From: a virus
Strand: one strand, 5' to 3'
DNA: 42,443 bases
Virus record (IMG/VR): IMGVR_UViG_3300045988_096068
Span: 1-42,443 of that record
The position numbers were made by a program, and so were the translations under genes. This document shows positions 1 to 42,443 of the stretch, in pieces (the first letter of the stretch is position 1; the number at the start of each line of letters is the position of its first letter). The notes below the pieces were generated by a model. That model was given only the letters and a program-made list of their open reading frames with translations. It was not told the origin of the DNA and did not search any database.

Positions 1-119
1 CAGCCTGTTCAGCAGTCGGCACAGGATGGCGGCTGGCTGCTTGGCAGACCTGTTTCCAGCAGGGAGGAATTTCTGGCAATACCGTCAGACCTGTACGGAA
101 GACCGACTTACTGCCCAGA
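1..119. repeat. Terminal redundancy copy 1 (identical to 42325..42443)
   Basis: Base-by-base reading shows 1..119 equals 42325..42443. The repeat lies inside an open reading frame that continues across the junction. Confidence 0.95.
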
Positions 120-366
120 CTTGCGCAGCGGCGTGATCTACTGCAAGCGGCTGAACCCGGACACCTGCGAATCCTATGTGCAGGAGTTCTACAGCCCGGA
201 AGCGTGGCGGCAGATACAGGCGCAACAGGCACAGCAGACCGCTGCACCGACACAGCAGTATGTGCCTATTGAAGAGTATAACGCCCTCGTCCACCGTCTG
301 GATGAACTGGAAAAGTGGCAGAAGAGCTTTTCTAAGCCCGCTACCGCTACGAAGAAAGGAGAATAA
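1..366 (+). CDS. C-terminal part of a junction-spanning hypothetical Pro/Gln-rich protein (gene starts at 42172; about 172 aa in total)
   Basis: Frame 1 is open from position 1 to TAA 364..366. The same frame is open from ATG 42172 to the window end, and the 119-nt overlap joins the two parts in frame. Confidence 0.7.
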   Translation, partial: QPVQQSAQDGGWLLGRPVSSREEFLAIPSDLYGRPTYCPDLRSGVIYCKRLNPDTCESYVQEFYSPEAWRQIQAQQAQQTAAPTQQYVPIEEYNALVHRLDELEKWQKSFSKPATATKKGE

Positions 367-368
367 CA

Positions 369-620
369 ATGTCCTCTCCGTTTGATCTGATTACTCACAG
401 CCCTATCATGCAGCTTGCAAATCTGGCTCGCGCCGGACAAAACCCGATGGGGCTTATCCAGCAGTTAAGCGGGCAGAATGCTCCTATCATGCAGGGGCTG
501 AACCTGATTCAGGGCAAGAACGAAGCGCAGCTCCGAACGATGGCGCAGAACCTCGCCAAAGAGCGCGGCATCGACCTGAACCAGCTGGCAAGCGTCCTGA
601 ATTTGACGCTTCCGAGGTGA
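369..620 (+). CDS. Hypothetical small Gln/Asn/Leu-rich protein (83 aa)
   Basis: ORF in the track. ATG follows RBS AAAGGAG and lies 2 nt after the previous stop. Confidence 0.65.
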   Translation: MSSPFDLITHSPIMQLANLARAGQNPMGLIQQLSGQNAPIMQGLNLIQGKNEAQLRTMAQNLAKERGIDLNQLASVLNLTLPR

Positions 621-632
621 GGAGGTTTTACA

Positions 633-794
633 ATGAGCGATTTTGAAAACAGCCATCCCGAAAAAGATTTTGACATCAACAATCTGTGTGGCAATGACAA
701 ACTATGGGTTCCTTTGATGCTTGGCTTTATTTTCGGTGCTGCCAGCAAAAAGTGGGATGACCCGGAAGACGAAAAAAGCAATCCTCCAAGCTGA
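633..794 (+). CDS. Hypothetical small membrane protein (53 aa, one TM segment LWVPLMLGFIFGAA)
   Basis: Not in the ORF track because it is under 60 aa. ATG 633 follows the strong RBS GAGGTGAGGAGG. TGA at 792..794. Hydrophobic core. Confidence 0.5.
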   Translation: MSDFENSHPEKDFDINNLCGNDKLWVPLMLGFIFGAASKKWDDPEDEKSNPPS

Positions 795-934
795 CTTAAC
801 AATCCTAAAATAGGCATCCCTCTAAGCGAAACGCTTCTCAGTTTTGCGGACTTGACAAAAACCGCATTTGTATGGCTTCGCCCATCGCACACGGCGGTGG
901 GATAGCATAACGCAAAACTGAAAGGAGTTTTGTT

Positions 935-1807
935 ATGGACGATTTTGCAACTGGCTATCTGGCTGGGCAGGACGGCGGCAATAACGGCGGTGGCTTTTTC
1001 GGCAACGAAGGCCTGTGGGCGGTTATCATCCTCGCTATCATCTTCGGCTGGGGCACAAACGGCTACGGTCGGAACGGTGGTGACAACGGCATGAACAGCT
1101 ACATCCCCTATCTGGTGGGCACCGGTGCAACCGGTCAGGGCGGCGCAGATACTCGTGCGGCTTTGTCAGAGGGCTTTTACCAGCAGGACACCTCCCGTTC
1201 TCTGGCTGGCATCCAGAGCGGTATCTGCTCTCTGGGCTATGACCAGCTCGCGCAGATGAATACCCTCAACTCTGCCGTTGCGGGCGGCTTTGCTGATACT
1301 AATCAGGCGATCTGTCAACTCGGCTACCAGAACGCACAGCTCGTGAACGGTCTGGAACGCAGCGTGTCCAACGGCGACAACGCCATCAGCCTCGCCATCA
1401 TGCAGGAGGGCAACGCACGGCAAGCGGGTCAGACCGCTATCCAGACGCAGCTGGCATCTTGCTGCTGCGAGAACAAGCAGCTCATCGGCGACCTGAAGTA
1501 CACCATTGCACAGCAGGACTGCGCTACCCGTCAGGCTATCGCAGACAACGCCCGTGCCATCGTGGACAACTGCAACGCCAACTTCCGCAGCATGATGGAC
1601 TACTTCACGCAGGATAAGATTGCCACTCTGACCGCTGAGAACCAGAGCCTGAAGTTCGCCGCTTCTCAGGATCGTCAGAATGCGCTTCTGACCACCGTGA
1701 TGTCCCAGCAGACCGATACCATCCTGAACCGGGTCAACCCTCGTCCGATTCCCGCTTATCAGGTGGCAAACCCCAACGTGGGCGTGAACTGCTGCGGCTG
1801 CTGCTAA
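935..1807 (+). CDS. Hypothetical membrane-anchored protein with a Gly/Asn-rich N-terminus, one TM, a Gln/Asn/Ala-rich coiled-coil-like body and Cys clusters (SCCCE, C-terminal NCCGCC)
   Basis: 290-aa ORF with RBS GAAAGGAG. TM segment LWAVIILAIIFGW. The protein ends with VNCCGCC. I recognise no family. Confidence 0.7.
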   Translation: MDDFATGYLAGQDGGNNGGGFFGNEGLWAVIILAIIFGWGTNGYGRNGGDNGMNSYIPYLVGTGATGQGGADTRAALSEGFYQQDTSRSLAGIQSGICSLGYDQLAQMNTLNSAVAGGFADTNQAICQLGYQNAQLVNGLERSVSNGDNAISLAIMQEGNARQAGQTAIQTQLASCCCENKQLIGDLKYTIAQQDCATRQAIADNARAIVDNCNANFRSMMDYFTQDKIATLTAENQSLKFAASQDRQNALLTTVMSQQTDTILNRVNPRPIPAYQVANPNVGVNCCGCC

Positions 1808-1842
1808 CCTACACACTCCCCGATAACACCGGGTGAACCATC

Positions 1843-1878
1843 GGGGCAGGGGTAAGACACCTCTGCCCCTGATTTTTT
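1843..1878 (+). terminator. Rho-independent terminator-like hairpin inside the orphan operon
   Basis: GGGGCAG (1843..1849) pairs with CTGCCCC (1863..1869) and is followed by TGATTTTTT. Confidence 0.5.
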
Positions 1879-1892
1879 AGGAGGAAACTACT

Positions 1893-2264
1893 ATGGCTTG
1901 CAAAACAAGCTGCCGTCTGTGCCCGCACCTCGTCATTTCGGACGCGGTAACGTTCTCCAATGACACGCTGACCATCAATATCCCCGCTGGCGCATACCAG
2001 AACGGAGAGAAGTATTGCATCGTGGTCGCTCAGAGCATCCCGGACACGACCACCATCAACGCCCCTGTGGTCATCACCATCGGTGCAGGTACGACCGCAT
2101 ACCCTCTGACCGACTGCAACTGTGCTCAGGCAACCGCCGAGAGCATCCACACCCGCACCCGCTACGCTACCCGTGTGACAACGTCTGCGACCGGCACCGG
2201 CACGTTCAAGTATCTTGGCTGTTTCTGCCGCTCTCACGCCGGTGCGCCTGCATCCATTTCTTGA
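1893..2264 (+). CDS. Hypothetical Cys-rich small protein (123 aa; N-terminal CKTSCRLCP, internal CNC, C-terminal GCFCRS)
   Basis: ORF with RBS AGGAGG. It has 9 Cys arranged at both termini, with Thr/Ile/Val-rich beta-like stretches between. Confidence 0.7.
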   Translation: MACKTSCRLCPHLVISDAVTFSNDTLTINIPAGAYQNGEKYCIVVAQSIPDTTTINAPVVITIGAGTTAYPLTDCNCAQATAESIHTRTRYATRVTTSATGTGTFKYLGCFCRSHAGAPASIS

Positions 2265-2278
2265 GGAGGTATTAGATT

Positions 2279-2917
2279 ATGGGCAAGACTAATTTTCGCC
2301 GCATGATGATGCTCCGCGACCACGAAAAAGACCGTGAGCCGGAACGCGACCGCCTCGAAGAAGAGCGTGACCGCAGGGAACGTGAGCTGGAACGTCGTCT
2401 GCGTAAGCTGGAAGATGGCAATGACCGCTATCCTTACTATCCGCAGGAGGAGAACCGCTACATTGACCCCTACCCTATCCCCCGCTACCCTGACGTAGAG
2501 TATGGGCGCAAGATGCCGCAGATTGGCTTCTCGCAGAACGGAGACTGGGACAAGCGGTCTGGGCAGTATGAGCATGGCGGTGCGGGCAGCCGCTCCATCA
2601 AGATGCCCCGCCAGCACCTTACCCACGATGAAGCGGAGGAATGGTGCGACAGCATGGTGAATGCTGACGGCACGAAGGGTTGTCACTGGACGCTGGAGCA
2701 GACGCAGGACGTGGCCAAGCAGCGCAACATCACCTGTGACCCGAACGATTTCTGGGCAGCAATGAATATGATGTACTCGGACTATTGCACGGTCGCTCGG
2801 TCGTACAGTGCTGACAATCAAAACTTTTATGCCGACATGGCCGCAGCTTTTCTGCACGACAAAGATGCTGTTCCCGGAAAAATCGTGAAATATCGGGATG
2901 TCATTGTGGACGGCTGA
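2279..2917 (+). CDS. Hypothetical protein with a charged Arg/Glu/Asp-rich N-terminus and a conserved-looking C-terminal domain (HWTLEQT...FWAAMNMMYSDY)
   Basis: 212-aa ORF with RBS GAGGAGG. The C-terminal motif resembles an uncharacterised domain recurrent in Firmicutes phages; this is from memory, with no family name asserted. Confidence 0.7.
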   Translation: MGKTNFRRMMMLRDHEKDREPERDRLEEERDRRERELERRLRKLEDGNDRYPYYPQEENRYIDPYPIPRYPDVEYGRKMPQIGFSQNGDWDKRSGQYEHGGAGSRSIKMPRQHLTHDEAEEWCDSMVNADGTKGCHWTLEQTQDVAKQRNITCDPNDFWAAMNMMYSDYCTVARSYSADNQNFYADMAAAFLHDKDAVPGKIVKYRDVIVDG

Positions 2918-2922
2918 AGCCA

Positions 2923-2943
2923 GACTACTTTTCGACTACTTTT
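2923..2943 (+). repeat. Two direct GACTACTTTT repeats, 11-bp phasing (candidate integrase arm-type sites, P arm)
   Basis: GACTACTTTT occurs at 2923..2932 and 2934..2943. The same decamer recurs at 3120 and 3131 on the other side of the core. Confidence 0.5.
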
Positions 2944-2956
2944 GGAACGCGAGATT

Positions 2957-2996
2957 GCGTTAGTATGCGTTAGTTCGCGTTAGTATGCGTATCATA
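2957..2996 (+). repeat. 3.5 tandem copies of a 10-bp unit GCGTTAGTAT (candidate Xis or accessory-factor sites)
   Basis: GCGTTAGTAT / GCGTTAGTTC / GCGTTAGTAT / GCGTATCATA read directly from the sequence. Confidence 0.5.
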
Positions 2997-3006
2997 AGAA
3001 ACACAC

Positions 3007-3055
3007 AAAAACCCGCATGACTGCGCAAAAGTCTAGCAGCCATGCGGGTTTTGTT
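3007..3055. terminator. Bidirectional Rho-independent terminator
   Basis: ACCCGCATG (3011..3019) pairs with CATGCGGGT (3041..3049). It is flanked by an A-run on the left and a T-run on the right, between the convergent + operon and int. Confidence 0.6.
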
Positions 3056-3059
3056 ATAG

Positions 3060-3081
3060 TTGCGCCAGCAGGAGTCGAACC
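3060..3081 (-). other. attP core candidate: 22-nt tRNA 3'-end-like segment
   Basis: The minus strand reads GGTTCGACTCCTGCTGGCGCAA. This is a T-loop (TTCGACT), a T-stem 3' half, an acceptor 3' strand and a discriminator, with no 5' half of a tRNA. It lies about 50 nt from the integrase stop. Confidence 0.6.
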
Positions 3082-3119
3082 TTTTTCGGGGTTCGTCCTA
3101 TCATTCTTTTTTTGCTTTT

Positions 3120-3140
3120 GACTGCTTTTTGACTACTTTT
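3120..3140 (+). repeat. Two direct GACTGCTTTT / GACTACTTTT repeats, 11-bp phasing (candidate arm-type sites, P' arm)
   Basis: Decamers at 3120..3129 and 3131..3140 have the same orientation and phasing as the pair at 2923..2943. Confidence 0.5.
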
Positions 3141-4278
3141 TATCATCTTGGTCGTTATAGTATGCAATCATTTTTTGCGTTGCATCTTTGAGCTTTCGTT
3201 CGCGGATGTGTGTGTAGATCTTGTAAGTCGTCGAGATATCAGCGTGACCCATTATTTTTTTGGCTTCCAGCACACCGACGCCTGCGTCGTATAAGTCCGA
3301 CGCGAACGCATGCCGAAATTGGTGGGCTGTCACTGTAGGCTCCAGCACCAGCGGCAGCGGATTTGCAGAGGATTTTGGGCCCCGGCGGCTGTCTCTATAG
3401 CGGGTTTTACTTTTGCTGGGCCGCACAAGGCCTAGCTCGGTGCAGTAGCTGAGCCATCGGCTGTGATACTCTGCATCCGTCAAGGGCCTTGCCATGCCAC
3501 CGATGACATACTCTGTCGGCTTTCCCCGGCGCGGCTCTATCTCTTGCCTGAGATGGGGCATAAGCGGGATGACCCGGACGCCGTTATTGGTTTTGGGGTC
3601 CTGTATTTTGACACCGCCACCTGACCAGGAAACTTTCTTGCTGACATAGATTTTGTTGTTTTCGAAATCTATGTCCTCCCATCGGAGAGCAATCAGCTCA
3701 CCCAGGCGGCAGCCGGTGTACATCAGCATCCAGGCGCACAGCCCGAACCCTTCGGGATGCGCCCGGAAAAGAGCAAGCTCCTTGTCTGTAGGCGGTTCCC
3801 GGATGGCCGCAGGCTTCCCGGCGGGGGGCTTGATATCTTGCATCGGATTGTATGCCGACCCGCTTGCAAGACGCCAGCCGCGAAAAATGCCGCGCAAAAC
3901 GCTGATCGTGTTCCGGATGCTGCTCGTTGATAACCCCTCATCTTTGAGCGCCTGACCGAATCCGGCTACCATGGCCGGTGTGATCTCGTCCATCCTGCGG
4001 CCCGCGAAGTATTTGACGCAGCGGTCATAGTTGGACCTATAAGACGAGTCTGTCCCCTCCTCAATGCGTTTGAGCAGCTTTTCCCAGTAATCTTTGGCGA
4101 CGGCTTCAAACAATTCGGCTTTGGCGGACTCCTCTTTTCTCTGCATCAAGGCCTCTTTGTATTTTGCCTCGGCCTCGGTCTTTGTTTTGCCGTAAAATAC
4201 CTTATATTTTCCGTCCGGCATTTTGCGCTTGACTTGATATCGTCCATCCGCGCGCTGGCCTTTTCTACTTTTTGGCAT
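3133..4278 (-). CDS. int: Tyrosine recombinase (phage integrase)
   Basis: 381 aa. The C-terminal catalytic region contains HQFRHAFASDLY...GHADISTTYKIYTH (R...HxxR...Y signature), with an N-terminal SAM-like domain. It is adjacent to the tRNA-like core. Confidence 0.95.
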   Translation of the reverse strand: MPKSRKGQRADGRYQVKRKMPDGKYKVFYGKTKTEAEAKYKEALMQRKEESAKAELFEAVAKDYWEKLLKRIEEGTDSSYRSNYDRCVKYFAGRRMDEITPAMVAGFGQALKDEGLSTSSIRNTISVLRGIFRGWRLASGSAYNPMQDIKPPAGKPAAIREPPTDKELALFRAHPEGFGLCAWMLMYTGCRLGELIALRWEDIDFENNKIYVSKKVSWSGGGVKIQDPKTNNGVRVIPLMPHLRQEIEPRRGKPTEYVIGGMARPLTDAEYHSRWLSYCTELGLVRPSKSKTRYRDSRRGPKSSANPLPLVLEPTVTAHQFRHAFASDLYDAGVGVLEAKKIMGHADISTTYKIYTHIRERKLKDATQKMIAYYNDQDDKK

Positions 4279-4870
4279 CTCGTGTATCCTCCATGTTTTT
4301 TACGGAATAAGCATCCACGCCCTGGAGGGCTGCTTTCTGGCCGCAGTCGCGCGCCTGGCGCACAACGTCCATGACCGGCTGTGTTCCGTTCGGGTCGGGG
4401 TCGGTCTTCGTCGACTGCGTCATCTCATAGTGGCCGATGATGGCATTGACGATGGACACCCGGTCCCGCAAAGGAGTGTGTAAGTTTGCCAGCACCTCCG
4501 TCAGCACCCCCATCGGGTCGGAGCCGTGATCGCCATAGTAGAGGTACAGCCAGCCGTCCACCTCGTAGTTGGACATCTCATCCACGGCGGCGTGAAGGAT
4601 CTGGCGCTTCTCCTCGGTGGAGATGTCCTCTTGTAAGTAATCGAGCAGACCGGGATAGATACAGGCGTCCATGCAGCGCCGGGCCGGGATGCTGCACGCT
4701 ACGCACCAATTGATAATGTCAGCCAGCGTCACAGGGGATGTTCCCCGCTCCCTGCTGGCCACGGTCGGCTTGCTGATTCCAAGCCGTTTTGCCAGCTTTT
4801 CCTGGCTGAGCCCGGCTTTTGCCCTTGCCATTTCGAGCGCTTTTGCCACTTGCAAGTCATACTCGTTCAT
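4265..4870 (-). CDS. XRE-family HTH regulator with an unknown C-terminal domain (candidate repressor, 201 aa)
   Basis: HTH motif GLSQEKLAKRLGISKPTVASRE. The start was chosen at ATG 4870, preceded by AAAAAGGAGG. It overlaps the int start by 14 nt. Confidence 0.8.
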   Translation of the reverse strand: MNEYDLQVAKALEMARAKAGLSQEKLAKRLGISKPTVASRERGTSPVTLADIINWCVACSIPARRCMDACIYPGLLDYLQEDISTEEKRQILHAAVDEMSNYEVDGWLYLYYGDHGSDPMGVLTEVLANLHTPLRDRVSIVNAIIGHYEMTQSTKTDPDPNGTQPVMDVVRQARDCGQKAALQGVDAYSVKNMEDTRDAKK

Positions 4871-4978
4871 AATTGCCTCCTTTTTACCGATTCGACACGA
4901 TATTGCGTATAGATTCCTTTCCATCTCCTATGATATAACAATTATGTAAAAAATTTCCATCGCAGGAGGTAAAAAATT

Positions 4979-5083
4979 ATGGCTGCTATTATGTATGTAC
5001 CCGACGATATGGAGATCATCGACGGGATGCCCGCATCAAAACCAAAAGACCCGGATCGCGTCCGGGCCCCGTGGGAGGAATGA
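4979..5083 (+). CDS. Possible very small ORF (34 aa) divergent from the HTH regulator
   Basis: ATG 4979 follows AGGAGGT. TGA at 5081..5083 overlaps the next start (ATGA). No similarity recognised. Confidence 0.3.
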   Translation: MAAIMYVPDDMEIIDGMPASKPKDPDRVRAPWEE

Positions 5084-5286
5084 CTATGCCAACTGATACC
5101 ATGCTGCTGGACTACGTCCGAAACCGCACACTCAATCTTGTGTACACGCTATCCAATTATGCCGCTGATCCGGACGTCTACGGCGAGCTGCTGCGCATTG
5201 CCCAGCAGGCCAAAGACGACGCTGACTCCGGCATTGACCCCGGCGACCGGCTGGATTGCATCAATGGCCGTGTTGTCGAGCTGTGA
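5080..5286 (+). CDS. Hypothetical small acidic protein (68 aa)
   Basis: Listed in the ORF track as 5071..5286. ATG 5080 is preferred, and GGGAGG lies upstream. Confidence 0.5.
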   Translation: MTMPTDTMLLDYVRNRTLNLVYTLSNYAADPDVYGELLRIAQQAKDDADSGIDPGDRLDCINGRVVEL

Positions 5287-5326
5287 CATCTTCCCCGTCG
5301 TCAGCCCGGCGGCGGGGAATGATTTT

Positions 5327-5343
5327 GTGTCCACTGTGGACAC
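5327..5343. repeat. Perfect 17-bp palindrome GTGTCCACTGTGGACAC (copy A)
   Basis: Read directly. Intergenic, between convergent genes. CCCGGCGGCGGGG lies 10 nt upstream. Confidence 0.9.
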
Positions 5344-5345
5344 CT

Positions 5346-6065
5346 TCACAAGCTTTTTTCTAAGAGCTGAGACTTTTTCGCGTTATATTCTTCTTCAGTA
5401 ATCGCACCCATATCCAAGAGCCGCTTAAACTTCAAAAGTTCATCTGCAACGCTGTTGACACGTCCGTATGCAGATTGTGTCTGTGATTTCTTTTCCATGC
5501 AGGCCTTCAGCAGAGCGGTCATCCCGGCGGGATACGTCTGCGCTGACAGAGTCTTTTTGCCAAAAGGAAGCTCAAAAGAAATCGTTATATTTTCCTTGCC
5601 CTTACCTTTTCGAGTCTCTGTTTTTGCTGTAGATGCTCCCACGATCGCGCCGACTGGGCCGGCAATGGCTGCGCCGACCACGGCACGACCGATTCCGCCT
5701 TTGGTCTGCGTGACGGTGAAATCTTCCGAATCTGACTCGTAACCGGATACTTCGTCAAAGGCGTAGATCATGCGAGGGCCTTTGTCTCCGCTTCGACGAC
5801 CAAAATAAAAGAGTCCGTTTTCGTCGTCCACAGAAACATAAAGTGAATCTGCATCATAAAGAGAATCTGTTTCCTTAAACTGTTTCCGGCGTTTTTCCTG
5901 GACTGCCCAAAAATCAGCCAACTCTTTTGTCGAAAATTTGGACGCCTGAAATCCGACCTTTGAATAGAAAAAGTTCATGCAGCTGGAACAGATCAATCCG
6001 TCCGCGCTTCTTTCCCGATTCAACAGGCCCATTTTTCCACCGCAAACAGGGCATAAATTTGCCAT
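5346..6065 (-). CDS. Accessory protein with an N-terminal zinc ribbon (DUF4428-like), a glycine-zipper segment and a C-terminal SHOCT-like motif
   Basis: Motifs seen: CPVCGGKMGLL...CSSC; GGIGRAVVGAAIAGPVGAIVGA; C-terminal ELLKFKRLLDMGAITEEEYNAKKSQLL. The gene is visibly AT-richer than the flanks. Confidence 0.75.
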   Translation of the reverse strand: MANLCPVCGGKMGLLNRERSADGLICSSCMNFFYSKVGFQASKFSTKELADFWAVQEKRRKQFKETDSLYDADSLYVSVDDENGLFYFGRRSGDKGPRMIYAFDEVSGYESDSEDFTVTQTKGGIGRAVVGAAIAGPVGAIVGASTAKTETRKGKGKENITISFELPFGKKTLSAQTYPAGMTALLKACMEKKSQTQSAYGRVNSVADELLKFKRLLDMGAITEEEYNAKKSQLLEKSL

Positions 6066-6085
6066 AACTTGTCCTCTTCTCTTTG

Positions 6086-6979
6086 TTAATAAGCAATTTT
6101 TACAAATTTGCTTCCTAATTTATGCGATTCGAGGTTTTCCAAAACACGTTTTTGAACATTCGGAGATACGGCCATCAAACTTTCATAAGCATCTAAAACC
6201 TTTGTGATTGCTTCGCGGTCGTTTTGATAACTGCTCATTTGGTAATCGTATTGGGAATCCGAACCCTTAAAACGATAAACAGCTTTTTTGGCTGAAACTG
6301 ATTTTTTTAGCATCTCAATTTCCACCGGGTCGGCTATTTCGTCGCGGACTTCCCAAACGGTGGTATAATTTGATCCAATTTCTTTCAGAACTTTTTGACT
6401 GGACTCTGTATTGAAATACTTTTTGTAAACTTCTCCATCCACGGAGTAAACAATGCTATTCCAGAAAATCCAGTTTCCTCCGTAATAAGTGTATATCAGC
6501 CGAATTGGCTGAATTTCATCATTTTTTACGCAAAAATACGGAAGAATAAAAGTTGTTTGCGTTGACAAAGGCCATTTGCTCCAATAGTAAATATCGAAGT
6601 TTTCTACATCATCATGCTCTTTATAAAGACTTTTTCTTAGTTTTTCGGTTAAATATTCAACTTGCAAATCTTCCAATTCCTCGGTGGCGAGCTTCAACGT
6701 TTCATAATTGGAAACCATGGCTTTCCACTCGTCCGGAAGAGAATCATAAGCACCCTGTGCGTTTGCAATTGCGGTAGCGCTTTCCAACGTGATTGGTCCG
6801 ATCTGATTGATTTGTGCTTCCACCTGTTCCGGAGTAGTGACCTCGTTTTCCTTCTCCAACTGCGCCAGCGAGGTGTACCCGGCGGGGCTGAGTGCCATTG
6901 TAGGCAGGGCAGCACCGGCCAGAGTTGCCGCAATGCACAAACCTGCAACCATCGTTTTGCCAATTTTCACAAGTTTCAT
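6086..6979 (-). CDS. Secreted accessory protein of unknown function (297 aa, signal peptide)
   Basis: The start was chosen at ATG 6979 after GGAGAAAG. The N-terminus MKLVKIGKTMVAGLCIAATLAGAALPTMALS looks like a signal peptide. AT-rich. Confidence 0.7.
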   Translation of the reverse strand: MKLVKIGKTMVAGLCIAATLAGAALPTMALSPAGYTSLAQLEKENEVTTPEQVEAQINQIGPITLESATAIANAQGAYDSLPDEWKAMVSNYETLKLATEELEDLQVEYLTEKLRKSLYKEHDDVENFDIYYWSKWPLSTQTTFILPYFCVKNDEIQPIRLIYTYYGGNWIFWNSIVYSVDGEVYKKYFNTESSQKVLKEIGSNYTTVWEVRDEIADPVEIEMLKKSVSAKKAVYRFKGSDSQYDYQMSSYQNDREAITKVLDAYESLMAVSPNVQKRVLENLESHKLGSKFVKIAY

Positions 6980-7061
6980 GATTCTTTCTCCGTTCTCTTG
7001 ATTTTTTATCATCATGGTTGTAATATAAAACCATGAAATACAACTTAAAGGAGTGTTATGA

Positions 7062-7160
7062 ATGTCTGACAACGAATTTTTGGCCCTTTTGCGGGAACAT
7101 CCGGAACTTTGGGAACTCGTACTGCGTACCCTTCAAGGGTTTGAAAAGGCCGTTGTCTGA
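7062..7160 (+). CDS. Possible very small ORF (32 aa)
   Basis: ATG 7062 lies 8 nt after AAGGAG, and TGA is at 7158..7160. No other support. Confidence 0.25.
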   Translation: MSDNEFLALLREHPELWELVLRTLQGFEKAVV

Positions 7161-7168
7161 CATCGCGG

Positions 7169-7197
7169 TTGACCTTTTTGCTTCAAGTCCATATAAT
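7169..7197 (+). promoter_or_regulatory. Near-consensus sigma-70-type promoter TTGACC-17-TATAAT
   Basis: TTGACC at 7169..7174, an exact 17-nt spacer, TATAAT at 7192..7197, about 45 nt upstream of ATG 7242. Confidence 0.65.
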
Positions 7198-7241
7198 GAC
7201 GGTAGTGCGAATGTTTATTCACTTTCAGAAAGGAGAACTAT

Positions 7242-7577
7242 ATGCTTGATGCTCTTCGAGAAAAACTTTTCCCCCAATCACCTGAACCTGTTCCCTCGGC
7301 TATTACCTGCGGAATCACAGGGGGGATGCACACTTATCGGATTTCGCTGCGCGAAGAATGCAACAACCCTTCGGAAGTCGCTGAAATCGTAGATGCAGTG
7401 ATTCGCATGATGAAGGAAAAAAAAGTTTCTTTGCAGACTGCCATGTATCTGCCCGAAGCCTTGCACGATGAGCTCGAAAAGAGCTTTTACATTCAGGTCT
7501 TTACAAGCATTTTGGCACCGTTACCGAACGATGGTGACGATCAGCGCGACGATGGAAACGGCCAAGGCCAGAACTGA
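7242..7577 (+). CDS. Hypothetical protein (111 aa) with its own strong promoter
   Basis: RBS GAAAGGAG. Its 3' end overlaps the convergent gene 7521..7859 by 57 nt. Confidence 0.55.
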   Translation: MLDALREKLFPQSPEPVPSAITCGITGGMHTYRISLREECNNPSEVAEIVDAVIRMMKEKKVSLQTAMYLPEALHDELEKSFYIQVFTSILAPLPNDGDDQRDDGNGQGQN

Positions 7578-7859
7578 CAGTGTATTTGCAAACCGCAGCT
7601 CGCTTTTCCGGCGGGCCAGATATTGCAGATACAGTTTTCCGTTTTGCGAGATTTTGTATGTGCCTTTCGGGCTGATTCCATTGGAACAGTCCGGCTCATA
7701 ATCGACCAGGCCCAAATCGCATAAACTTTTAAGCCTTGTCGGCCAATCGCCGGTATTCTCTACCGTTTTTTGCGAAAGCAGGCGCAGATCTTCCAGCTCT
7801 TCGGGAGACAGCACCAGCGTCGAAAAATCCGGGATGTCCGCATGGTCCACGATCCTCAT
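7521..7859 (-). CDS. Hypothetical protein with a C-terminal membrane anchor (112 aa), co-transcribed with the XRE regulator
   Basis: The start overlaps the upstream stop (ATGA-type coupling at 7856..7859). C-terminal TM segment LSVLALAVSIVALIVTIV. Confidence 0.6.
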   Translation of the reverse strand: MRIVDHADIPDFSTLVLSPEELEDLRLLSQKTVENTGDWPTRLKSLCDLGLVDYEPDCSNGISPKGTYKISQNGKLYLQYLARRKSELRFANTLSVLALAVSIVALIVTIVR

Positions 7860-8185
7860 CCTTCTTTCTTGCTGCTCTCCAACACGGCCAGCGCGGCGGC
7901 TTTGGCTGCTGCACGTGCTTCCGGTGTTGCACTCTTGTAAGCCACTTCAATGTCGGCCCATTCTCTTTCGAGCTCGCCTTGCCCGGCGGGCTCTTTTTTT
8001 GTGCCCATCAGCTCCTCGACCGAGATGCCAAAATAATCGGCGATCTTCTTGCGGTTTTTAACTTGCGGTAAAGCGCCGTTTTTCCAACTTGTCACAGCGG
8101 AACGCTTAAAGCCCAAATCTTCAACAACAACTGTCGGTGATTTTTCGATTTTCTCGCACTGATTTACAAAATTACGCCAAAACAA
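7856..8185 (-). CDS. XRE/Cro-CI-type HTH regulator (candidate lysogeny repressor)
   Basis: HTH region DLGFKRSAVTSWKNGALPQVKNRKKIADYFGISVEELMG. The track ORF extends to 8209, but AAGGAGGTGG lies inside it, so a TTG start at 8185 (or GTG at 8194) is more likely. Confidence 0.8.
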   Translation of the reverse strand: MFWRNFVNQCEKIEKSPTVVVEDLGFKRSAVTSWKNGALPQVKNRKKIADYFGISVEELMGTKKEPAGQGELEREWADIEVAYKSATPEARAAAKAAALAVLESSKKEG

Positions 8186-8219
8186 AAATACCACCTCCTT
8201 TTTGTTCAACTTGCCAAAT

Positions 8220-8276
8220 ATCGAACTTTGCGTTACTTTTTGAGTAAAAGTTCTTGAAAGTCCGTTAAAGTTCGAT
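8220..8276. promoter_or_regulatory. 10-bp inverted repeat ATCGAACTTT ... AAAGTTCGAT (candidate operator pair)
   Basis: Arms at 8220..8229 and 8267..8276. The right arm lies in the spacer of the rightward promoter, and the left arm is next to the repressor start. Confidence 0.4.
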
Positions 8277-8282
8277 TATAAT
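8254..8282 (+). promoter_or_regulatory. Near-consensus rightward (early lytic) promoter TTGAAA-17-TATAAT
   Basis: TTGAAA at 8254..8259, a 17-nt spacer, TATAAT at 8277..8282. It is divergent from the XRE repressor gene. Confidence 0.65.
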
Positions 8283-8288
8283 AGTACC

Positions 8289-8612
8289 GTACTCAAGAGC
8301 GAGTCCCTATCCCAGACCGCTTGAGTGCTCATGGGTTCTTCCTGAATGCTGCTTTGCGTTTCAGATGATGCCCCCTACCGCGCGACGGGCCTCAGCCATA
8401 GACCCGAAACGACCGCAAAAACGCCGTACCTCGTTTTTGCGTATACCGCCCCCATCTTGACCGTGGGGGACGGTCACACATTGCCGAGATTTTGGGCGCA
8501 TGTGATCGAGTGTAATTGATTCCGCAAATCTATTATAACCCGATTGCACCCGCTTGGCAATGTTTTTTGTGGTCAAAATACGAACAATTATTCACAGGTG
8601 AGGTGGAAAAAA
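8289..8612 (+). other. About 320-nt hairpin-rich untranslated leader between the early promoter and the Cro-like gene
   Basis: No RBS-preceded ORF. Stems include ACTCAAGAGCG/CGCTTGAGT, CGCAAAAACG/CGTTTTTGCG (8414..8441) and CCGCCCCCA/TGGGGGACGG (8446..8473). Confidence 0.35.
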
Positions 8613-8804
8613 ATGCAGACAACCGTTACGCCGGAGTGGGAATGCGAGGTCCGGAAGCGGATGAAGATTCTCGGCGTGAAGAATTACACCGTTTTGGCCG
8701 AGAAGACCGGATACAGCGAGAGCACCGTCCGGAAATACATGTGCGGCTGTTATACCAACGACAACCCCCGCGTGGGAATCGAGCAGGCGCTTGGGATGAG
8801 GTGA
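8613..8804 (+). CDS. Small HTH protein, Cro-like / early regulator (63 aa)
   Basis: ATG 8613 follows AGGTGAGGTGG. The HTH-like region is NYTVLAEKTGYSESTVRKYM. It is the first gene of the rightward operon. Confidence 0.65.
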   Translation: MQTTVTPEWECEVRKRMKILGVKNYTVLAEKTGYSESTVRKYMCGCYTNDNPRVGIEQALGMR

Positions 8805-8808
8805 CAAA

Positions 8809-8985
8809 ATGGCAAGGAGTGCAATATTTGCCTGTTTTATGTGTTTTGTCGCGGGCGGATGCCTCGGCATCTTTGTGATCGTGGGTGCTTCCCGCCCCCA
8901 GAAGAAGGTTTTGCTGGGCTGGGTCGCCTATCTGCTTGTGGTTCTGGCCCTGGCTTATCGAATCGGAGGTGCATTGCTGTTATGA
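8809..8985 (+). CDS. Hypothetical small two-TM membrane protein (58 aa)
   Basis: Below the track threshold. ATG 8809, TGA 8983..8985. Two hydrophobic segments. Confidence 0.45.
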   Translation: MARSAIFACFMCFVAGGCLGIFVIVGASRPQKKVLLGWVAYLLVVLALAYRIGGALLL

Positions 8986-9194
8986 CCTGTTACATTTTTG
9001 CGGACCTGTTGGTCCTGCTGGGGCGCGATGCTTATCACGCCCAGATGACCGAGACGCTGTTCCTGCTGTTCCTGCTGGCACCGATCGTGGCCGGTGCGCC
9101 GTACCTGCTGGCCCGGTGGGACGCATACAAGCGCGCTGACAACGCCCGGCGGCGGGCGGCGCAGCGGCGGCGGATGGAAAGGATGGCGAAGTGA
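8982..9194 (+). CDS. Hypothetical small membrane protein with an Arg-rich tail (70 aa)
   Basis: ATG 8982 overlaps the previous stop (ATGA). GGAGGT lies 11 nt upstream. TM segment LFLLFLLAPIVAGAPYLL. Confidence 0.5.
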   Translation: MTCYIFADLLVLLGRDAYHAQMTETLFLLFLLAPIVAGAPYLLARWDAYKRADNARRRAAQRRRMERMAK

Positions 9195-9195
9195 T

Positions 9196-9537
9196 ATGGG
9201 CGCTCCAGGAAGATACACCCGCATCTGCGAGGACTGCGGGGTCGTGATGGAGAATGTTGGTGCAACGCGCCGGTTCTGCCCGGGGTGTCTGGCCAAGCGC
9301 AGCGCGGAGAAGGCGCGCAACGCCGACCGCGCCAAGCGGGCCGAATGGAAAGAGTGGGAGGCTCAGAGGAGAGTTGAGCAGGAACTTCGAAAGGCGTTCC
9401 CGCATCCGCAGAAGCCGACCGCAGAGAACAGCATCCAGGCTGTCAATGCCCGCGCGGAAGCGGCTGGCCGCTCCTACGGCCAGCAGGTGCTATTTGAACG
9501 CAGACAGAAGGAGTTGAAAGACCGTGGCGAAATCTAG
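9196..9537 (+). CDS. Zinc-ribbon protein with a basic coiled-coil tail (113 aa)
   Basis: CEDCG...CPGC motif, followed by a Lys/Arg/Glu-rich helix. ATG 9196 is an internal Met of track ORF 9094..9537. Confidence 0.6.
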   Translation: MGAPGRYTRICEDCGVVMENVGATRRFCPGCLAKRSAEKARNADRAKRAEWKEWEAQRRVEQELRKAFPHPQKPTAENSIQAVNARAEAAGRSYGQQVLFERRQKELKDRGEI

Positions 9538-9760
9538 CCGAACCGAAGCGTGGCACGACAGCTACAAGGCCATTTTTGGCCGGTATGGCTGCATCCGGCT
9601 GACACTGGAGCAGGTCAGCGTGTGCATGGGGATCCCGGCTCGGTATGTGCGCAAGCGCTACCCGGACGGCTGGGCCAACATGTCCGGCGGCGAGGGCAGG
9701 GGCAAGGGAAACACCATCCGGCTCGATGTCTTACTTGACCAGGAATTTGGAGTGTATTGA
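9524..9760 (+). CDS. Hypothetical small protein, possibly HTH/excisionase-like (78 aa)
   Basis: GTG start in the track. LTLEQVSVCMGIPARYVRKRY resembles MerR/Xis-type HTH. The assignment is weak. Confidence 0.4.
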   Translation: MAKSSRTEAWHDSYKAIFGRYGCIRLTLEQVSVCMGIPARYVRKRYPDGWANMSGGEGRGKGNTIRLDVLLDQEFGVY

Positions 9761-9773
9761 TGGAGGACAAAAA

Positions 9774-10100
9774 ATGGAAGCAACGAACCCTGTGATGACG
9801 AACGATCTTTCCCCGGCGGGTGATCCGCTCAGGCCGCTCGGCCCGGAAATGATCTCCCAGATGGTCAAGGACAGCGTGGAGCGCGGCCAGCCCAACCGGG
9901 AGCTGTCCACGGCGAGCAGATACCTTCTGCTGGCCGCAACGAATATTTGCGAAGAGGCATTCCGGAACGTTTCCGGCTTCCTGGACCACTTCCAGAGCGA
10001 CGAGGCCGAGTATTGGGCGCTGGACGCAAAAAAAGCTATGGATCAGACCCACCGTGTGCTCAACGTCCTCGCCGAGATCGAGGGGCTGGATATCCCCTGA
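9774..10100 (+). CDS. Hypothetical protein (108 aa)
   Basis: ATG 9774 follows GGAGGA. It is in frame within track ORF 9645..10100. Confidence 0.6.
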   Translation: MEATNPVMTNDLSPAGDPLRPLGPEMISQMVKDSVERGQPNRELSTASRYLLLAATNICEEAFRNVSGFLDHFQSDEAEYWALDAKKAMDQTHRVLNVLAEIEGLDIP

Positions 10101-10113
10101 CCCATCCCCACCA

Positions 10114-10175
10114 CTGGCGGCAGGTGGTAAAACAAGAGCCGCTGCCAGCGCGAAAGCGTAAAATAGTTTGAAACA
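10114..10175 (+). repeat. Structured intergenic element, copy 1 (hairpin plus GCGAAAGC GNRA-type hairpin)
   Basis: About 75-80% identical to 10797..10859. CTGGCGGC/GCCGCTGCCAG stem, then GCGAAAGC. Confidence 0.6.
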
Positions 10176-10196
10176 TAAAAATGGAGGTACTGCATC

Positions 10197-10568
10197 ATGG
10201 AGAAAGACAAAATCATTGTTGACGGAGTGGAATATGTTCGTGCTGACAGCATCCAGAGCAACGCTCTGGCGACCGAACTTGATGGGATGCCCTACTGCAT
10301 GGTCCGCACTTACAGCGCTGGTGTATTTTCTGGGTATCTTGAGAGCCGCGAGGGCAAGGAGGCAACCCTTCGCAATGCTCGCCGAATCTGGTATTGGGAT
10401 GGCGCTGCAACTTTGTCTCAGCTGGCCACGGATGGAACCAGCAAGCCGGAAAACTGCAAGTTCCCGTGCCCGGTTGATTGTGTGATGCTGACCGAAGTGA
10501 TCGAAATCATTCCCATCACCAAAAGGGCTAAAAAGAGTATTGAGGAGGTTGCCGTATGGGAAATGTAA
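10197..10568 (+). CDS. Conserved phage protein of unknown function (123 aa; RTYSAGVF...ARRIWYWDGAATLSQLA motif)
   Basis: RBS GGAGGT. The motif resembles an uncharacterised family common in Firmicutes phages (from memory). Confidence 0.7.
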   Translation: MEKDKIIVDGVEYVRADSIQSNALATELDGMPYCMVRTYSAGVFSGYLESREGKEATLRNARRIWYWDGAATLSQLATDGTSKPENCKFPCPVDCVMLTEVIEIIPITKRAKKSIEEVAVWEM

Positions 10569-10783
10569 TTAACGTCTATGGAAACGGCTCCGGCAATGGC
10601 TCCGGCTACGGCTCCATCTACGGCAACGGCTCCGGATGCGGCTGCGACGAAGGCTACGGTTCCGGCTCCGACCGCGGCTACGGCTCCGGCAATGGCTCTG
10701 GCTACGGCTCCATCTACGGCTCCGGCAATGGCTCCGGCTTTGGCGACGGCAACGGCAACGGCTCCGGATGCGGCTGCGGCTGA
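10556..10783 (+). CDS. Low-complexity Gly/Ser/Asn/Tyr/Cys-rich protein (75 aa) with an internal duplication
   Basis: GSGNGSGYGSIYG and NGSGCGC blocks each occur twice, with DNA repeats starting at 10585 and 10681. It overlaps the upstream gene by 13 nt. The long antisense ORF here is a shadow. Confidence 0.5.
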   Translation: MGNVINVYGNGSGNGSGYGSIYGNGSGCGCDEGYGSGSDRGYGSGNGSGYGSIYGSGNGSGFGDGNGNGSGCGCG

Positions 10784-10796
10784 TTTATACAACTCC

Positions 10797-10859
10797 AATG
10801 ATGGCAGGAGGGTAAATAAAAGCCATTGCCAGTGCGAAAGCGCAAAATATTTTTAGAAA
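10797..10859 (+). repeat. Structured intergenic element, copy 2
   Basis: Aligns with 10114..10175. The first stem changes compensatorily (ATGGC/GCCAT versus GCGGC/GCCGC), and the GCGAAAGC hairpin is conserved. Confidence 0.6.
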
Positions 10860-10872
10860 CGAGGTATTGAAA

Positions 10873-11157
10873 ATGAGCTGTGAAAAATGCAGATCGAACG
10901 AACATCACACGTTCCGGCGCGAGTATAGCCGCGACGCCAAGGAGATGGGCCGGGCCATGTACAACATGTTGCTGAACGGCCCGCTGGACAAGTCGCGGGC
11001 GGTCCTCACCGTGCAGGAAACGCGGGACGCCTGCTCCTATTGCCGCTCTCTGGTCGAGAAGGACATCCGGCTGTTGGTGTACTCCTACAACCCGGATGCT
11101 CCTGCTGACGCGGATGACGTTGTGCACGAACCCACGGTCGGCGAAGTGACGCTCTGA
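10873..11157 (+). CDS. Hypothetical protein with CxxC...CxxC (94 aa)
   Basis: ATG 10873 lies 8 nt after GAGG, in frame with track ORF 10867..11157. Confidence 0.6.
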   Translation: MSCEKCRSNEHHTFRREYSRDAKEMGRAMYNMLLNGPLDKSRAVLTVQETRDACSYCRSLVEKDIRLLVYSYNPDAPADADDVVHEPTVGEVTL

Positions 11158-11170
11158 AAGGACGGTCAAG

Positions 11171-11779
11171 ATGCCAACAAAATCTAACTCCCGGCGGCGT
11201 GGGCCGTCTGCGGGCGTTTCTGGCGGGGTTTTGTCTGAGCCTATCAGTTTCCCGGTCAAGGGCCCGAAAGCCCGCGAGATCAAGCCGGAGGAGTGCGTGG
11301 TGCGCGTTATTGCTGCCTGCGAGGATGGAATCCGCGTTGTGGTGCTCCCGAAGGAGTCTGCCGTGCGGGACATCCTCAACGAGACATACGGCCCGCTGGG
11401 CTGGGGCGACTCGTACTACTACACCAAAAATTGGTGGAGATGCCAGCTCGAAGTGCTCTCCCCTGTCAATGGTCTTCCGGTGCGGAAGGACGCTGGGCCG
11501 ATGTGCCTGCCCTCCGCCGATGTGGACCGGATGCAGGAAAACACCAGCTTTCTCCGCGCGGCGGCACTGTTCGGCGTCGCGGAGGACGTGATGGACCTGA
11601 AGCCCATCGCCCTGAAGAGCGAGCAGGTCCCGGTGGTGAAGGACCAGCACGGCGTATGGCGCGCGGCGGAAAAGCTCACGGTGGACCGTTTTGCCCGCGC
11701 TGAAGACGGACACATCCACATGGTGCAGTTTGCACTGGCCAGCGGGAAGAAAGTCTTATGGGACGAGGCGACGTTGTAG
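11171..11779 (+). CDS. Putative Rad52/Sak-like single-strand annealing protein
   Basis: LNETYGPLGWG and SFLRAAALFGV resemble the conserved Rad52/Sak motifs (LdevfGpfGW, KRAAvqFGIG). It sits beside NinB and SSB. The family call is from memory. Confidence 0.55.
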   Translation: MPTKSNSRRRGPSAGVSGGVLSEPISFPVKGPKAREIKPEECVVRVIAACEDGIRVVVLPKESAVRDILNETYGPLGWGDSYYYTKNWWRCQLEVLSPVNGLPVRKDAGPMCLPSADVDRMQENTSFLRAAALFGVAEDVMDLKPIALKSEQVPVVKDQHGVWRAAEKLTVDRFARAEDGHIHMVQFALASGKKVLWDEATL

Positions 11780-12312
11780 GAAGCCTCCCGGTCGTCTATG
11801 ACCCAGCCCGGCAGCAGATCGTTGTGGAAAACTCGGCGGAATTTGTGAAAACACAGATCCGCCAAAAGCTGGACGATCTGGCACATGGCTCTCCGCTGCG
11901 GCTGACGCTCACCGTGGAGCGGCAGCGAAAAAAACGCTCGCTGGAACAGAACCGCATGATGTGGGCGCTGCTCACCATTATGGCTGACACGTACAACGCT
12001 GGGAAAGCTGGCGGCACCACCCCGGAAGCCTGCTATATCGAGATGCTCGAAGAATACGGCCTCGAATATGATTTTCTGGAGCTTCCGGTGGCCGCTGTGC
12101 CCATCCTGCGCAAGGCATACCGGCTGGTATCCGTGGTAGAGCTGCTGGACAACGACCGCTGCACTGTCAAGGCGTCGATGGGTTCCAGCAGCTTTTCCAC
12201 CGCTCAGATGACGGCCTTTATCGACGGCATTTTTGACCGTCTGGCCGAGATGGACGTCAACGACCCGAATGTGACACGATATTGGCAGGAATGGCAGGAG
12301 GTGCCGAGATGA
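11758..12312 (+). CDS. ninB: NinB/Orf-family recombination mediator
   Basis: RSLEQNRMMWALL matches the RSLDQNRKLWACL signature of lambda NinB. Recombination-module context. Confidence 0.75.
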   Translation: MGRGDVVGSLPVVYDPARQQIVVENSAEFVKTQIRQKLDDLAHGSPLRLTLTVERQRKKRSLEQNRMMWALLTIMADTYNAGKAGGTTPEACYIEMLEEYGLEYDFLELPVAAVPILRKAYRLVSVVELLDNDRCTVKASMGSSSFSTAQMTAFIDGIFDRLAEMDVNDPNVTRYWQEWQEVPR

Positions 12313-12485
12313 CCAAAAAGCGTTTAATCAAGCTTTTGATGGGCGATTTTGGCTTGCCCAAGCGGGTTGCAACCCAAAAAGCTATCCTTGCAAATCAAAA
12401 TCACATTCCCTACGAAAAAGTATATTATTATTTTTTTGAGTATCGGCGGTATATAAATTTTGAGGCGTTGAGATATGGCAAATAG
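12309..12485 (+). CDS. Hypothetical small protein (58 aa)
   Basis: ATG 12309 follows AGGAGGTG and overlaps the ninB stop. AT-richer 3' half. Confidence 0.5.
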   Translation: MTKKRLIKLLMGDFGLPKRVATQKAILANQNHIPYEKVYYYFFEYRRYINFEALRYGK

Positions 12486-12786
12486 CATCATGCAGACCCG
12501 GCGGGAGTGTTATGTCTGCCGGATGAAGTACAACGTGTCCACCGTGGACATGCTGGAAGAGCACCATGTGCTCAACGGCCCGCTGCGGCCAGTGGCCGAA
12601 AAGTATGGCCTGAAGGTCTGGCTGTGTCACCGGCACCACAACGAGCCGGGATACAGTGCCCATTTTGACCACCACCTTCGACTCGACCTCAAAAAGCAGG
12701 CCCAGCAGGATTTTGAGGACCTCTATGGGCACAACCGCTGGATGGCGGAAATCGGAAAGGACTATCTGAAATGCTCAACATTGTAG
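12475..12786 (+). CDS. Zinc-binding His/Cys-rich phage protein (putative HNH-like nuclease or resolvase-associated protein)
   Basis: CYVC...EEHHVLNGPLRPVAEKYGLKVWLCHRHHN. This pattern recurs in Firmicutes phage recombination modules, but I do not know its function. Confidence 0.5.
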   Translation: MANSIMQTRRECYVCRMKYNVSTVDMLEEHHVLNGPLRPVAEKYGLKVWLCHRHHNEPGYSAHFDHHLRLDLKKQAQQDFEDLYGHNRWMAEIGKDYLKCSTL

Positions 12787-13226
12787 CGATCATGGGGCGG
12801 CTCGTCGCAGATCCTGAACTGCGCACCACCGCAAATGGCACCAACGTGTGCAGCTTCCGTATCGCCTGCGACCGGAACTTTGTCTCTCAGGGGCAGGAAC
12901 GGCAGGCGGATTTTATCGACATCGTGGTCTGGCGGCAGGCGGCTGATTTTGTCTGTAAGTATTTCCAGAAAGGCAGCATGATCGCCGTGGACGGCGCATT
13001 GCAGAGCCGGAATTACAAGGACAAGCAGGGCAACAGCCGAACGGCTGTGGAGGTCGTGGCGAACCATATCAGCTTTGCCGGGCCCAGCAAGAAGCCCGGC
13101 GGGCAGGCCGTGGATGACGGCGGCGAAGCACCGCCCAAAGGCTACCGAGAGCCCGCACCAGCATATTCTCAAGGCTCCTCTGATGATTTCGCTGTGATCG
13201 ACGACAATGATGACCTGCCGTTCTGA
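12771..13226 (+). CDS. ssb: Single-stranded DNA-binding protein
   Basis: OB-fold N-terminus MLNIVAIMGRLVADPELRTTANGTNVCSFRIA, a Gly/Pro-rich linker and the acidic tail DDNDDLPF. Confidence 0.95.
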   Translation: MLNIVAIMGRLVADPELRTTANGTNVCSFRIACDRNFVSQGQERQADFIDIVVWRQAADFVCKYFQKGSMIAVDGALQSRNYKDKQGNSRTAVEVVANHISFAGPSKKPGGQAVDDGGEAPPKGYREPAPAYSQGSSDDFAVIDDNDDLPF

Positions 13227-13233
13227 CCCTCTT

Positions 13234-13243
13234 GGGGGGGGGG
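13234..13243 (+). repeat. G10 homopolymer between the ssb stop and the replication-initiator start
   Basis: CTTGGGGGGGGGGTAACTTGTG. The run sits where the SD of the GTG 13250 start should be. Confidence 0.9.
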
Positions 13244-13249
13244 TAACTT

Positions 13250-14140
13250 GTGAAAAACACTACTAAAAAACAGAGCTATATTATGATCCTCGACTGGATG
13301 GTCGATAAGTACAAGCTCAAGGGCAACGAGCTGCTGGCCTACGCGCTGATCTATGGATTCAGCCAGGATGGCGAGAGCGAGTACAAGGGCAGCTTCAGCT
13401 ATCTTTCCCGGTGGTTGGGCGCCGACCGTGCAACAATAATCCGGGTGCTCAAGCGGCTGGAAAGCAAAGGCCTGCTCACAAAACGGCAGGAACTTGTGGC
13501 CGGTCAGATGGTCAACCGGTACGTTGCCGAGGTCCCCGAAGAGGTCCAGAAGACGGTCGAAAGCAAGGACGATGCACCCGAAAATCCGGCGGAATCTCAC
13601 CCGCCTGACCAGTGGCAAAACGCCACTAGTCGCAAAATGCCACTAGTGGCAAAATGCGACGGGGACCAGTGGCAAAACGCCACGGGGGGTAGTGGCAAAA
13701 CGCCACCCAGTAATACTACTGGGTATACTACTGGGTATACTACTCCTTCGTGCGCGCGAGGCGCACAAGGGGGCGAACCTACCCCGAAGGATGTTTTCGC
13801 GGAGTATGCCGGAACGGACAAGCCTCTGCTGGAGGCTCTGACCCGGTTCGACGCATACCGGGCATCCCGGCGGGGCAAGGCATGGGACGCCCAGGCTGCA
13901 CGAGCTGTGTGTGACAAGCTCACCCAGCTGGCGGATGAATCAAAAACAACAAAACGCACAGAGTACATGATCGCCAGCATCATGCAGAGCATCGAGGCTG
14001 GATGGAGTGTCCTGGATCACCCGAAGAGCTGGGGCGGCGCACCGAAGCTGAGAAAGACAGTGGACCGGCCCGAACCCAGCGGGAACGATTTTTTGAAAAA
14101 CGCTGCACACCGGCGGTCACTCGCCCGGAAGTGCGGATAG
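13250..14140 (+). CDS. Replication initiator / replisome-organiser-like protein (N-terminal winged HTH) containing the origin iterons
   Basis: The N-terminal region LAYALIYGFS...SFSYLSRWLGADRATIIRVLKRLESKGLL is wHTH-like. It has an internal iteron array, as in lambda O-type initiators. The GTG start is uncertain. Confidence 0.7.
   Translation: MKNTTKKQSYIMILDWMVDKYKLKGNELLAYALIYGFSQDGESEYKGSFSYLSRWLGADRATIIRVLKRLESKGLLTKRQELVAGQMVNRYVAEVPEEVQKTVESKDDAPENPAESHPPDQWQNATSRKMPLVAKCDGDQWQNATGGSGKTPPSNTTGYTTGYTTPSCARGAQGGEPTPKDVFAEYAGTDKPLLEALTRFDAYRASRRGKAWDAQAARAVCDKLTQLADESKTTKRTEYMIASIMQSIEAGWSVLDHPKSWGGAPKLRKTVDRPEPSGNDFLKNAAHRRSLARKCG
13611..13706 (+). repeat. Five iterons AGTGGCAAAACGCCAC (candidate origin of replication)
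   Basis: Copies at 13611, 13628, 13645, 13668 and 13691, spaced 17, 17, 23 and 23 nt. Each contains the inverted GTGGC..GCCAC. Confidence 0.75.
13713..13744 (+). repeat. 2.7 tandem copies of the 12-bp unit ATACTACTGGGT next to the iterons
   Basis: Read directly. It encodes the TGYTTGYTT stretch of the initiator. Confidence 0.8.
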
Positions 14141-14162
14141 AACAAAAACGGAGGAACCCACA

Positions 14163-14957
14163 ATGAGAAATATGGCTAAGATCGCGATCATTAACCTCAA
14201 GGGCGGCGTCGGAAAGTCCGTCACCGCCTGCAACCTGTCCTGCATCCTGGCGGGCATCCATTCCCGGCGGGTGCTGGTCATGGATCTGGACAAGCAGGCC
14301 AACACGAGCAAATTTTTCAAGCGGTTTTCGGACACGGCAGACACGATGGGCGACGTGCTGGAACTCAGAGTCAAGCTGCCCGACGTGATCCAGCAGACCG
14401 ATTTTGACGGCGTTGACATTGCACCAAGCAACATGAGCATGCTGCTGGCCAACAAAAACGTGATGTTCGACGTCCGGCGTCCGCAGGCCGACCGGCTGAA
14501 GAACGCCCTCGAACCGCTGCGAAACGATTACGATTACTGCATTTTCGACTGTCCACCCGACATCGACATGGCCACCATCAACGCTCTGGTTGCTGCTGAT
14601 TACGTCATCATCCCGGTGGATTGCGACGAGTGGGCGCTGGATGGGCTGGCCGAGATCATGGATCAGGTGCGGGACATCCAGCACGGATACAACCACGAGC
14701 TTGCCGTGATGGGCGTGCTGGCCACCAAGTATTACCGGTGCCTGTATTCGACACAGGCCATCAATCAGATCGCCCATCTTGATATCCCGGCTTTCCGGAA
14801 CGAGGACGGCAGCGTGATGCGCATCAACAACAGCGTCCGAGTCAAGGAGGCAAAATCGGCACATGAGCCGCTGTACAAGTTCGCACCCAAGTGCAAGCCT
14901 GCCGAGCAGTACAAAAATCTGGCAGTACGTGTGATGCAGATCGTGGAGGGAAAGTGA
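14163..14957 (+). CDS. parA: ParA/Soj-type partition ATPase
   Basis: Deviant Walker A NLKGGVGKS near the N-terminus. Length 264 aa. Immediately followed by parB. Confidence 0.9.
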   Translation: MRNMAKIAIINLKGGVGKSVTACNLSCILAGIHSRRVLVMDLDKQANTSKFFKRFSDTADTMGDVLELRVKLPDVIQQTDFDGVDIAPSNMSMLLANKNVMFDVRRPQADRLKNALEPLRNDYDYCIFDCPPDIDMATINALVAADYVIIPVDCDEWALDGLAEIMDQVRDIQHGYNHELAVMGVLATKYYRCLYSTQAINQIAHLDIPAFRNEDGSVMRINNSVRVKEAKSAHEPLYKFAPKCKPAEQYKNLAVRVMQIVEGK

Positions 14958-14958
14958 T

Positions 14959-16080
14959 ATGAGCACTGGATTATTGAGCGGGCTTCTGGGTGCACAGCCG
15001 TCCACCCCGGCGGGGCCTGGGATGCGGGTGGTCATGATCGACCGCAAAAACATCATTATCAACCCGGACAACCGGAAGATCTATCGCATCGGGGACGTGT
15101 CACGGCTCAAAGAGGATATCAAGACCAACGGCATCCGCCAGCCGCTGGAAGTGGTGGAGCTGGATAATGGCAATTACAAGCTGATCGGCGGAGAGCGGCG
15201 GTTGACCGCTTGCGAGGAGCTGGCCAAAGAGGGCGATACACGGTTTGAGGCTCTTCCCTGCGTCATCCTCAAGCTCAAGCATGACGATGACGAGAAGATC
15301 GCGCTCATCACGGCCAACGCTACCGCCCGCGACCTGACGGACGGTGAACGGCTGGCGCAGTATGAGACGCTCAAGGAGATTTTAACGAGGCGAAAAAGCC
15401 TCGGTGGGCTGAGCGGAAAGGTCCGTGATGAGCTGTGCAGGATCCTGGGCTTGAGCACTGGTGCAGCGGCCCGGCTAAACGCGATCTCGGAAAACTGCGG
15501 CGATGATACCAAGCGGGAGCTTCAGGCCGGGGAAATCACCCTGATGGGCGCATATCGTCGGGCACAAGAGATTATTGCGGCGCGGATGGCGCAGCAGGAA
15601 GCAGCCAAAGCCCCGAAACCAGATAAACCGGTGAACGAAAAGCCGGTCGTGTTCGACTGCAAACCAGAGTCTTCGGTAACGGTACCGCAGAATCCTGATT
15701 ATGACGAATGGAATCTTCCGCTAGAGTGCCGGTTGGCAGTAGAAGAAGCCCACAAAAAAGCCAAAGAAGCCACGGCAAGCCATGGCATGCCAGAGAAACC
15801 CGAAGAATCCCGTGGGAAGGACACACTGCGCAAGCTGGCGGAAAAAGAATTGAGCCAAAAGGCCTTATGGACCTTAGACCGCAATCTGTTTATTTATCGG
15901 CTGTATTTTTACAAGCATTCTCTCCCCGGCGGGGCGGAACTGTACCGCATGGAAGATAAGCAGAAGGATGAGCATAAACGATATGCGATCATACTGCAAG
16001 ATTACGAGTTTTTCACATCCGGCTGGGAAACTTACGAGGAAGCAGTCGAAAGTCTTGTCCGATACCTGAACCTGAAATAA
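14959..16080 (+). CDS. parB: ParB-family protein (N-terminal ParB/Srx domain)
   Basis: IRQPLEVVELDNGNYKLIGGERRLTACEEL matches the ParB box with the GERR arginine patch. The start is 2 nt after the parA stop. Confidence 0.85.
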   Translation: MSTGLLSGLLGAQPSTPAGPGMRVVMIDRKNIIINPDNRKIYRIGDVSRLKEDIKTNGIRQPLEVVELDNGNYKLIGGERRLTACEELAKEGDTRFEALPCVILKLKHDDDEKIALITANATARDLTDGERLAQYETLKEILTRRKSLGGLSGKVRDELCRILGLSTGAAARLNAISENCGDDTKRELQAGEITLMGAYRRAQEIIAARMAQQEAAKAPKPDKPVNEKPVVFDCKPESSVTVPQNPDYDEWNLPLECRLAVEEAHKKAKEATASHGMPEKPEESRGKDTLRKLAEKELSQKALWTLDRNLFIYRLYFYKHSLPGGAELYRMEDKQKDEHKRYAIILQDYEFFTSGWETYEEAVESLVRYLNLK

Positions 16081-16093
16081 GTGAGGCAGAACC

Positions 16094-16744
16094 ATGAAAG
16101 TCCTTATCGCTTGCGAGGAATCGCAGGAAGTTTGCAAAGCGTTTCGTGCAAAAAATCACGAAGCCTACTCTTGCGACATTCAGGAACCATCAGGAGGGCA
16201 TCCTGAATGGCACATTCTTGGAGATGCGCTCAAGGCTATTGAGGGGGGGCAAATCGTGACGATGGACGGCGTAGAGCATGACATCGGGAAATGGGATTTG
16301 CTCATTGCGCACCCGCCTTGCACTTATTTGACAAAAGCCGGCGGAAATAGGTTAGTGATTGACGGCAAAATTCAAGCAGAGCGATATAAAAAAGGATGCG
16401 ATGCACGAGATTTTTTCATGAAGTTCTGGAATGCCCCGGTGGATAAAATAGCAATAGAAAATCCGATACCAATGAGAATCTTTGGATTGCCAGAATACAG
16501 CCAGATCATTCAGCCGTATATGTTCGGAGAGGAATACATGAAAACGACGTGCTTATGGCTGAAAAACATTCCGGGACTGTTCGCCACAGATATCGTTATA
16601 CCTACGTCGAAATGGGTCTCGTCGTCAGATCATCGTGCGGTGAAACGAAAAGACGCATGGTCTCAAAGTGGCCATAGAACAGCGAAACAGCGAAGCAAAA
16701 CATTTTCCGGCATTGCAAAAGCCATGTCTGAGCAGTGGGGATAG
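16094..16744 (+). CDS. C5-cytosine methyltransferase-like protein (short form)
   Basis: HPPCTYLTKAG (PC catalytic motif) and IENP (ENV-like motif). No canonical FxGxG motif I, so activity is uncertain. Confidence 0.55.
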   Translation: MKVLIACEESQEVCKAFRAKNHEAYSCDIQEPSGGHPEWHILGDALKAIEGGQIVTMDGVEHDIGKWDLLIAHPPCTYLTKAGGNRLVIDGKIQAERYKKGCDARDFFMKFWNAPVDKIAIENPIPMRIFGLPEYSQIIQPYMFGEEYMKTTCLWLKNIPGLFATDIVIPTSKWVSSSDHRAVKRKDAWSQSGHRTAKQRSKTFSGIAKAMSEQWG

Positions 16745-16776
16745 ATAATTTTTATAAAAACTAAGGAGGAACCACA

Positions 16777-17229
16777 ATGGAGCCGCTGACGCCACGAGAA
16801 TTTCGGAAATTGTATGCTATCCCTTACGACATCGAAAAACGTCAGCGGCGCATTGAACAGCTCGAAGCAATACAGGCTGACGGCCCGCAGAGCGCCTCCG
16901 ATGTGGTCAAGTCTTCCAGCGGTGAGGGGAACGCCTGCATCCTGAGTCACGCGACCGTGACCGGAACGGACATTTCCTTCACCCGGCGGGAAGATGAGAT
17001 CAAGCGGCTCAAGCGGACCAACGTCCAGCAGCGGAAAAAGTACATGTATGGTCTGAGCCTTATTGAGAGCTGCGATGACTGCGAGCTGCGGGCGCTGCTC
17101 ACGGCAGTCTGCACGGAAGGCAAAAAGCCGCAGATCGTGGCAGTCGAGCTTATGGAGAAGGGAATGGATGTTGGTCCTGAAGCCATTCGAAGCCGAGTGG
17201 ATCGGTGGATTAAGAAGAATGTGAGGTAA
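16777..17229 (+). CDS. Putative sigma-region-4-like phage transcription regulator (DUF1492-like)
   Basis: The C-terminal IESCDDCELRALLTAVCTEGKKPQIVAVELM...EAIRSRVDRWIKK resembles late-activator families. Assigned from memory. Confidence 0.45.
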   Translation: MEPLTPREFRKLYAIPYDIEKRQRRIEQLEAIQADGPQSASDVVKSSSGEGNACILSHATVTGTDISFTRREDEIKRLKRTNVQQRKKYMYGLSLIESCDDCELRALLTAVCTEGKKPQIVAVELMEKGMDVGPEAIRSRVDRWIKKNVR

Positions 17230-17234
17230 GGCAA

Positions 17235-17474
17235 ATGAAAAATTGTCCTGTGTGTGATTTTATTAGACAATCTAAAGACGCTTTGGAAGAACTTGGCGGA
17301 TATGTGTCCTTCGGGTGCTCTACAATAGCGTGGTATCATAGAGATGATAATCTAATATATTCCATGAACAGTAACGGAACAACTCAACTTTTATATTGCC
17401 CTAATTGCGGACTCCCGATAAATGAAATCCAGAGAAATCCAGAGCATCTAAAGGAGACCAATAATGACAGATGA
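17235..17474 (+). CDS. Small zinc-ribbon protein (79 aa)
   Basis: CPVC...CPNC pairs. AT-rich segment. Confidence 0.6.
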   Translation: MKNCPVCDFIRQSKDALEELGGYVSFGCSTIAWYHRDDNLIYSMNSNGTTQLLYCPNCGLPINEIQRNPEHLKETNNDR

Positions 17475-18126
17475 AGGCTTCCGACGGCTTGCAAGTGATT
17501 TGAAGTGCGGCCTGATTACTGTGGACCAAATTCGAGCGGCAGGATTAGATCGAGAAGTAAAGGATTATCTGGATTCTTCCCAATACGCCTATATTGAGAC
17601 TATGAGAAAAGATGACCTTGAAAGAAGAAAAAATTCTGACACGATAAACCCACTGCACTACGAGATGTGCAAAGATTCTTCTGATCCATGCAAAGGCTGC
17701 TCAAATCTTACGTCGTTATATGCGGATGATAAAGTTGTTGAGCAATTCTGTGAAGACCGCACCTGCCCCATCTGGCTCAAAGACCATCCAAAAGATAAAA
17801 TCAAACAGGTCAAAACGCTCACAGTCGAAGAGTGGAGGCGGAAAGTAGCAAAAGAGGAAGAGCCTGCAAACCCGTGTGCGGGGTGCAAGTTCCGGAAGTA
17901 CCACGATTGGTTAGAACCAACATGGAAAGGACCCTCTGCCCATTACTACGACTGCGAAAATCCATCCTGCCCGAATTGGAACCGGCTGTGGTGGCGAAAC
18001 AACGATGATGGCTCACCTCTTCTGGATCAGGAACCTATCAAGCTGAAGAGAAAGATTCAACACGCGGCCTATGCGCTGGTAACGTGGATGAACAATGCTA
18101 TCAGCACAATTTCAGAAGAAATCTAA
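17464..18126 (+). CDS. Hypothetical Cys-rich protein (220 aa)
   Basis: Several CxxC / CPxW motifs (PCKGCSNL, RTCPIW, PCAGCKF, PSCPNW). RBS AAGGAGA. Confidence 0.65.
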   Translation: MTDEGFRRLASDLKCGLITVDQIRAAGLDREVKDYLDSSQYAYIETMRKDDLERRKNSDTINPLHYEMCKDSSDPCKGCSNLTSLYADDKVVEQFCEDRTCPIWLKDHPKDKIKQVKTLTVEEWRRKVAKEEEPANPCAGCKFRKYHDWLEPTWKGPSAHYYDCENPSCPNWNRLWWRNNDDGSPLLDQEPIKLKRKIQHAAYALVTWMNNAISTISEEI

Positions 18127-18220
18127 AAAATATTTCAAAGTATTCAAGTAAAACAGGCAAATTCAGTTCAAATAAGTCATACTTTCAAAAGCGCGTTTCT
18201 CGCAGCATCGTAATTCCCGT

Positions 18221-18302
18221 GCACGAAATGCACGGATTGCAGCAAAACGCACGAAATGACCGAAATGACCGAAATGCACGATTTGACCGGATTGCGCATT
18301 TT
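18221..18302 (+). repeat. Nine tandem ~9-bp units (consensus GMMCGRAWT) directly upstream of a promoter
   Basis: GCACGAAAT GCACGGATT GCAGCAAAAC GCACGAAAT GACCGAAAT GACCGAAAT GCACGATTT GACCGGATT GCGCATTTT. Confidence 0.85.
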
Positions 18303-18307
18303 TAATG

Positions 18308-18316
18308 TGCTATAAT
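18308..18316 (+). promoter_or_regulatory. Extended -10 promoter element TGCTATAAT
   Basis: TATAAT at 18311..18316 is preceded by TGC. There is no good -35; the repeat array occupies that position. Confidence 0.5.
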
Positions 18317-18484
18317 CAAAATGCGGTTATTGGGTGAAAGCCCAAGAAACCGCTCATTGTGGATTCGGACTTCCCGGCGGGAATCATAGAGCGGTCGAAC
18401 CTTACCGCACTCAATGGGACCAGCGCCGTCCGCTTCAAAACCCAGCGGCGCATGACGAACAAGATATCACATCCACCCGGCGGG
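18317..18484 (+). other. Hairpin-rich leader or candidate ncRNA
   Basis: Stems GCGGTT/AACCGC enclosing TGGG/CCCA; TTCCC/GGGAA; GCGGT/ACCGC; GCGCCG/CGGCGC. It contains two CCCGGCGGG copies. No convincing ORF. Confidence 0.3.
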
Positions 18485-18501
18485 GTGTCCACAGTGGACA
18501 C
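18485..18501. repeat. Perfect 17-bp palindrome GTGTCCACAGTGGACAC (copy B)
   Basis: Read directly. It abuts CCCGGCGGG (18476..18484) and lies 30 nt upstream of ATG 18531. Confidence 0.9.
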
Positions 18502-18530
18502 ATTTCAAAAAAGAAAGGAGCTGCACAATC

Positions 18531-18767
18531 ATGGGGAACGTTATGGAGAACCTGATCGAAACCATTTACAAAACGATTGACGTGATGAAAACATTGGGCT
18601 GCATCCTTTCTGACCTCTTCCGAACGAAGTCTATGTTCTGGATGCGGAAAAACAAGAAAATCGTAATGATGCGGCGGCATTCCCGCTGCCGCTTTGTAAA
18701 GAAGACCTGTCATAAGATGCGGCATCGTGAGCCGCGGGCAGAGATCGGAGGAACCGGCTGTATCTAA
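18531..18767 (+). CDS. Hypothetical small basic protein (78 aa)
   Basis: Strong RBS GAAAGGAG. The C-terminal half is Arg/Lys/His/Cys-rich. Confidence 0.6.
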   Translation: MGNVMENLIETIYKTIDVMKTLGCILSDLFRTKSMFWMRKNKKIVMMRRHSRCRFVKKTCHKMRHREPRAEIGGTGCI

Positions 18768-18835
18768 GGCGCGACCGACCTGCTATTCGGCGAACACTTA
18801 CTGACATCATTAGGTACGAGATCACTTAAAAATTT

Positions 18836-18876
18836 ACGGCGGCTTTTCAAGCAACTGCAAAAGGCCGCCGTTTTTA
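18836..18876 (+). terminator. Rho-independent terminator
   Basis: ACGGCGGC / GCCGCCGT stem followed by TTTTT. Confidence 0.6.
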
Positions 18877-18877
18877 T

Positions 18878-18950
18878 GTCGCTTTAGCTCAACCGGAAGA
18901 GCTGACGGCTCATAACCGTTTGGTTGCAGGTTCAAATCCTGCAAGCGGCA
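18878..18950 (+). tRNA. tRNA with anticodon CAT (Met or lysidine-Ile), no encoded CCA
   Basis: The cloverleaf was folded by hand. Acceptor GTCGCTT/AAGCGGC (one G-U pair), D arm GCTC/GAGC, anticodon loop CTCATAA (CAT at 18911..18913), T arm GCAGG-TTCAAAT-CCTGC. Confidence 0.85.
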
Positions 18951-18958
18951 TTCTATAA

Positions 18959-19034
18959 ATTCCCGTAGCTCAATTGGTAGAGCATCGGTCTCCAAAACCG
19001 AAGGCTGAAGGCTCGGTCCCTTCCGGGAATGCCA
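18959..19034 (+). tRNA. tRNA-Trp (anticodon CCA) with encoded CCA end and an atypical T-loop
   Basis: Acceptor ATTCCCG/CGGGAAT, D arm GCTC/GAGC, anticodon loop CTCCAAA (CCA at 18992..18994). The T arm is GAAGG-CTCGGTC-CCTTC, where the loop lacks the usual TTCRA. Confidence 0.8.
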
Positions 19035-19247
19035 GGCGCGCACCCTATGAGGGGGCGGCGCGAATAGCGGGGCATCCAGCCGCGAAAGTTCTGGATGCAG
19101 CGGAACCTTATCTCTTGAGCCTCCTGGCGAAATTGATATGCGGTGGAATGCAAGGTTCCGCTTATTTTGAATTTGGCTTGAAATGGCACGAGTGTATAAC
19201 TTGAGCGGTTTCAGGCTTTTTGTTTTGCCAGAAAGGAGGGATTCACT
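19035..19247 (+). other. Structured spacer between the tRNAs and the methylase gene (candidate ncRNA or leader)
   Basis: GCATCCAG/CTGGATGC (8 bp) and GCGGAACC/GGTTCCGC (8 bp enclosing about 48 nt). No ORF. I recognise no riboswitch class. Confidence 0.2.
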
Positions 19248-20573
19248 ATGAAATATGGCGTTCCGTATCAAGGGAGCAAGAACAAAATTGCACAGTGGAT
19301 TATCTCCAATCTCCCCTCTGGGGACACACTGATCGACCTGTTTGCTGGTGGCTGTGCCGTTACCCATGCCGCGATACTGTCTGGAAAATGGAACCGCATT
19401 GTCGCGAATGACATCGGTGATGCGCCGCAGTTGTTCATGGACGCTATCCACGGAAAGTATGCCAACGAAAAGCGTTGGATTAGCCGTGAGGAGTTTCACC
19501 GAATAAAAGATTCCGACACTTACGTTTCGCTTTGTTGGAGTTTCGGAAACAATCGAAGCAGCTATCTCTATGCCAGGGAAATCGAGCCGTGGAAGAAAGC
19601 TCTTCATTTTGCAAGAGTGCATAATGATTATAGTCTATTTCGTGAGTTCGGAATAAAAACAACCGGAAGCAAAAAAGATATTTTAGAAAACGAATCCGTA
19701 TATAAAGAAAAATACATAAAATGGTGGCTTTCTCAGCAACCATATAAAGCGGATAAACTCGAAGAGCTTATTCGCCAAACGGAGTCGGACATAAAAAAAT
19801 CGGAAAAGGTTCTTAGAGATTATCTTTTAGCCGGATTAAAACAATCTGGAATTTCGCAATCTGAAGTTCAAAAAAGACTCGGAACGCAAATGGCTGGGCA
19901 TTATTTTGGCCGCTCTCAATGGAGCTTTCCGACAAAGGAAATGTATCAAAAAATGCAGACATTTATGCCATATCCGACCGAGTATGAAGAACTTACAGAA
20001 CTATACAACCTGAAAAAAAGTCTGGAAAGTCTGCAAAGTCTGCAAAGTCTGCAAAGTCTGCAAAGTCTGGAAAGTCTGGAAAGTCTGGAAAGTCTGGAAA
20101 GTCTGGAAAGTCTGGAAAGGCTGGAAAGGCTGCAAAGGCTGCAAAGTCTGGAAAGGCTGCAAAGTCTGGAAAGGCTGCAAAGTCTGGAAAGGCTGGAAAG
20201 GCTGGAAAGGCTGCAAAGTCTGCAAAGGCTGGAAATACTGCAAAAAGATTATGCGAAAGTTCAAATCCCGGATGACGCAATTGTGTACGCAGACCCACCA
20301 TATAAGGGAACGGACAGCACCGGCTATAAATGCGAGTTCGACCATATGGCTTTTGAACAATGGCTGGAAAAGGTTCCGTTTATGGTGATCGTCAGCGAAT
20401 ACGAAGCGCCTGCTGGATGCGTAGAAATTGCAAGCATAAAGAAGCAATCCACTATGGGCGCTGGTAACAAAGGCGGGTGCAAAACCGAGAAACTATTTGT
20501 TCAGGAAAGGTTCTCGAACAAATATAAAAGCCTAATGCTGCTGGAACATGGGCAACAACTGACAATGCTATGA
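19248..20573 (+). CDS. N6-adenine DNA methyltransferase (Dam-like, D12 class) with an internal 75-residue tandem repeat
   Basis: YQGSKNKIA and DLFAGGCAV (AdoMet motif I) are N-terminal, and VYADPPYKGT (catalytic DPPY) is C-terminal. RBS GAAAGGAGGG. Confidence 0.85.
   Translation: MKYGVPYQGSKNKIAQWIISNLPSGDTLIDLFAGGCAVTHAAILSGKWNRIVANDIGDAPQLFMDAIHGKYANEKRWISREEFHRIKDSDTYVSLCWSFGNNRSSYLYAREIEPWKKALHFARVHNDYSLFREFGIKTTGSKKDILENESVYKEKYIKWWLSQQPYKADKLEELIRQTESDIKKSEKVLRDYLLAGLKQSGISQSEVQKRLGTQMAGHYFGRSQWSFPTKEMYQKMQTFMPYPTEYEELTELYNLKKSLESLQSLQSLQSLQSLESLESLESLESLESLERLERLQRLQSLERLQSLERLQSLERLERLERLQSLQRLEILQKDYAKVQIPDDAIVYADPPYKGTDSTGYKCEFDHMAFEQWLEKVPFMVIVSEYEAPAGCVEIASIKKQSTMGAGNKGGCKTEKLFVQERFSNKYKSLMLLEHGQQLTML
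20019..20243 (+). repeat. 25 tandem 9-bp units AG(T/G)CTG(C/G)AA, in frame, encoding (S/R)L(E/Q) x25
   Basis: Counted unit by unit: SLE, SLQx4, SLEx6, RLE, RLQx2, SLE, RLQ, SLE, RLQ, SLE, RLEx2, RLQ, SLQ, RLE, ILQ. Confidence 0.95.
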
Positions 20574-20926
20574 CCGAACGATTATTGAATTGGCTCAAGG
20601 GCCTGATTGCATCCGGCGATGTGCATTCGTTCTACTGCTCTTCGCAGTGGGTGCGGCTGTCGCATGAGGTGCTGGACATGGACAAGCACGAGTGCCAGAT
20701 TTGCAAGCAGCGCGGTCGATACCGGCGCGCCGACCTGGTCCATCATGTCAACCATGTCAAGGACGCACCGGAAAGGGCGCTGGACATCTGGTATACAGAT
20801 GCAGACGGCAACCGGCAGCGCAACCTTATCAGTGTATGCAAGGACTGCCATGAGACGGTCTGCCATCCAGAGCGGATGCGCAGATGCAAAAGCGCTCCGC
20901 CGTTGACGCGCGAGCGCTGGGACTGA
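20570..20926 (+). CDS. HNH endonuclease (packaging-associated)
   Basis: CQICKQRG...LVHHVNHV...NLISVCKDCHETVCH. The start overlaps the methylase stop (ATGA). Located just upstream of terS. Confidence 0.9.
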   Translation: MTERLLNWLKGLIASGDVHSFYCSSQWVRLSHEVLDMDKHECQICKQRGRYRRADLVHHVNHVKDAPERALDIWYTDADGNRQRNLISVCKDCHETVCHPERMRRCKSAPPLTRERWD

Positions 20927-21113
20927 CCGGCTGTGTGAATCTTTCTCCTATGCCCGGTGTCCACCGTGTACACCCCCCTCCCAAAAAAACGGGGTGAGCG
21001 GGTCGGGGCCTTACTCGTGGTGTCCCTCGACTTTCCAGCTTTCCTCTCGCGCACACGTGCGCGCGGGAATCGTTGTGATGTTGCACAAAATTTGACGAAA
21101 GGATGATTCCATA
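20927..21113 (+). other. Candidate cos / terminase recognition region
   Basis: Intergenic segment between HNH and terS with G/C runs (CACCCCCCTCCC, GGGGTGAGCGGGTCGGGGCC), the inverted repeat CGCGCAC-AC-GTGCGCG and a degenerate copy of the 17-bp palindrome. Confidence 0.3.
20957..20973. repeat. Degenerate (16/17) copy of the palindrome: GTGTCCACCGTGTACAC (copy D)
   Basis: Read directly. Preceded by CCCGG. Confidence 0.7.
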
Positions 21114-21476
21114 GTGAAAACGGCAAAACCGCCCTCTCTTACTGCGGCTTGCAAAAAGTACAGCAAAGAATTGAAGGAAATCGAGGATGCGGCGAAAGCG
21201 GCAAACTGCGACACAAACTTTTTGTACCGCTCGACGCTCGACCGCTACGTCACCCAGCTGGATCTGTTGACGCAGGCACAGACGGACATGAACAAAAATG
21301 GCCTGACCGTCACGAAAGTCACGCCAAAGGGTGCCGAAATGGAAATCGCCAATCCTGCTATTCAAATCTATAACCAGACGGCCAGCGCGGCAAACTCCAC
21401 CGTTTCGACCCTGCTGCGCGTCATCCAGCAGTTCAAATTTATGGTGGCGAATGCCGGTGAGGACGATGACCTCTAA
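21114..21476 (+). CDS. terS: Terminase small subunit (P27-like)
   Basis: 120 aa with a GTG start. Its position between HNH and terL, and its helical content, are typical of P27-family small subunits. The family call is from memory. Confidence 0.75.
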   Translation: MKTAKPPSLTAACKKYSKELKEIEDAAKAANCDTNFLYRSTLDRYVTQLDLLTQAQTDMNKNGLTVTKVTPKGAEMEIANPAIQIYNQTASAANSTVSTLLRVIQQFKFMVANAGEDDDL

Positions 21477-23133
21477 CATTCCCCCGGAGATTTTGGAGTA
21501 CATCGAGCAGGTGGAGGCCGATAATCCTCGCGCCTGCCGGGAGCAGCATGCGCTTGTTGCGCTTGTGCGGCGCATTTTTGAAACAGAAGACGTTCATGTG
21601 GATACCGAGCGAATGCGGAAATATTTCCGCCTCGCCCGGTATTTTCCGTATGACAGGCTTTTTCCGTGGCAGACCTTTGTGCTGGGGCTGTGGTTGTGCA
21701 CCTACCGCGCAGATAATACCCCCCGCTTCAAAACGCTGTTTGCAATGGTGGGTCGTGGTGCGGGCAAGGACGGCGTGATCGCCATTTCTTCGGCGGCGCT
21801 CATCAGCCCATACAACCCGGTCCCGCATTACAATGTGGACATCTGCGCCAACAACGAGGAACAGGCCGTCACCCCCGTCAAAGATATCGTGGAAGCGCTG
21901 GAAAATCCGACCTGGGAAGCAAAATTGTCAAAATATTACTACCACACAAAAGAGATCCTTCGGGGTCGCAAAAACCTAGGCGAGGTCAAAGGCCGAACCA
22001 ACAACCCGAAGGGCCGTGACGGTATGCGTTCCGGTGCGGTCATCTTCAACGAGGTCCACCAATACCAAAATTACGACAACATCAAAGTCTTCGTCACCGG
22101 CCAGGGCAAAGTTGCCGAGCCGCGCGTGGGCTTTTTTACTTCCAACGGCGACGTCAGCGACGGCCCGCTGGACGACTATCTTGCACGAGGCCGCAGGATT
22201 CTGTTTGAGGGCGAGGCAGATGAGGGCTTTTTGCCGTTTATCTGCTGCCTGGATGCGAAAGACCAAGTGCACGATGAAAACAATTGGTGCATGGCAAACC
22301 CATCACTCCCCTACCTGCCCCACCTGATGCAGGAAATTCGGGACGAGTACCGCGACTGGCGGGAGCGCCCGGAACAGAACGGTGATTTCATGACGAAACG
22401 CATGGGCATCCGGGACGGTGCCAAAGAGATTGCCGTCACCGACTACGAAAAGGTCAGGGCCACCAACATCCCCCTGCCCGACCTGGCCGGGTGGAGCTGC
22501 ACGGTGGGTATCGACTACGCCGAGTTGAGCGACTGGGCGGCGGTCAACCTCCACTTCCGGCGCGGCGATAAGCGCTTCGCCATCAATCACGCCTGGATCT
22601 GCGCACAGAGCAAAACGCTGACCCGCATCAAGGCCCCGTGGAAAACGTGGTGTGATATGGGAGTGTGCACCTATGTGGACGATGTAAGCATTTCTCCGTA
22701 TCTGCTCACGGATTACATCCGGGATTCCGGGCGCATCTACAACATCAAAAAACTGGCGCTGGATAACTTCCGCTACACCATGATGGCCGAAGCGTTGCAG
22801 AGCATCGGCTTTGACGCAAAGGACAAGACCCGCGTGAAGCTAATCCGTCCCAGCGACATCATGCAGGTGGACCCGGTGATCCAGGACTGCTTCGACCGGG
22901 GCCTTTTCATCTGGGGCGATTCGCCTCAGCTGCGCTGGGCAGTCAACAACACCAAACGTGTGCGCAGCAGCCGCAGTCAGGGCGTGGATACCGGAAACTT
23001 CGTCTATGCGAAGATCGAGGCAAAATCCCGAAAAACAGACCCCTTCATGGCCTTGGTAGCTTCCATGGTCATCGAAACCGAGCTGGGCACCGGACAAGTT
23101 CAGCTCCCCAAAATCGGAGCAATATGCTGGTAA
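21466..23133 (+). CDS. terL: Terminase large subunit
   Basis: 555 aa from ATG 21466. Walker A-like MVGRGAGKDG, and length and position typical of Terminase_1-type large subunits. Confidence 0.9.
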   Translation: MTSNIPPEILEYIEQVEADNPRACREQHALVALVRRIFETEDVHVDTERMRKYFRLARYFPYDRLFPWQTFVLGLWLCTYRADNTPRFKTLFAMVGRGAGKDGVIAISSAALISPYNPVPHYNVDICANNEEQAVTPVKDIVEALENPTWEAKLSKYYYHTKEILRGRKNLGEVKGRTNNPKGRDGMRSGAVIFNEVHQYQNYDNIKVFVTGQGKVAEPRVGFFTSNGDVSDGPLDDYLARGRRILFEGEADEGFLPFICCLDAKDQVHDENNWCMANPSLPYLPHLMQEIRDEYRDWRERPEQNGDFMTKRMGIRDGAKEIAVTDYEKVRATNIPLPDLAGWSCTVGIDYAELSDWAAVNLHFRRGDKRFAINHAWICAQSKTLTRIKAPWKTWCDMGVCTYVDDVSISPYLLTDYIRDSGRIYNIKKLALDNFRYTMMAEALQSIGFDAKDKTRVKLIRPSDIMQVDPVIQDCFDRGLFIWGDSPQLRWAVNNTKRVRSSRSQGVDTGNFVYAKIEAKSRKTDPFMALVASMVIETELGTGQVQLPKIGAICW

Positions 23134-23145
23134 GGAGTTCAAACC

Positions 23146-24399
23146 ATGTCATTTTCCGAAAAAGTAAAAGAGTTCTTGGGATTTCAGAAATCCGATGGGC
23201 TCAAGCTCCCCGCGCAGCATGTGGATGAGACCAATGTGCCTATCAACGCCTCGGCTGTAAAAAACTCCCTTGCCGACTGGATGACCTGTTGGGAGGAATA
23301 CCGCCTGAGGGATCTGGCGTTCAATTGCTGCGTGAACCTCATCGCAAAAGCCATTGCAAACTGCGAGTTCAAGACGTTCGAGCGCGGACAGGCCGTTAAA
23401 AAAGATTACTATTACATGCTCAACGTGGAGCCGAACGTCAACGAAAACAGCACGGCGTTCTGGCAAAAGGTCGTCTACCGGCTCTATAAAAATAATGAGG
23501 CGATGATCCTTGCCACCCAGCGCGGCGGCATGCTGAATCTGGTCGTGGCAGACAGCTGGACGAAGCCGGAATACTTTCCGACAGCGGAAAACATCTACCG
23601 GCAGATTCAGGTGGGCGATGAACCGTACACCCGCGACCTGAAGGAAAGCGAGGTCATCCACCTTGTGCTCAACAGCGCCGATGCAAAGGCGGTGGTGGAT
23701 GCGCTCTATACCAGTTACAACAAGCTGCTGGAAGCGAGCATGAAAAATCACAGCTGGAATGCTGGCCAGCACATGAAAGTGCATGTTTCGCAGGTCAATT
23801 CCGGGCAGGACAATTTCGAGGAGCTGTTTGCGCAGCGGTTGAACCAGCAGTACAAGCCGTTCCTGCAAAATGATTTTGGCATTCTGCCGGAATTTGATGG
23901 TTACGACTTTCAGCAGTTCTCGGAATCAGGCAAGACCGGCGACACGCGGGATATCCGGGCGCTTGTGGACGACATTTTTTCTTTCACGGCGCGGGGGTTC
24001 GGCATCCCTCCCGTCCTGGTTCAGGGCGAAGTTGCCGGGATCAGCGACGTAGTCACGCATTGGCTCACAACCTGCATCGACCCGCTGGCGGCACAGATCA
24101 GCGAAGAGCTGAACCGCAAGCTGTATGGACGCCGAGTCTGGCAGCGCGGCGACCGCGTGAACGTGGATACCTCGACCATCCAGCATTTCGACATCCTGAG
24201 CAATGCGGACAAGATTGAAAAAATCGTGGAAAGCGCGGCATGGAGCATCAACGAGCTGCGTGAAAAGGTTGGAGATTCCACCATTACAGAGGACTGGGCA
24301 AACATCCATTGGATGACCAAAAACATTGCAACGGTAGAAGCTATTGCTCGCAATGCCGCGACCGAAGCCAACCAAAAGGAGGACAAGAACAGTGCCTAA
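23146..24399 (+). CDS. Portal protein (HK97 family-like)
   Basis: 417 aa with RBS AAGGAG. It lies between terL and the ClpP-type prohead protease. Confidence 0.85.
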   Translation: MSFSEKVKEFLGFQKSDGLKLPAQHVDETNVPINASAVKNSLADWMTCWEEYRLRDLAFNCCVNLIAKAIANCEFKTFERGQAVKKDYYYMLNVEPNVNENSTAFWQKVVYRLYKNNEAMILATQRGGMLNLVVADSWTKPEYFPTAENIYRQIQVGDEPYTRDLKESEVIHLVLNSADAKAVVDALYTSYNKLLEASMKNHSWNAGQHMKVHVSQVNSGQDNFEELFAQRLNQQYKPFLQNDFGILPEFDGYDFQQFSESGKTGDTRDIRALVDDIFSFTARGFGIPPVLVQGEVAGISDVVTHWLTTCIDPLAAQISEELNRKLYGRRVWQRGDRVNVDTSTIQHFDILSNADKIEKIVESAAWSINELREKVGDSTITEDWANIHWMTKNIATVEAIARNAATEANQKEDKNSA

Positions 24400-25078
24400 A
24401 CCGTATTTTGATATGCAGCAGAGCGGCGAGGAAGCCAACATCTATATTTTTGGCGACATTACCAGTTTCCGGTGCATCGAAAATGATGTCAGCGCCTATC
24501 ACCTGGCCAACCAGCTGGAGCAGGCCGGGAACCTTGCCGAGATCAACGTCCATGTGGACAGCTATGGCGGCGAGGTCTCGGAAGGCTTTGCGATTTACAA
24601 CGCCCTGCGGGCCAAAAACGCACAGATCACGACCTACGCCGACGGATTTGTGGCCAGCGCGGCCATCTACCCGTATCTGGCCGGTACGCAGCGCATCGCC
24701 AACAATGTGAGCGCATTTTATTTCCACCCCGTCATTGGCGGCACCTACGGATATTCCGAAGACCTCCGCGAGGCTGCGGATGAACTGGACAAGCTGACCG
24801 AGATCGGCCTGGGTGCGTTTACAAACGCGGGCATGAAGGAGCAGGCGGCGCGGGACCTCATCAACAGCAAAACGTGGTACAGCCCCGAAGCTGTGCTGGA
24901 AATGGGCCTTGCCACCAGCATCCAGAAGGGTGTGCGCGGCGACGAGGCCACCCAGAGTGTGCACGACATGCTCATCCGTCAAACGCTGGCCGTTCCATCC
25001 CCGGCACTTAAAAAGCCGCCCCAGGAACCGCCCGCTCCACCCCAGAACAACCTGCTGAGCTTGTTTTCGAAGCTCTGA
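24392..25078 (+). CDS. ClpP-family prohead (head maturation) protease
   Basis: IYIFGDI...VHVDSYGGEVSEGFAIYNALRA...ADGFVASAAIYPYLAG (S14/ClpP motifs). The start was chosen at GTG 24392 after AAAGGAGG. Confidence 0.85.
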   Translation: MPKPYFDMQQSGEEANIYIFGDITSFRCIENDVSAYHLANQLEQAGNLAEINVHVDSYGGEVSEGFAIYNALRAKNAQITTYADGFVASAAIYPYLAGTQRIANNVSAFYFHPVIGGTYGYSEDLREAADELDKLTEIGLGAFTNAGMKEQAARDLINSKTWYSPEAVLEMGLATSIQKGVRGDEATQSVHDMLIRQTLAVPSPALKKPPQEPPAPPQNNLLSLFSKL

Positions 25079-25087
25079 CCAAACCGT

Positions 25088-25118
25088 AAAGGCGTGTCCA
25101 AACTGGACACGCCTTTTT
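25088..25118. terminator. Hairpin terminator GGCGTGTCCA-AAC-TGGACACGCC, related to the 17-bp palindrome (copy E)
   Basis: 10-bp stem flanked by AAA and TTTTT. Confidence 0.65.
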
Positions 25119-25143
25119 GAATACCCAAAAAGGAGACATCAAC

Positions 25144-26631
25144 ATGAATCTGAAAGACATGTACCAGAAGAATCAGAAACTGTCTGATCTGCGCCAGCGG
25201 CTGGCCGCTGCCATCAAAGACAACAAGCCCGACGAACTGTCTGACGTCTTTTCGGAGATGTGCCAGACCATCGGCGACATCAATGCGGAGGAGTACGAAG
25301 CCCAGCTGAACGGTCTGAGGCAGCAGCTCGACAACTCTGCTCTGTATGCGCGCGGCATCCGGCAGCTGACCACGGAAGAGAAGGAATACTACCAGAAGAT
25401 CAGCGACGCCATGCGCAGCGAGAACCCGAAGCAGGCCCTCGAAAACGTGAGTGTCGTTTTCCCGCAGACCATCATCTCCCGCGTCATGGAAGACCTGACC
25501 GAGAGCCATCCTCTGCTGAGCAAGATCCAGTTCACCCCGACCGGCGGCGCCATCCGGATGATGCTGAACACCGACGGTCGCCACAAGGCCGCATGGGGTA
25601 AGCTGTGCGCAAAGATTATCGAGGAGCTGACCTCCGGCTTCAAGGAAGTTGACGTCGGCCTGTACAAGCTCTCTGCGTTCATCCCGGTCTGCAAGGCTCA
25701 GCTGGACCTCGGCCCCGAATGGCTGGACCGCTATATCCGCGCCATCCTGGCCGAAGCACTCGCCAACGGCCTGGAAGACGGCATCGTGATGGGCGACGGC
25801 AACGACAAGCCCATCGGCATGATCCGCGATGTGAGCGAGAGTGCTTCCGTTGTCGGCGGCGCATACCCCGAAAAAGCCAAGATCAAGGTCTCGGATTTCG
25901 AGCCCACCACCATGGGTAAGCTGGTCGCTCTGCTGGCCGTCACCCCGAACGGCAAGGACCGCAACCCGGATGACCTCATTTTGCTGGTCAACCCGCAGGA
26001 TTACTACGAAAAGGTCATGCCCGCCACCACGATCCGCACCCCGGACGGCACCTATCGCAACAACGTCCTGCCCTACCCTGCCACCATCATCCCGGTTTCT
26101 GCTCTGCCGCGCGGTCAGGCCGTGTTCGGCGTGGGCCGGCTGTACTTTGCAGCCGTCGGCATGAACAAGGGCGGTCGGCTGGAGTATGACGACTCCTATC
26201 GTTTCCTGGAGGACGAGCGCGTCTACCTTATCAAGCTGTATGCGAACGGCTTCCCGGTGGACAACAATGCTTTCCTGAACCTCGACATTTCCGGCCTGCG
26301 CCCGCTGCATTACAAGGTCGAGACCGTCACCTCTCCTACCCCGTCCGCTGACGCCAACCTGGCCTCCCTGAAGCTGGGCAACCTGACCCTGACCCCGGCC
26401 TTCAGCGCGACCACTGCCAGCTACACTGCAACAACCGATACGGCCTCCAATGTCATCACTGCCACCCCCGCAAACGCCGGTGCGACCGTACAGGTCAAGG
26501 TCGGCAGCAAGATCATCGAGAACGGCAAGTCTGCCACCTGGGCCGAAGGCTCCAACACGGTGACCATCAACGTGACGGCGGAAGACGGCACGACCACCAA
26601 GGCTTACACCGTCACCGTCACTAAGTCCTGA
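25144..26631 (+). CDS. Major capsid protein (HK97 fold) with a C-terminal cadherin-like/Ig-like beta-sandwich domain
   Basis: 495 aa from ATG 25144 after AAAGGAGA. The head-module position supports the call. The C-terminal about 95 aa (ANLASLKLGNLTLTPAFSATTASYTATT...TVTINVTAEDGTTTKAYTVTVTKS) match the cadherin-like beta-sandwich pattern. Confidence 0.85.
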   Translation: MNLKDMYQKNQKLSDLRQRLAAAIKDNKPDELSDVFSEMCQTIGDINAEEYEAQLNGLRQQLDNSALYARGIRQLTTEEKEYYQKISDAMRSENPKQALENVSVVFPQTIISRVMEDLTESHPLLSKIQFTPTGGAIRMMLNTDGRHKAAWGKLCAKIIEELTSGFKEVDVGLYKLSAFIPVCKAQLDLGPEWLDRYIRAILAEALANGLEDGIVMGDGNDKPIGMIRDVSESASVVGGAYPEKAKIKVSDFEPTTMGKLVALLAVTPNGKDRNPDDLILLVNPQDYYEKVMPATTIRTPDGTYRNNVLPYPATIIPVSALPRGQAVFGVGRLYFAAVGMNKGGRLEYDDSYRFLEDERVYLIKLYANGFPVDNNAFLNLDISGLRPLHYKVETVTSPTPSADANLASLKLGNLTLTPAFSATTASYTATTDTASNVITATPANAGATVQVKVGSKIIENGKSATWAEGSNTVTINVTAEDGTTTKAYTVTVTKS

Positions 26632-26635
26632 CCTT

Positions 26636-26965
26636 ATGACGACCGTATGGGATGGCATCCGGGACGTGCTGCTCCCAGATATCAAGACCTATCTCGACAT
26701 CACATGGGATGACGACGCAGTGGACACGAAGGTCTGGAACCTTACCGTGGGCGGTATGTCCTATCTGGACGGCAAGATCGGCGAGCCACAGGACTACACC
26801 GCGCCCGGTCTGCACCGGGACCTGCTCATGGATTACGTCCGCTACGCCCGCGACGGCGCGGCGGATATCTTTGAGAACAATTACCGTCATCTCATTCTAG
26901 CAGCGCAAAACGAAAGGCGGGTGAGCGCTTATGCCGCGCAAAATGCCGACCAGACCAACGAATGA
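26636..26965 (+). CDS. Head-tail connector protein (gp6-like)
   Basis: 109 aa, immediately after the capsid gene. YLDITWDDD...YVRYARDG is typical of this family (from memory). Confidence 0.7.
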   Translation: MTTVWDGIRDVLLPDIKTYLDITWDDDAVDTKVWNLTVGGMSYLDGKIGEPQDYTAPGLHRDLLMDYVRYARDGAADIFENNYRHLILAAQNERRVSAYAAQNADQTNE

Positions 26966-27329
26966 CATCTCGCAGAACTTCAACGCAGGCGTTTTGGCCG
27001 TTTTTTCGACCGAGGACGTCGCCGATGTCGGCCACCAACCCAAAATCAAGCTGAAAAGGAAGCTCTCGGCCTGCTACGAAGAGCAGCGGCTCGGCATCAA
27101 CCGGCTGTATCTCAGCCGCCAGAACCTTGCGGAGATCGTCCGCGTGGTGCGGGTGCCGCGCGCACCGGTGCAGATCAGCAGCCAGGACGTGGCCCGGACC
27201 GAAGACGGCCAGTATTATCGCATCGACACGGTTCAGGTGGTGGAAAACTGCCACCCGCCCTCGATGGATATCAGCCTGCGGGCCGTCGAGGAAGATTTCG
27301 ACGACCGCCTGAAGGAGGATGGAAAATGA
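26931..27329 (+). CDS. Head closure / head-tail adaptor protein
   Basis: Supported by position and size. RIDTVQVVEN... resembles SPP1 gp16-type head closure proteins. The start is uncertain (26931 or 26943). Confidence 0.65.
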   Translation: MPRKMPTRPTNDISQNFNAGVLAVFSTEDVADVGHQPKIKLKRKLSACYEEQRLGINRLYLSRQNLAEIVRVVRVPRAPVQISSQDVARTEDGQYYRIDTVQVVENCHPPSMDISLRAVEEDFDDRLKEDGK

Positions 27330-27679
27330 CGTGGAGCGAGTGCATCATCGCAGCCCATACCGCCGTCACCGACCAGGTGAGCCATGGCGGGCGGATGAAA
27401 TCCAAGCGGTACTTCGTCTGGCAGGAGAGCAAGCCCCGCGATCTGATCGCGGACGGCATCCACTGCGAGCGCATCCATCGCGGCTCGACCAGCCTGTACA
27501 CGCCCCTTGAGTTTGACCCGTGGGCGGACCAATTTGAGCAGTCTCTTAACAGCCGCAGCAACATTGCATGGAGCTGCGAAGGCAAATGGCCGGATGAAGG
27601 AAATACCCGCATCTGGCATTATGAGTGGAAGTGGGAGGTGGTGGAAAATGGCGAAGATCACAGCACCGAAAGCATCTGA
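27326..27679 (+). CDS. Neck / tail-completion module protein (hypothetical)
   Basis: 117-aa ORF with RBS GGAGGA, lying between the head closure protein and the HK97 gp10-like protein. Confidence 0.55.
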   Translation: MTWSECIIAAHTAVTDQVSHGGRMKSKRYFVWQESKPRDLIADGIHCERIHRGSTSLYTPLEFDPWADQFEQSLNSRSNIAWSCEGKWPDEGNTRIWHYEWKWEVVENGEDHSTESI

Positions 27680-28169
27680 GTACATCCGCAATCTGAAGAC
27701 GCTGGAGGACCACACAGACGCACTGTGCAAAATGGCCGTCTATGCGGGCGCGAAGGTCGCGGCGGATGCAATCAATGCGGCGATTGATAACATCACAGTC
27801 CACAATCTGCCCCCCGGAAAAACCTATTACTACCTGAAGGAAGAGGACCAAAAAGCGGGCGTAATGCTGGACGGCGTGACAAAGGCTCAGGCCAATGGGC
27901 TCAAAAAGGGCCTTGGTATCGCCGTCATGGAGTACAAAGGCAAGGCATGGAATACTATAGTCGGCTTTGATGGGTACAACGACGTCAAAACCGAGACCTA
28001 CCCCAACGGCCAGCCGAATGCTCTGATCGCCCGCAGTGTCGAGAGCGGCAGCACGATCCGCAACGCAACACCTTTTATTGCCCCCGCCGTTGAAAGCATC
28101 ATGAAAGATGCCGAAAACGCAATGCAGATCACGGTCGAGAATAAGATCGCGGCCTTGATGAAAGAATGA
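27648..28169 (+). CDS. HK97 gp10-family neck/tail protein
   Basis: IARSVESGSTIRNATPFIAPA matches the gp10-family signature (from memory). The start was chosen at ATG 27648. Confidence 0.65.
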   Translation: MAKITAPKASEYIRNLKTLEDHTDALCKMAVYAGAKVAADAINAAIDNITVHNLPPGKTYYYLKEEDQKAGVMLDGVTKAQANGLKKGLGIAVMEYKGKAWNTIVGFDGYNDVKTETYPNGQPNALIARSVESGSTIRNATPFIAPAVESIMKDAENAMQITVENKIAALMKE

Positions 28170-28176
28170 TGCCCGG

Positions 28177-28211
28177 AAGGTGTCCACAGTGGACACCTTC
28201 TTCTTTTTTTA
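28177..28211. terminator. 23-bp perfect palindrome AAGGTGTCCACAGTGGACACCTT (copy C) plus T-run
   Basis: Palindrome at 28177..28199 followed by CTTCTTTTTTTA. It lies between the neck genes and the major tail gene. Confidence 0.65.
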
Positions 28212-28226
28212 TTTGGAGGAAAAAAC

Positions 28227-28847
28227 ATGCCTGAGAATCCGAAAAGCATTGTGACGACCGGTTTTTCAAACATCCATGTCGCGCTGTATGCAGCCGACGG
28301 TGGGAACGTCACTTACACCGGCGTCCGCAAGCTGGGCCGCTCGGTGAGCATGAGCACCGATATCTCGACCAGCGATGATAACAACTTCTACGCCGACGAC
28401 CGGCTGGCCGAGACCGAGACCGGCTCCGCCTTCACGGACGGTTCCGGCACCATGACCATTGACGGCCTGAGCCCGGACGACGAAGCCTTCCTCATGGGCC
28501 TGAAGGCGGGCAACCCTGTGCAGGTGGACAGCAGCAACAGCGTTGAGACTCTGGAGTATGGTGCAGAGATGGAGCCGCCTTACATCGGCATCGGTGCCGT
28601 GAAAAAGGTCCAGCGGGACGGCAAGAGCTACTGGGGCGCCATGGTTCTGGCAAAATGCCGCTGCAAGGTGCCCGGTGACGACGCCACCACGCAGGAAGAT
28701 CAGATCGACTGGCAGACCCAGGACATCGACTTCACTATCATGCGGGACGACAGCGCGAAGAACCGTTGGAAGATCATCCCGAAGACCCTGTTCACGACCG
28801 AAAGCGCGGCGGTGGCCTTTGTCAAGAAAGCTCTGGGAGGCGAATAA
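28227..28847 (+). CDS. Major tail protein
   Basis: 206 aa with RBS GGAGGA. It lies directly upstream of the G/GT chaperone pair and the tape measure gene. Confidence 0.8.
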   Translation: MPENPKSIVTTGFSNIHVALYAADGGNVTYTGVRKLGRSVSMSTDISTSDDNNFYADDRLAETETGSAFTDGSGTMTIDGLSPDDEAFLMGLKAGNPVQVDSSNSVETLEYGAEMEPPYIGIGAVKKVQRDGKSYWGAMVLAKCRCKVPGDDATTQEDQIDWQTQDIDFTIMRDDSAKNRWKIIPKTLFTTESAAVAFVKKALGGE

Positions 28848-28850
28848 CGG

Positions 28851-29270
28851 ATGAACGACAAGTATGTTGTGTGGACGAATATCAAGGGCAAGAAATTTCC
28901 GCTCTGTCTGACCATCGGGGCGGCGGATGTGCTGGAAAAAACGTTTGGCAATGTCAACGCGGTCGTGGAGAGCGTCACCGCTCACGCCGACAAGCAGGAA
29001 CTGGCCGAAATGATGCGCGTGATCCTGACCGTGCTGCGCCCGCTGGCGGAAGCTGGCAAGGCGTATCTCGCCGCAAGCGCTTCGTTTTCCGGCGAAAAGC
29101 CGAAAAACACCGAAGACCTTCCGGCAGATGATGTTCTTCAGGCGATTTTGTCCGGTACTGAGATCGTCGAGCTCTGGGCCGACGTTGCCATGGCTCTGCG
29201 CGGCGGGTCCTCCCGCGATGTGGAGGTCGCAACGGATAACAACCCAAAAAACGGCGAAACCGCCATGTGA
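28851..29270 (+). CDS. Tail assembly chaperone (G-like)
   Basis: 139 aa, between the major tail and tape measure genes. It has a slippery site near its 3' end. Confidence 0.8.
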   Translation: MNDKYVVWTNIKGKKFPLCLTIGAADVLEKTFGNVNAVVESVTAHADKQELAEMMRVILTVLRPLAEAGKAYLAASASFSGEKPKNTEDLPADDVLQAILSGTEIVELWADVAMALRGGSSRDVEVATDNNPKNGETAM

Positions 29271-29446
29271 TCCGGCTGAATACCACATGGTATCTGTATT
29301 ACGGCCGAAAGCTCGGCATGACAGAACGCGAAGTTCTCGCCTGCCCGCTTGGCCGAATGCTGGATTATATGGCGTGTATGCAGATCGAGAACGGTGCAGA
29401 CCAGAAAGTCTATGCCGATCTCGATGCGCTGGCGGCGATACGATGA
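28851..29446 (+). CDS. Tail assembly chaperone G-T fusion made by a -1 frameshift
   Basis: The -1 frame is open from 29240 to TGA 29444..29446 and reads protein-like (IRLNTTWYLYYGRKLGMTEREVLACPLGRMLDYMACMQIENG...). Confidence 0.7.
29243..29249 (+). promoter_or_regulatory. Canonical -1 slippery heptamer C CCA AAA
   Basis: The zero-frame codons are AAC CCA AAA. This fits X XXY YYZ with X=C and Y=A, and lies 19 nt before the G stop codon. Confidence 0.7.
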
Positions 29447-29460
29447 GGAGGTGGTAGCGC

Positions 29461-32400
29461 TTGGCAAAAACGGACATTGGCCCACGAATCAGCGTTGAGG
29501 GCGAGAGCGAATACCGCAAACAGATGCAAAACATCATCCAGCAACAGAAGGAGTATTCCTCTGAGCTGAATCTTGTCACTGCACAGCTTGGAAAAAACGC
29601 CACCGCACAGCAAAAGGCCTCCTCCATTGCCTCTGTGCTGAAAAAGCAGATCCAGAATCAGGAATCTGCCCTTTCAGCGCAAAACACGATGCTTCAAAAA
29701 GCAGTTACCAAATGGGGCGACGCCAGCAAAGAAGCATCCGGATTCCGCACTGCGATCAACAAGACCAGCGCCGAACTGGCAACCCTCAAAAGTCGCTTGT
29801 CTGACGCAGAAAACGGTCTGGGCGAATTTTCGGACCAGACAAAAACGGCCGGCGACGACCTTGCTGCCTCTGTGACGGCGGGCACGTTGGCCGCAAAAGC
29901 CTATGCGACCATCGGCAGCGAACTGCTGTCGGCAGGCAAAAAGGTCGTTGAAGCGGGTGTCAGCTATAACGCCCAGCTGGAACAGTATCAAACGGCACTG
30001 ACCAACATGCTCGGCAGCGCATCCGATGCGGAAAACGCACTGGAGCAGATCAAGCAGGACGCGGCCCGGACCCCCTTCGACACGGCGGGCCTTGTCAAGG
30101 CCAACGAGCTGCTGATCTCGACCGGCGTTGATGCAGATTCTTCCCGCAAGGTCATCCTCGCGCTGGGCGATGCGGTCTCTGCAACCGGCGGCGGCAACGA
30201 GGAGCTGAGCCGGATGGCCCAGAACCTCCAACAAATTAAAAACGCCGGAAAGGCCACGGCAGCAGACATCAAACAATTTGCCTATGCGGGCATTGATGTC
30301 TACGGCATTCTGGCCGACTACACCGGCAAATCGACCGCCGAAGTGCAGAAAATGACCGTCACCTATGACGTGCTGACCGCTGCACTGGAAAAGGCCTCAG
30401 ACGAGGGCGGACGGTACTACAACTCCATGTCCACCCAGAGCGAGACGCTCAACGGCCGGATGTCCACGCTGACGGATAACGCCACCCAGCTGGCGGGTCT
30501 TATGACTGCTGATCTGACCGACGGCATCAAAATGGTCGTTGGCAACCTCAATGATATGACCGTTGCGGCGACTGAAGCATACAAAACGGACGGCTGGGTC
30601 GGTCTGGCAAAGGAGATCGCGTCGCTGAATCCTCTGATCTCAGGCGTAATCAGCGAGATGTCTGCTTTGGGCGATGGACTGTCTACCATTGCCCAAAATG
30701 CGATCAGTGTCCTCGATCAGTGGAGCTACAAGCTCAACAAGGCGCTGGGCAAGGACGCCTATGCAGGGTATGACAGCTACGAAGACTACCGCTCACAGAC
30801 GGACAGCCAGAAAAACAAAAACCGCCGAAGGCAAGAAGCCCTGGCCGGAAAAGGTATCTCAAACCAAAAGCAATACGACCGGCTGCATCCGACCGTAAAG
30901 CCCCCGACAAGCAGCGGAAGCAATACGCCGACCGGGAGCACGACCCAAAAAAACAAAAAGGCCGCTGCCGACCAGAAGAAGCTCGCCAAAAGCGTGACCG
31001 AAACCAACACCCAACTGTTGGAGGGCACCGGCAACATTGTCGGGGCTATCAAGCAGGTGACGGAAACCGCCGATAACACCTACAACGTCTACGACGGAAC
31101 GACCAAGCAGCTCAAAGGCACGACGCAGGAAACCGCCCAGACCGTCACCCGGACATGGACCGAGATGGTGGACGGCATCCAGAAAAACTACAAACAGGTC
31201 GTCACCCTGTTAAACGGCGTGGAGCAGAGCAGCAAAACGACCGTTGAAAACGTCAATCAGACCCTTTCCAGTTCCAGCACGAACACGGAAAAGCTATCCG
31301 GCGTGGAAGGCGTGGAAGGAACTCTGAATCGTACTACCCAAACCACCCAGGAAATCCAAAAAGTCTGGAACGAATCCACCGGCCAGATGGAGGACAAAGT
31401 GGTCTCCACGGGCAAAGTGGTTACAGAAACGTTCAACCGTGTCAAAGACGGCGCGCTTGAGGCTGTCACTCAAATCAAGACATTTGACGAAGCAGGAAAC
31501 CTCCTGAGCACAAAAGAGCAGACGGCGAATGTCGAACGTTCGAACACCTCAACCAGCACCAAGACTCAGAAAATCTATGGCCAAGAGGGTGTACAGGGAG
31601 CACTGGAACGCACCACTCAGACCACAAAAGAGCTGCAAAAAGTCTGGAATGAAGAGCTTGGGCAGTACGAGGATAAAATGGTGGAGACGGGCAAAACCGT
31701 CACCGATAGTTTTATCCGGATGAACAACGGCATCGCCGAAGCGGTTACTCTTACCACAACGTATATCGGAGACCAGGTCGTTGATACACAGGAGCATATA
31801 GAACCCCTGAAAGAAGAAATCATCGGCGTTCAGGGTACGGTGGGCAGCTTCTCGCAGTTCATCCTTGACCTCGATACGAAACTGGGCGGTCTGGAACAGG
31901 CGGCTTCCAACCTGAGCAAAAGCCCGCTCGGAAGCTGGTTTTCGGACTTGGCGAAAGGATACCGCGCAAGCGACAGCTTTTTTGACAACATCGACGTGCC
32001 AGGCCTGATTGTAGGAGGGCTTGTTTCAGCGGCTACAGGTTACATGAAGGGCGGCATACCGGGAGCAATCGCAAGCGCGGGCCTGTCCATTGTTGGCAAC
32101 CTGATCGGGACAAATCTTTCCGGTCTGGCCAATGAGTCGAACAACTGGGGCGCAGACCTTGTCACCGGCATGGCGAACGGCATGAAAGAGGCTGGCGGAT
32201 TTTTGGCCACTGCCGCCAAAGGGCTGGCCGAGACCGTGAAAAGTTTCCTGCATTTCTCCCGCCCGGATGTCGGCCCGCTGCGGGAATATGAGCAGTGGAT
32301 GCCGGACATGGTCAAAGGCATGGCCAAAGGGATCACCGATAATGCCTATGTGCTGCGCGACGCAGTGCGCGGGCTGAGCGGCCAGATGGAAACTCAGCTC

Positions 32401-32598
32401 ACCTATGACGTGGGCCGGGCCAGCTCTGCGCTCACCACGGCTTACAACACCCGGCGCATCAGCATGGGCGGCGTCAGCATCAGCATCTACCCGCAGGAAG
32501 GGCAGGACGCTGAGGAGATCGCCCAGTACACCATCGACAAGCTGCAAATGATGATCAATTCGGAGGCCTCCGCCAATGGAGAAATACCTGTATTTTAA
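29461..32598 (+). CDS. Tape measure protein
   Basis: 1045 aa with a TTG start after GAGGAGGTGG. Helical and Ala/Gln-rich, with a Gly-rich hydrophobic segment near the C-terminus. An internal about 85-aa duplication lies at about 31270..31770. Confidence 0.9.
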   Translation: MAKTDIGPRISVEGESEYRKQMQNIIQQQKEYSSELNLVTAQLGKNATAQQKASSIASVLKKQIQNQESALSAQNTMLQKAVTKWGDASKEASGFRTAINKTSAELATLKSRLSDAENGLGEFSDQTKTAGDDLAASVTAGTLAAKAYATIGSELLSAGKKVVEAGVSYNAQLEQYQTALTNMLGSASDAENALEQIKQDAARTPFDTAGLVKANELLISTGVDADSSRKVILALGDAVSATGGGNEELSRMAQNLQQIKNAGKATAADIKQFAYAGIDVYGILADYTGKSTAEVQKMTVTYDVLTAALEKASDEGGRYYNSMSTQSETLNGRMSTLTDNATQLAGLMTADLTDGIKMVVGNLNDMTVAATEAYKTDGWVGLAKEIASLNPLISGVISEMSALGDGLSTIAQNAISVLDQWSYKLNKALGKDAYAGYDSYEDYRSQTDSQKNKNRRRQEALAGKGISNQKQYDRLHPTVKPPTSSGSNTPTGSTTQKNKKAAADQKKLAKSVTETNTQLLEGTGNIVGAIKQVTETADNTYNVYDGTTKQLKGTTQETAQTVTRTWTEMVDGIQKNYKQVVTLLNGVEQSSKTTVENVNQTLSSSSTNTEKLSGVEGVEGTLNRTTQTTQEIQKVWNESTGQMEDKVVSTGKVVTETFNRVKDGALEAVTQIKTFDEAGNLLSTKEQTANVERSNTSTSTKTQKIYGQEGVQGALERTTQTTKELQKVWNEELGQYEDKMVETGKTVTDSFIRMNNGIAEAVTLTTTYIGDQVVDTQEHIEPLKEEIIGVQGTVGSFSQFILDLDTKLGGLEQAASNLSKSPLGSWFSDLAKGYRASDSFFDNIDVPGLIVGGLVSAATGYMKGGIPGAIASAGLSIVGNLIGTNLSGLANESNNWGADLVTGMANGMKEAGGFLATAAKGLAETVKSFLHFSRPDVGPLREYEQWMPDMVKGMAKGITDNAYVLRDAVRGLSGQMETQLTYDVGRASSALTTAYNTRRISMGGVSISIYPQEGQDAEEIAQYTIDKLQMMINSEASANGEIPVF

Positions 32599-33289
32599 CG
32601 GCCACAGCTCGGACGAGTATTTCTGCCACATCGAGCACAAGCCGGAGATCCCGGTCCCGGAAGCCAAATACGAGGAGTATGAGGTGCCGGGCCGAAACGG
32701 AAAGCTCCATGCTGACCTTGGCTATTACGACAATATCACCGTGACGTATCAACTGTATTTCCACGGCAAAAACCCGACGGCGGAAGACGCCCGCACCGTC
32801 AAGAAATGGCTGGCCGGAACGCCGGGAGCACATCAGCTCTCCGATGGATACGACCCGTCGTTTTTTTATTTCGCCACGGCCAAGCCGGGCAGCATCTCGA
32901 ACATCCTCAACAAGTACGGCCGGCTGTCGGTGGATTTTGACTGTGATCCGCGCCACTTTCTCGTGTCAGGCTATCAGGCTGCGGCACTGGAAAACGGACA
33001 GACCCTTCTCAACCCGCTGGATCAGGTGGCACTCCCCTATCTGGAGATCACCGGAAACGGCGCAGAGGGAAAAGTCGTCGTCAACGGCGTGGAATTTGCC
33101 GCCATGCCCCCGGCAGACCGGGTACTCTATGCCGACTGCGAAAACTGGGACGCCTACGTCACAGGCGGCACCAATGCCAACGCGCTTGTCGGCGGCACCT
33201 GGCCCACGCTGCGGTCGGGCGAAAATACGATCAGCTGGAGCGGCGGCGTGACCGGCGTGACCCTGACTCCAAGGTGGTGGACATTATGA
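32576..33289 (+). CDS. Distal tail protein (Dit-like)
   Basis: 237 aa, immediately after the tape measure gene and overlapping it by 23 nt. Confidence 0.7.
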   Translation: MEKYLYFNGHSSDEYFCHIEHKPEIPVPEAKYEEYEVPGRNGKLHADLGYYDNITVTYQLYFHGKNPTAEDARTVKKWLAGTPGAHQLSDGYDPSFFYFATAKPGSISNILNKYGRLSVDFDCDPRHFLVSGYQAAALENGQTLLNPLDQVALPYLEITGNGAEGKVVVNGVEFAAMPPADRVLYADCENWDAYVTGGTNANALVGGTWPTLRSGENTISWSGGVTGVTLTPRWWTL

Positions 33290-34938
33290 CGCCGATCTTA
33301 CACGAGGCCGATGTAACATCCATCGGCAATTACGGTCTGGGCGCGCTGAAAGACGCCCTGAGCTGCACCGTCAGCTGCGAAGAGAACGGTGCGTATGATC
33401 TGACCCTCATCTATCCAATGACCGGTCTCCATGCGGAGCTGCTGGCCGAACGCAGGCTCATCAGCGCGGCCCCGTCCCGGTACGAAAACCGGCAGCTGTT
33501 CCGCATCTACCGGATGACGCGGCCCATCGACGGCAAAATCCAGGCCTATGCGCATCACATTTCGTATGACCTCAACAACTGTATCGTCAAGCCTTTCACG
33601 GCTGCGTCGTTGAGCGAAGCCATCACAAAACTCAAGGCCGGAATCGTAGGAGACTGCCCGTTTGATATTTCGGCCAGCTACGATACTGCAGGCACGTTTT
33701 CGGTCTCGAAGCCGATGACCGTCCGTGCGGCGCTGCTGTCCAGCAACAGCGACAACCTCGCCTCGGTCTATGACGGTGTATGGACGTTCGACGGCCTGAG
33801 CTGTGTGCTGCGCAAAAAAGAGACCGTTGACCGCGGAGTCAAAATCGCATACGGCCTGAACCTGCTGGACGTCACCCAGGAAAAAAATATCGAGGACGTC
33901 TACACCCACGTCTATCCCTTCTGGATGAACGCCGAGAAGAACAAGTACTACGACCTGGAGCCCATCGCGGCTTCCAGCATCACCGGCTACCGGAAAATCT
34001 ACCCGCTCGACCTCACTAGCTACTACCAGAAAGCGCCTTCGGACGCCAGCATGAAAAAGACGGCCGACGAGTTCATCCAGAAAAATGAGATCGGCAAGAT
34101 CAGCGTCAGCCTGACGGTCTCTTATGTGCAGCTGGAAAAGTGTGTGGAGTACACAGGCTCTGGCCAGAGCGGGATTATCCTGCGCGGTGATACGGTCGAG
34201 GTGCGGTATCTGCGTTTGGGCGTGAGCGCCACGGCGCGGATCACCAAGACGGATTATAATGCACTGCTGGAGCGCTATGACTCCCTGCAAGTGGGCGACG
34301 CCAAAGAGCGCCTGGCCCGCACGACCATCCGGGAGCGCAGCCGCGTGACCACCACCAACGACCGGGCGGTGGATGCCAGCCGCGTGGCCACCGATTATAT
34401 CGAGGAGAGCGAAACAGGAAGCATCAACTTCGGCGTCGGCGATTACTCTTACACCATCGGCAATGATGGACTGGAATTTAATGGCATCCGAAACCGAACA
34501 CCTCTCAAAAATTTCGGAGATGTGACCAACTGGAGCGCAGGAAAAGTAGATTTCGACCTCAGTCGATACTCTGCACTCCTTATTACGTTTGAAAGCTACA
34601 AAGGTTCTACCTGGCTTGCATCTGGCGGTGGAGCCGGGACGGCATCGGTCGTTATTCCGATTGGCTCAAAAGATTGGAATGGCAGTCCGAAAAAATACTC
34701 CATGATATATCCGTGGAATACAGTACACCGGCGAGATGTTTGGGCGGATTCTACCGGCGTTAATTTTGGAGATGCTTATGAGCGCACATCCCGTTACACG
34801 AAGCCGGTCGGTGTTTTGACTGTACCCATTGTGCCTGGTGTTACTACGCTGTCATACGACCTGGACATTCCGACCAGCGATGGTTGGAAGAAAGATAACA
34901 GTCTTTGTGTTCCAAAAGAAATTTACGGGTTTCTGTGA
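33286..34938 (+). CDS. Tail-associated / baseplate hub protein (Tal-like, prophage-tail N-terminal region)
   Basis: The N-terminus MTPILHEADVTSIGNYGLGALKDALSC...NGAYDLTLIYP is typical of siphovirus Tal proteins. ATG 33286 overlaps the Dit stop. Confidence 0.75.
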   Translation: MTPILHEADVTSIGNYGLGALKDALSCTVSCEENGAYDLTLIYPMTGLHAELLAERRLISAAPSRYENRQLFRIYRMTRPIDGKIQAYAHHISYDLNNCIVKPFTAASLSEAITKLKAGIVGDCPFDISASYDTAGTFSVSKPMTVRAALLSSNSDNLASVYDGVWTFDGLSCVLRKKETVDRGVKIAYGLNLLDVTQEKNIEDVYTHVYPFWMNAEKNKYYDLEPIAASSITGYRKIYPLDLTSYYQKAPSDASMKKTADEFIQKNEIGKISVSLTVSYVQLEKCVEYTGSGQSGIILRGDTVEVRYLRLGVSATARITKTDYNALLERYDSLQVGDAKERLARTTIRERSRVTTTNDRAVDASRVATDYIEESETGSINFGVGDYSYTIGNDGLEFNGIRNRTPLKNFGDVTNWSAGKVDFDLSRYSALLITFESYKGSTWLASGGGAGTASVVIPIGSKDWNGSPKKYSMIYPWNTVHRRDVWADSTGVNFGDAYERTSRYTKPVGVLTVPIVPGVTTLSYDLDIPTSDGWKKDNSLCVPKEIYGFL

Positions 34939-34943
34939 GGCGG

Positions 34944-35180
34944 ATGATGAAAAAACAGGATTATTTTTACCAATGCAAAATTGATCCTACTGGCCGACTG
35001 TATTATGGCTCCTGGACACACAAAAGCGTTCTACCCAAACAGCTGCCTGACAACGAGGTGCTTTTTGAGGAGTTCCCAGATGATGGAGGCAGTGGGGAAA
35101 ACTATCTCTGGGACGGAAAGACATTGACTTACGCTCCATTGCCCGAAAAGGAGGACGACAATGCAAACAATCAAAATTGA
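34944..35180 (+). CDS. Hypothetical small baseplate-module protein (78 aa)
   Basis: ATG 34944 follows GTGAGGCGG, in frame with track ORF 34905..35180. Confidence 0.5.
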   Translation: MMKKQDYFYQCKIDPTGRLYYGSWTHKSVLPKQLPDNEVLFEEFPDDGGSGENYLWDGKTLTYAPLPEKEDDNANNQN

Positions 35181-37356
35181 TTTTGACAACCCCGGCCTTC
35201 CGCAGCGTATGGACGTTGTAGAAAACGACGCGCAGAGCCGCTTTTTCAAGGCCGTGCTGTACAAAAACGGCAAGGCATACGCTGCGCCGTCCGGTGCAAC
35301 GTACAGCATCATGTACCGAGGGTTCGGCCCCCAGAATGAGGGCTGGTATGATACCATCAACGACGGCGCTGGCAAGCGGGCGGCCTGCTCGGTATCCGGC
35401 AACGTCGTCACCTGCGAGATCGCACGTCAAGCTCTCCGCGTCCCAGGCCATGTCAGCGTCGTGCTCTGCGTGACCGGAAGCAATGGCTATATGCTCCACG
35501 GCTGGCCCATTGACTGCAACTGCCGCAACGACAATTATACCGGTGGAACGTCGGTGGAAAGCTTCTTCTATATCACTCAGGTCACCAACGCGGACTGGAC
35601 CTCGGCAATCCAGACCTGGGAAGAGCTCAAGAACATGATCGACCCCACCCTCTCCCTCTCTGGTAAGGCGGCGGATGCGGCGAAGGTGGGAGAGGCGGTT
35701 TGTCAGCAAGCATATCTGACCAATCCTAAAATCGATAAAAATTTATATATTAAAGATGATTGTACTATTTTAGGTTATGATGGTTGGGACCTGTTAAGTA
35801 TCCCGGTGATTGCGGGTGACAAAATTATTGTTTACAGCCCGGTTGATTCAAAATATAACGCTATGTATTCTGCCGACGCTACCAAATATAAAAATTTCGT
35901 GTTAAAAAATGGGATAAATTACATTGATATTCCTGATGGTTATAGAGAATTGAAAATCTCCAATGAACGAGAAATCGCGAAAAATGTTCGGTTCTTTGTC
36001 CTTCCAATGGAAACAATAAATAGCAACAAAGAAAAGCTAAAAATCGCTGACAACGGAAAATTTCTGCTTGACGAAATTCCATATACGTATATCAACAATG
36101 CGGACGGAACTGAACGAAGCTCCGACGCCTATTCATCATCAGACTACATCGATTTAACCGGTCATAAAAAATTTGTAATTGAGTGTCAAGAAGATTCTGA
36201 AAGCAATGCCTTATACGATGAATCTTATAATTTTTTGCAGGGAATAGAATATAAAGCAGGATTTACAGAATTTGTGATTCCAACTAATGCAAAATATTTG
36301 AGAATATCATGCCACACTAATTGTCTAAAAACAGCAGGAGTTATTTTTGACAGCTCGATTTCATATCGAAATTTCACACATAACGGAGCGATTTTGCCGC
36401 GAGTAAAAGGGTGGGAGAGTGACCGAGAAACAATCATTGATGAAGCGTATCATATGTTGTTAAATGTATGCAAAAAAAATCCTGACATCATTCCAATTTT
36501 TGTATGCACCGATAGTCATAGATGGTCACCTCAACATCCGCAAAGATATGTAAACAACATTGATACAGATGGAATGAAAATAGCTAATATAAACCTAGGT
36601 GATGATGTTACCGAACATTGGGATGACTTAAAATTTGATACAATATATAATAATATTAGATACATAAAAAACTATATTGGTGTGTGTGGTAATCACGATA
36701 AATGGGATGGAACAAGCACAACAGAATATTTTTTACGTAGGATTTTTACTTCTAAAAAAGCAAGATATATTGCAAAATCAAAAAGATGCTGTTATACAGT
36801 GAAGGATAATTTGCATAACGTGAAATATATTATTTTTGACCCTTACTATGCACCAAATTCAGGGGTACCAATGGTAAGCGTTCCAACAGTCGTTGCTACA
36901 TGGTTCATAAAAGAATTATCCAAAAATGATGGGTATGATATTATTTTCCTAAATCACCAACCATTGACTGATAACAATATACATAGAGATGGAACAAAGC
37001 AAACGTGGAAAATGGAGTCTTATGAGGAGCCAATTTTTAGTGCGTTATTTAACGTTTTGAAAAACAGAAAAAACAAGCGTAAAGGTACTTATACAGACAC
37101 AGACGGAATTGCTCATCAATATGATTTCAGCCAATGTGAAAACGATTTATTATGCTTATTACACGGACATTCGCACGAAGAGCTGTATTATATCGAAGAT
37201 GGACTGACAAGTTATGTATGCGACTGGGACGGCGCTGAATCAACAGGCTATAAATCCACATTTATAGCTATTGATAGAAGCAAAGAAATATTAACAGCGT
37301 GGATTGCAAAAGGAAGTGAAAATGTTGAACCTGCGCTAGAACTAAAAATTAACTAA
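35161..37356 (+). CDS. Receptor-binding / baseplate upper protein: BppU-like N-terminus fused to an AT-rich C-terminal part containing a metallophosphoesterase domain
   Basis: The N-terminus MQTIKIDFDN...RFFKAVLYKNG is BppU-like, followed by the LSLSGKAADAAKVGE hinge. All five calcineurin-type motifs then appear in order: TDSH (36511), LGDD, GNHD (36688..36699), LNH, GHSHE (37162..37179). Confidence 0.8.
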   Translation: MQTIKIDFDNPGLPQRMDVVENDAQSRFFKAVLYKNGKAYAAPSGATYSIMYRGFGPQNEGWYDTINDGAGKRAACSVSGNVVTCEIARQALRVPGHVSVVLCVTGSNGYMLHGWPIDCNCRNDNYTGGTSVESFFYITQVTNADWTSAIQTWEELKNMIDPTLSLSGKAADAAKVGEAVCQQAYLTNPKIDKNLYIKDDCTILGYDGWDLLSIPVIAGDKIIVYSPVDSKYNAMYSADATKYKNFVLKNGINYIDIPDGYRELKISNEREIAKNVRFFVLPMETINSNKEKLKIADNGKFLLDEIPYTYINNADGTERSSDAYSSSDYIDLTGHKKFVIECQEDSESNALYDESYNFLQGIEYKAGFTEFVIPTNAKYLRISCHTNCLKTAGVIFDSSISYRNFTHNGAILPRVKGWESDRETIIDEAYHMLLNVCKKNPDIIPIFVCTDSHRWSPQHPQRYVNNIDTDGMKIANINLGDDVTEHWDDLKFDTIYNNIRYIKNYIGVCGNHDKWDGTSTTEYFLRRIFTSKKARYIAKSKRCCYTVKDNLHNVKYIIFDPYYAPNSGVPMVSVPTVVATWFIKELSKNDGYDIIFLNHQPLTDNNIHRDGTKQTWKMESYEEPIFSALFNVLKNRKNKRKGTYTDTDGIAHQYDFSQCENDLLCLLHGHSHEELYYIEDGLTSYVCDWDGAESTGYKSTFIAIDRSKEILTAWIAKGSENVEPALELKIN

Positions 37357-37391
37357 ATAGGGCTTTATCCCACTAACAGAAAGGACGTGAC

Positions 37392-38078
37392 ATGATGGCA
37401 AAAACTATTTTGGATGTTTCCCGCTGGCAGGGCCGCATCGACTGGGGCAAGGTCAAGGCAAGCGGCCTTGTCTCCGGCGTGATGCTGAAGACGGTATCCA
37501 CCAACAGCAAGTTTTCCAATCGCAAGGACGGGCTGTACATCGACCCGACGTTTGAGCACAACTATGCCGAGTGCAAGCGTGTCGGCTTGCCGGCTGGCGT
37601 GTACTATTACACCTATGCCGTCTCGCACACCAGTGCCGACGCAGAGCTTGCCCTGCTCAAGACTGCACTGGCTGGAAAAACCTTCGAGCTGCCGATCTGC
37701 GTGGATGTGGAGGACAACAAGCTCCGCAAGCTTGGCAAGCAGGCGTTGACCGACCTGACCGCGTATGCGCTGGCGACCATCGAGCAGTGGGGCTTCTACG
37801 CTCTGCTGTACACCGGTCTCAATTTCGGTGAGACCCGGCTGTATATGGGCGATGCTGCATTGCGCAAGTACGATGTATGGCTGGCAAGATATCCCAGAGA
37901 CAAGAGCAAAACCAAACCAGAAGACAAGCCCAAAACAGACTTTTCTTTTGGCATGTGGCAGTACACCAGCAGCGCCAGCGTACCGGGCATCACGGGCAAC
38001 GCAGACCTTTCCCACGCTTACAAGGACTACGCCGCCATTATCGCGAAAAAGGGGCTGGACAGGCTCCGGGAGGCGTAA
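37392..38078 (+). CDS. GH25 muramidase endolysin
   Basis: DVSRWQGRIDW, ICVDVED and GMWQYTSSASVPGITGNADLS are classic GH25 motifs. Confidence 0.9.
   Translation: MMAKTILDVSRWQGRIDWGKVKASGLVSGVMLKTVSTNSKFSNRKDGLYIDPTFEHNYAECKRVGLPAGVYYYTYAVSHTSADAELALLKTALAGKTFELPICVDVEDNKLRKLGKQALTDLTAYALATIEQWGFYALLYTGLNFGETRLYMGDAALRKYDVWLARYPRDKSKTKPEDKPKTDFSFGMWQYTSSASVPGITGNADLSHAYKDYAAIIAKKGLDRLREA
37416..37485 (+). repeat. 70-bp exact direct repeat, copy 1 (5' end of the endolysin gene)
   Basis: GTTTCCCGCTGGCAGGGCCGCATCGACTGGGGCAAGGTCAAGGCAAGCGGCCTTGTCTCCGGCGTGATGC is identical to 41212..41281. Confidence 0.95.
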
Positions 38079-38083
38079 GCCGA

Positions 38084-38305
38084 ATGGAGAGTATCGCAGC
38101 CGCCCTCATTACCGGTGCAATCACGCTGATCGGCGTTTTAATTGCAAACAGCAAAAGCCAAGCCGTGACCGAAACCAAGCTGGAAGAACTGACCAGAGAA
38201 GTCCGGGCACACAACAATTTCGCCCAGCGCATCCCCGTGCTGGAAGAGAAGATGAAGGTCGCCGATCACCGAATTGCCGACCTCGAAGAAAAGGAAAGGA
38301 ACTAA
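38084..38305 (+). CDS. XhlA-like membrane/coiled-coil lysis protein
   Basis: 73 aa with an N-terminal TM (AAALITGAITLIGVLIA) followed by a coiled coil. Lysis-cassette position. Confidence 0.6.
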   Translation: MESIAAALITGAITLIGVLIANSKSQAVTETKLEELTREVRAHNNFAQRIPVLEEKMKVADHRIADLEEKERN

Positions 38306-38309
38306 TACC

Positions 38310-38555
38310 ATGACCAACAAGATTTCCGCCGGAACCGTCGCCCGCACCGCCGTCCTCGCGCTGGCACTCACCAATCAGATTCTGAGCGCAACTGGCCACT
38401 CCCCGCTCCCCATCGAGTCGGAGCAGCTGGAGCAGATCATCACCACCGGCATCACCGTCGTCGCTTCCCTCGTGGCGTGGTGGGAGAACAACTCCTTCAC
38501 ATCTGCCGCCATCCACGCCGATCACGTCCTCAATCAGATGCAGGGCAAGAAGTAA
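38310..38555 (+). CDS. Holin (phi LC3 / SPP1-type)
   Basis: 81 aa with two hydrophobic segments and the WWENNSFTSAA signature typical of this holin family. Confidence 0.75.
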   Translation: MTNKISAGTVARTAVLALALTNQILSATGHSPLPIESEQLEQIITTGITVVASLVAWWENNSFTSAAIHADHVLNQMQGKK

Positions 38556-38567
38556 GGAGCAAACCCT

Positions 38568-39032
38568 ATGATTGTGCTAAGCGTATCTCTCGCATCCAAT
38601 GGCATTGTTAAAGTGCCGGGCTATGAGCAGCTGGTGCGCTTTGGCTACACCAAAAACCGGGGCGTGTACCGCCTTGCCGTCGCAGCAACCGGCGAGTGGG
38701 AAGGTCTGACCATCCGGGCATTTTGGCATGTGCCTGGCGGCAAGGACCCGGCATCCTCGCTGGTGACGGACGGCTATGTGGACGTGCCCGCCAGCGTGAC
38801 CGCACAGCCCGGCAATGGGTGCATCACTTTTGAGGGCAGCGACGGCACAAAGACCGTGACCAGCGAAGACCTGCGTTACCGGGTCGGCCCCAATTCTGGC
38901 ACCGAAGACGGCATCCTCCCGGAACCGGGTACCCCGGCATGGGAAGCGTTTGTCAAGGAAGTACACGAATCACTCCACATTGCCACCGATGAAGAGGTCG
39001 ATGCAATGCTGGACGAAATATTTGACGATTGA
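38568..39032 (+). CDS. Hypothetical virion/fibre-associated protein (154 aa)
   Basis: Its C-terminus ATDEEVDAMLDEIF is shared with the next gene. It lies in the fibre-cluster context. Confidence 0.55.
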   Translation: MIVLSVSLASNGIVKVPGYEQLVRFGYTKNRGVYRLAVAATGEWEGLTIRAFWHVPGGKDPASSLVTDGYVDVPASVTAQPGNGCITFEGSDGTKTVTSEDLRYRVGPNSGTEDGILPEPGTPAWEAFVKEVHESLHIATDEEVDAMLDEIFDD

Positions 39033-39043
39033 GAGGAAACATT

Positions 39044-39877
39044 ATGGCAGACTACGACATCAACCACATTACGAAACTGGGCCACCTCCAGAAGCTCGCT
39101 CAGAAGGAAAATCAGAAAGCCAACGCTCTCGCGACCCGCTTGGACGCGCTGGAAAGGGTCGGCGCACAGGCCAACAAGATCGAGAGCATCAAGGTGAACG
39201 GCACCGCCCAGACCATTGCATCCGATAAGAGCGTCAACATCACGGTTCCCACCAAGACCAGCCAGCTGGCCAACGACAGCACCTTCCAGACCAGCGCACA
39301 GGTGGTGGCTGCTATTAACACCGCCATTTCCAAATCCGGCCACGCATCCTTCCAGAAGGTCGATGCAGTGCCGAAAGTCGATGCCGCACAGGAGAACATC
39401 CTGTATCTGGTGATGAACACCACCACCAAGCATTATGACATCTACGCTAAGATCAAGGGTGACGGCGACAGCTACACCATGGAACTGCTGGACGACACTA
39501 CCGTGGACCTGTCCGGCAAGGTGGATAAGGTGGCAGGCAAGGGTCTGTCTACCAACGACTACACCACCGCAGAAAAGACCAAGCTTGCCGGAATCGCAGA
39601 GGGTGCAAACAAGTACGTTCACCCGTCTCATACCGCAGCAACGATCGGTCTGTATAAGATCACCGTGGACGCACTGGGCCACGTCATCGCCGTGACCAAG
39701 GTCACCAAAGAGGACATCACCGGCCTGGGCATCCCCGGCACCAACACGACCTATGGCCTTGCATCGACCACCGCAAACGGCCTGATGTCCAAGGAAGATT
39801 ATGCAAAGCTGAACGGCATGGTGCTTGCGACCGATACCGAGGTTGATGCCATGCTGACCGAGGTGTTCGGGTCTTAA
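39044..39877 (+). CDS. Tail-fibre-like protein (277 aa)
   Basis: N-terminal coiled coil, a KGLSTNDYTTAEKTKLAGIAEGAN fibre repeat motif, and the C-terminus ATDTEVDAMLTEVFGS. Confidence 0.65.
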   Translation: MADYDINHITKLGHLQKLAQKENQKANALATRLDALERVGAQANKIESIKVNGTAQTIASDKSVNITVPTKTSQLANDSTFQTSAQVVAAINTAISKSGHASFQKVDAVPKVDAAQENILYLVMNTTTKHYDIYAKIKGDGDSYTMELLDDTTVDLSGKVDKVAGKGLSTNDYTTAEKTKLAGIAEGANKYVHPSHTAATIGLYKITVDALGHVIAVTKVTKEDITGLGIPGTNTTYGLASTTANGLMSKEDYAKLNGMVLATDTEVDAMLTEVFGS

Positions 39878-39892
39878 CGGAAGGAGCAGCAC

Positions 39893-40156
39893 ATGGCAAG
39901 TACAAAACTCCCCTCGCTGGAACAGCTGAAACGCTCGTTGTCTGCTTGTCAAGGAAAAATCGCAGAAGTGCTCAGTGCTGTCAGTGATGCTCTCTCCGAG
40001 ATGGACGAGAAAACAGCGTCAAAAGAAGATCTGGACACACTGACTCAGCAGCTCATGACGGGCGAACTGCTGGTCGTGCTGACGGCATCGGATGGTTCTG
40101 TGCTTGTCACCGCAGACAGCAAGGCCCTGACCGCGAATAGAAAGATTGGAGGATAA
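39893..40156 (+). CDS. Hypothetical small coiled-coil protein (87 aa)
   Basis: ORF in the track with GGAAGGAG upstream. Confidence 0.5.
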   Translation: MASTKLPSLEQLKRSLSACQGKIAEVLSAVSDALSEMDEKTASKEDLDTLTQQLMTGELLVVLTASDGSVLVTADSKALTANRKIGG

Positions 40157-40160
40157 TTTA

Positions 40161-40667
40161 ATGGCAAATATTCCTATTACAAGTCTGCCAACTGCATCTG
40201 CACCTAGTGCAAACGACTATCTGATTTTACAAGGTACGAACACCCAGAAAATCAAGTGGTCGGCACTGGTGAACAAGCTTTACCCGGTAGGTTGCATCTA
40301 TCAGAGTACCAGCTCGACCAGCCCTGCGAGCTTTCTGGGAGGCACATGGGAACGTATTAAGGATAAGTTTATTCTGGCCGCTGGCGATACTTACGCAGCG
40401 GGGAAAACGGGCGGCGAGGCAGGACACGCATTGACTGTTGCTGAGATGCCAGCTCATAGACATGAGGGTATCGATATTGATAATCTGTACTGTTTTGGCT
40501 GGGAGAACGGAAGCCGCACTGGCGTGAATTTCAAGAAGTTTTATGGAGGAACGTATTGGGGTGATGACGTACAAAATCGGCTTGCATCTGGGTACGCCGG
40601 TGGTTCTACTGCCCACAACAACATGCCGCCCTACCTGACCGCTTACATCTGGAAGCGCATCGCCTAA
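40161..40667 (+). CDS. Tail-collar-domain fibre protein
   Basis: GGTWERIKDKF...GKTGGEAGHALTVAEMPAHRHEG...HNNMPPYLTAYIWKRI matches the phage tail collar pattern. Confidence 0.75.
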   Translation: MANIPITSLPTASAPSANDYLILQGTNTQKIKWSALVNKLYPVGCIYQSTSSTSPASFLGGTWERIKDKFILAAGDTYAAGKTGGEAGHALTVAEMPAHRHEGIDIDNLYCFGWENGSRTGVNFKKFYGGTYWGDDVQNRLASGYAGGSTAHNNMPPYLTAYIWKRIA

Positions 40668-40685
40668 CGAAAGGAGCATATAATC

Positions 40686-41066
40686 GTGAAAATCATTGAC
40701 ATCAACGGCAACCCTATGGAAAACCCCGACCTGTCTTTGGGCTGGCTGGAAGACAAGACACAGACCATCCACCACGATGCTGTGGCGGGCGTGGAGGAGG
40801 TCAGCCACTACGAGACCCTTTCCGAGTACCCAAACGGCGGCAAAGACGTGCAGAAGGTGGTGGACGTGCCCGGCGTGGAAGCAAAAGACGCCTGGGACGA
40901 AGAAGAGCAGGTGCGGGTGTACCACTTGTACACTGCTGAGGAACTGGCCGCACAGGCTGAAGCCCGCGAAAAAGCTGAACAGCAGGCCAAGCTCCCCTCC
41001 ACCGCCGAGCGTATTGCTGCATTGGAAGCGGCCATGCTGGACTTGCTGGCTGCACAGGAGGTATAA
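40686..41066 (+). CDS. XkdW-like hypothetical protein (126 aa)
   Basis: GTG start after AAAGGAG. The C-terminal coiled coil ends with LEAAMLDLLAAQEV. It lies before an XkdX-like ORF. Confidence 0.5.
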   Translation: MKIIDINGNPMENPDLSLGWLEDKTQTIHHDAVAGVEEVSHYETLSEYPNGGKDVQKVVDVPGVEAKDAWDEEEQVRVYHLYTAEELAAQAEAREKAEQQAKLPSTAERIAALEAAMLDLLAAQEV

Positions 41067-41069
41067 CGG

Positions 41070-41198
41070 ATGATCCAGTTTTATGTAACTCAAATCAAGC
41101 TGCATCAGTTTGACGGCGCTTTTACCATTGAGGATGTCCCTGCCCGCTGGCGGGCCCGCGTACAAGCTGCGCTGGACAAGGAGGCGCAGGATGGCTAA
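41070..41198 (+). CDS. XkdX-like very small protein (42 aa)
   Basis: Below the track threshold. ATG 41070, TAA 41196..41198. Its size and its position before a lysin start are typical of XkdX. Confidence 0.4.
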   Translation: MIQFYVTQIKLHQFDGAFTIEDVPARWRARVQAALDKEAQDG

Positions 41199-41328
41199 GC
41201 ACATCATGGACGTTTCCCGCTGGCAGGGCCGCATCGACTGGGGCAAGGTCAAGGCAAGCGGCCTTGTCTCCGGCGTGATGCAGAAGACAAGGCGGACGCT
41301 GAGGAAATTACACTGTAAGGAGGATATC
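41191..41328 (+). pseudogene. Remnant of a second GH25 endolysin gene (first ~30 codons only)
   Basis: MAKHIMDVSRWQGRIDWGKVKASGLVSGVM equals the N-terminus of the 37392 endolysin. The sequence then diverges into unrelated sequence that carries a new RBS. Confidence 0.8.
41212..41281 (+). repeat. 70-bp exact direct repeat, copy 2
   Basis: Identical to 37416..37485. Single mismatches flank the repeat on both sides, followed by 3 and 6 more matching nt. Confidence 0.95.
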
Positions 41329-41568
41329 ATGGCAAGCACTACATACGACCATTTTGCCAACCCCGGCAAAATGTACGCCGCACGAGAGCAATTTCGTCAC
41401 GTCACGAAAATGGTCTGTGGACGTTTTCGCGACCTCACGAAAACATACCATCTCGGTAACGTCACCGTAATGGTGCGTAACGCCGGACAGCTCCCAGAAC
41501 CGTTCTGGCTCGGTGCTGCCCGTGGCGGCGGCTCGTGTAGTGCTTCCCCCTGCGCTGCAAGGACTTGA
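41329..41568 (+). CDS. Hypothetical protein (79 aa) with a strong RBS, possibly the N-terminal part of a frameshifted regulator
   Basis: AAGGAGGA lies 5 nt before ATG 41329. The ORF overlaps the sigma-like ORF in another frame for about 55 nt. Confidence 0.45.
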   Translation: MASTTYDHFANPGKMYAAREQFRHVTKMVCGRFRDLTKTYHLGNVTVMVRNAGQLPEPFWLGAARGGGSCSASPCAART

Positions 41569-41746
41569 CCGACAGCAGATGACAGCCACTATCAAAACCG
41601 CACCGCTTGGGAGGGCTGACCGTAAGATAGCCTTACTGCGGTACGTTGAGCGGCTCCCACTGCCGGACATTGCAGCACAGACACATTACAGTCGGACGGC
41701 GGTAGGCTACCGGCTGAAAGGCATTGAAAAAATGCTGGATGTGTGA
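41513..41746 (+). CDS. Sigma-70 region-4-like / ArpU-like DNA-binding domain ORF without its own RBS
   Basis: DRKIALLRYVERLPLPDIAAQTHYSRTAVGYRLKGIEKML is a region-4-type HTH. The only start is GTG 41513, with no SD. Confidence 0.5.
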   Translation: MLPVAAARVVLPPALQGLDRQQMTATIKTAPLGRADRKIALLRYVERLPLPDIAAQTHYSRTAVGYRLKGIEKMLDV

Positions 41747-41805
41747 TATAATACTTATAGTGTCCGAAGTAGCGTACACACACTTCGGAGAAAATGTGTA
41801 CAGAG

Positions 41806-41845
41806 AGCCAGCGGAAGAACGTTTACCCGCTGGCTTTTCTTTTTG
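41806..41845 (+). terminator. Rho-independent terminator
   Basis: AGCCAGCGG / CCGCTGGCT stem followed by TTTTCTTTTT. Confidence 0.75.
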
Positions 41846-41854
41846 CGCGATTTG

Positions 41855-41863
41855 TGGTATAAT
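41855..41863 (+). promoter_or_regulatory. Extended -10 element TGGTATAAT
   Basis: TATAAT at 41858..41863 is preceded by TGG. There is no clear -35. Confidence 0.4.
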
Positions 41864-41869
41864 AACACC

Positions 41870-41967
41870 AACAAATCCACCCGGCCTCTCGAAGAAGCGC
41901 ATTAGGGTGGATGTCTGAACCCGTCAAGCCTCTCAACGATGCGTATCATGGCGGGTCTTTTTGTTTT
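41870..41967 (+). ncRNA. Candidate ~100-nt sRNA (5' hairpin plus terminator-like hairpin)
   Basis: ATCCACCC/GGGTGGAT (41875..41912), then ACCCGTC/GGCGGGT (41919..41956) followed by CTTTTTGTTTT. No ORF. Confidence 0.25.
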
Positions 41968-42056
41968 ATTCACACTAGTTTTGTCGAAGCTCTTGTCTTG
42001 CAAGTCAAAACGTGATATTTTATTTTTGCTTCCAATGTGAAGCTCTTAACAGTTAA

Positions 42057-42097
42057 GCGCTCATGCGGATTTTTCCGTGTGGGCGCTTTTCTTTTTT
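42057..42097 (+). terminator. Terminator-like hairpin in the leader of the orphan operon
   Basis: GCGCTCA / TGGGCGC stem followed by TTTTCTTTTTT, 75 nt upstream of ATG 42172 and downstream of a TTGCAA-17-TATTTT promoter-like site (41998..42026). Confidence 0.4.
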
Positions 42098-42171
42098 GTC
42101 CTTCGTTGTACCTTTGTTGTCCTTCGATTTTTGCTGATGCGGTACACTGGATGCACAAGGAGGGATGTATT

Positions 42172-42443
42172 ATGAGCTATTATCCGGCACCCGGAGCGCC
42201 CTACGTTCCGCAGCAGCCTGTCAATCCTTACGGCGGCATGGGCACGGTAGGTCTTGCCACTCCCCTGCCGAACACGCAGATGCAACAGGCACAACCGCAG
42301 CGTCCGCAGCCGATGAATGGGCAGCAGCCTGTTCAGCAGTCGGCACAGGATGGCGGCTGGCTGCTTGGCAGACCTGTTTCCAGCAGGGAGGAATTTCTGG
42401 CAATACCGTCAGACCTGTACGGAAGACCGACTTACTGCCCAGA
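42172..42443 (+). CDS. N-terminal part of the junction-spanning Pro/Gln-rich protein (continues at 120..366)
   Basis: ATG 42172 follows AAGGAGGG. The frame is open to the window end and is absent from the ORF track only because it has no in-window stop. Confidence 0.7.
   Translation, partial: MSYYPAPGAPYVPQQPVNPYGGMGTVGLATPLPNTQMQQAQPQRPQPMNGQQPVQQSAQDGGWLLGRPVSSREEFLAIPSDLYGRPTYCP
42325..42443. repeat. Terminal redundancy copy 2 (identical to 1..119)
   Basis: Direct comparison of the two ends. Confidence 0.95.

Follow-up and report, generated by a model that had tools for sequence, protein, structure and literature searches.

A mobile accessory gene cassette of gut and rumen phages that may encode a two-piece cysteine-linked fibre

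The window, which is the whole stretch of DNA analysed (42,443 nucleotides), has overlapping ends. Positions 1-119 are identical to positions 42325-42443 (119 bp), indicating a circular contig with a true circle of 42324 bp, so that g1 runs across the junction. Six ORFs were found on the plus strand, each preceded by an AGGAGG-type ribosome-binding site: g1 (42172 across the junction to 366), g2 (369..620), g3 (633..794), g4 (935..1807), g5 (1893..2264) and g6 (2279..2917), encoding proteins of 172, 83, 53, 290, 123 and 212 aa, respectively. The 5' part of g1 (42172..42443), whose final 119 nt are those of window positions 1-119, encodes a Pro/Gln-rich N-terminus, and the 3' part (1..366) encodes a small globular domain, in which Y98 and K100 are invariant, followed by a C-terminal helix. 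A tyrosine integrase gene was confirmed on the minus strand at 3133-4278. A preliminary description of this DNA had reported six co-oriented orphan genes with strong ribosome-binding sites and Cys motifs in the fourth and fifth products. All of these motifs were present in the translations (SCCCE and a terminal NCCGCC in g4, MACKTSCRLCP and GCFCRS in g5). All six genes were confirmed, but the orphan label does not apply: more than 7265 homologues were found for g4 and 1262 for g5, and g6 matched Pfam PF25223 (DUF7841) at E=8.6e-27. That description had assigned no function, and none has been described for any of the genes; DUF7841 excepted, the cassette proteins had no match in Pfam, the PDB, PADLOC or the literature.

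Upstream of the cassette, a plus-strand gene at 41513..41746 encodes a sigma70-region-4-type HTH regulator (77 aa from GTG, possibly 56 aa from ATG 41576), which matched Pfam Sigma70_r4_2 at E=4e-4. The gene was found in 69 close relatives, and counterparts of 70-89 aa located upstream of g1 in the distant loci L012, L011 and L017 scored above the Pfam cut-off. This small regulator is thus a conserved companion of the cassette on its upstream side. The promoter-like element TGTGnTATAATA occurs twice on the plus strand within 41724..41864, at 41733-41753 and 41844-41864, both as pattern matches only. The promoter scan, likewise pattern-based, gave 11/12 matches with a TG for the site at 41724-41752, and 41844-41864 is a 21-nt direct repeat (D3) of this site. 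Two plus-strand hairpins were read from the sequence: terminator T1 (41807-41844), 3' of the first TGTGnTATAATA copy, and the terminator-like T2 (41919..41968), which contains the T-run repeat D1 and overlaps a sub-threshold Rfam match to abiF-RNA (28.6 bits vs a gathering score of 37). The terminator scan found T3 upstream of g1 on the same strand (42055..42098; a 15-bp stem at 42055-42088 plus a T-run). T3 is kept in relatives while the spacer between regulator and g1 varies from 158 to 2024 nt, and it marks the 5' edge of the conserved cassette.

Upstream of g1 lies a putative promoter/operator region (42091..42171, plus strand) with two direct repeats of CTTTKTTGTCCTTCG at 21-nt spacing (D7), a TACACT -10-like hexamer and a ribosome-binding site. 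Many positions of this region are at least 95% conserved over 54 unique relatives, exceeding the T3 stem. The distant clusters have a common layout, namely a terminator followed by lineage-specific direct repeats, a -10 element and a ribosome-binding site, and the regulator and the terminator-insulated promoter region co-occur with the cassette. The promoter-like site and leader terminator of the preliminary description were thus recovered. The internal terminator that it placed after the 290-aa gene was also found, as a GC-rich hairpin plus T-run on the plus strand in the g4/g5 gap (1843..1879, hairpin 1843-1869; terminator scan). This hairpin is a partial terminator or an mRNA-end element. 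Its position is kept in 11/14 distant clusters, one of them a Bacteroides phage, which would be compatible with the differential dosage suggested earlier.

The product of g1 matched PHROG 21718 (E=5.7e-10, function unknown), with homologues in the phages CPD1 and Ceridwen and in loci L001, L011, L012 and L018. The g2 protein consists of Gln/Asn/Met-rich repeats (NPMxL) followed by a helix-loop-helix-like C-terminus, and its match to Pfam E3_binding was weak and below cut-off (E=0.04). The N-terminal half of g6 is of low complexity and rich in Arg, Asp, Glu, Tyr and Pro, while the DUF7841 domain is C-terminal; a Bacteroides phage encodes these two parts as individual genes, and RDY proteins replace g6 in some other loci. 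No signal peptide or N-terminal hydrophobic region was found in g1, g2, g5 or g6, which speaks against the surface assembly first proposed. The description as a six-gene operon did not hold either. The gene g3 is carried by 26/75 close relatives and missing from 49/75, and it is an optional insert outside the five-gene core. Compared with relatives of ~90% identity, dN/dS was 0.05-0.09 for g1, g2, g4, g5 and g6 (0.067 for g1 and 0.052 for g2), as expected under purifying selection, and 0.23 for g3. The hydrophobic stretch of g3 is weak (KD19 1.11), making its transmembrane assignment borderline, and the segment resembles the g4 anchor (BLASTP to g4 residues 27-38, E=0.009).

The g4 protein begins with an acidic, Gly-rich N-terminus, followed by a hydrophobic helix of 13-15 residues, a Gly linker and a rod of ~200 helical residues with conserved C98, C127, CCC176-178 and C196. 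The C-terminus carries a Pro-rich PxPxPAYxVxNP motif and a Cys-rich tail. In the homologue alignment the CCC is invariant and the last 15 residues contain 3.5 Cys on average. The single transmembrane segment described earlier is borderline here as well (KD19 1.70). The long coiled-coil-like region is indeed helical; however, its periodicity is 3.6-3.67, not the clean 3.5 heptad of classical coiled coils, and the AF2 model is all-helical with low confidence (pLDDT 52). The protein matched PHROG 16490 (E=1.5e-38). Homologues from crAss-like and Bacteroides phages were found at E ~1e-13, and the copy of the Butyrivibrio phage Ceridwen was weaker (tblastn E=2e-5, BLASTP E=0.006).

The AF2 model of g5 (pLDDT 88.3) is a compact 8-strand beta-sandwich. 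A flexible N-terminal arm bears C3, C7 and C10, and further Cys lie at the C-terminus; both termini, which bear the conserved Cys, have low pLDDT. A Foldseek search of BFVD gave probability 1.0 to domains of collagen-like, T7-type, tail-collar and other fibre proteins, and also matched a 294-aa DUF7841 protein containing a g5-like fold. The confidently modelled g5 fold thus resembles domains that occur in long fibre proteins of phages. Among the cassette proteins g5 is the most conserved, with 56-68% identity in loci where g4 identity is 25-40%. No sequence homology to g5 was detected in the small proteins at the equivalent position in Bacteroides, crAss-like and Ceridwen phages. The only long "fusions" proved to be deletion or assembly chimeras. 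Like the Bacillus Ena (DUF3992) subunits, to which it had been compared, g5 is a beta-rich protein of ~120 aa without a signal peptide, with a flexible Cys-bearing N-terminal arm and more Cys near the C-terminus. However, g5 had no DUF3992 match in Pfam at E<=1 and no PDB sequence match, Ena structures were absent among the Foldseek PDB matches listed for it, and the genes are phage-borne in hosts that include non-sporulating Bacteroides. The Ena comparison is therefore not supported.

The order g1-g2-g4-g5-g6 is kept at 25-68% amino-acid identity. The cassette was found in more than 590 IMG/VR contigs, in MAGs of Oscillospiraceae/Clostridiales, and in the isolated phages CPD1 of C. perfringens and Ceridwen of Butyrivibrio. 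The Bacteroides phage C3_41T2LP carries g4 and DUF7841, and the crAss-like cr116_1 carries g4. The cassette of five genes plus regulator recurs in gut and rumen phage genomes by the thousand. All carriers found are phages of strict anaerobes, and small peptidases are frequent optional members. The core genes do travel together across phages and MAGs, a check proposed in the preliminary description, and this supports the view that they form one functional unit.

In the relatives L104-106, window position 41530 is joined straight to 2575 and the cassette is absent, as it is from the syntenic spot of crAss001. The tail genes of the window are common to only 6/41 close relatives, and the cassette is still ~90% identical. 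All 70 close relatives with enough downstream DNA (70/70) have Rep3 and ParA there and lack the window integrase. These relatives are phage-plasmids, so that the reported location next to attP is specific to this genome. In temperate relatives the cassette is flanked by the lysis module on one side and the lysogeny-maintenance module on the other. Elsewhere it follows the tail genes in a phage that encodes NrdD and dUTPase, and in crAss-like and ~78-kb phages it lies inside or next to structural and lysis genes, beside the MCP and scaffold genes. Holin and endolysin neighbours recur in unrelated lineages (the window, L012, L014, L017, Ceridwen and cr116_1). The C3_41T2LP cluster sits among recombination genes instead of structural ones, and away from lysis genes. 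Overall, the genomic comparisons support an insulated, dispensable and mobile accessory unit. That part of the earlier moron assignment stands: like HK97 gp15 and lambda lom/bor, the cassette is a terminator-bounded unit at a module junction that is present or absent among close relatives. It differs from these morons in comprising five co-evolving genes plus a regulator in lying also within late regions of crAss-like and ~78-kb phages, and in showing no sign of lysogen-specific expression.

Our tentative explanation, to which we give a probability of roughly one in three (0.35), is that this self-regulated cassette, which phages of gut and rumen anaerobes exchange horizontally, builds a Cys-linked fibre of two pieces in the cytoplasm in the course of lytic growth. 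In this model g4 would be the shaft, with a hydrophobic N-terminal anchor, a Gly-rich linker, an alpha-helix of ~200 residues and a Pro/Cys-rich tail, and g5 would be the distal piece. The g4 tail and the g5 arm may be joined via their Cys clusters, which would either coordinate a metal while still in the reducing cytoplasm or form disulfides once released. The g1, g2 and g6 proteins, each with a low-complexity region and a small folded domain, may act as assembly or adaptor factors. Because the soluble parts have no signal peptide, the infected cell would assemble the fibre in its cytoplasm, where virion appendages and endolysins are made too. Transcription would begin behind the terminator at the promoter with two direct-repeat boxes, to which the region-4 protein probably binds, and the hairpin after g4 would reduce the dose of g5 and g6. 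The product would be an optional appendage of the lytic programme that decorates the virion or remains on membrane or debris at lysis, rather than a surface organelle specific to lysogeny. Accessory fibres of phages that have dedicated assembly factors include the lambda stf-tfa side fibres and T4 fibritin with gp57A. These share with the proposed structure a helical shaft with a small distal beta-domain, dispensability, exchange between phages, small helpers encoded alongside and cytoplasmic assembly without signal peptides. The cassette differs in having shaft and tip on separate polypeptides, a shaft that begins with a hydrophobic anchor and Gly-rich linker, conserved Cys clusters, low-complexity partners, a private sigma-r4 regulator with terminator insulation, and no bond to one tail module.

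The late contexts (after tail genes, beside MCP/scaffold genes, after holin/endolysin genes) would count for such a fibre. So would the modelled match of g5 to domains of many annotated fibre proteins, the predicted helical rod of g4 with its invariant CCC and Cys-rich end, and the predicted cytoplasmic character of g1, g2, g5 and g6. The kept gene order under purifying selection, the accessory and mobile nature of the unit, and the companion regulator with the conserved repeat boxes and g4/g5 hairpin are further points in favour. Several points count against it. Contact between g4 and g5 is deduced, and the low-confidence model and periodicity of g4 do not help. Virion fibres do not usually come with a hydrophobic anchor, a regulator of their own and as many as three terminators upstream, and Gln/Pro-, Arg/Asp/Tyr- and Gly-rich partners are atypical as fibre chaperones. 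Receptor-binding tips are usually the most variable part, and g5 is the most conserved. The presence of the same cassette beside unrelated tail modules makes a specific virion docking site hard to picture, and the recombination-gene setting in C3_41T2LP and the g5-position proteins lacking detectable homology would weigh in the same direction.

A lysogenic-conversion envelope assembly, as first suggested, is unlikely. In that case a prophage or phage-plasmid would express the cassette in the carrier state, with g4 as a membrane-anchored rod through the wall and its Cys-rich partners as a crosslinked surface layer altering adhesion, exclusion of other phages or spore properties. The position beside the lysogeny-maintenance module, the regulator with sigma70-like promoter-like sites and terminators, the moron-typical presence/absence polymorphism and the g4 anchor are consistent with it. 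However, four partners lack signal peptides, non-sporulating Bacteroides are among the hosts, strict anaerobes in the gut would hardly form disulfide crosslinks at their surface, and no homology to Ena, BclA or S-layer proteins was found in Pfam or among the Foldseek PDB matches listed. The occurrence of the cassette within or next to the structural and lysis genes in crAss-like and ~78-kb phages, and behind the tail genes in the NrdD/dUTPase phage, would also argue against a lysogeny-specific role.

A lysis or release accessory is improbable as well. Here the soluble proteins would build up in the cytoplasm and reach the wall via holin lesions like endolysins, with g4 as a spanin-like anchored helical protein and g5 binding wall polymers, either finishing envelope disruption or preventing the loss of progeny by masking receptors on debris. 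The recurrent holin and endolysin neighbours, the partners without signal peptides and the g5 fold, of a fibre-domain type that usually binds cell-surface polymers, fit this idea. The layout of g4, which combines an N-terminal anchor with a long helical domain, conserved Cys and a Pro-rich end, resembles that of the i-spanin Rz. Unlike Rz/Rz1, the cassette lacks a lipobox and a lipoprotein partner, can be dispensed with in close relatives and brings its own regulator, and the mostly monoderm hosts have no outer membrane to fuse. Moreover, a canonical holin and endolysin are already present in all complete carrier genomes that were examined, cassette-less close relatives retain the same lysis genes, the C3_41T2LP cluster lies away from lysis genes, and the amidase-g5 "endolysin" P0516 proved to be a deletion product of an Amidase_2-M23-SH3 lysin.

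Decidedly unlikely is an intracellular scaffold in which g4, with its Gly-rich head, helical rod and Cys-rich tail, polymerises like an intermediate filament on the inner membrane face. Together with g5 and the low-complexity proteins, it would give rise to a condensate or matrix in which replication or assembly is organised or virions are embedded, possibly an occlusion matrix that hardens in oxygen during transit from one anaerobic host to the next. The cytoplasmic partners, the abundant sticker-type low complexity of g1, g2, g6 and the RDY proteins, a g4 dose above that of g5 as implied by the hairpin, the restriction to phages of strict anaerobes, the small peptidases, which suggest maturation, and the extreme conservation of g5, as expected of a lattice or polymer subunit, are in line with this. 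Nevertheless it is pure analogy, with no homology to crescentin, keratin, polyhedrin or any condensate scaffold, and the g5 fold indicates fibre domains, not lattice proteins. Finally, it is very improbable that the cassette is a phage hot-spot module for defence or counter-defence: it is mobile and dispensable, and the region around it is variable, with additional small ORFs inserted in close relatives, but it gave no PADLOC model match at E<0.01 and no nuclease, NTPase or other effector domain, its composition is structural and not enzymatic, and it also lies inside the late region of crAss-like genomes.

The six genes g1 to g6 belong to a real, very common and uncharacterised phage module, which is not specifically a lysogenic-conversion locus. 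The first and last 119 bp of the window (1-119 and 42325-42443) form an identical direct repeat. This is the overlap from assembly of a circular genome and the contig is circularly permuted, which makes the true unit 42324 bp long; the ends of the window cut g1 in two. All six genes lie on the plus strand: g1 (42172..366 across the joined ends, 172 aa), g2 (369-620), g3 (633-794), g4 (935-1807), g5 (1893-2264) and g6 (2279-2917). An AGGAGG-type RBS was present before every gene, and every sequence motif quoted in the preliminary description was found. Its signals were also located, namely a terminator-like hairpin between g4 and g5 (1843-1869), a terminator with a 15-bp stem upstream of g1 (42055-42088) and promoter-like sites at 41724-41752 and 41844-41864. 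Comparison with relatives about 90% identical in DNA gave dN/dS values of 0.05-0.09 for g1, g2, g4, g5 and g6 and of 0.23 for g3, indicating that all six are real coding genes.

Upstream of the cassette, the gene order was TMP, Dit and Tal, followed by the lysis cassette, a second fibre module, the stub of a second GH25 gene and a 77-aa sigma70-region-4 protein. The lysis cassette is functional and complete, comprising a GH25 gene (37392-38078) and two small membrane proteins, a Holin_SPP1 holin (~38305-38550) and a 73-aa TM/coiled-coil ORF between GH25 and holin. The second GH25 gene is decayed (41186-41281); what is left is an 80-nt 5' stub that matches the beginning of the lysin of the cassette-less relative L104 at 92% identity. 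It seems that a fibre/lysis module arrived by duplication or exchange and later decayed. Downstream of the cassette are a tyrosine integrase gene (3133-4278, minus strand) and an Xre-type repressor. TerL-based host typing gave no match. Two adjacent tRNA genes were found at 18878-19031 (Rfam 64.7 and 64.1 bits), upstream of the ORFs from 19248 on.

The operon had been described as an orphan, which was refuted by its many relatives: g6 carries Pfam DUF7841 (E=8.6e-27), and g4 and g1 belong to PHROG 16490 and PHROG 21718, respectively, both families of unknown function. A collection of 5.8 billion proteins contained more than 7265 relatives of g4, 1262 of g5 and 206 of g6, none with an informative name. 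The g5 relatives formed 262 clusters at 50% identity, and g5 was encoded on more than 590 contigs in IMG/VR. A single 90%-identity cluster of g4 contained 4044 member sequences, and one of g6 contained 7778. NCBIfam and PDB sequence searches of the cassette proteins returned nothing, no literature was found on DUF7841, PF25223 or the PHROG ids, and the search for a carrier-phage proteome was also negative.

The genes do travel together, as the order g1-g2-g4-g5-g6 was held even where g4 was only 25-40% identical. In such loci g5, always the best conserved member, was 56-68% identical. The optional g3 was carried by 26 of 75 close relatives, and small Cys-peptidase-like and HExxH peptidase genes were frequent optional members. 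The core g1-g2-g4-g5 was present in the isolated C. perfringens phages CPD1, CPQ4 and XP41-N3; in Butyrivibrio phage Ceridwen, g1-g2-g4 were present and the place of g5 was taken by a small beta-rich Cys protein unrelated to it. HNH/AP2-type homing-endonuclease-like genes were observed inside or just after the cassette in CPD1 (L099, 7600-8223) and Ceridwen (L102, 6079-6873). Homologues of g4 with the same architecture were found in B. uniformis phage C3_41T2LP and in the crAss-like phages cr116_1 and cr1_1 (BLASTP E ~1e-13), where they have been annotated by others as "viral fiber" or "spike". These distant homologues share with g4 a Gly/Trp-flanked hydrophobic helix, CCC, the motifs LxAENQxLxxAASQ and PxPxPAY, and a Cys-rich tail. 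C3_41T2LP also encodes a DUF7841 protein (5e-16) and a separate 77-aa Arg/Asp/Tyr-rich protein, which correspond to the two halves of g6. No homology was detectable by hhalign between g5 or g1 and the position-equivalent proteins of the Bacteroides, crAss-like and Ceridwen phages; those at the g5 position, downstream of g4, are small, beta-rich and Cys-containing. Carrier genome bins were MAGs of Clostridiales, Oscillospiraceae, Ruminococcaceae and Lachnospiraceae. The closest host assignments were Clostridiales, Oscillospiraceae, Ruminococcaceae, C. perfringens and Butyrivibrio, with Bacteroides and crAss-like phages as a distant branch only. Every cassette context found was a phage, a prophage or a phage-plasmid.

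Presence and absence among otherwise related phages mark the cassette as a moron-like, accessory unit. In three relatives (L104-106), window position 41530 is joined directly to 2575, and 41531..2574 is missing; in these genomes a 159-aa DUF7841 gene is kept, and there is no regulator, no g1-g5 and no N-terminal half of g6. Similarly, crAss001 is without the cassette at the spot that it occupies in cr116_1, with the Ldc endolysin on one side and the scaffold/MCP genes on the other. The cassette is also mobile. Its DNA was about 90% identical among close relatives, while the tail genes of the window were found in only 6 of 41 and its integrase in none of 70. Instead, Rep3 and ParA followed the cassette in 70 of the 70 close relatives with enough downstream sequence (L019-L098), indicating that these are phage-plasmids. 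The location next to attP, put forward in the preliminary description, is therefore specific to the window genome, and the general position of the cassette is the junction after late or lysis genes. The cassette and its regulator lie between MCP and a 750-aa fibre gene in phages of ~78 kb; another lineage carries the cassette downstream of 939/1119-aa tail proteins, and in C3_41T2LP it is downstream of recombination genes. The window itself has, besides its tyrosine integrase, only a distant ParA-like ORF at 14247-14951. In the cassette-less L106, a reverse-transcriptase gene (RVT_1, 3257-4291) was observed beside tail-fibre genes and may be a diversity-generating retroelement.

In most lineages, g1 was preceded by a gene for a sigma70-region-4 protein of 70-118 aa. 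Across 69 close relatives, this regulator gene and g1 were separated by a spacer of between 158 and 2024 nt. Despite this variation, the last terminator-like hairpin before g1 (T3, 42055-42098) and the next 80 nt were conserved, comprising two TTGTCCTTCG boxes 21 nt apart (direct repeats, 42096-42126), TACACT and an RBS. In distant clusters too, a terminator came first, then direct repeats specific to the lineage, a -10 and an RBS. Judged by these sequence patterns, T3 followed by the conserved box, -10 and RBS, the cassette has its own insulated transcription signals, as a moron has. Of 14 diverse clusters, 11 had the GC-rich hairpin between g4 and g5. Together with the private regulator and the terminators, this hairpin suggests a unit that would be separately timed and dosed.

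The AF2 model of g4 had a low pLDDT of 52, with a helix at residues 26-36, a disordered Gly linker, a near-continuous helix at 70-267 and a disordered tail, giving about 200 predicted helical residues. The hydrophobic helix spans 13-15 residues (KD19 1.70), with an acidic N flank and a near-neutral C flank, and the hydrophobic periodicity was 3.6-3.67. C98, C127, CCC176-178 and C196 were 83-98% conserved, and the last 15 residues contained 3.5 Cys on average. A Foldseek search with the g4 model gave only two chance matches, and a PDB profile search gave no meaningful match. Several long "fusions" (P0184, in which a collagen fibre is joined to the C-terminal half of g4, and P0313, P0333, P0336 and P0345) begin or stop mid-domain and were treated as chimeras.

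The AF2 model of g5 showed an 8-strand beta-sandwich (pLDDT 88.3). Low confidence was confined to the first 10 and last 13 residues, where the conserved Cys sit; in the N-terminal arm C3 was conserved in 87%, C7 in 55% and C10 in 92%, and there was no CC doublet. PDB sequence and profile searches for g5 gave no meaningful match, and Foldseek against PDB gave no convincing one, the best being the Pa193 tail-fibre chain (E 0.17). Against BFVD, Foldseek matched many proteins annotated as tail fibre, collagen-like or tail-collar (E 4e-5 to 1e-2, probability 1.0); family members came first, followed by domains of long fibre proteins (collagen-like, T7-type, tail-collar, hyaluronidase). The BFVD matches thus give g5 a fibre-type fold of the kind expected for a distal domain, with a weak PDB counterpart. 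A link between g5 and g6 came from a further BFVD match, a 294-aa DUF7841 protein whose fold is g5-like. A role for g5 as an endolysin cell-wall-binding domain was discarded. It had rested on P0516, a 412-aa Amidase_2-g5 protein resembling a Rosetta-stone fusion, and the parent in L112 is 98% identical and runs on into M23 and SH3 domains as an intact Amidase_2-M23-SH3 lysin, so P0516 is an in-frame deletion in a decayed prophage. In that prophage (L107-L110), genes for an Arg/Asp/Tyr-rich protein and an integrase come after the one for Amidase_2 fused to complete g5.

In g1, a Pro/Gln/Tyr-rich N-terminus precedes a small domain in which Y98 and K100 are invariant, and the protein ends in a C-terminal helix; its PDB profile search gave only sub-threshold coiled-coil matches (best E=0.13). 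g2 has NPMxL repeats and a helix-loop-helix-like end. g6 and its substitutes contain Arg/Asp/Tyr/Gly-rich low-complexity segments, and no meaningful PDB profile match was found for g6. No signal-peptide-like region was found in g1, g2, g5 or g6. g3 was ruled out as a holin by its weak hydrophobicity, optional presence and relaxed selection, the real holin being the Holin_SPP1 ORF.

The sole direct structural clue is the likeness of the predicted g5 fold to domains of long phage fibre proteins, and g4 is, in its model, built like a shaft. That the two proteins are adjacent and co-conserved, with Cys-rich ends facing each other, suggests that they could form a two-piece fibre, and the absent signal peptides and usual position after or within late genes suggest assembly in the cytoplasm during lytic growth. 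The product may end up either on virions or on the membrane and debris. Several points speak against an ordinary tail fibre, namely the predicted hydrophobic anchor of g4, the private regulator, the low-complexity partner proteins, the association with unrelated tail modules and the context in C3_41T2LP. The fibre reading is for these reasons tentative, with a probability of about 0.35, and the cassette is best regarded as an unusual form of accessory cassette for a phage appendage.

Four rival explanations remain: lysogenic conversion, an accessory role in lysis or release, a scaffold or matrix inside the cell, and defence. The interpretation in the preliminary description was partly supported: the genes do form one unit, and the orphan, Ena-like and specifically lysogenic-conversion parts did not stand. 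For a lysis or release role, the two-component spanin was compared: no o-spanin partner was present, and g1, g2, g3, g5 and g6 have no N-terminal hydrophobic signal. Set against the N-terminal TMD and helical periplasmic domain of an i-spanin were the 13-15-residue hydrophobic helix and the predicted helical residues of g4. Whereas an o-spanin carries a signal peptide and lipobox, g5 starts with MACKTSC and is without an h-region, and whereas a spanin needs a diderm host, the closest cassette hosts are Clostridiales, Oscillospiraceae, Ruminococcaceae, C. perfringens and Butyrivibrio. One form of intracellular matrix, a new kind of phage-built material that would be functionally analogous to viral occlusion bodies, appears very improbable. 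Here a membrane-tethered, intermediate-filament-like g4 would be crosslinked through its conserved Cys clusters to a lattice-forming beta-sandwich, g5, and to low-complexity "glue". The material would be reduced or metal-bound inside strict anaerobes; on exposure of the lysate to oxygen it would oxidise and harden, and would then protect virions, or make them clump, between hosts. The Ena-like pilus reading was ruled out. No Pfam family, DUF3992 of the Ena subunits included, matched g5 at E<=1 in hmmscan, no Ena chain was among the PDB sequences matched by a profile of 60 g5 relatives, and no entry for the Ena1B/Ena3A jellyroll was among the best 50 of 108 Foldseek PDB matches. Moreover, the Ena locus is chromosomal in a spore-former and mother-cell expressed, unlike the cassette with its phage, prophage or phage-plasmid contexts. 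While Ena hosts are spore-formers, g4 and DUF7841 also occur in a Bacteroides phage and g4 in crAss-like phages, with no detectable g5 homology there. Ena subunits crosslink to their neighbours through Cys in an N-terminal connector, with which the low-confidence arm of g5 and its C3, C7 and C10 were compared. A catalogued anti-phage defence system was rejected, as PADLOC gave only two chance-level matches (E=0.02-0.03, 11.8 bits).

The cassette is common in human-gut viromes, and no protein in it has a characterised relative. g4 and DUF7841 span the Bacillota/Bacteroidota phage divide, and g4 is also found in Crassvirales. Finding the function of this conserved, self-regulated, Cys-studded and putatively rod-and-knob module would give a function to the large "dark matter" families PHROG 16490, PHROG 21718 and DUF7841, and could uncover an accessory structure that matters for the persistence, transmission or host range of phages in the anaerobic gut. 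Cultivable carriers exist (C. perfringens CPD1/CPQ4, Butyrivibrio Ceridwen and B. uniformis C3_41T2LP), which makes the function directly testable.

Further features were observed around the regulator gene. The regulator-g1 spacer is a local insertion hot spot, and its long versions hold extra small ORFs (85/97 aa in L031, a 170-aa minus-strand ORF in L095). In the window, 41733-42098 contains two promoter-like elements (TGTGnTATAATA, repeated at a distance of 111 nt) and three hairpin-plus-T-run terminators with T-run spacings of 118 and 134 nt; these units might encode small RNAs or act as stacked insulators. The second hairpin gave a sub-threshold abiF RNA match (28.6 bits vs a gathering score of 37), and an Rfam scan of the leader gave no match above the gathering score. 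Two 18-bp near-palindromes (TTTCGTSACSTCACGAAA) at 41392-41409 and 41425-41442, 33 bp apart and unique in the window (0 expected by chance), lie within a stretch of ~95 nt that L104 does not have. This stretch is upstream of the regulator gene, and the two near-palindromes could be paired operators; a link to the immunity region was rejected, as no further copies were found in the window. An 81-aa ORF (MASTTY..., 41326-41568), which has a strong RBS, runs into the start of the regulator gene, and its 5' part is the N-terminus of P0453, the 159-aa DUF7841 protein of cassette-less relatives. It is therefore possible that the regulator really starts at ATG 41576 and that its GTG start is spurious.

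Follow-up and report, generated by a model that had tools for sequence, protein, structure and literature searches.

The genome analysed here is that of a circular 42.3-kb Faecalibacterium phage, temperate and from the gut (the whole stretch of 42,443 nucleotides is called the window), and it raises the question of why one nine-letter word, CCCGGCGGG, recurs on a single strand and within a single part of the phage. A scripted count over the whole window found 14 exact copies on the + strand, with starts from 3817 to 18476, and no copy of the reverse complement, reproducing all the start positions and the restriction to one strand that had been reported in an initial annotation. The same count returned the four starts listed there for the variant CCCGGCGGC, as well as the figures given for the core CCGGCGG (25 copies on the + strand and one on the - strand, at 38326); two of the 25 + strand cores lie in the late region (25541 and 30185). 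The word and its variant are distributed as follows.

3381..3389, + strand: variant CCCGGCGGC, position 9 G>C
3817..3825, + strand: CCCGGCGGG, within int (gene on the - strand)
5305..5313, + strand: variant CCCGGCGGC, within a + strand terminator-like hairpin
5523..5531, + strand: CCCGGCGGG, within the DUF4428/SHOCT gene (gene on the - strand)
6878..6886, + strand: CCCGGCGGG, within a 297-aa gene (gene on the - strand)
7982..7990, + strand: CCCGGCGGG, within the XRE gene (gene on the - strand)
9145..9153, + strand: variant CCCGGCGGC, position kept in relatives
9812..9820, + strand: CCCGGCGGG, 108-aa early gene
11190..11198, + strand: variant CCCGGCGGC, position kept in relatives
12497..12505, + strand: CCCGGCGGG, codon 9 of the 103-aa CxxC/HH (HNH-like) gene
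13095..13103, + strand: CCCGGCGGG, C-terminal tail of the SSB gene
13866..13874, + strand: CCCGGCGGG, replication initiator gene
14263..14271, + strand: CCCGGCGGG, parA
15006..15014, + strand: CCCGGCGGG, parB-like gene, residue 18
15925..15933, + strand: CCCGGCGGG, parB-like gene, residue 324
16982..16990, + strand: CCCGGCGGG, 150-aa gene
18373..18381, + strand: CCCGGCGGG, late-operon leader, copy 1
18476..18484, + strand: CCCGGCGGG, late-operon leader, copy 2, with a 17-bp palindrome directly after it

CCCGGCGGG outnumbers every other 9-mer in the window, and the runner-up words are parts of a tandem repeat. When the count was set against shuffled controls, as the initial annotation had proposed, the 14 copies on the + strand and none on the - strand compared with 0.69 expected on both strands under dinucleotide shuffling (maximum 3), an excess of about 20-fold. 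Within the 14.7-kb domain that holds the copies, at a density of approximately 0.95 per kb, Markov models of order 1, 3 and 5 predicted 0.09, 0.31 and 2.3 copies, respectively, and synonymous-codon shuffles predicted 2.05 on the + strand and 0.22 on the - strand. Mapping onto genes and codon phases bore out the earlier claim that the copies occur regardless of gene orientation and frame: int and the genes for the DUF4428/SHOCT, 297-aa and XRE proteins are minus-strand genes, plus-strand genes hold copies in all three codon phases, and the non-coding late leader also has copies. Confinement of the exact 9-mer to 3.8-18.5 kb was likewise confirmed, no copy being found in the late operon.

The same pattern extends far beyond this genome. 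Recounting in related phages, a check suggested together with the original observation, gave 1375 copies on the motif strand and 1 on the opposite strand (n=154 loci). The word is conserved in more than 150 related genomes, with copies at fixed sites across genes of both orientations. Indeed, the copy at 3817 is kept at int residue 153 even in an integrase of 38% identity, and the copy at 15925 (residue 324 of the parB-like product) is retained in 15/15 relatives although its flanks diverge; the copy at 7982 also belongs to a conserved + strand terminator-like hairpin (7970-7993). Across the family, CCCGGCGGG occurs in 364 distinct sequence contexts on one strand and in 0 on the other, its flanks carry approximately 0 bits, and its 9 bp have sharp boundaries. 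The sole tolerated change is at position 9 (G in 364 contexts, C in 68, the latter CCCGGCGGC with 68:0 by strand), all other single-base variants numbering 21 or fewer. The absence of flank information, the occurrence in every codon phase and within genes on either strand, and the tolerance at position 9 only point to a word scanned in single-stranded DNA rather than to a degenerate protein-binding site; a short, specific and asymmetric word without flanking context is also what characterizes Chi. Thus, the strand-locked word is a trait of a phage lineage, and the proposal of selection on the DNA itself, with a uniform polarity apart from genes and frames, holds for that whole lineage. By contrast, the copies cannot be explained by the composition of a mosaic arm alone, the alternative raised in the initial annotation, in view of their positional conservation and sharp 9-bp boundaries.

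The position of the domain relative to the packaging and recombination genes suggests how such a word might be used. Two gene groups are relevant.

11171..13226, + strand: 202-aa protein (putative annealase), NinB/Orf, HNH-like 103-aa protein and SSB
20570..23133, + strand: HNH endonuclease, terS and TerL (packaging module)

Since HNH, terS and TerL lie at 20.6-23.1 kb, the cos was placed near 21 kb (about 20.9-21.1 kb); judging from this gene order, it would fall between HNH and terS, with packaging running rightwards. Copies and variants are confined to 3.4-18.5 kb, a stretch of about 15 kb to the left of the packaging module, and the motif domain reaches as far as the late leader, stopping 2.5 kb short of HNH-terS-TerL. 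Their density declines mildly away from that end (4, 4, 3, 3, 3 and 1 copies per 3 kb), the farthest copies reaching 17 kb from the presumptive end. The right-arm geometry put forward in the initial annotation is therefore plausible insofar as the domain lies directly left of the putative cos, while the exact cos and the entry end stay presumptive. The recombination-type genes adjoin the densest motif stretch; the 202-aa protein was modelled with low confidence. Searches with Pfam, PHROG and NCBIfam detected no Gam-like inhibitor or exonuclease in this phage, several early ORFs of which are unannotated.

Our preferred reading, which we hold tentatively and at slightly less than an even chance, treats CCCGGCGG(G) as a polar, Chi-like mark that an AddAB-type enzyme of the host would recognize after entry at the right cos end. 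Cutting of the phage DNA at the putative cos and rightward packaging would leave or expose a right-hand double-strand end, at which the AddAB-type helicase-nuclease would enter and move leftwards; on the 3'-ended (+) strand it would reach each copy from the 3' side, the active geometry of Chi. On recognizing the word, the enzyme would stop degrading and instead make a recombinogenic 3' tail, and NinB/Orf, the HNH-like protein and SSB, together with host RecA, might then use this tail for recombination-dependent replication and the formation of concatemers, the replicating phage DNA being protected meanwhile. The co-orientation of all copies to the left of HNH-terS-TerL matches entry at the right cos end, itself a presumptive site. 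Against this proposal we count that the 17-kb spread exceeds what protection alone needs, and that, to our knowledge, no known AddAB Chi is as long as a fully specified 9-mer.

Independent support for a Chi function comes from the cultured F. prausnitzii phage FP_Lugh, since the 8-mer CCCGGCGG is polar and enriched in this unrelated genome, which has the endolysin alone in common with the window phage and carries no ParB. CCCGGCGG occurs there 12:2 by strand, against expectations of 2.5 (synonymous shuffles, P<0.002) and 3.2 (dinucleotide shuffles), in two reading frames, antisense to all genes and clustered just inside terS/TerL; a word common to unrelated replicons of one host is what a host-read Chi predicts. 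No polar excess was found in the F. prausnitzii phages with Mu Gam-like end protectors (Mushu, Epona and Lagaffe). A second strand-locked 9-mer, GCGGGCGGC, was detected in the other phages L400 and L402/L403 (8:0, 7:1 and 7:0 by strand), L400 having no DNA similarity in common with L402/L403. Both 9-mers end in GGCGG plus one base, an ending reminiscent of AGCGG and GAAGCGG, Chi words of Firmicutes (bioRxiv 10.1101/2021.07.08.451572).

Host DNA lends less support. The initial annotation had anticipated that over-representation and strand skew in the host would be informative; in about 45 kb of sequence the 9-mer was at background, the 8-mer was enriched about 2-fold and there was no strand skew. 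Specifically, Faecalibacterium-like DNA totalling 44.9 kb contained approximately 2 copies of CCCGGCGGG (0.045 per kb); this frequency and the restriction to a single strand in the phage do not fit a DNA uptake sequence (DUS/USS), which is found all over a host genome, on both strands, at about 1 per kb. In host coding sequence (51 kb), CCCGGCGG was observed 16 times against 6.9 expected from synonymous shuffles (about 2.3-fold), ranking 3/136 among G/C-only 8-mer pairs, and 14/136 in the pooled set. This excess is modest and is similar for several other G/C words, and the host sites are not conserved between strains. The distribution between majority and minority gene strands was 18:12, these being non-independent counts from one region. 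In lysogens, the prophage copies point against the flanking host genes, and the host flanks hold almost no copies. Position 9, at which G is favoured in the phage family, is mostly C in FP_Lugh and in the host. The weak host enrichment, the lack of skew, the prophage copies opposing host genes and this G versus C difference all count against recognition as Chi.

The closest parallels are the Chi-rich lambdoid phages LLS and MD8 and phage P1 (Zheng et al., 2025, PMC12315714), in which the word is likewise the commonest k-mer and lies nearly always in one orientation. In the E. coli phage LLS, 20/23 Chi sites are in the active orientation, half of them within the rightmost 22%, and in the P. aeruginosa phage MD8 Chi is the commonest octamer (32:0), clusters at the right end and is accompanied by a NinG homolog (PMC12315714). 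Both concentrate the word at the right, early-gene end by cos, at about one copy per 1-2 kb; a NinG-type gene is present in this class, which lacks a Rec module and a RecBCD/AddAB inhibitor, and sister phages with their own nuclease inhibitors do without the word. The window phage shows the same combination of commonest k-mer, single orientation (14:0) and right-end concentration, the last as a mild gradient. However, the LLS and MD8 word is an experimentally known Chi of a RecBCD host, whereas here the host is a Firmicute (AddAB) without a known Chi, and the window phage differs in that its word is a 9-mer with zero copies in the late half and at most modest over-representation in the host, and in that it also has NinB, SSB and a putative annealase. 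The Chi sequences of Firmicute AddAB enzymes (AGCGG in B. subtilis, GAAGCGG in S. aureus and GCGCGTG in L. lactis) resemble the present word in being short, asymmetric and G-rich, with GCGG-like endings, and in acting orientation-dependently on the 3'-ended strand. Nevertheless, they are abundant words of 5-7 nt, about 90% co-oriented with host replication, whereas the word here is of 8-9 nt and without skew in a small host sample. In S. aureus, Chi sites number only about 1 per 8 kb (bioRxiv 10.1101/2021.07.08.451572).

Other directional machines of the host, namely an FtsK/SpoIIIE-type translocase guided as by KOPS/SRS, or an orientation-dependent Type III/ISP restriction enzyme removing inverted copies, are unlikely readers. 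Zero inverted copies against about 5 expected from composition, the presence of spoIVA, spoIVB and spo0A in the host, and the same polar core word in two unrelated phages of the host genus would agree with them. KOPS/SRS are strictly polar 8-mers that steer a translocase and whose inverted copies are counter-selected, but they are purine-rich, chromosome-wide and co-oriented with replication, switching strand at dif, whereas here the word is confined to half of a 42-kb phage, host flanks hold almost none and prophage copies oppose the local gene direction. As to restriction, the asymmetric sites of the Type III enzyme EcoP15I lie in uniform orientation in phage T7, inverted pairs being selected against. 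Neither enrichment nor positional conservation of these sites is known from T7, however, and restriction accounts for the loss of one orientation, not for a 20-fold gain at conserved positions. Less probable still is an action in + strand RNA, such as a regulator binding or cleavage site timing early versus late expression, for which the leader copies would be key. These two copies, always about 103 nt apart, flank the conserved leader and pair with each other in the minimum-free-energy fold; one leader hairpin shows compensatory changes, and the left arm has both promoter-like sites and terminator-like hairpins on its + strand. Yet the fold has a z-score of only -1.75, the Rfam search gave no match, the dispersed copies lack local structure and flank conservation, six copies or variants are antisense to annotated left-arm genes, the arm shows no sign of continuous + strand transcription, and the FP_Lugh word is antisense throughout. 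Finally, we give barely any credence to a role of the word as a marker of recombination junctions between exchangeable modules, or to an origin as a compositional relic of a mosaic arm. There is about one copy per gene, left and right flank types occur in all four pairings at the ParB residue-18 site, and homology begins at the motif in one gene. A marker of mosaic junctions was nevertheless rejected, since identity change-points within 25 bp of the motif are only about 2-fold enriched (8/~62) and, in codon alignments of 10 genes, left/right discordance does not peak at the motif columns (percentiles 0-0.91, mean about 0.5); no relic, in turn, would leave 9 bp unchanged at fixed positions amid random flanks.

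The competitor that deserves more weight, although we regard it as rather unlikely, is that the word is read by a protein of the phage's own early module, in line with the dispersed binding sites for a phage protein considered in the initial annotation: a ParB of the Spo0J/Noc-like clade, another conserved early protein or a factor that retargets a host enzyme. It may then serve locally in the early/lysogeny/replication domain, for instance as a polar roadblock or loading site. The motif is found in every genome with this ParB clade (42-100% identity) and is missing from relatives that have the same late module or moron cassette with another early module, and this perfect co-occurrence counts against reading by AddAB. 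So does L011, a ParB-related element enriched for the word on both strands (8+/5-), although, apart from ParB, a methyltransferase-like gene and SSB, it has essentially nothing in common with the window. The motif-free late operon, the family-specific preference for G at position 9 and the weak host enrichment also fit an early-module reader. Were the word such a private polar signal of this lineage, which we consider unlikely, its reader might be a ParB-clade CTPase or a protein directing host AddAB to a Chi-like word specific to the phage; the orientation of the word would then label the early arm as the phage's own, and GCGGGCGGC in phages with distantly related ParB would represent co-variation of reader and word. 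However, binding by ParB does not by itself explain a polarity of 1375:1, the word is invariant while ParB identity drops to 42%, and FP_Lugh is polar-enriched for the same 8-mer without any ParB. Moreover, ParB/Noc helix-turn-helix sites are palindromes of about 16 bp that act independently of orientation, whereas here 9 bp are specified amid random flanks and in strict polarity, so that a ParB-parS centromere was discarded as an identity for the word. Prophage-plasmids also carry dispersed sites, such as the sopC-type sites of N15, the C1 operators of P1 and the KorB OB sites of RK2. These resemble the present case in comprising a dozen or so scattered copies of a short site on a replicon that encodes ParA and ParB, but they are longer, palindromic or promoter-tied, and are not known to be strand-locked; the 17-bp palindrome GTGTCCACNGTGGACAC fits that description, and a parS or operator in general, better than the 9-mer does. 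GTGTCCACNGTGGACAC is conserved in the family and is much the better candidate parS or operator of the two.

The 9-mer CCCGGCGGG was found to be the most frequent 9-mer in the window. The 14 positions listed for it in the initial annotation were all matched exactly by script and by pattern tool, on the + strand only, and a scripted count recovered no copy of the reverse complement in the window. Agreement extended to the position-9 G>C variant CCCGGCGGC, located at 3381, 5305, 9145 and 11190, and to the 7-mer core CCGGCGG, with 25 occurrences on the + strand and 1 on the - strand. By chance, 0.69 copies of the 9-mer would be expected on both strands of the window (dinucleotide shuffles), and 0.09, 0.31 or 2.3 in the motif domain under Markov models of order 1, 3 or 5, respectively. 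A codon or protein cause of the excess was rejected, since the word occurs in all frames and in both gene orientations, and synonymous-codon shuffles yielded 2.05 copies versus the 14 observed. The copies are spaced a little more evenly than chance would give (coefficient of variation, 0.72 vs 0.91). A literature search with the motif string returned no relevant match.

Because bases 1-119 recur at 42325-42443, the window represents a circular genome of 42,324 bp. The same phage was detected in more than 30 gut metagenomes as contigs of ~42.3 kb, and a DNA similarity search with the window found no close relative among known phages. Judged from sequence, the host is Faecalibacterium: integrated relatives adjoin spoIVB-spo0A, a protein flanking them shares 97% identity with a protein of F. 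prausnitzii M21/2, and the endolysins of the window and of the phage FP_Lugh have 59% identity. The left arm is mostly leftward (int, an HTH protein, DUF4428/SHOCT, a 297-aa protein and XRE), a rightward early operon starts at ~8.6 kb, and the moron cassette ends at 2917. From this layout, the motif domain (3381-18484) comprises everything outside the late operon.

Gene layout of the window
3133-4278, leftward arm: int
7856-8185, leftward arm: XRE
Early operon, rightward: NinB/Orf, HNH-like 103-aa protein, SSB, iteron-bearing initiator, ParA, Spo0J/Noc-like ParB, 150-aa protein
Late region, ~18.3 kb: strong promoter-like site with direct repeats upstream, then a ~200-nt leader
After the leader, in order: two tRNAs, m6A methyltransferase, HNH, terS, TerL, structural and lysis genes, moron cassette

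Related loci were gathered through four anchor genes, namely ParB, TerL, integrase (in metagenomes) and a moron protein. In every genome carrying this early module the word was the top 9-mer, with 4-15 copies per stretch, all on one and the same strand. Altogether, 154 loci (2.79 Mb, redundant) contained 1375 copies on that strand versus 1 on the other, corresponding to 364 versus 0 distinct sequence contexts. No copy was found from TerL onward in the lineage loci. The word is kept where the late module has been swapped for an unrelated one (loci L008-L010 and L014) and where the initiator has been swapped, and it is missing from relatives whose early module is a different one, even though their TerL (67-73% identity) or moron cassette (85-98% identity) is shared. 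A 57-kb phage type that has the moron cassette in common, represented by ~55 loci, yielded zero copies; absence from these co-resident phages was dropped as an argument against a Chi-like role, because many lambdoid phages also lack Chi.

The sites consist of 9 bp with sharp edges, the flanks carrying ~0 bits of information. Substitution is tolerated at position 9 alone (in the family contexts, G 364, C 68, T 11 and A 5), all other single-base variants being represented at most 21 times each, mostly as transitions. Site positions are conserved, with about one site to a gene, and many sites stand out as identity islands inside diverged flanks; the int site is kept at 38% protein identity and the one at ParB residue 324 by all 15 relatives, and site turnover was seen between subfamilies. 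Taken together, these features indicate that purifying selection maintains a DNA word with a single reading direction.

A role as a site of mosaicism or module exchange was rejected, as the motif marks a peak neither of change-points in inter-genome identity nor of left/right flank discordance in codon alignments covering 10 genes. Rejected too was the proposal that CCCGGCGGG is the parS of ParB: its flanks are information-free, classical-mode ParB binding to it is unlikely, and the 17-bp palindrome GTGTCCACNGTGGACAC is a better candidate for parS or an operator. This palindrome, which may serve as parS, as an operator or as a terminase site, is conserved in the family, with 1-2 perfect copies in most loci. 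The window holds 3 perfect and 2 imperfect copies, one immediately behind the final motif copy of the late leader, another between HNH and terS.

Copies of the 17-bp palindrome GTGTCCACNGTGGACAC in the window
5327-5343
12535-12551
18485-18501
20957-20973
28180-28196

The most likely mechanism, put forward tentatively, is that the word is Chi-like and polar, and would be read by an AddAB-type enzyme of the host that enters from the right end, near the putative cos; such reading might couple end processing to the phage NinB, HNH-like and SSB functions. The window phage resembles the Chi-rich phages LLS and MD8 in that the word is its commonest k-mer, has a single orientation and crowds toward the early-gene end by the putative cos, a resemblance that favors a host reader; in LLS and MD8, host Chi accumulates toward the right end, oriented so as to be active when RecBCD comes in from that side (PMC12315714). 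FP_Lugh (MG711464.1), which has no ParB and only the endolysin in common with the window phage, carries the 8-mer core CCCGGCGG in 12 copies on the - strand and 2 on the + strand (7853-25109), versus 2.5 expected from synonymous shuffles with annotated genes (P<0.002) and 3.2 on both strands from dinucleotide shuffles. They fall in two reading frames and antisense to all genes, their flanks are random, and most of them sit immediately inside (right of) terS/TerL. This enrichment speaks for a host reader. The same holds for the lack of polar excess in Mushu, Epona and Lagaffe, same-host phages encoding Mu Gam-like end protection. A second strand-locked 9-mer, GCGGGCGGC, is dispersed in three phages of two types with distantly related ParB (29-35% identity), with strand counts of 8:0 in L400 (0.43 expected), 7:1 in L402 and 7:0 in L403. 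Its presence in both L400 and L402/L403, between which no DNA similarity exists, likewise speaks for a host reader, as does the common ending of the two words (GGCGG followed by one further base), which is reminiscent of the Firmicute AddAB words AGCGG and GAAGCGG (bioRxiv 10.1101/2021.07.08.451572).

Spans of GCGGGCGGC
L400: 1222-9338
L402: 1050-9743
L403: 4202-14839

The main rival is a phage-encoded reader, which is considered unlikely. In its favor, the presence of the word matches that of one ParB clade without exception, and in L011 (IMGVR_UViG_3300045988_036887; ParB 60% identical, no GTGTCCACNGTGGACAC palindrome) CCCGGCGGS is enriched on both strands and non-polar (8 copies on the + strand and 5 on the - strand in 9358-20825, structural genes included). 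A host reader is also opposed by the host DNA sample, which comprised the empty integration site with its extension, DNA from related species and two other prophage flanks. The 9-mer is scarce there (~2 copies in 44.9 kb), and the 8-mer, ~2.3-fold over synonymous-shuffle expectation in one set, ranks 3 of 136 among G/C-only pairs in that set but only 14 of 136 in the pooled set; host 8-mer sites are not conserved between strains and show no skew toward the majority gene strand. Moreover, prophage copies in lysogens oppose the direction of neighboring host genes, and the family prefers G at position 9, unlike FP_Lugh and the host. Host flanks at Mu-like transposase insertion sites were uninformative, being assigned to other hosts because of their GC content (47-55%) and tetranucleotide correlation (0.2-0.6). 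Shaping of the word by other host directional machines is improbable, and a role at the RNA level slightly more so.

The case fits a kind only recently described, with a new host phylum and a word not known before. Should CCCGGCGGG prove to be the AddAB word of Faecalibacterium, a keystone gut commensal, both this bacterium and Clostridia would have their first Chi candidate, and no longer Chi would be known. The "Chi-rich phage" strategy, recently described for RecBCD hosts, would then apply to Firmicutes too. Phage k-mers that rank top and are strand-locked could serve to reveal host words for uncultured bacteria, a route by which GCGGGCGGC has already surfaced as a second candidate, and in practice the finding would matter for plasmid stability, recombineering and phage engineering with Faecalibacterium. 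A phage-encoded reader would instead make the word a new kind of polar self-mark.

Several other elements were observed. Terminator-like + strand hairpins with a T-run, each containing a motif copy or variant, lie at 7970-8000 and 5291-5329, within or between minus-strand lysogeny genes; the hairpin inside the XRE gene hardly varies, even at XRE identities of 37-57%. Loci L150, L151 and L162, with related TerL and unrelated early modules, carry a one-strand word, CCCACCCTCA(C) / CCCTCACCCC, in 4-6 copies versus 0. In the late-operon control region (18220-18535), a promoter-like site, TTGCGC-17-TATAAT, is preceded by direct repeats of the TGCACGAAA type, for which other subfamilies have TGTCCGrAwT. 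The conserved ~200-nt late leader has two hairpins, one with compensatory base changes at 3 pairs, and no Rfam match; the Rfam scan of the window returned only the two tRNAs, tRNA-Met (CAT) and tRNA-Trp (CCA), at the late-operon start (18877-19034). The minus-strand 262-aa ORF at 18834-19622 is spurious, because it overlaps the tRNA genes. Within the D12-class N6-adenine methyltransferase gene (19248-20573), 24 tandem in-frame copies of the 9-bp unit AAAGTCTGG (20017-20235) may form a length-variable linker or a phase-variable tract. Iteron-like direct repeats inside the initiator gene (13607-13744; five of the AGTGGCAAAACGCCAC type, then 2.7 of ATACTACTGGGT) are a probable origin of replication.

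A single-sequence AlphaFold prediction of the 202-aa putative annealase gave an unusable model (mean pLDDT 56). The three-gene cassette by attP (935-2917; 290 aa, 123 aa and DUF7841) is 85-98% identical in the unrelated ~57-kb phage type (loci L182-L259), and this sequence identity indicates exchange of the cassette between Faecalibacterium phages. A 102-nt segment at the 5' end of the GH25 endolysin gene (37391-37492) is duplicated with 90% identity at 41187-41288, inside another ORF (41110-41568), which lies in the accessory region after the lysis genes. Finally, a 75-aa ORF at 10556-10783 consists of ~33 imperfect ACGGCT hexamer repeats and encodes a Gly/Tyr/Ser-rich product.

Follow-up and report, generated by a model that had tools for sequence, protein, structure and literature searches.

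The window analysed here, the whole stretch of 42,443 nucleotides of IMG/VR record IMGVR_UViG_3300045988_096068, represents a circular phage of ~42.3 kb, the assembly having 119-nt identical ends. The phage is temperate, with the gut bacterium Faecalibacterium prausnitzii as its host. A tyrosine integrase gene is encoded at 3133-4278, and a near-identical relative is integrated within an 843,691-bp F. prausnitzii contig, so that the plasmid-prophage picture in the style of phage N15, invoked in a preliminary description of this DNA, is unsupported. The presence of ParA together with a ParB carrying a GERR box, also part of that description, was confirmed by profile matches and alignment. The parA gene (14163..14957, plus strand) encodes a 264-aa deviant Walker-A ATPase without N-terminal HTH, as judged from profile and sequence. 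It matches AAA_31/CbiA/MipZ (E 6e-46), its N-terminus includes IINLKGGVGKSVT, and its Walker-A motif NLKGGVGKS follows the pattern KGGxGK[ST]. The parB gene (14959..16080, plus strand) encodes a 373-aa protein in which PF02195 covers residues 36-117. This ParB_N domain contains GGERRLTA, a GERRxRA-type box by sequence with putative CTP binding, and LIGGERRLTA aligns with LIAGERRLRA of 4umk. The protein aligns to Helicobacter pylori Spo0J residues 32-181 and to Noc, and an HTH (GKVRDELCRILGLSTGAAARLNAI) follows the N-terminal domain, where the alignment to H. pylori Spo0J spans residues 125-178. The AlphaFold model of ParB was confident solely at ~110-220 and ~290-373 (helices 128-216 with pLDDT ~80-86) and poor in the remainder.

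A palindrome family with the pattern GTGTCCA-NNN-TGGACAC recurs in the window at 5327, 12535, 18485, 20957, 25094 and 28180. A window scan recovered all three perfect copies of GTGTCCACWGTGGACAC claimed previously, at 5327-5343, 18485-18501 and 28180-28196, and further matches with at most 2 mismatches at 12535-12551, 20957-20973 and 25094-25110. These 6 matches compare with 0.00 in 100 shuffles, in agreement with the earlier statement that the repeats cannot be chance. An unbiased window scan with 6-nt arms showed this family to be the sole recurrent palindrome exceeding the shuffle maximum. A DnaA box (TTGTCCACA type; 9-mer including the final A) was rejected as an identity for the motif because the position of the final A varies freely at orthologous sites, the central base there being A, T, C or G, with other triplets also present.

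On one side of the leftmost perfect palindrome, GTGTCCACTGTGGACAC (5327..5343, no strand assigned), the leftward gene 5346-6065 has its stop 3 nt away; on the other, the palindrome is directly preceded by the GC-rich terminator of the cro-like gene 5086-5286, which reads rightward. This terminator was found by folding as a plus-strand hairpin at 5291..5319 containing CCCGGCGGCGGGG, then TGATTTT. The sequence CCCGG had been placed 0-14 nt to the left of each of four copies; here it ends 17 nt before the palindrome and belongs to the separate GC-rich hairpin, and relatives do not keep the CCCGG flank of the tail-gene site (e.g. cccaaagaag, cctgcgcagg). The site at the 5327 junction is retained in many relatives although g9 identity is only 35-45%. 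A degenerate copy overlooked previously, GTGTCCACCGTGGACAT (12535..12551, no strand assigned), sits within ORF 12475-12786 at codons NVSTVDM, and the copies are thus not all intergenic as had been thought. In relatives this site retains palindrome-like variants while the amino acids are changed, for example GTGTCCACTGTGGGCAC in an F. prausnitzii prophage.

The perfect palindrome at 18485..18501 (no strand assigned) abuts conserved CCCGGCGG and ends a structured leader of ~135 nt. It lies 30 nt upstream of the 18531 gene, the first gene past the leader, and is the most widely conserved of the copies. The leader RNA itself (18322..18455, plus strand) is conserved, lies downstream of a TGnTATAAT promoter-like site at 18306-18317 and had no matching family in Rfam. 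The notion of an asymmetric composite element holds at 18485, where CCCGGCGG is conserved, and fails at the other sites. Between the HNH gene and terS lies a decayed copy, GTGTCCACCGTGTACAC (20957..20973, no strand assigned), whose earlier score of 16/17 applies only with the centre base ignored and falls to 15/17 when the W pattern is the reference; in close relatives the copy at this position has perfect arms. The two remaining copies, both on the plus strand, are present as first described. At 25091..25113, 31 nt upstream of the major capsid gene, GGCGTGTCCA-AAC-TGGACACGCC followed by TTTTTG carries the palindrome core with another loop in a 13-bp terminator-type hairpin. At 28177..28199, 28 nt upstream of the major tail gene, AAGGTGTCCACAGTGGACACCTT is a 23-bp perfect palindrome with a T-run, likewise a terminator-type hairpin, whose flanks covary in relatives.

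Folding agreed with the proposed division into terminators and non-terminators. The hairpins at 25091-25113 and 28177-28199 are strong, with energies for the pair of -19.3 and -22.7 kcal/mol (z -4.1 and -6.9) and a T-run after each, and they alone combine a GC-rich hairpin with a U-run as expected of intrinsic terminators. This combination is lacking at 18485, a bare 7-bp hairpin without T-run, at 12535 and at 20957, which no longer folds, while the 5327 copy follows a separate terminator. Among 130 unique viral contexts of the motif, 32% could extend the stem by 3 or more complementary flanking pairs, where 1.6% is the random expectation, and 30 had at least 2 extra pairs plus a T-run of at least 4. 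The covarying stem extensions in a third of contexts, mostly with T-runs, indicate selection on hairpin structure at those copies. In 63% of contexts there was 0 or 1 extra flanking pair, and the T-run was absent from most.

Conservation of the 17-mer in related phages showed the motif to be non-random and conserved. In relatives from IMG/VR the arms GTGTCCA/TGGACAC are invariant and the central triplet is free, with CAG, CTG, CCG, CGG, AAC, GTT, GAG and TTG all seen. Copies within coding regions occupy three reading frames, in variable gene parts: the lysin linker (VSTVDT), a surface loop of ParA in L008/L010 (RVQSGH) and, in the group 2 loci where parB is present, parB codons 18-23 (VSNSDA). 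Invariant arms, a free centre and the use of three frames point to selection on DNA. Within group 1 the ParB HTH is conserved and the palindrome constant. Group 2 encodes a ParB that is 25-30% identical to that of the window and has a different recognition helix, and all group 2 sites use the lineage variant GTGYCC-RAWTY-GGRCAC; GenBank MT835558.1, a member of this group, has 5 copies of the variant and no other recurrent palindrome.

Next to the par genes, where no repeat cluster had been recognized, we found, 457 bp ahead of parA, a group of five iterons of ~20 nt each (13607-13706). These vary with the replication-initiator allele, while ParB and the palindrome remain constant; they are part of the origin and do not belong to ParB. 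Canonical parS was not found within 3 mismatches in the window. The palindrome copies nearest the par operon precede parA by 1.6 kb and follow parB by 2.4 kb and are thus adjacent to neither gene, an observation that speaks against reading them as ParB sites.

The distribution of the motif largely followed that of the ParA/ParB pair. Where a TerL relative had at least 7 kb of upstream sequence, sites were present in 36/36 ParB+ loci and in 0/2 ParB- loci; these counts lack phylogenetic independence and come down to about three or four lineages. The two deeply diverged ParA+ParB lineages had 1.26 and 1.16 sites per 10 kb; group 3, for which a Pfam search found no ParAB, had 0 in 68 kb. The abundant 57-kb phages, which share the same mosaic gene pool, and the ParAB-less relatives are essentially siteless outside lysis genes (a single site across 2.9 Mb of 57-kb-phage loci). 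The link with ParB has exceptions in both directions: one orphan ParB has no sites, and some phages have sites but no ParB that was found. Locus L333 encodes a ParB with the same HTH, lacks ParA and has no site in 21 kb, which fits sites being retained only with the whole system. The 56-59-kb Rep3/ParA/RHH phages carry one exact copy in the lysin linker, and no ParB was found in the 42.7 of 57.2 kb searched of one such contig. In group-M phages one exact copy separates a tRNA from the small ORF, and the 9.7 kb upstream contain no ParAB.

We suggest, with a probability of roughly 0.45, that the palindromes are dispersed parS-like sites for the Spo0J/Noc-type ParB and that the copies at 25094 and 28180 double as intrinsic terminators. 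Of the parS reading as originally put forward, the core is supported by comparative data tying the motif to the ParA/ParB pair, by the lack of a canonical parS and by the lack of a rival palindrome; its N15 frame is not retained. The motif, its conservation at the DNA level, its restriction to ParA+ParB lineages, its lineage-specific variants and the absence of other candidate parS were obtained directly, and from these we infer binding by ParB, a CTP switch and a function in partition or silencing. A ParB dimer would read the two GTGTCCA half-sites via its HTH, leaving the 3-bp centre uncontacted, and would then close as a CTP-dependent clamp that spreads from five or six entry points. Together with ParA it might position phage genomes that are excised, replicating or still unintegrated; the near-identical relative integrated in the host chromosome makes a need for partition less certain. 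Since the sites lie at cistron boundaries, ParB occupancy may also damp or time late-gene transcription. At 25094 and 28180 the palindrome would have gained covarying flanks and a T-run and so become an intrinsic terminator that acts on RNA too.

The structural evidence at these two copies could also be taken at face value, the motif then being an RNA-only family of terminators or of 5'-proximal stabilising or processing hairpins before highly expressed late cistrons, with shared sequence spread through recombination among mosaic phages and no sequence-specific protein. The 12-13-bp hairpins with T-runs at 25094 and 28180, the flanking pairs far above random (32% vs 1.6%), the covarying flanks (aagg/cctt, gcagg/cctgc, ggag/ctcc), the constant 26-36 nt between copies and start codons and the free loop on a conserved stem are all what a structure would show. 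However, a structure need not preserve identical arms at non-orthologous sites, nor switch every site of a genome to one lineage variant. Further, at most 1 extra pair occurs in 63% of contexts and most have no T-run, 18485 lacks a T-run and 20957 is unfolded, coding-region copies occur in three reading frames, and phages with the same host and many common modules that lack ParAB do not use the motif, and we therefore consider this explanation rather unlikely. A protein other than ParB, such as an unannotated late regulator or a repressor using the sites in the manner of stoperators, might instead use the palindrome as operator or roadblock and travel with parAB. The dispersal at cistron boundaries, before late genes and after the cro-like gene, would suit this, as would the unannotated early proteins (16777-17229 and 17464-18126) that accompany the motif within group 1, and Clostridium phage Saumur has a palindrome in 3 copies that flanks an Arc-like repressor gene and is also found upstream of parA. 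Yet group 2 keeps the motif family while its only non-structural proteins in common with the window are ParA, ParB and HNH, and the HNH protein also occurs in palindrome-free group 3. The XRE proteins proposed earlier as binders are not favoured either: the g8/g9 and g14/g15 intergenic regions carry other inverted repeats and no GTGTCC half-site, and the motif is constant across many immunity-region variants, while immunity specificities normally diversify fast. The late-activator role, likewise raised at the outset, is unsupported because a promoter has no space between copies and start codons, the copies stopping 28-31 nt before these with the RBS alone between. Overall we regard such an operator as unlikely.

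The position of the 17-mer at gene or module boundaries could further mean that it serves as a recombination joint promoting exchange among mosaic Faecalibacterium phages and is maintained with successful recombinants. The exact 17-mer in the lysin gene does separate left and right flanks found in varied combinations, and the single group-M copy has flanks nearly identical to those of ParB+ phages. But 17 bp is short for homologous exchange, and neither the lineage variants at all sites of a genome nor the near-absence from the abundant 57-kb phages outside the lysis region would be explained, making this quite improbable. Least probable by far is a generic host REP-like element or host-factor site acquired by the phage. 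A genome scan for the 17-mer gave at least 120 matches; the exact sequence is frequent in some unrelated genomes (Pseudonocardiaceae, a Tabrizicola MAG), where it often caps extended hairpins located at the ends of genes. Since 8-nt arms come in just 65,536 variants, chance overlap with hairpin families from other phyla is to be expected. Among the matches listed, Faecalibacterium/Clostridiales make up ~5%, unrelated actinomycetes dominating, and those in Faecalibacterium/Clostridiales adjoin integrases or sit in phage contigs; co-resident phages of the same gene pool also lack the motif. Going by the matches listed, the palindrome is very unlikely to be a high-copy host REP element.

Sites of comparable dispersal are known from other replicons. 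Chromosomal ParB(Spo0J)-parS (TGTTNCACGTGAAACA) resembles the system of the window in its ParB_N with GERR box and HTH, its palindrome with inner CAC/GTG and its multiple dispersed copies, some in coding sequence; the window palindrome differs in being 17 bp long with an unspecified 3-bp centre and half-site GTGTCCA, and in being phage-borne. N15 is a linear plasmid maintained outside the chromosome and has a protelomerase and type Ia SopA/SopB; its dispersed IR1-IR4 centromere sites were reportedly described with SopAB by Ravin and Lane in 1999 and are said to influence late gene expression. Both phage genomes encode a partition ATPase and a protein of a centromere-binding family and have inverted repeats scattered over the genome, whereas the window has a tyrosine integrase, an integrated near-identical relative and a chromosomal Spo0J/Noc-type ParB. 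The stoperators of mycobacteriophages L5/Bxb1, asymmetric 13-mers in a single orientation relative to transcription, are bound by the immunity repressor and thought to block read-through transcription. They too consist of a single short site that recurs many times in small gaps between genes across a temperate phage genome, whereas the window palindrome is symmetric and constant across different immunity regions. With terminator or REP hairpin families it shares the two canonical hairpins with T-run and the covarying stems in a third of contexts, but the same 14 apical bases recur at non-orthologous sites and in different phages, stem extension or T-run is missing from most copies, some lie in coding sequence, and among the matches listed no high-copy host family was seen.

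KorB has a regulatory role, so that one protein combines partition and transcriptional control, as ParB of the window might. KorB/IncC with OB of RK2/RP4 is, as here, a ParA/ParB-homologue pair with one short palindrome scattered over the replicon. There, OB is the 13-bp TTTAGCSGCTAAA at or near promoters, while the sites of the window are 17 bp long and are found within genes or in the gap that separates a stop codon or terminator from the following RBS. OB3 of an IncP plasmid has a palindromic core of 13 bp, and related sites are scattered over that plasmid (PMC3597684, which also cites the 1999 work of Ravin and Lane). The window replicon is an integrating Firmicute siphophage rather than a plasmid, and no KorA-like partner was identified in it. 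A KorB-like global gate in an integrating phage, built on parS-terminator fusions at the 5' ends of late cistrons, on co-action of the leader and on 17-mers as crossovers, is a doubtful extension of the parS reading. If it were true, CTP-loaded ParB clamps would enter at parS fused to terminators and late transcription would be timed or silenced. The leader RNA at 18322-18455 would act with ParB and might be a cis-acting antiterminator, and the 17-mers would double as crossover points for module shuffling among F. prausnitzii phages.

The pattern GTGTCCACWGTGGACAC matched the window perfectly at 5327, 18485 and 28180 and with two mismatches at 12535, 20957 and 25094, and dinucleotide-preserving shuffles of the window contained no matches. 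A blind scan of the window for palindromes with 6-nt arms and spacers of 0-7 nt returned this 17-mer family (GTGTCCA-NNN-TGGACAC) as the sole recurrent palindrome above the shuffle maximum. The dispersed palindrome of the preliminary description is therefore real and its coordinates were right, as were a 23-bp palindrome at 28177-28199 and an AAC-loop hairpin at 25091-25113; the terminator function proposed for these last two copies agreed with their folding as strong terminator-type hairpins. The copies at 18485 and 12535 form bare 7-bp hairpins and the copy at 20957 is decayed. While the observation itself was confirmed, its interpretation was supported in part and several details changed. 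Copies are not all intergenic, as the one at 12535, missed before, lies inside ORF 12475-12786, and the copy at 20957, counted as a 16/17 match, shows two departures from the W pattern. The CCCGG said to lie 0-14 nt left of each of four copies ends 17 nt before the copy at 5327 and belongs there to a separate GC-rich terminator. Where no repeat cluster had been noticed next to parAB, five iterons lie 457 bp upstream of parA.

The first 119 nt of the window (1-119) recur unchanged as its last 119 (42325-42443), and the assembly was therefore considered circular with a size of ~42.3 kb. A tyrosine integrase (3133-4278), an XRE repressor-like gene (4265-4870) paired with a divergent 66-aa gene, and a second XRE gene (7856-8185) are encoded on the minus strand. 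A rightward early operon on the plus strand encodes SSB and then an HTH_36 initiator containing iterons, and genes for ParA (14163-14957), ParB (14959-16080) and a DNA methyltransferase (16094-16744) follow. A promoter-like site (~18306) and a structured leader precede a small ORF (18531-18767), tRNA-Met and tRNA-Trp (18877-19034) and a Dam-like methylase (19248-20573), beyond which HNH, TerS, TerL, portal, protease, capsid and tail genes run rightward; a GH25 lysin is encoded at 37392-38078. Metagenome contigs of 42.4 kb from the human gut encoded the same TerL protein. An 843,691-bp contig of Faecalibacterium prausnitzii (GCA_002550035.1) contained a gene for a ParB with 75% identity to that of the window, with neighbour gene order kept; F. 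prausnitzii is therefore the host, and phages of this type integrate. Megablast of 20 kb of the window gave no match among INPHARED phages and matched only tRNA-like stretches among PLSDB plasmids. Other repeats included the first 102 nt of the lysin gene (37391-37492), found again 3.8 kb downstream at 41187-41288 with 90% identity, about 30 tandem copies of a 9-nt unit encoding a 3-aa repeat inside the Dam-like methyltransferase gene (19972-20289), and 12/18-nt tandem repeats (ACGGCTCCGGCA...) at 10572-10811 encoding a Gly/Ser/Tyr-rich repeat in and around small ORF 10556-10783. Genes g1-g6 (121-2917, one with DUF7841) showed 85-98% identity across otherwise very different Faecalibacterium phages, suggesting that a moron or accessory module located between lysis genes and integrase has spread recently.

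At least 120 IMG/VR stretches contained the exact 17-mer, and 127 IMG/VR relatives were retrieved for TerL. At orthologous sites the 7-nt arms were invariant and the central triplet varied freely. Sites recurred after a cro-like gene, at the leader end before the late genes, and before terS, the capsid gene and the major tail gene. Coding copies in relatives were read in three different frames and fell every time on a variable stretch of the protein: VSTVDT in the GH25 lysin linker, RVQSGH in a variable ParA loop (loci L008 and L010) and, in a second lineage, VSNSDA encoded by parB codons 18-23. At the g29 site the palindrome was kept though the amino acids change. The use of three frames and this last case indicate that selection acts on the DNA or RNA sequence and not on the protein.

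ParA (264 aa) is a deviant Walker-A ATPase. ParB carries GGERRLTA in its ParB_N domain, and about 60 residues after this domain align with the helix-turn-helix (HTH) of Helicobacter pylori Spo0J (4umk) and of Noc. An AlphaFold model from a shallow alignment was confident for the helical middle and C-terminal domain only, the N-domain (mean pLDDT 59) being too poor for a fold search. The palindrome differs from canonical chromosomal parS, of which no copy within three mismatches was present in the window. Located within the HTH_36 initiator gene, the five iterons at 13607-13706 are spaced 17, 17, 23 and 23. Where relatives had another initiator allele, the iteron sequences differed and their spacing was kept, and ParB and palindrome were unchanged. 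Since the iterons follow the initiator allele, we ruled them out as the true centromere and regard them as origin iterons; the region is probably the replication origin.

The sites of a genome all carried a single version of the motif, which differed from lineage to lineage. In the lineage of the window (group 1) ParB was at least 47% identical to that of the window, with the HTH ...GKVRDE.CRILGLSTGAAARLN.I, and the motif was GTGTCCA-NNN-TGGACAC. In a diverged lineage (group 2) ParB was 25-30% identical, with a GHRR box and the HTH ...ACKISKSKLARL..., and the motif was GTGYCC-RAWTY-GGRCAC (site version GTGCCCGAATCGGGCAC); in GenBank MT835558.1, from this group, the motif occurred five times and no second palindrome recurred. 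This uniformity within genomes and difference between lineages call for a trans-acting, phage-encoded reader. Structural proteins aside, only ParA, ParB and the HNH protein were common to the two lineages and the window. A third group of relatives encoded HNH, lacked ParAB (checked with Pfam) and had no site in 68 kb. Among loci with enough upstream sequence, sites were found in 36 of 36 with ParB versus none of two without, and of the 14 loci retrieved by way of their ParB, 13 had two to five sites. Phages of 56-59 kb, which are very abundant, have lysis, moron and repressor modules in common with the window, with Rep3, a different ParA and RHH proteins replacing the integrase. A single site turned up in the 2.9 Mb sampled from their loci, and a ParB_N homologue was absent from the stretches covered (42.7 of 57.2 kb of one phage).

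These 56-59-kb phages (L089 5200-10500; loci L337-L496) had 249 and 586 IMG/VR relatives for two marker genes, and with Rep3, ParA and BRO-N/NikA-like RHH proteins in the place of the integrase the group looks like a phage-plasmid. Clostridium phage Saumur, which is cultured, has ParA and ParB (31% identical) before the late genes as in the window, and its own three-copy palindrome, TATACTT-N4-AAGTATA (2415, 2831 and 35422); two copies lie on either side of a gene for an Arc-like repressor, and the third is ~470 bp upstream of parA.

We propose, with a probability of about 0.45, that the copies are dispersed parS-like sites for the phage's ParB. Exceptions to the link with ParB are the main reason for a confidence below one half. 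Contig 3300045988_036887 encodes a ParB with the same HTH adjoining a methylase, and lacks both ParA and, over 21 kb, any site. The 56-59-kb phages retained an exact 17-mer in the lysin linker, which marks a mosaic junction because its left and right flanks occur in varied combinations. One group of phages has a single copy between tRNA and small ORF and no ParAB in 9.7 kb upstream; this copy may be a recent transfer, as its flanks are nearly identical to those of ParB-encoding phages. In two Faecalibacterium prophages the integrase gene has a copy immediately downstream. Together these cases are compatible with sites maintained only where both ParA and ParB are present and carried elsewhere by module exchange.

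Hairpins acting with no protein reader would account for the two terminator-type copies in the window and for the relatives' tail site, where covarying flanks (aagg/cctt, gcagg/cctgc, ggag/ctcc) are followed by a T-run. Three or more extra complementary pairs flanked the palindrome in 32% of 130 unique contexts versus 1.6% expected. Since inherited orthologous sites make up most of the counts of wobble versus A.C pairs (39 versus 30), these are uninformative on RNA structure. Such hairpins would leave out the reader that the lineage-specific versions call for, and we consider this explanation unlikely. Operator sites for another regulator appear less likely still, given how few non-structural proteins the lineages have in common. 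The XRE repressors, which the preliminary description had offered as alternative binders, have other repeats in their intergenic regions; the small ORF after the palindrome, with its conserved REPRAEIGG tail, is absent from group 2, which retains the motif; and HNH, with a cos site in mind, also occurs in the palindrome-free third group. A recombination joint would fit the mixing of lysin-linker flanks, and to this we give a low probability. Two further candidates were rejected: a DnaA-box pair, as the centre base is free at orthologous sites, and a target of the methyltransferases (16094-16744 and 19248-20573), as a conserved 17-bp palindrome is in our judgement far longer than such sites and as homologues occur without dispersed sites in the single-copy and 56-59-kb phages.

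A host REP element, also raised before, is highly improbable: among the matches listed (at least 120) from a scan of ~185,000 species, Faecalibacterium and Clostridiales were represented by prophage or phage contigs, which gave no evidence for a host element in high copy. Pseudonocardiaceae dominated the matches listed, the 17-mer being strongly over-represented in Amycolatopsis, Lentzea, Saccharothrix and others, often at the apex of long perfect hairpins and also in conserved coding context. The matches listed further included a Tabrizicola MAG with the 17-mer at convergent gene ends and a Luteolibacter scaffold with four copies near a MarR gene. Neighbours were ordinary genes or unrelated regulators, and a common binding protein was discounted; as only 65,536 8-nt arms are possible against ~185,000 species scanned, we treat these matches, together with arrays in a Lachnospiraceae element, as independent hairpin families. 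The Lachnospiraceae contig hRUG856 (L210 1800-5380) holds an ICE-like element with four arrays of 40-bp tandem repeats, whose unit is GTGTCC(ATTAT/GTTTC)GGACAC preceded by ggctccgggggt. They adjoin RHH (MobC-like) and ArdC-like genes, judged by eye from ORF translations, and look like a centromere or iteron array.

The region before the copy at 18485 (18205-18455) contains tandem 9-10-nt repeats, a promoter-like TGnTATAAT (18306-18317) and a conserved structured leader RNA composed of CCCGGCGGGAAGCAUAGC, a covarying hairpin, GCUCAAUGG and a 7-bp hairpin. The conserved hairpin loop CCGCU(U/C)CAAAA is similar to the anticodon loop of tRNA-Trp or of an opal suppressor. Three pairs with double-sided changes emerged when 18 sequences were analysed with RNAalifold, and Rfam had no match to the leader. 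A sequence model located a single leader in each genome of the group-1 phages and in the F. prausnitzii prophage; groups 2 and 3 and the 56-59-kb phages had none. The element may be a phage leader or antitermination RNA of an unknown kind. The small ORF has a variable N-terminus and a conserved tail (...REPRAEIGG(R/T)GC...), present in 29/43 group-1 loci and 32/120 palindrome loci, which may be conserved at the nucleotide rather than the protein level.

Under the parS-like reading, which has the best support, a Spo0J/Noc-type ParB working with ParA would read the dispersed sites, two of which would have been co-opted as intrinsic terminators. SopB sites are scattered over the genome of N15, a layout like that of the window, although the phage is not a plasmid-prophage of N15 type, having a tyrosine integrase and a relative inside an F. 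prausnitzii contig. The layout also resembles that of the KorB OB sites on RK2 (PMC3597684). Literature searches for the exact 17-mer found no paper, and those on Faecalibacterium and ParB nothing relevant. Candidate roles would be the segregation of excised or not-yet-integrated genomes and the damping or timing of late transcription by ParB.

Among the commensals of the human gut F. prausnitzii is one of the most abundant, and little is understood of its prophages. If the proposal is true, a large family of its temperate phages would encode a complete ParABS of an unusual kind, housed in integrating phages and with a centromere divided among five or six copies dispersed through the genome, partly inside coding sequence and with two fused to terminators. 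This raises the question of what use a CTP-switch ParB is to an integrating phage, be it for segregating excised genomes, for a carrier state, or for the silencing or timing of late genes, and provides a defined 17-bp site with two natural specificity variants for biochemical study.
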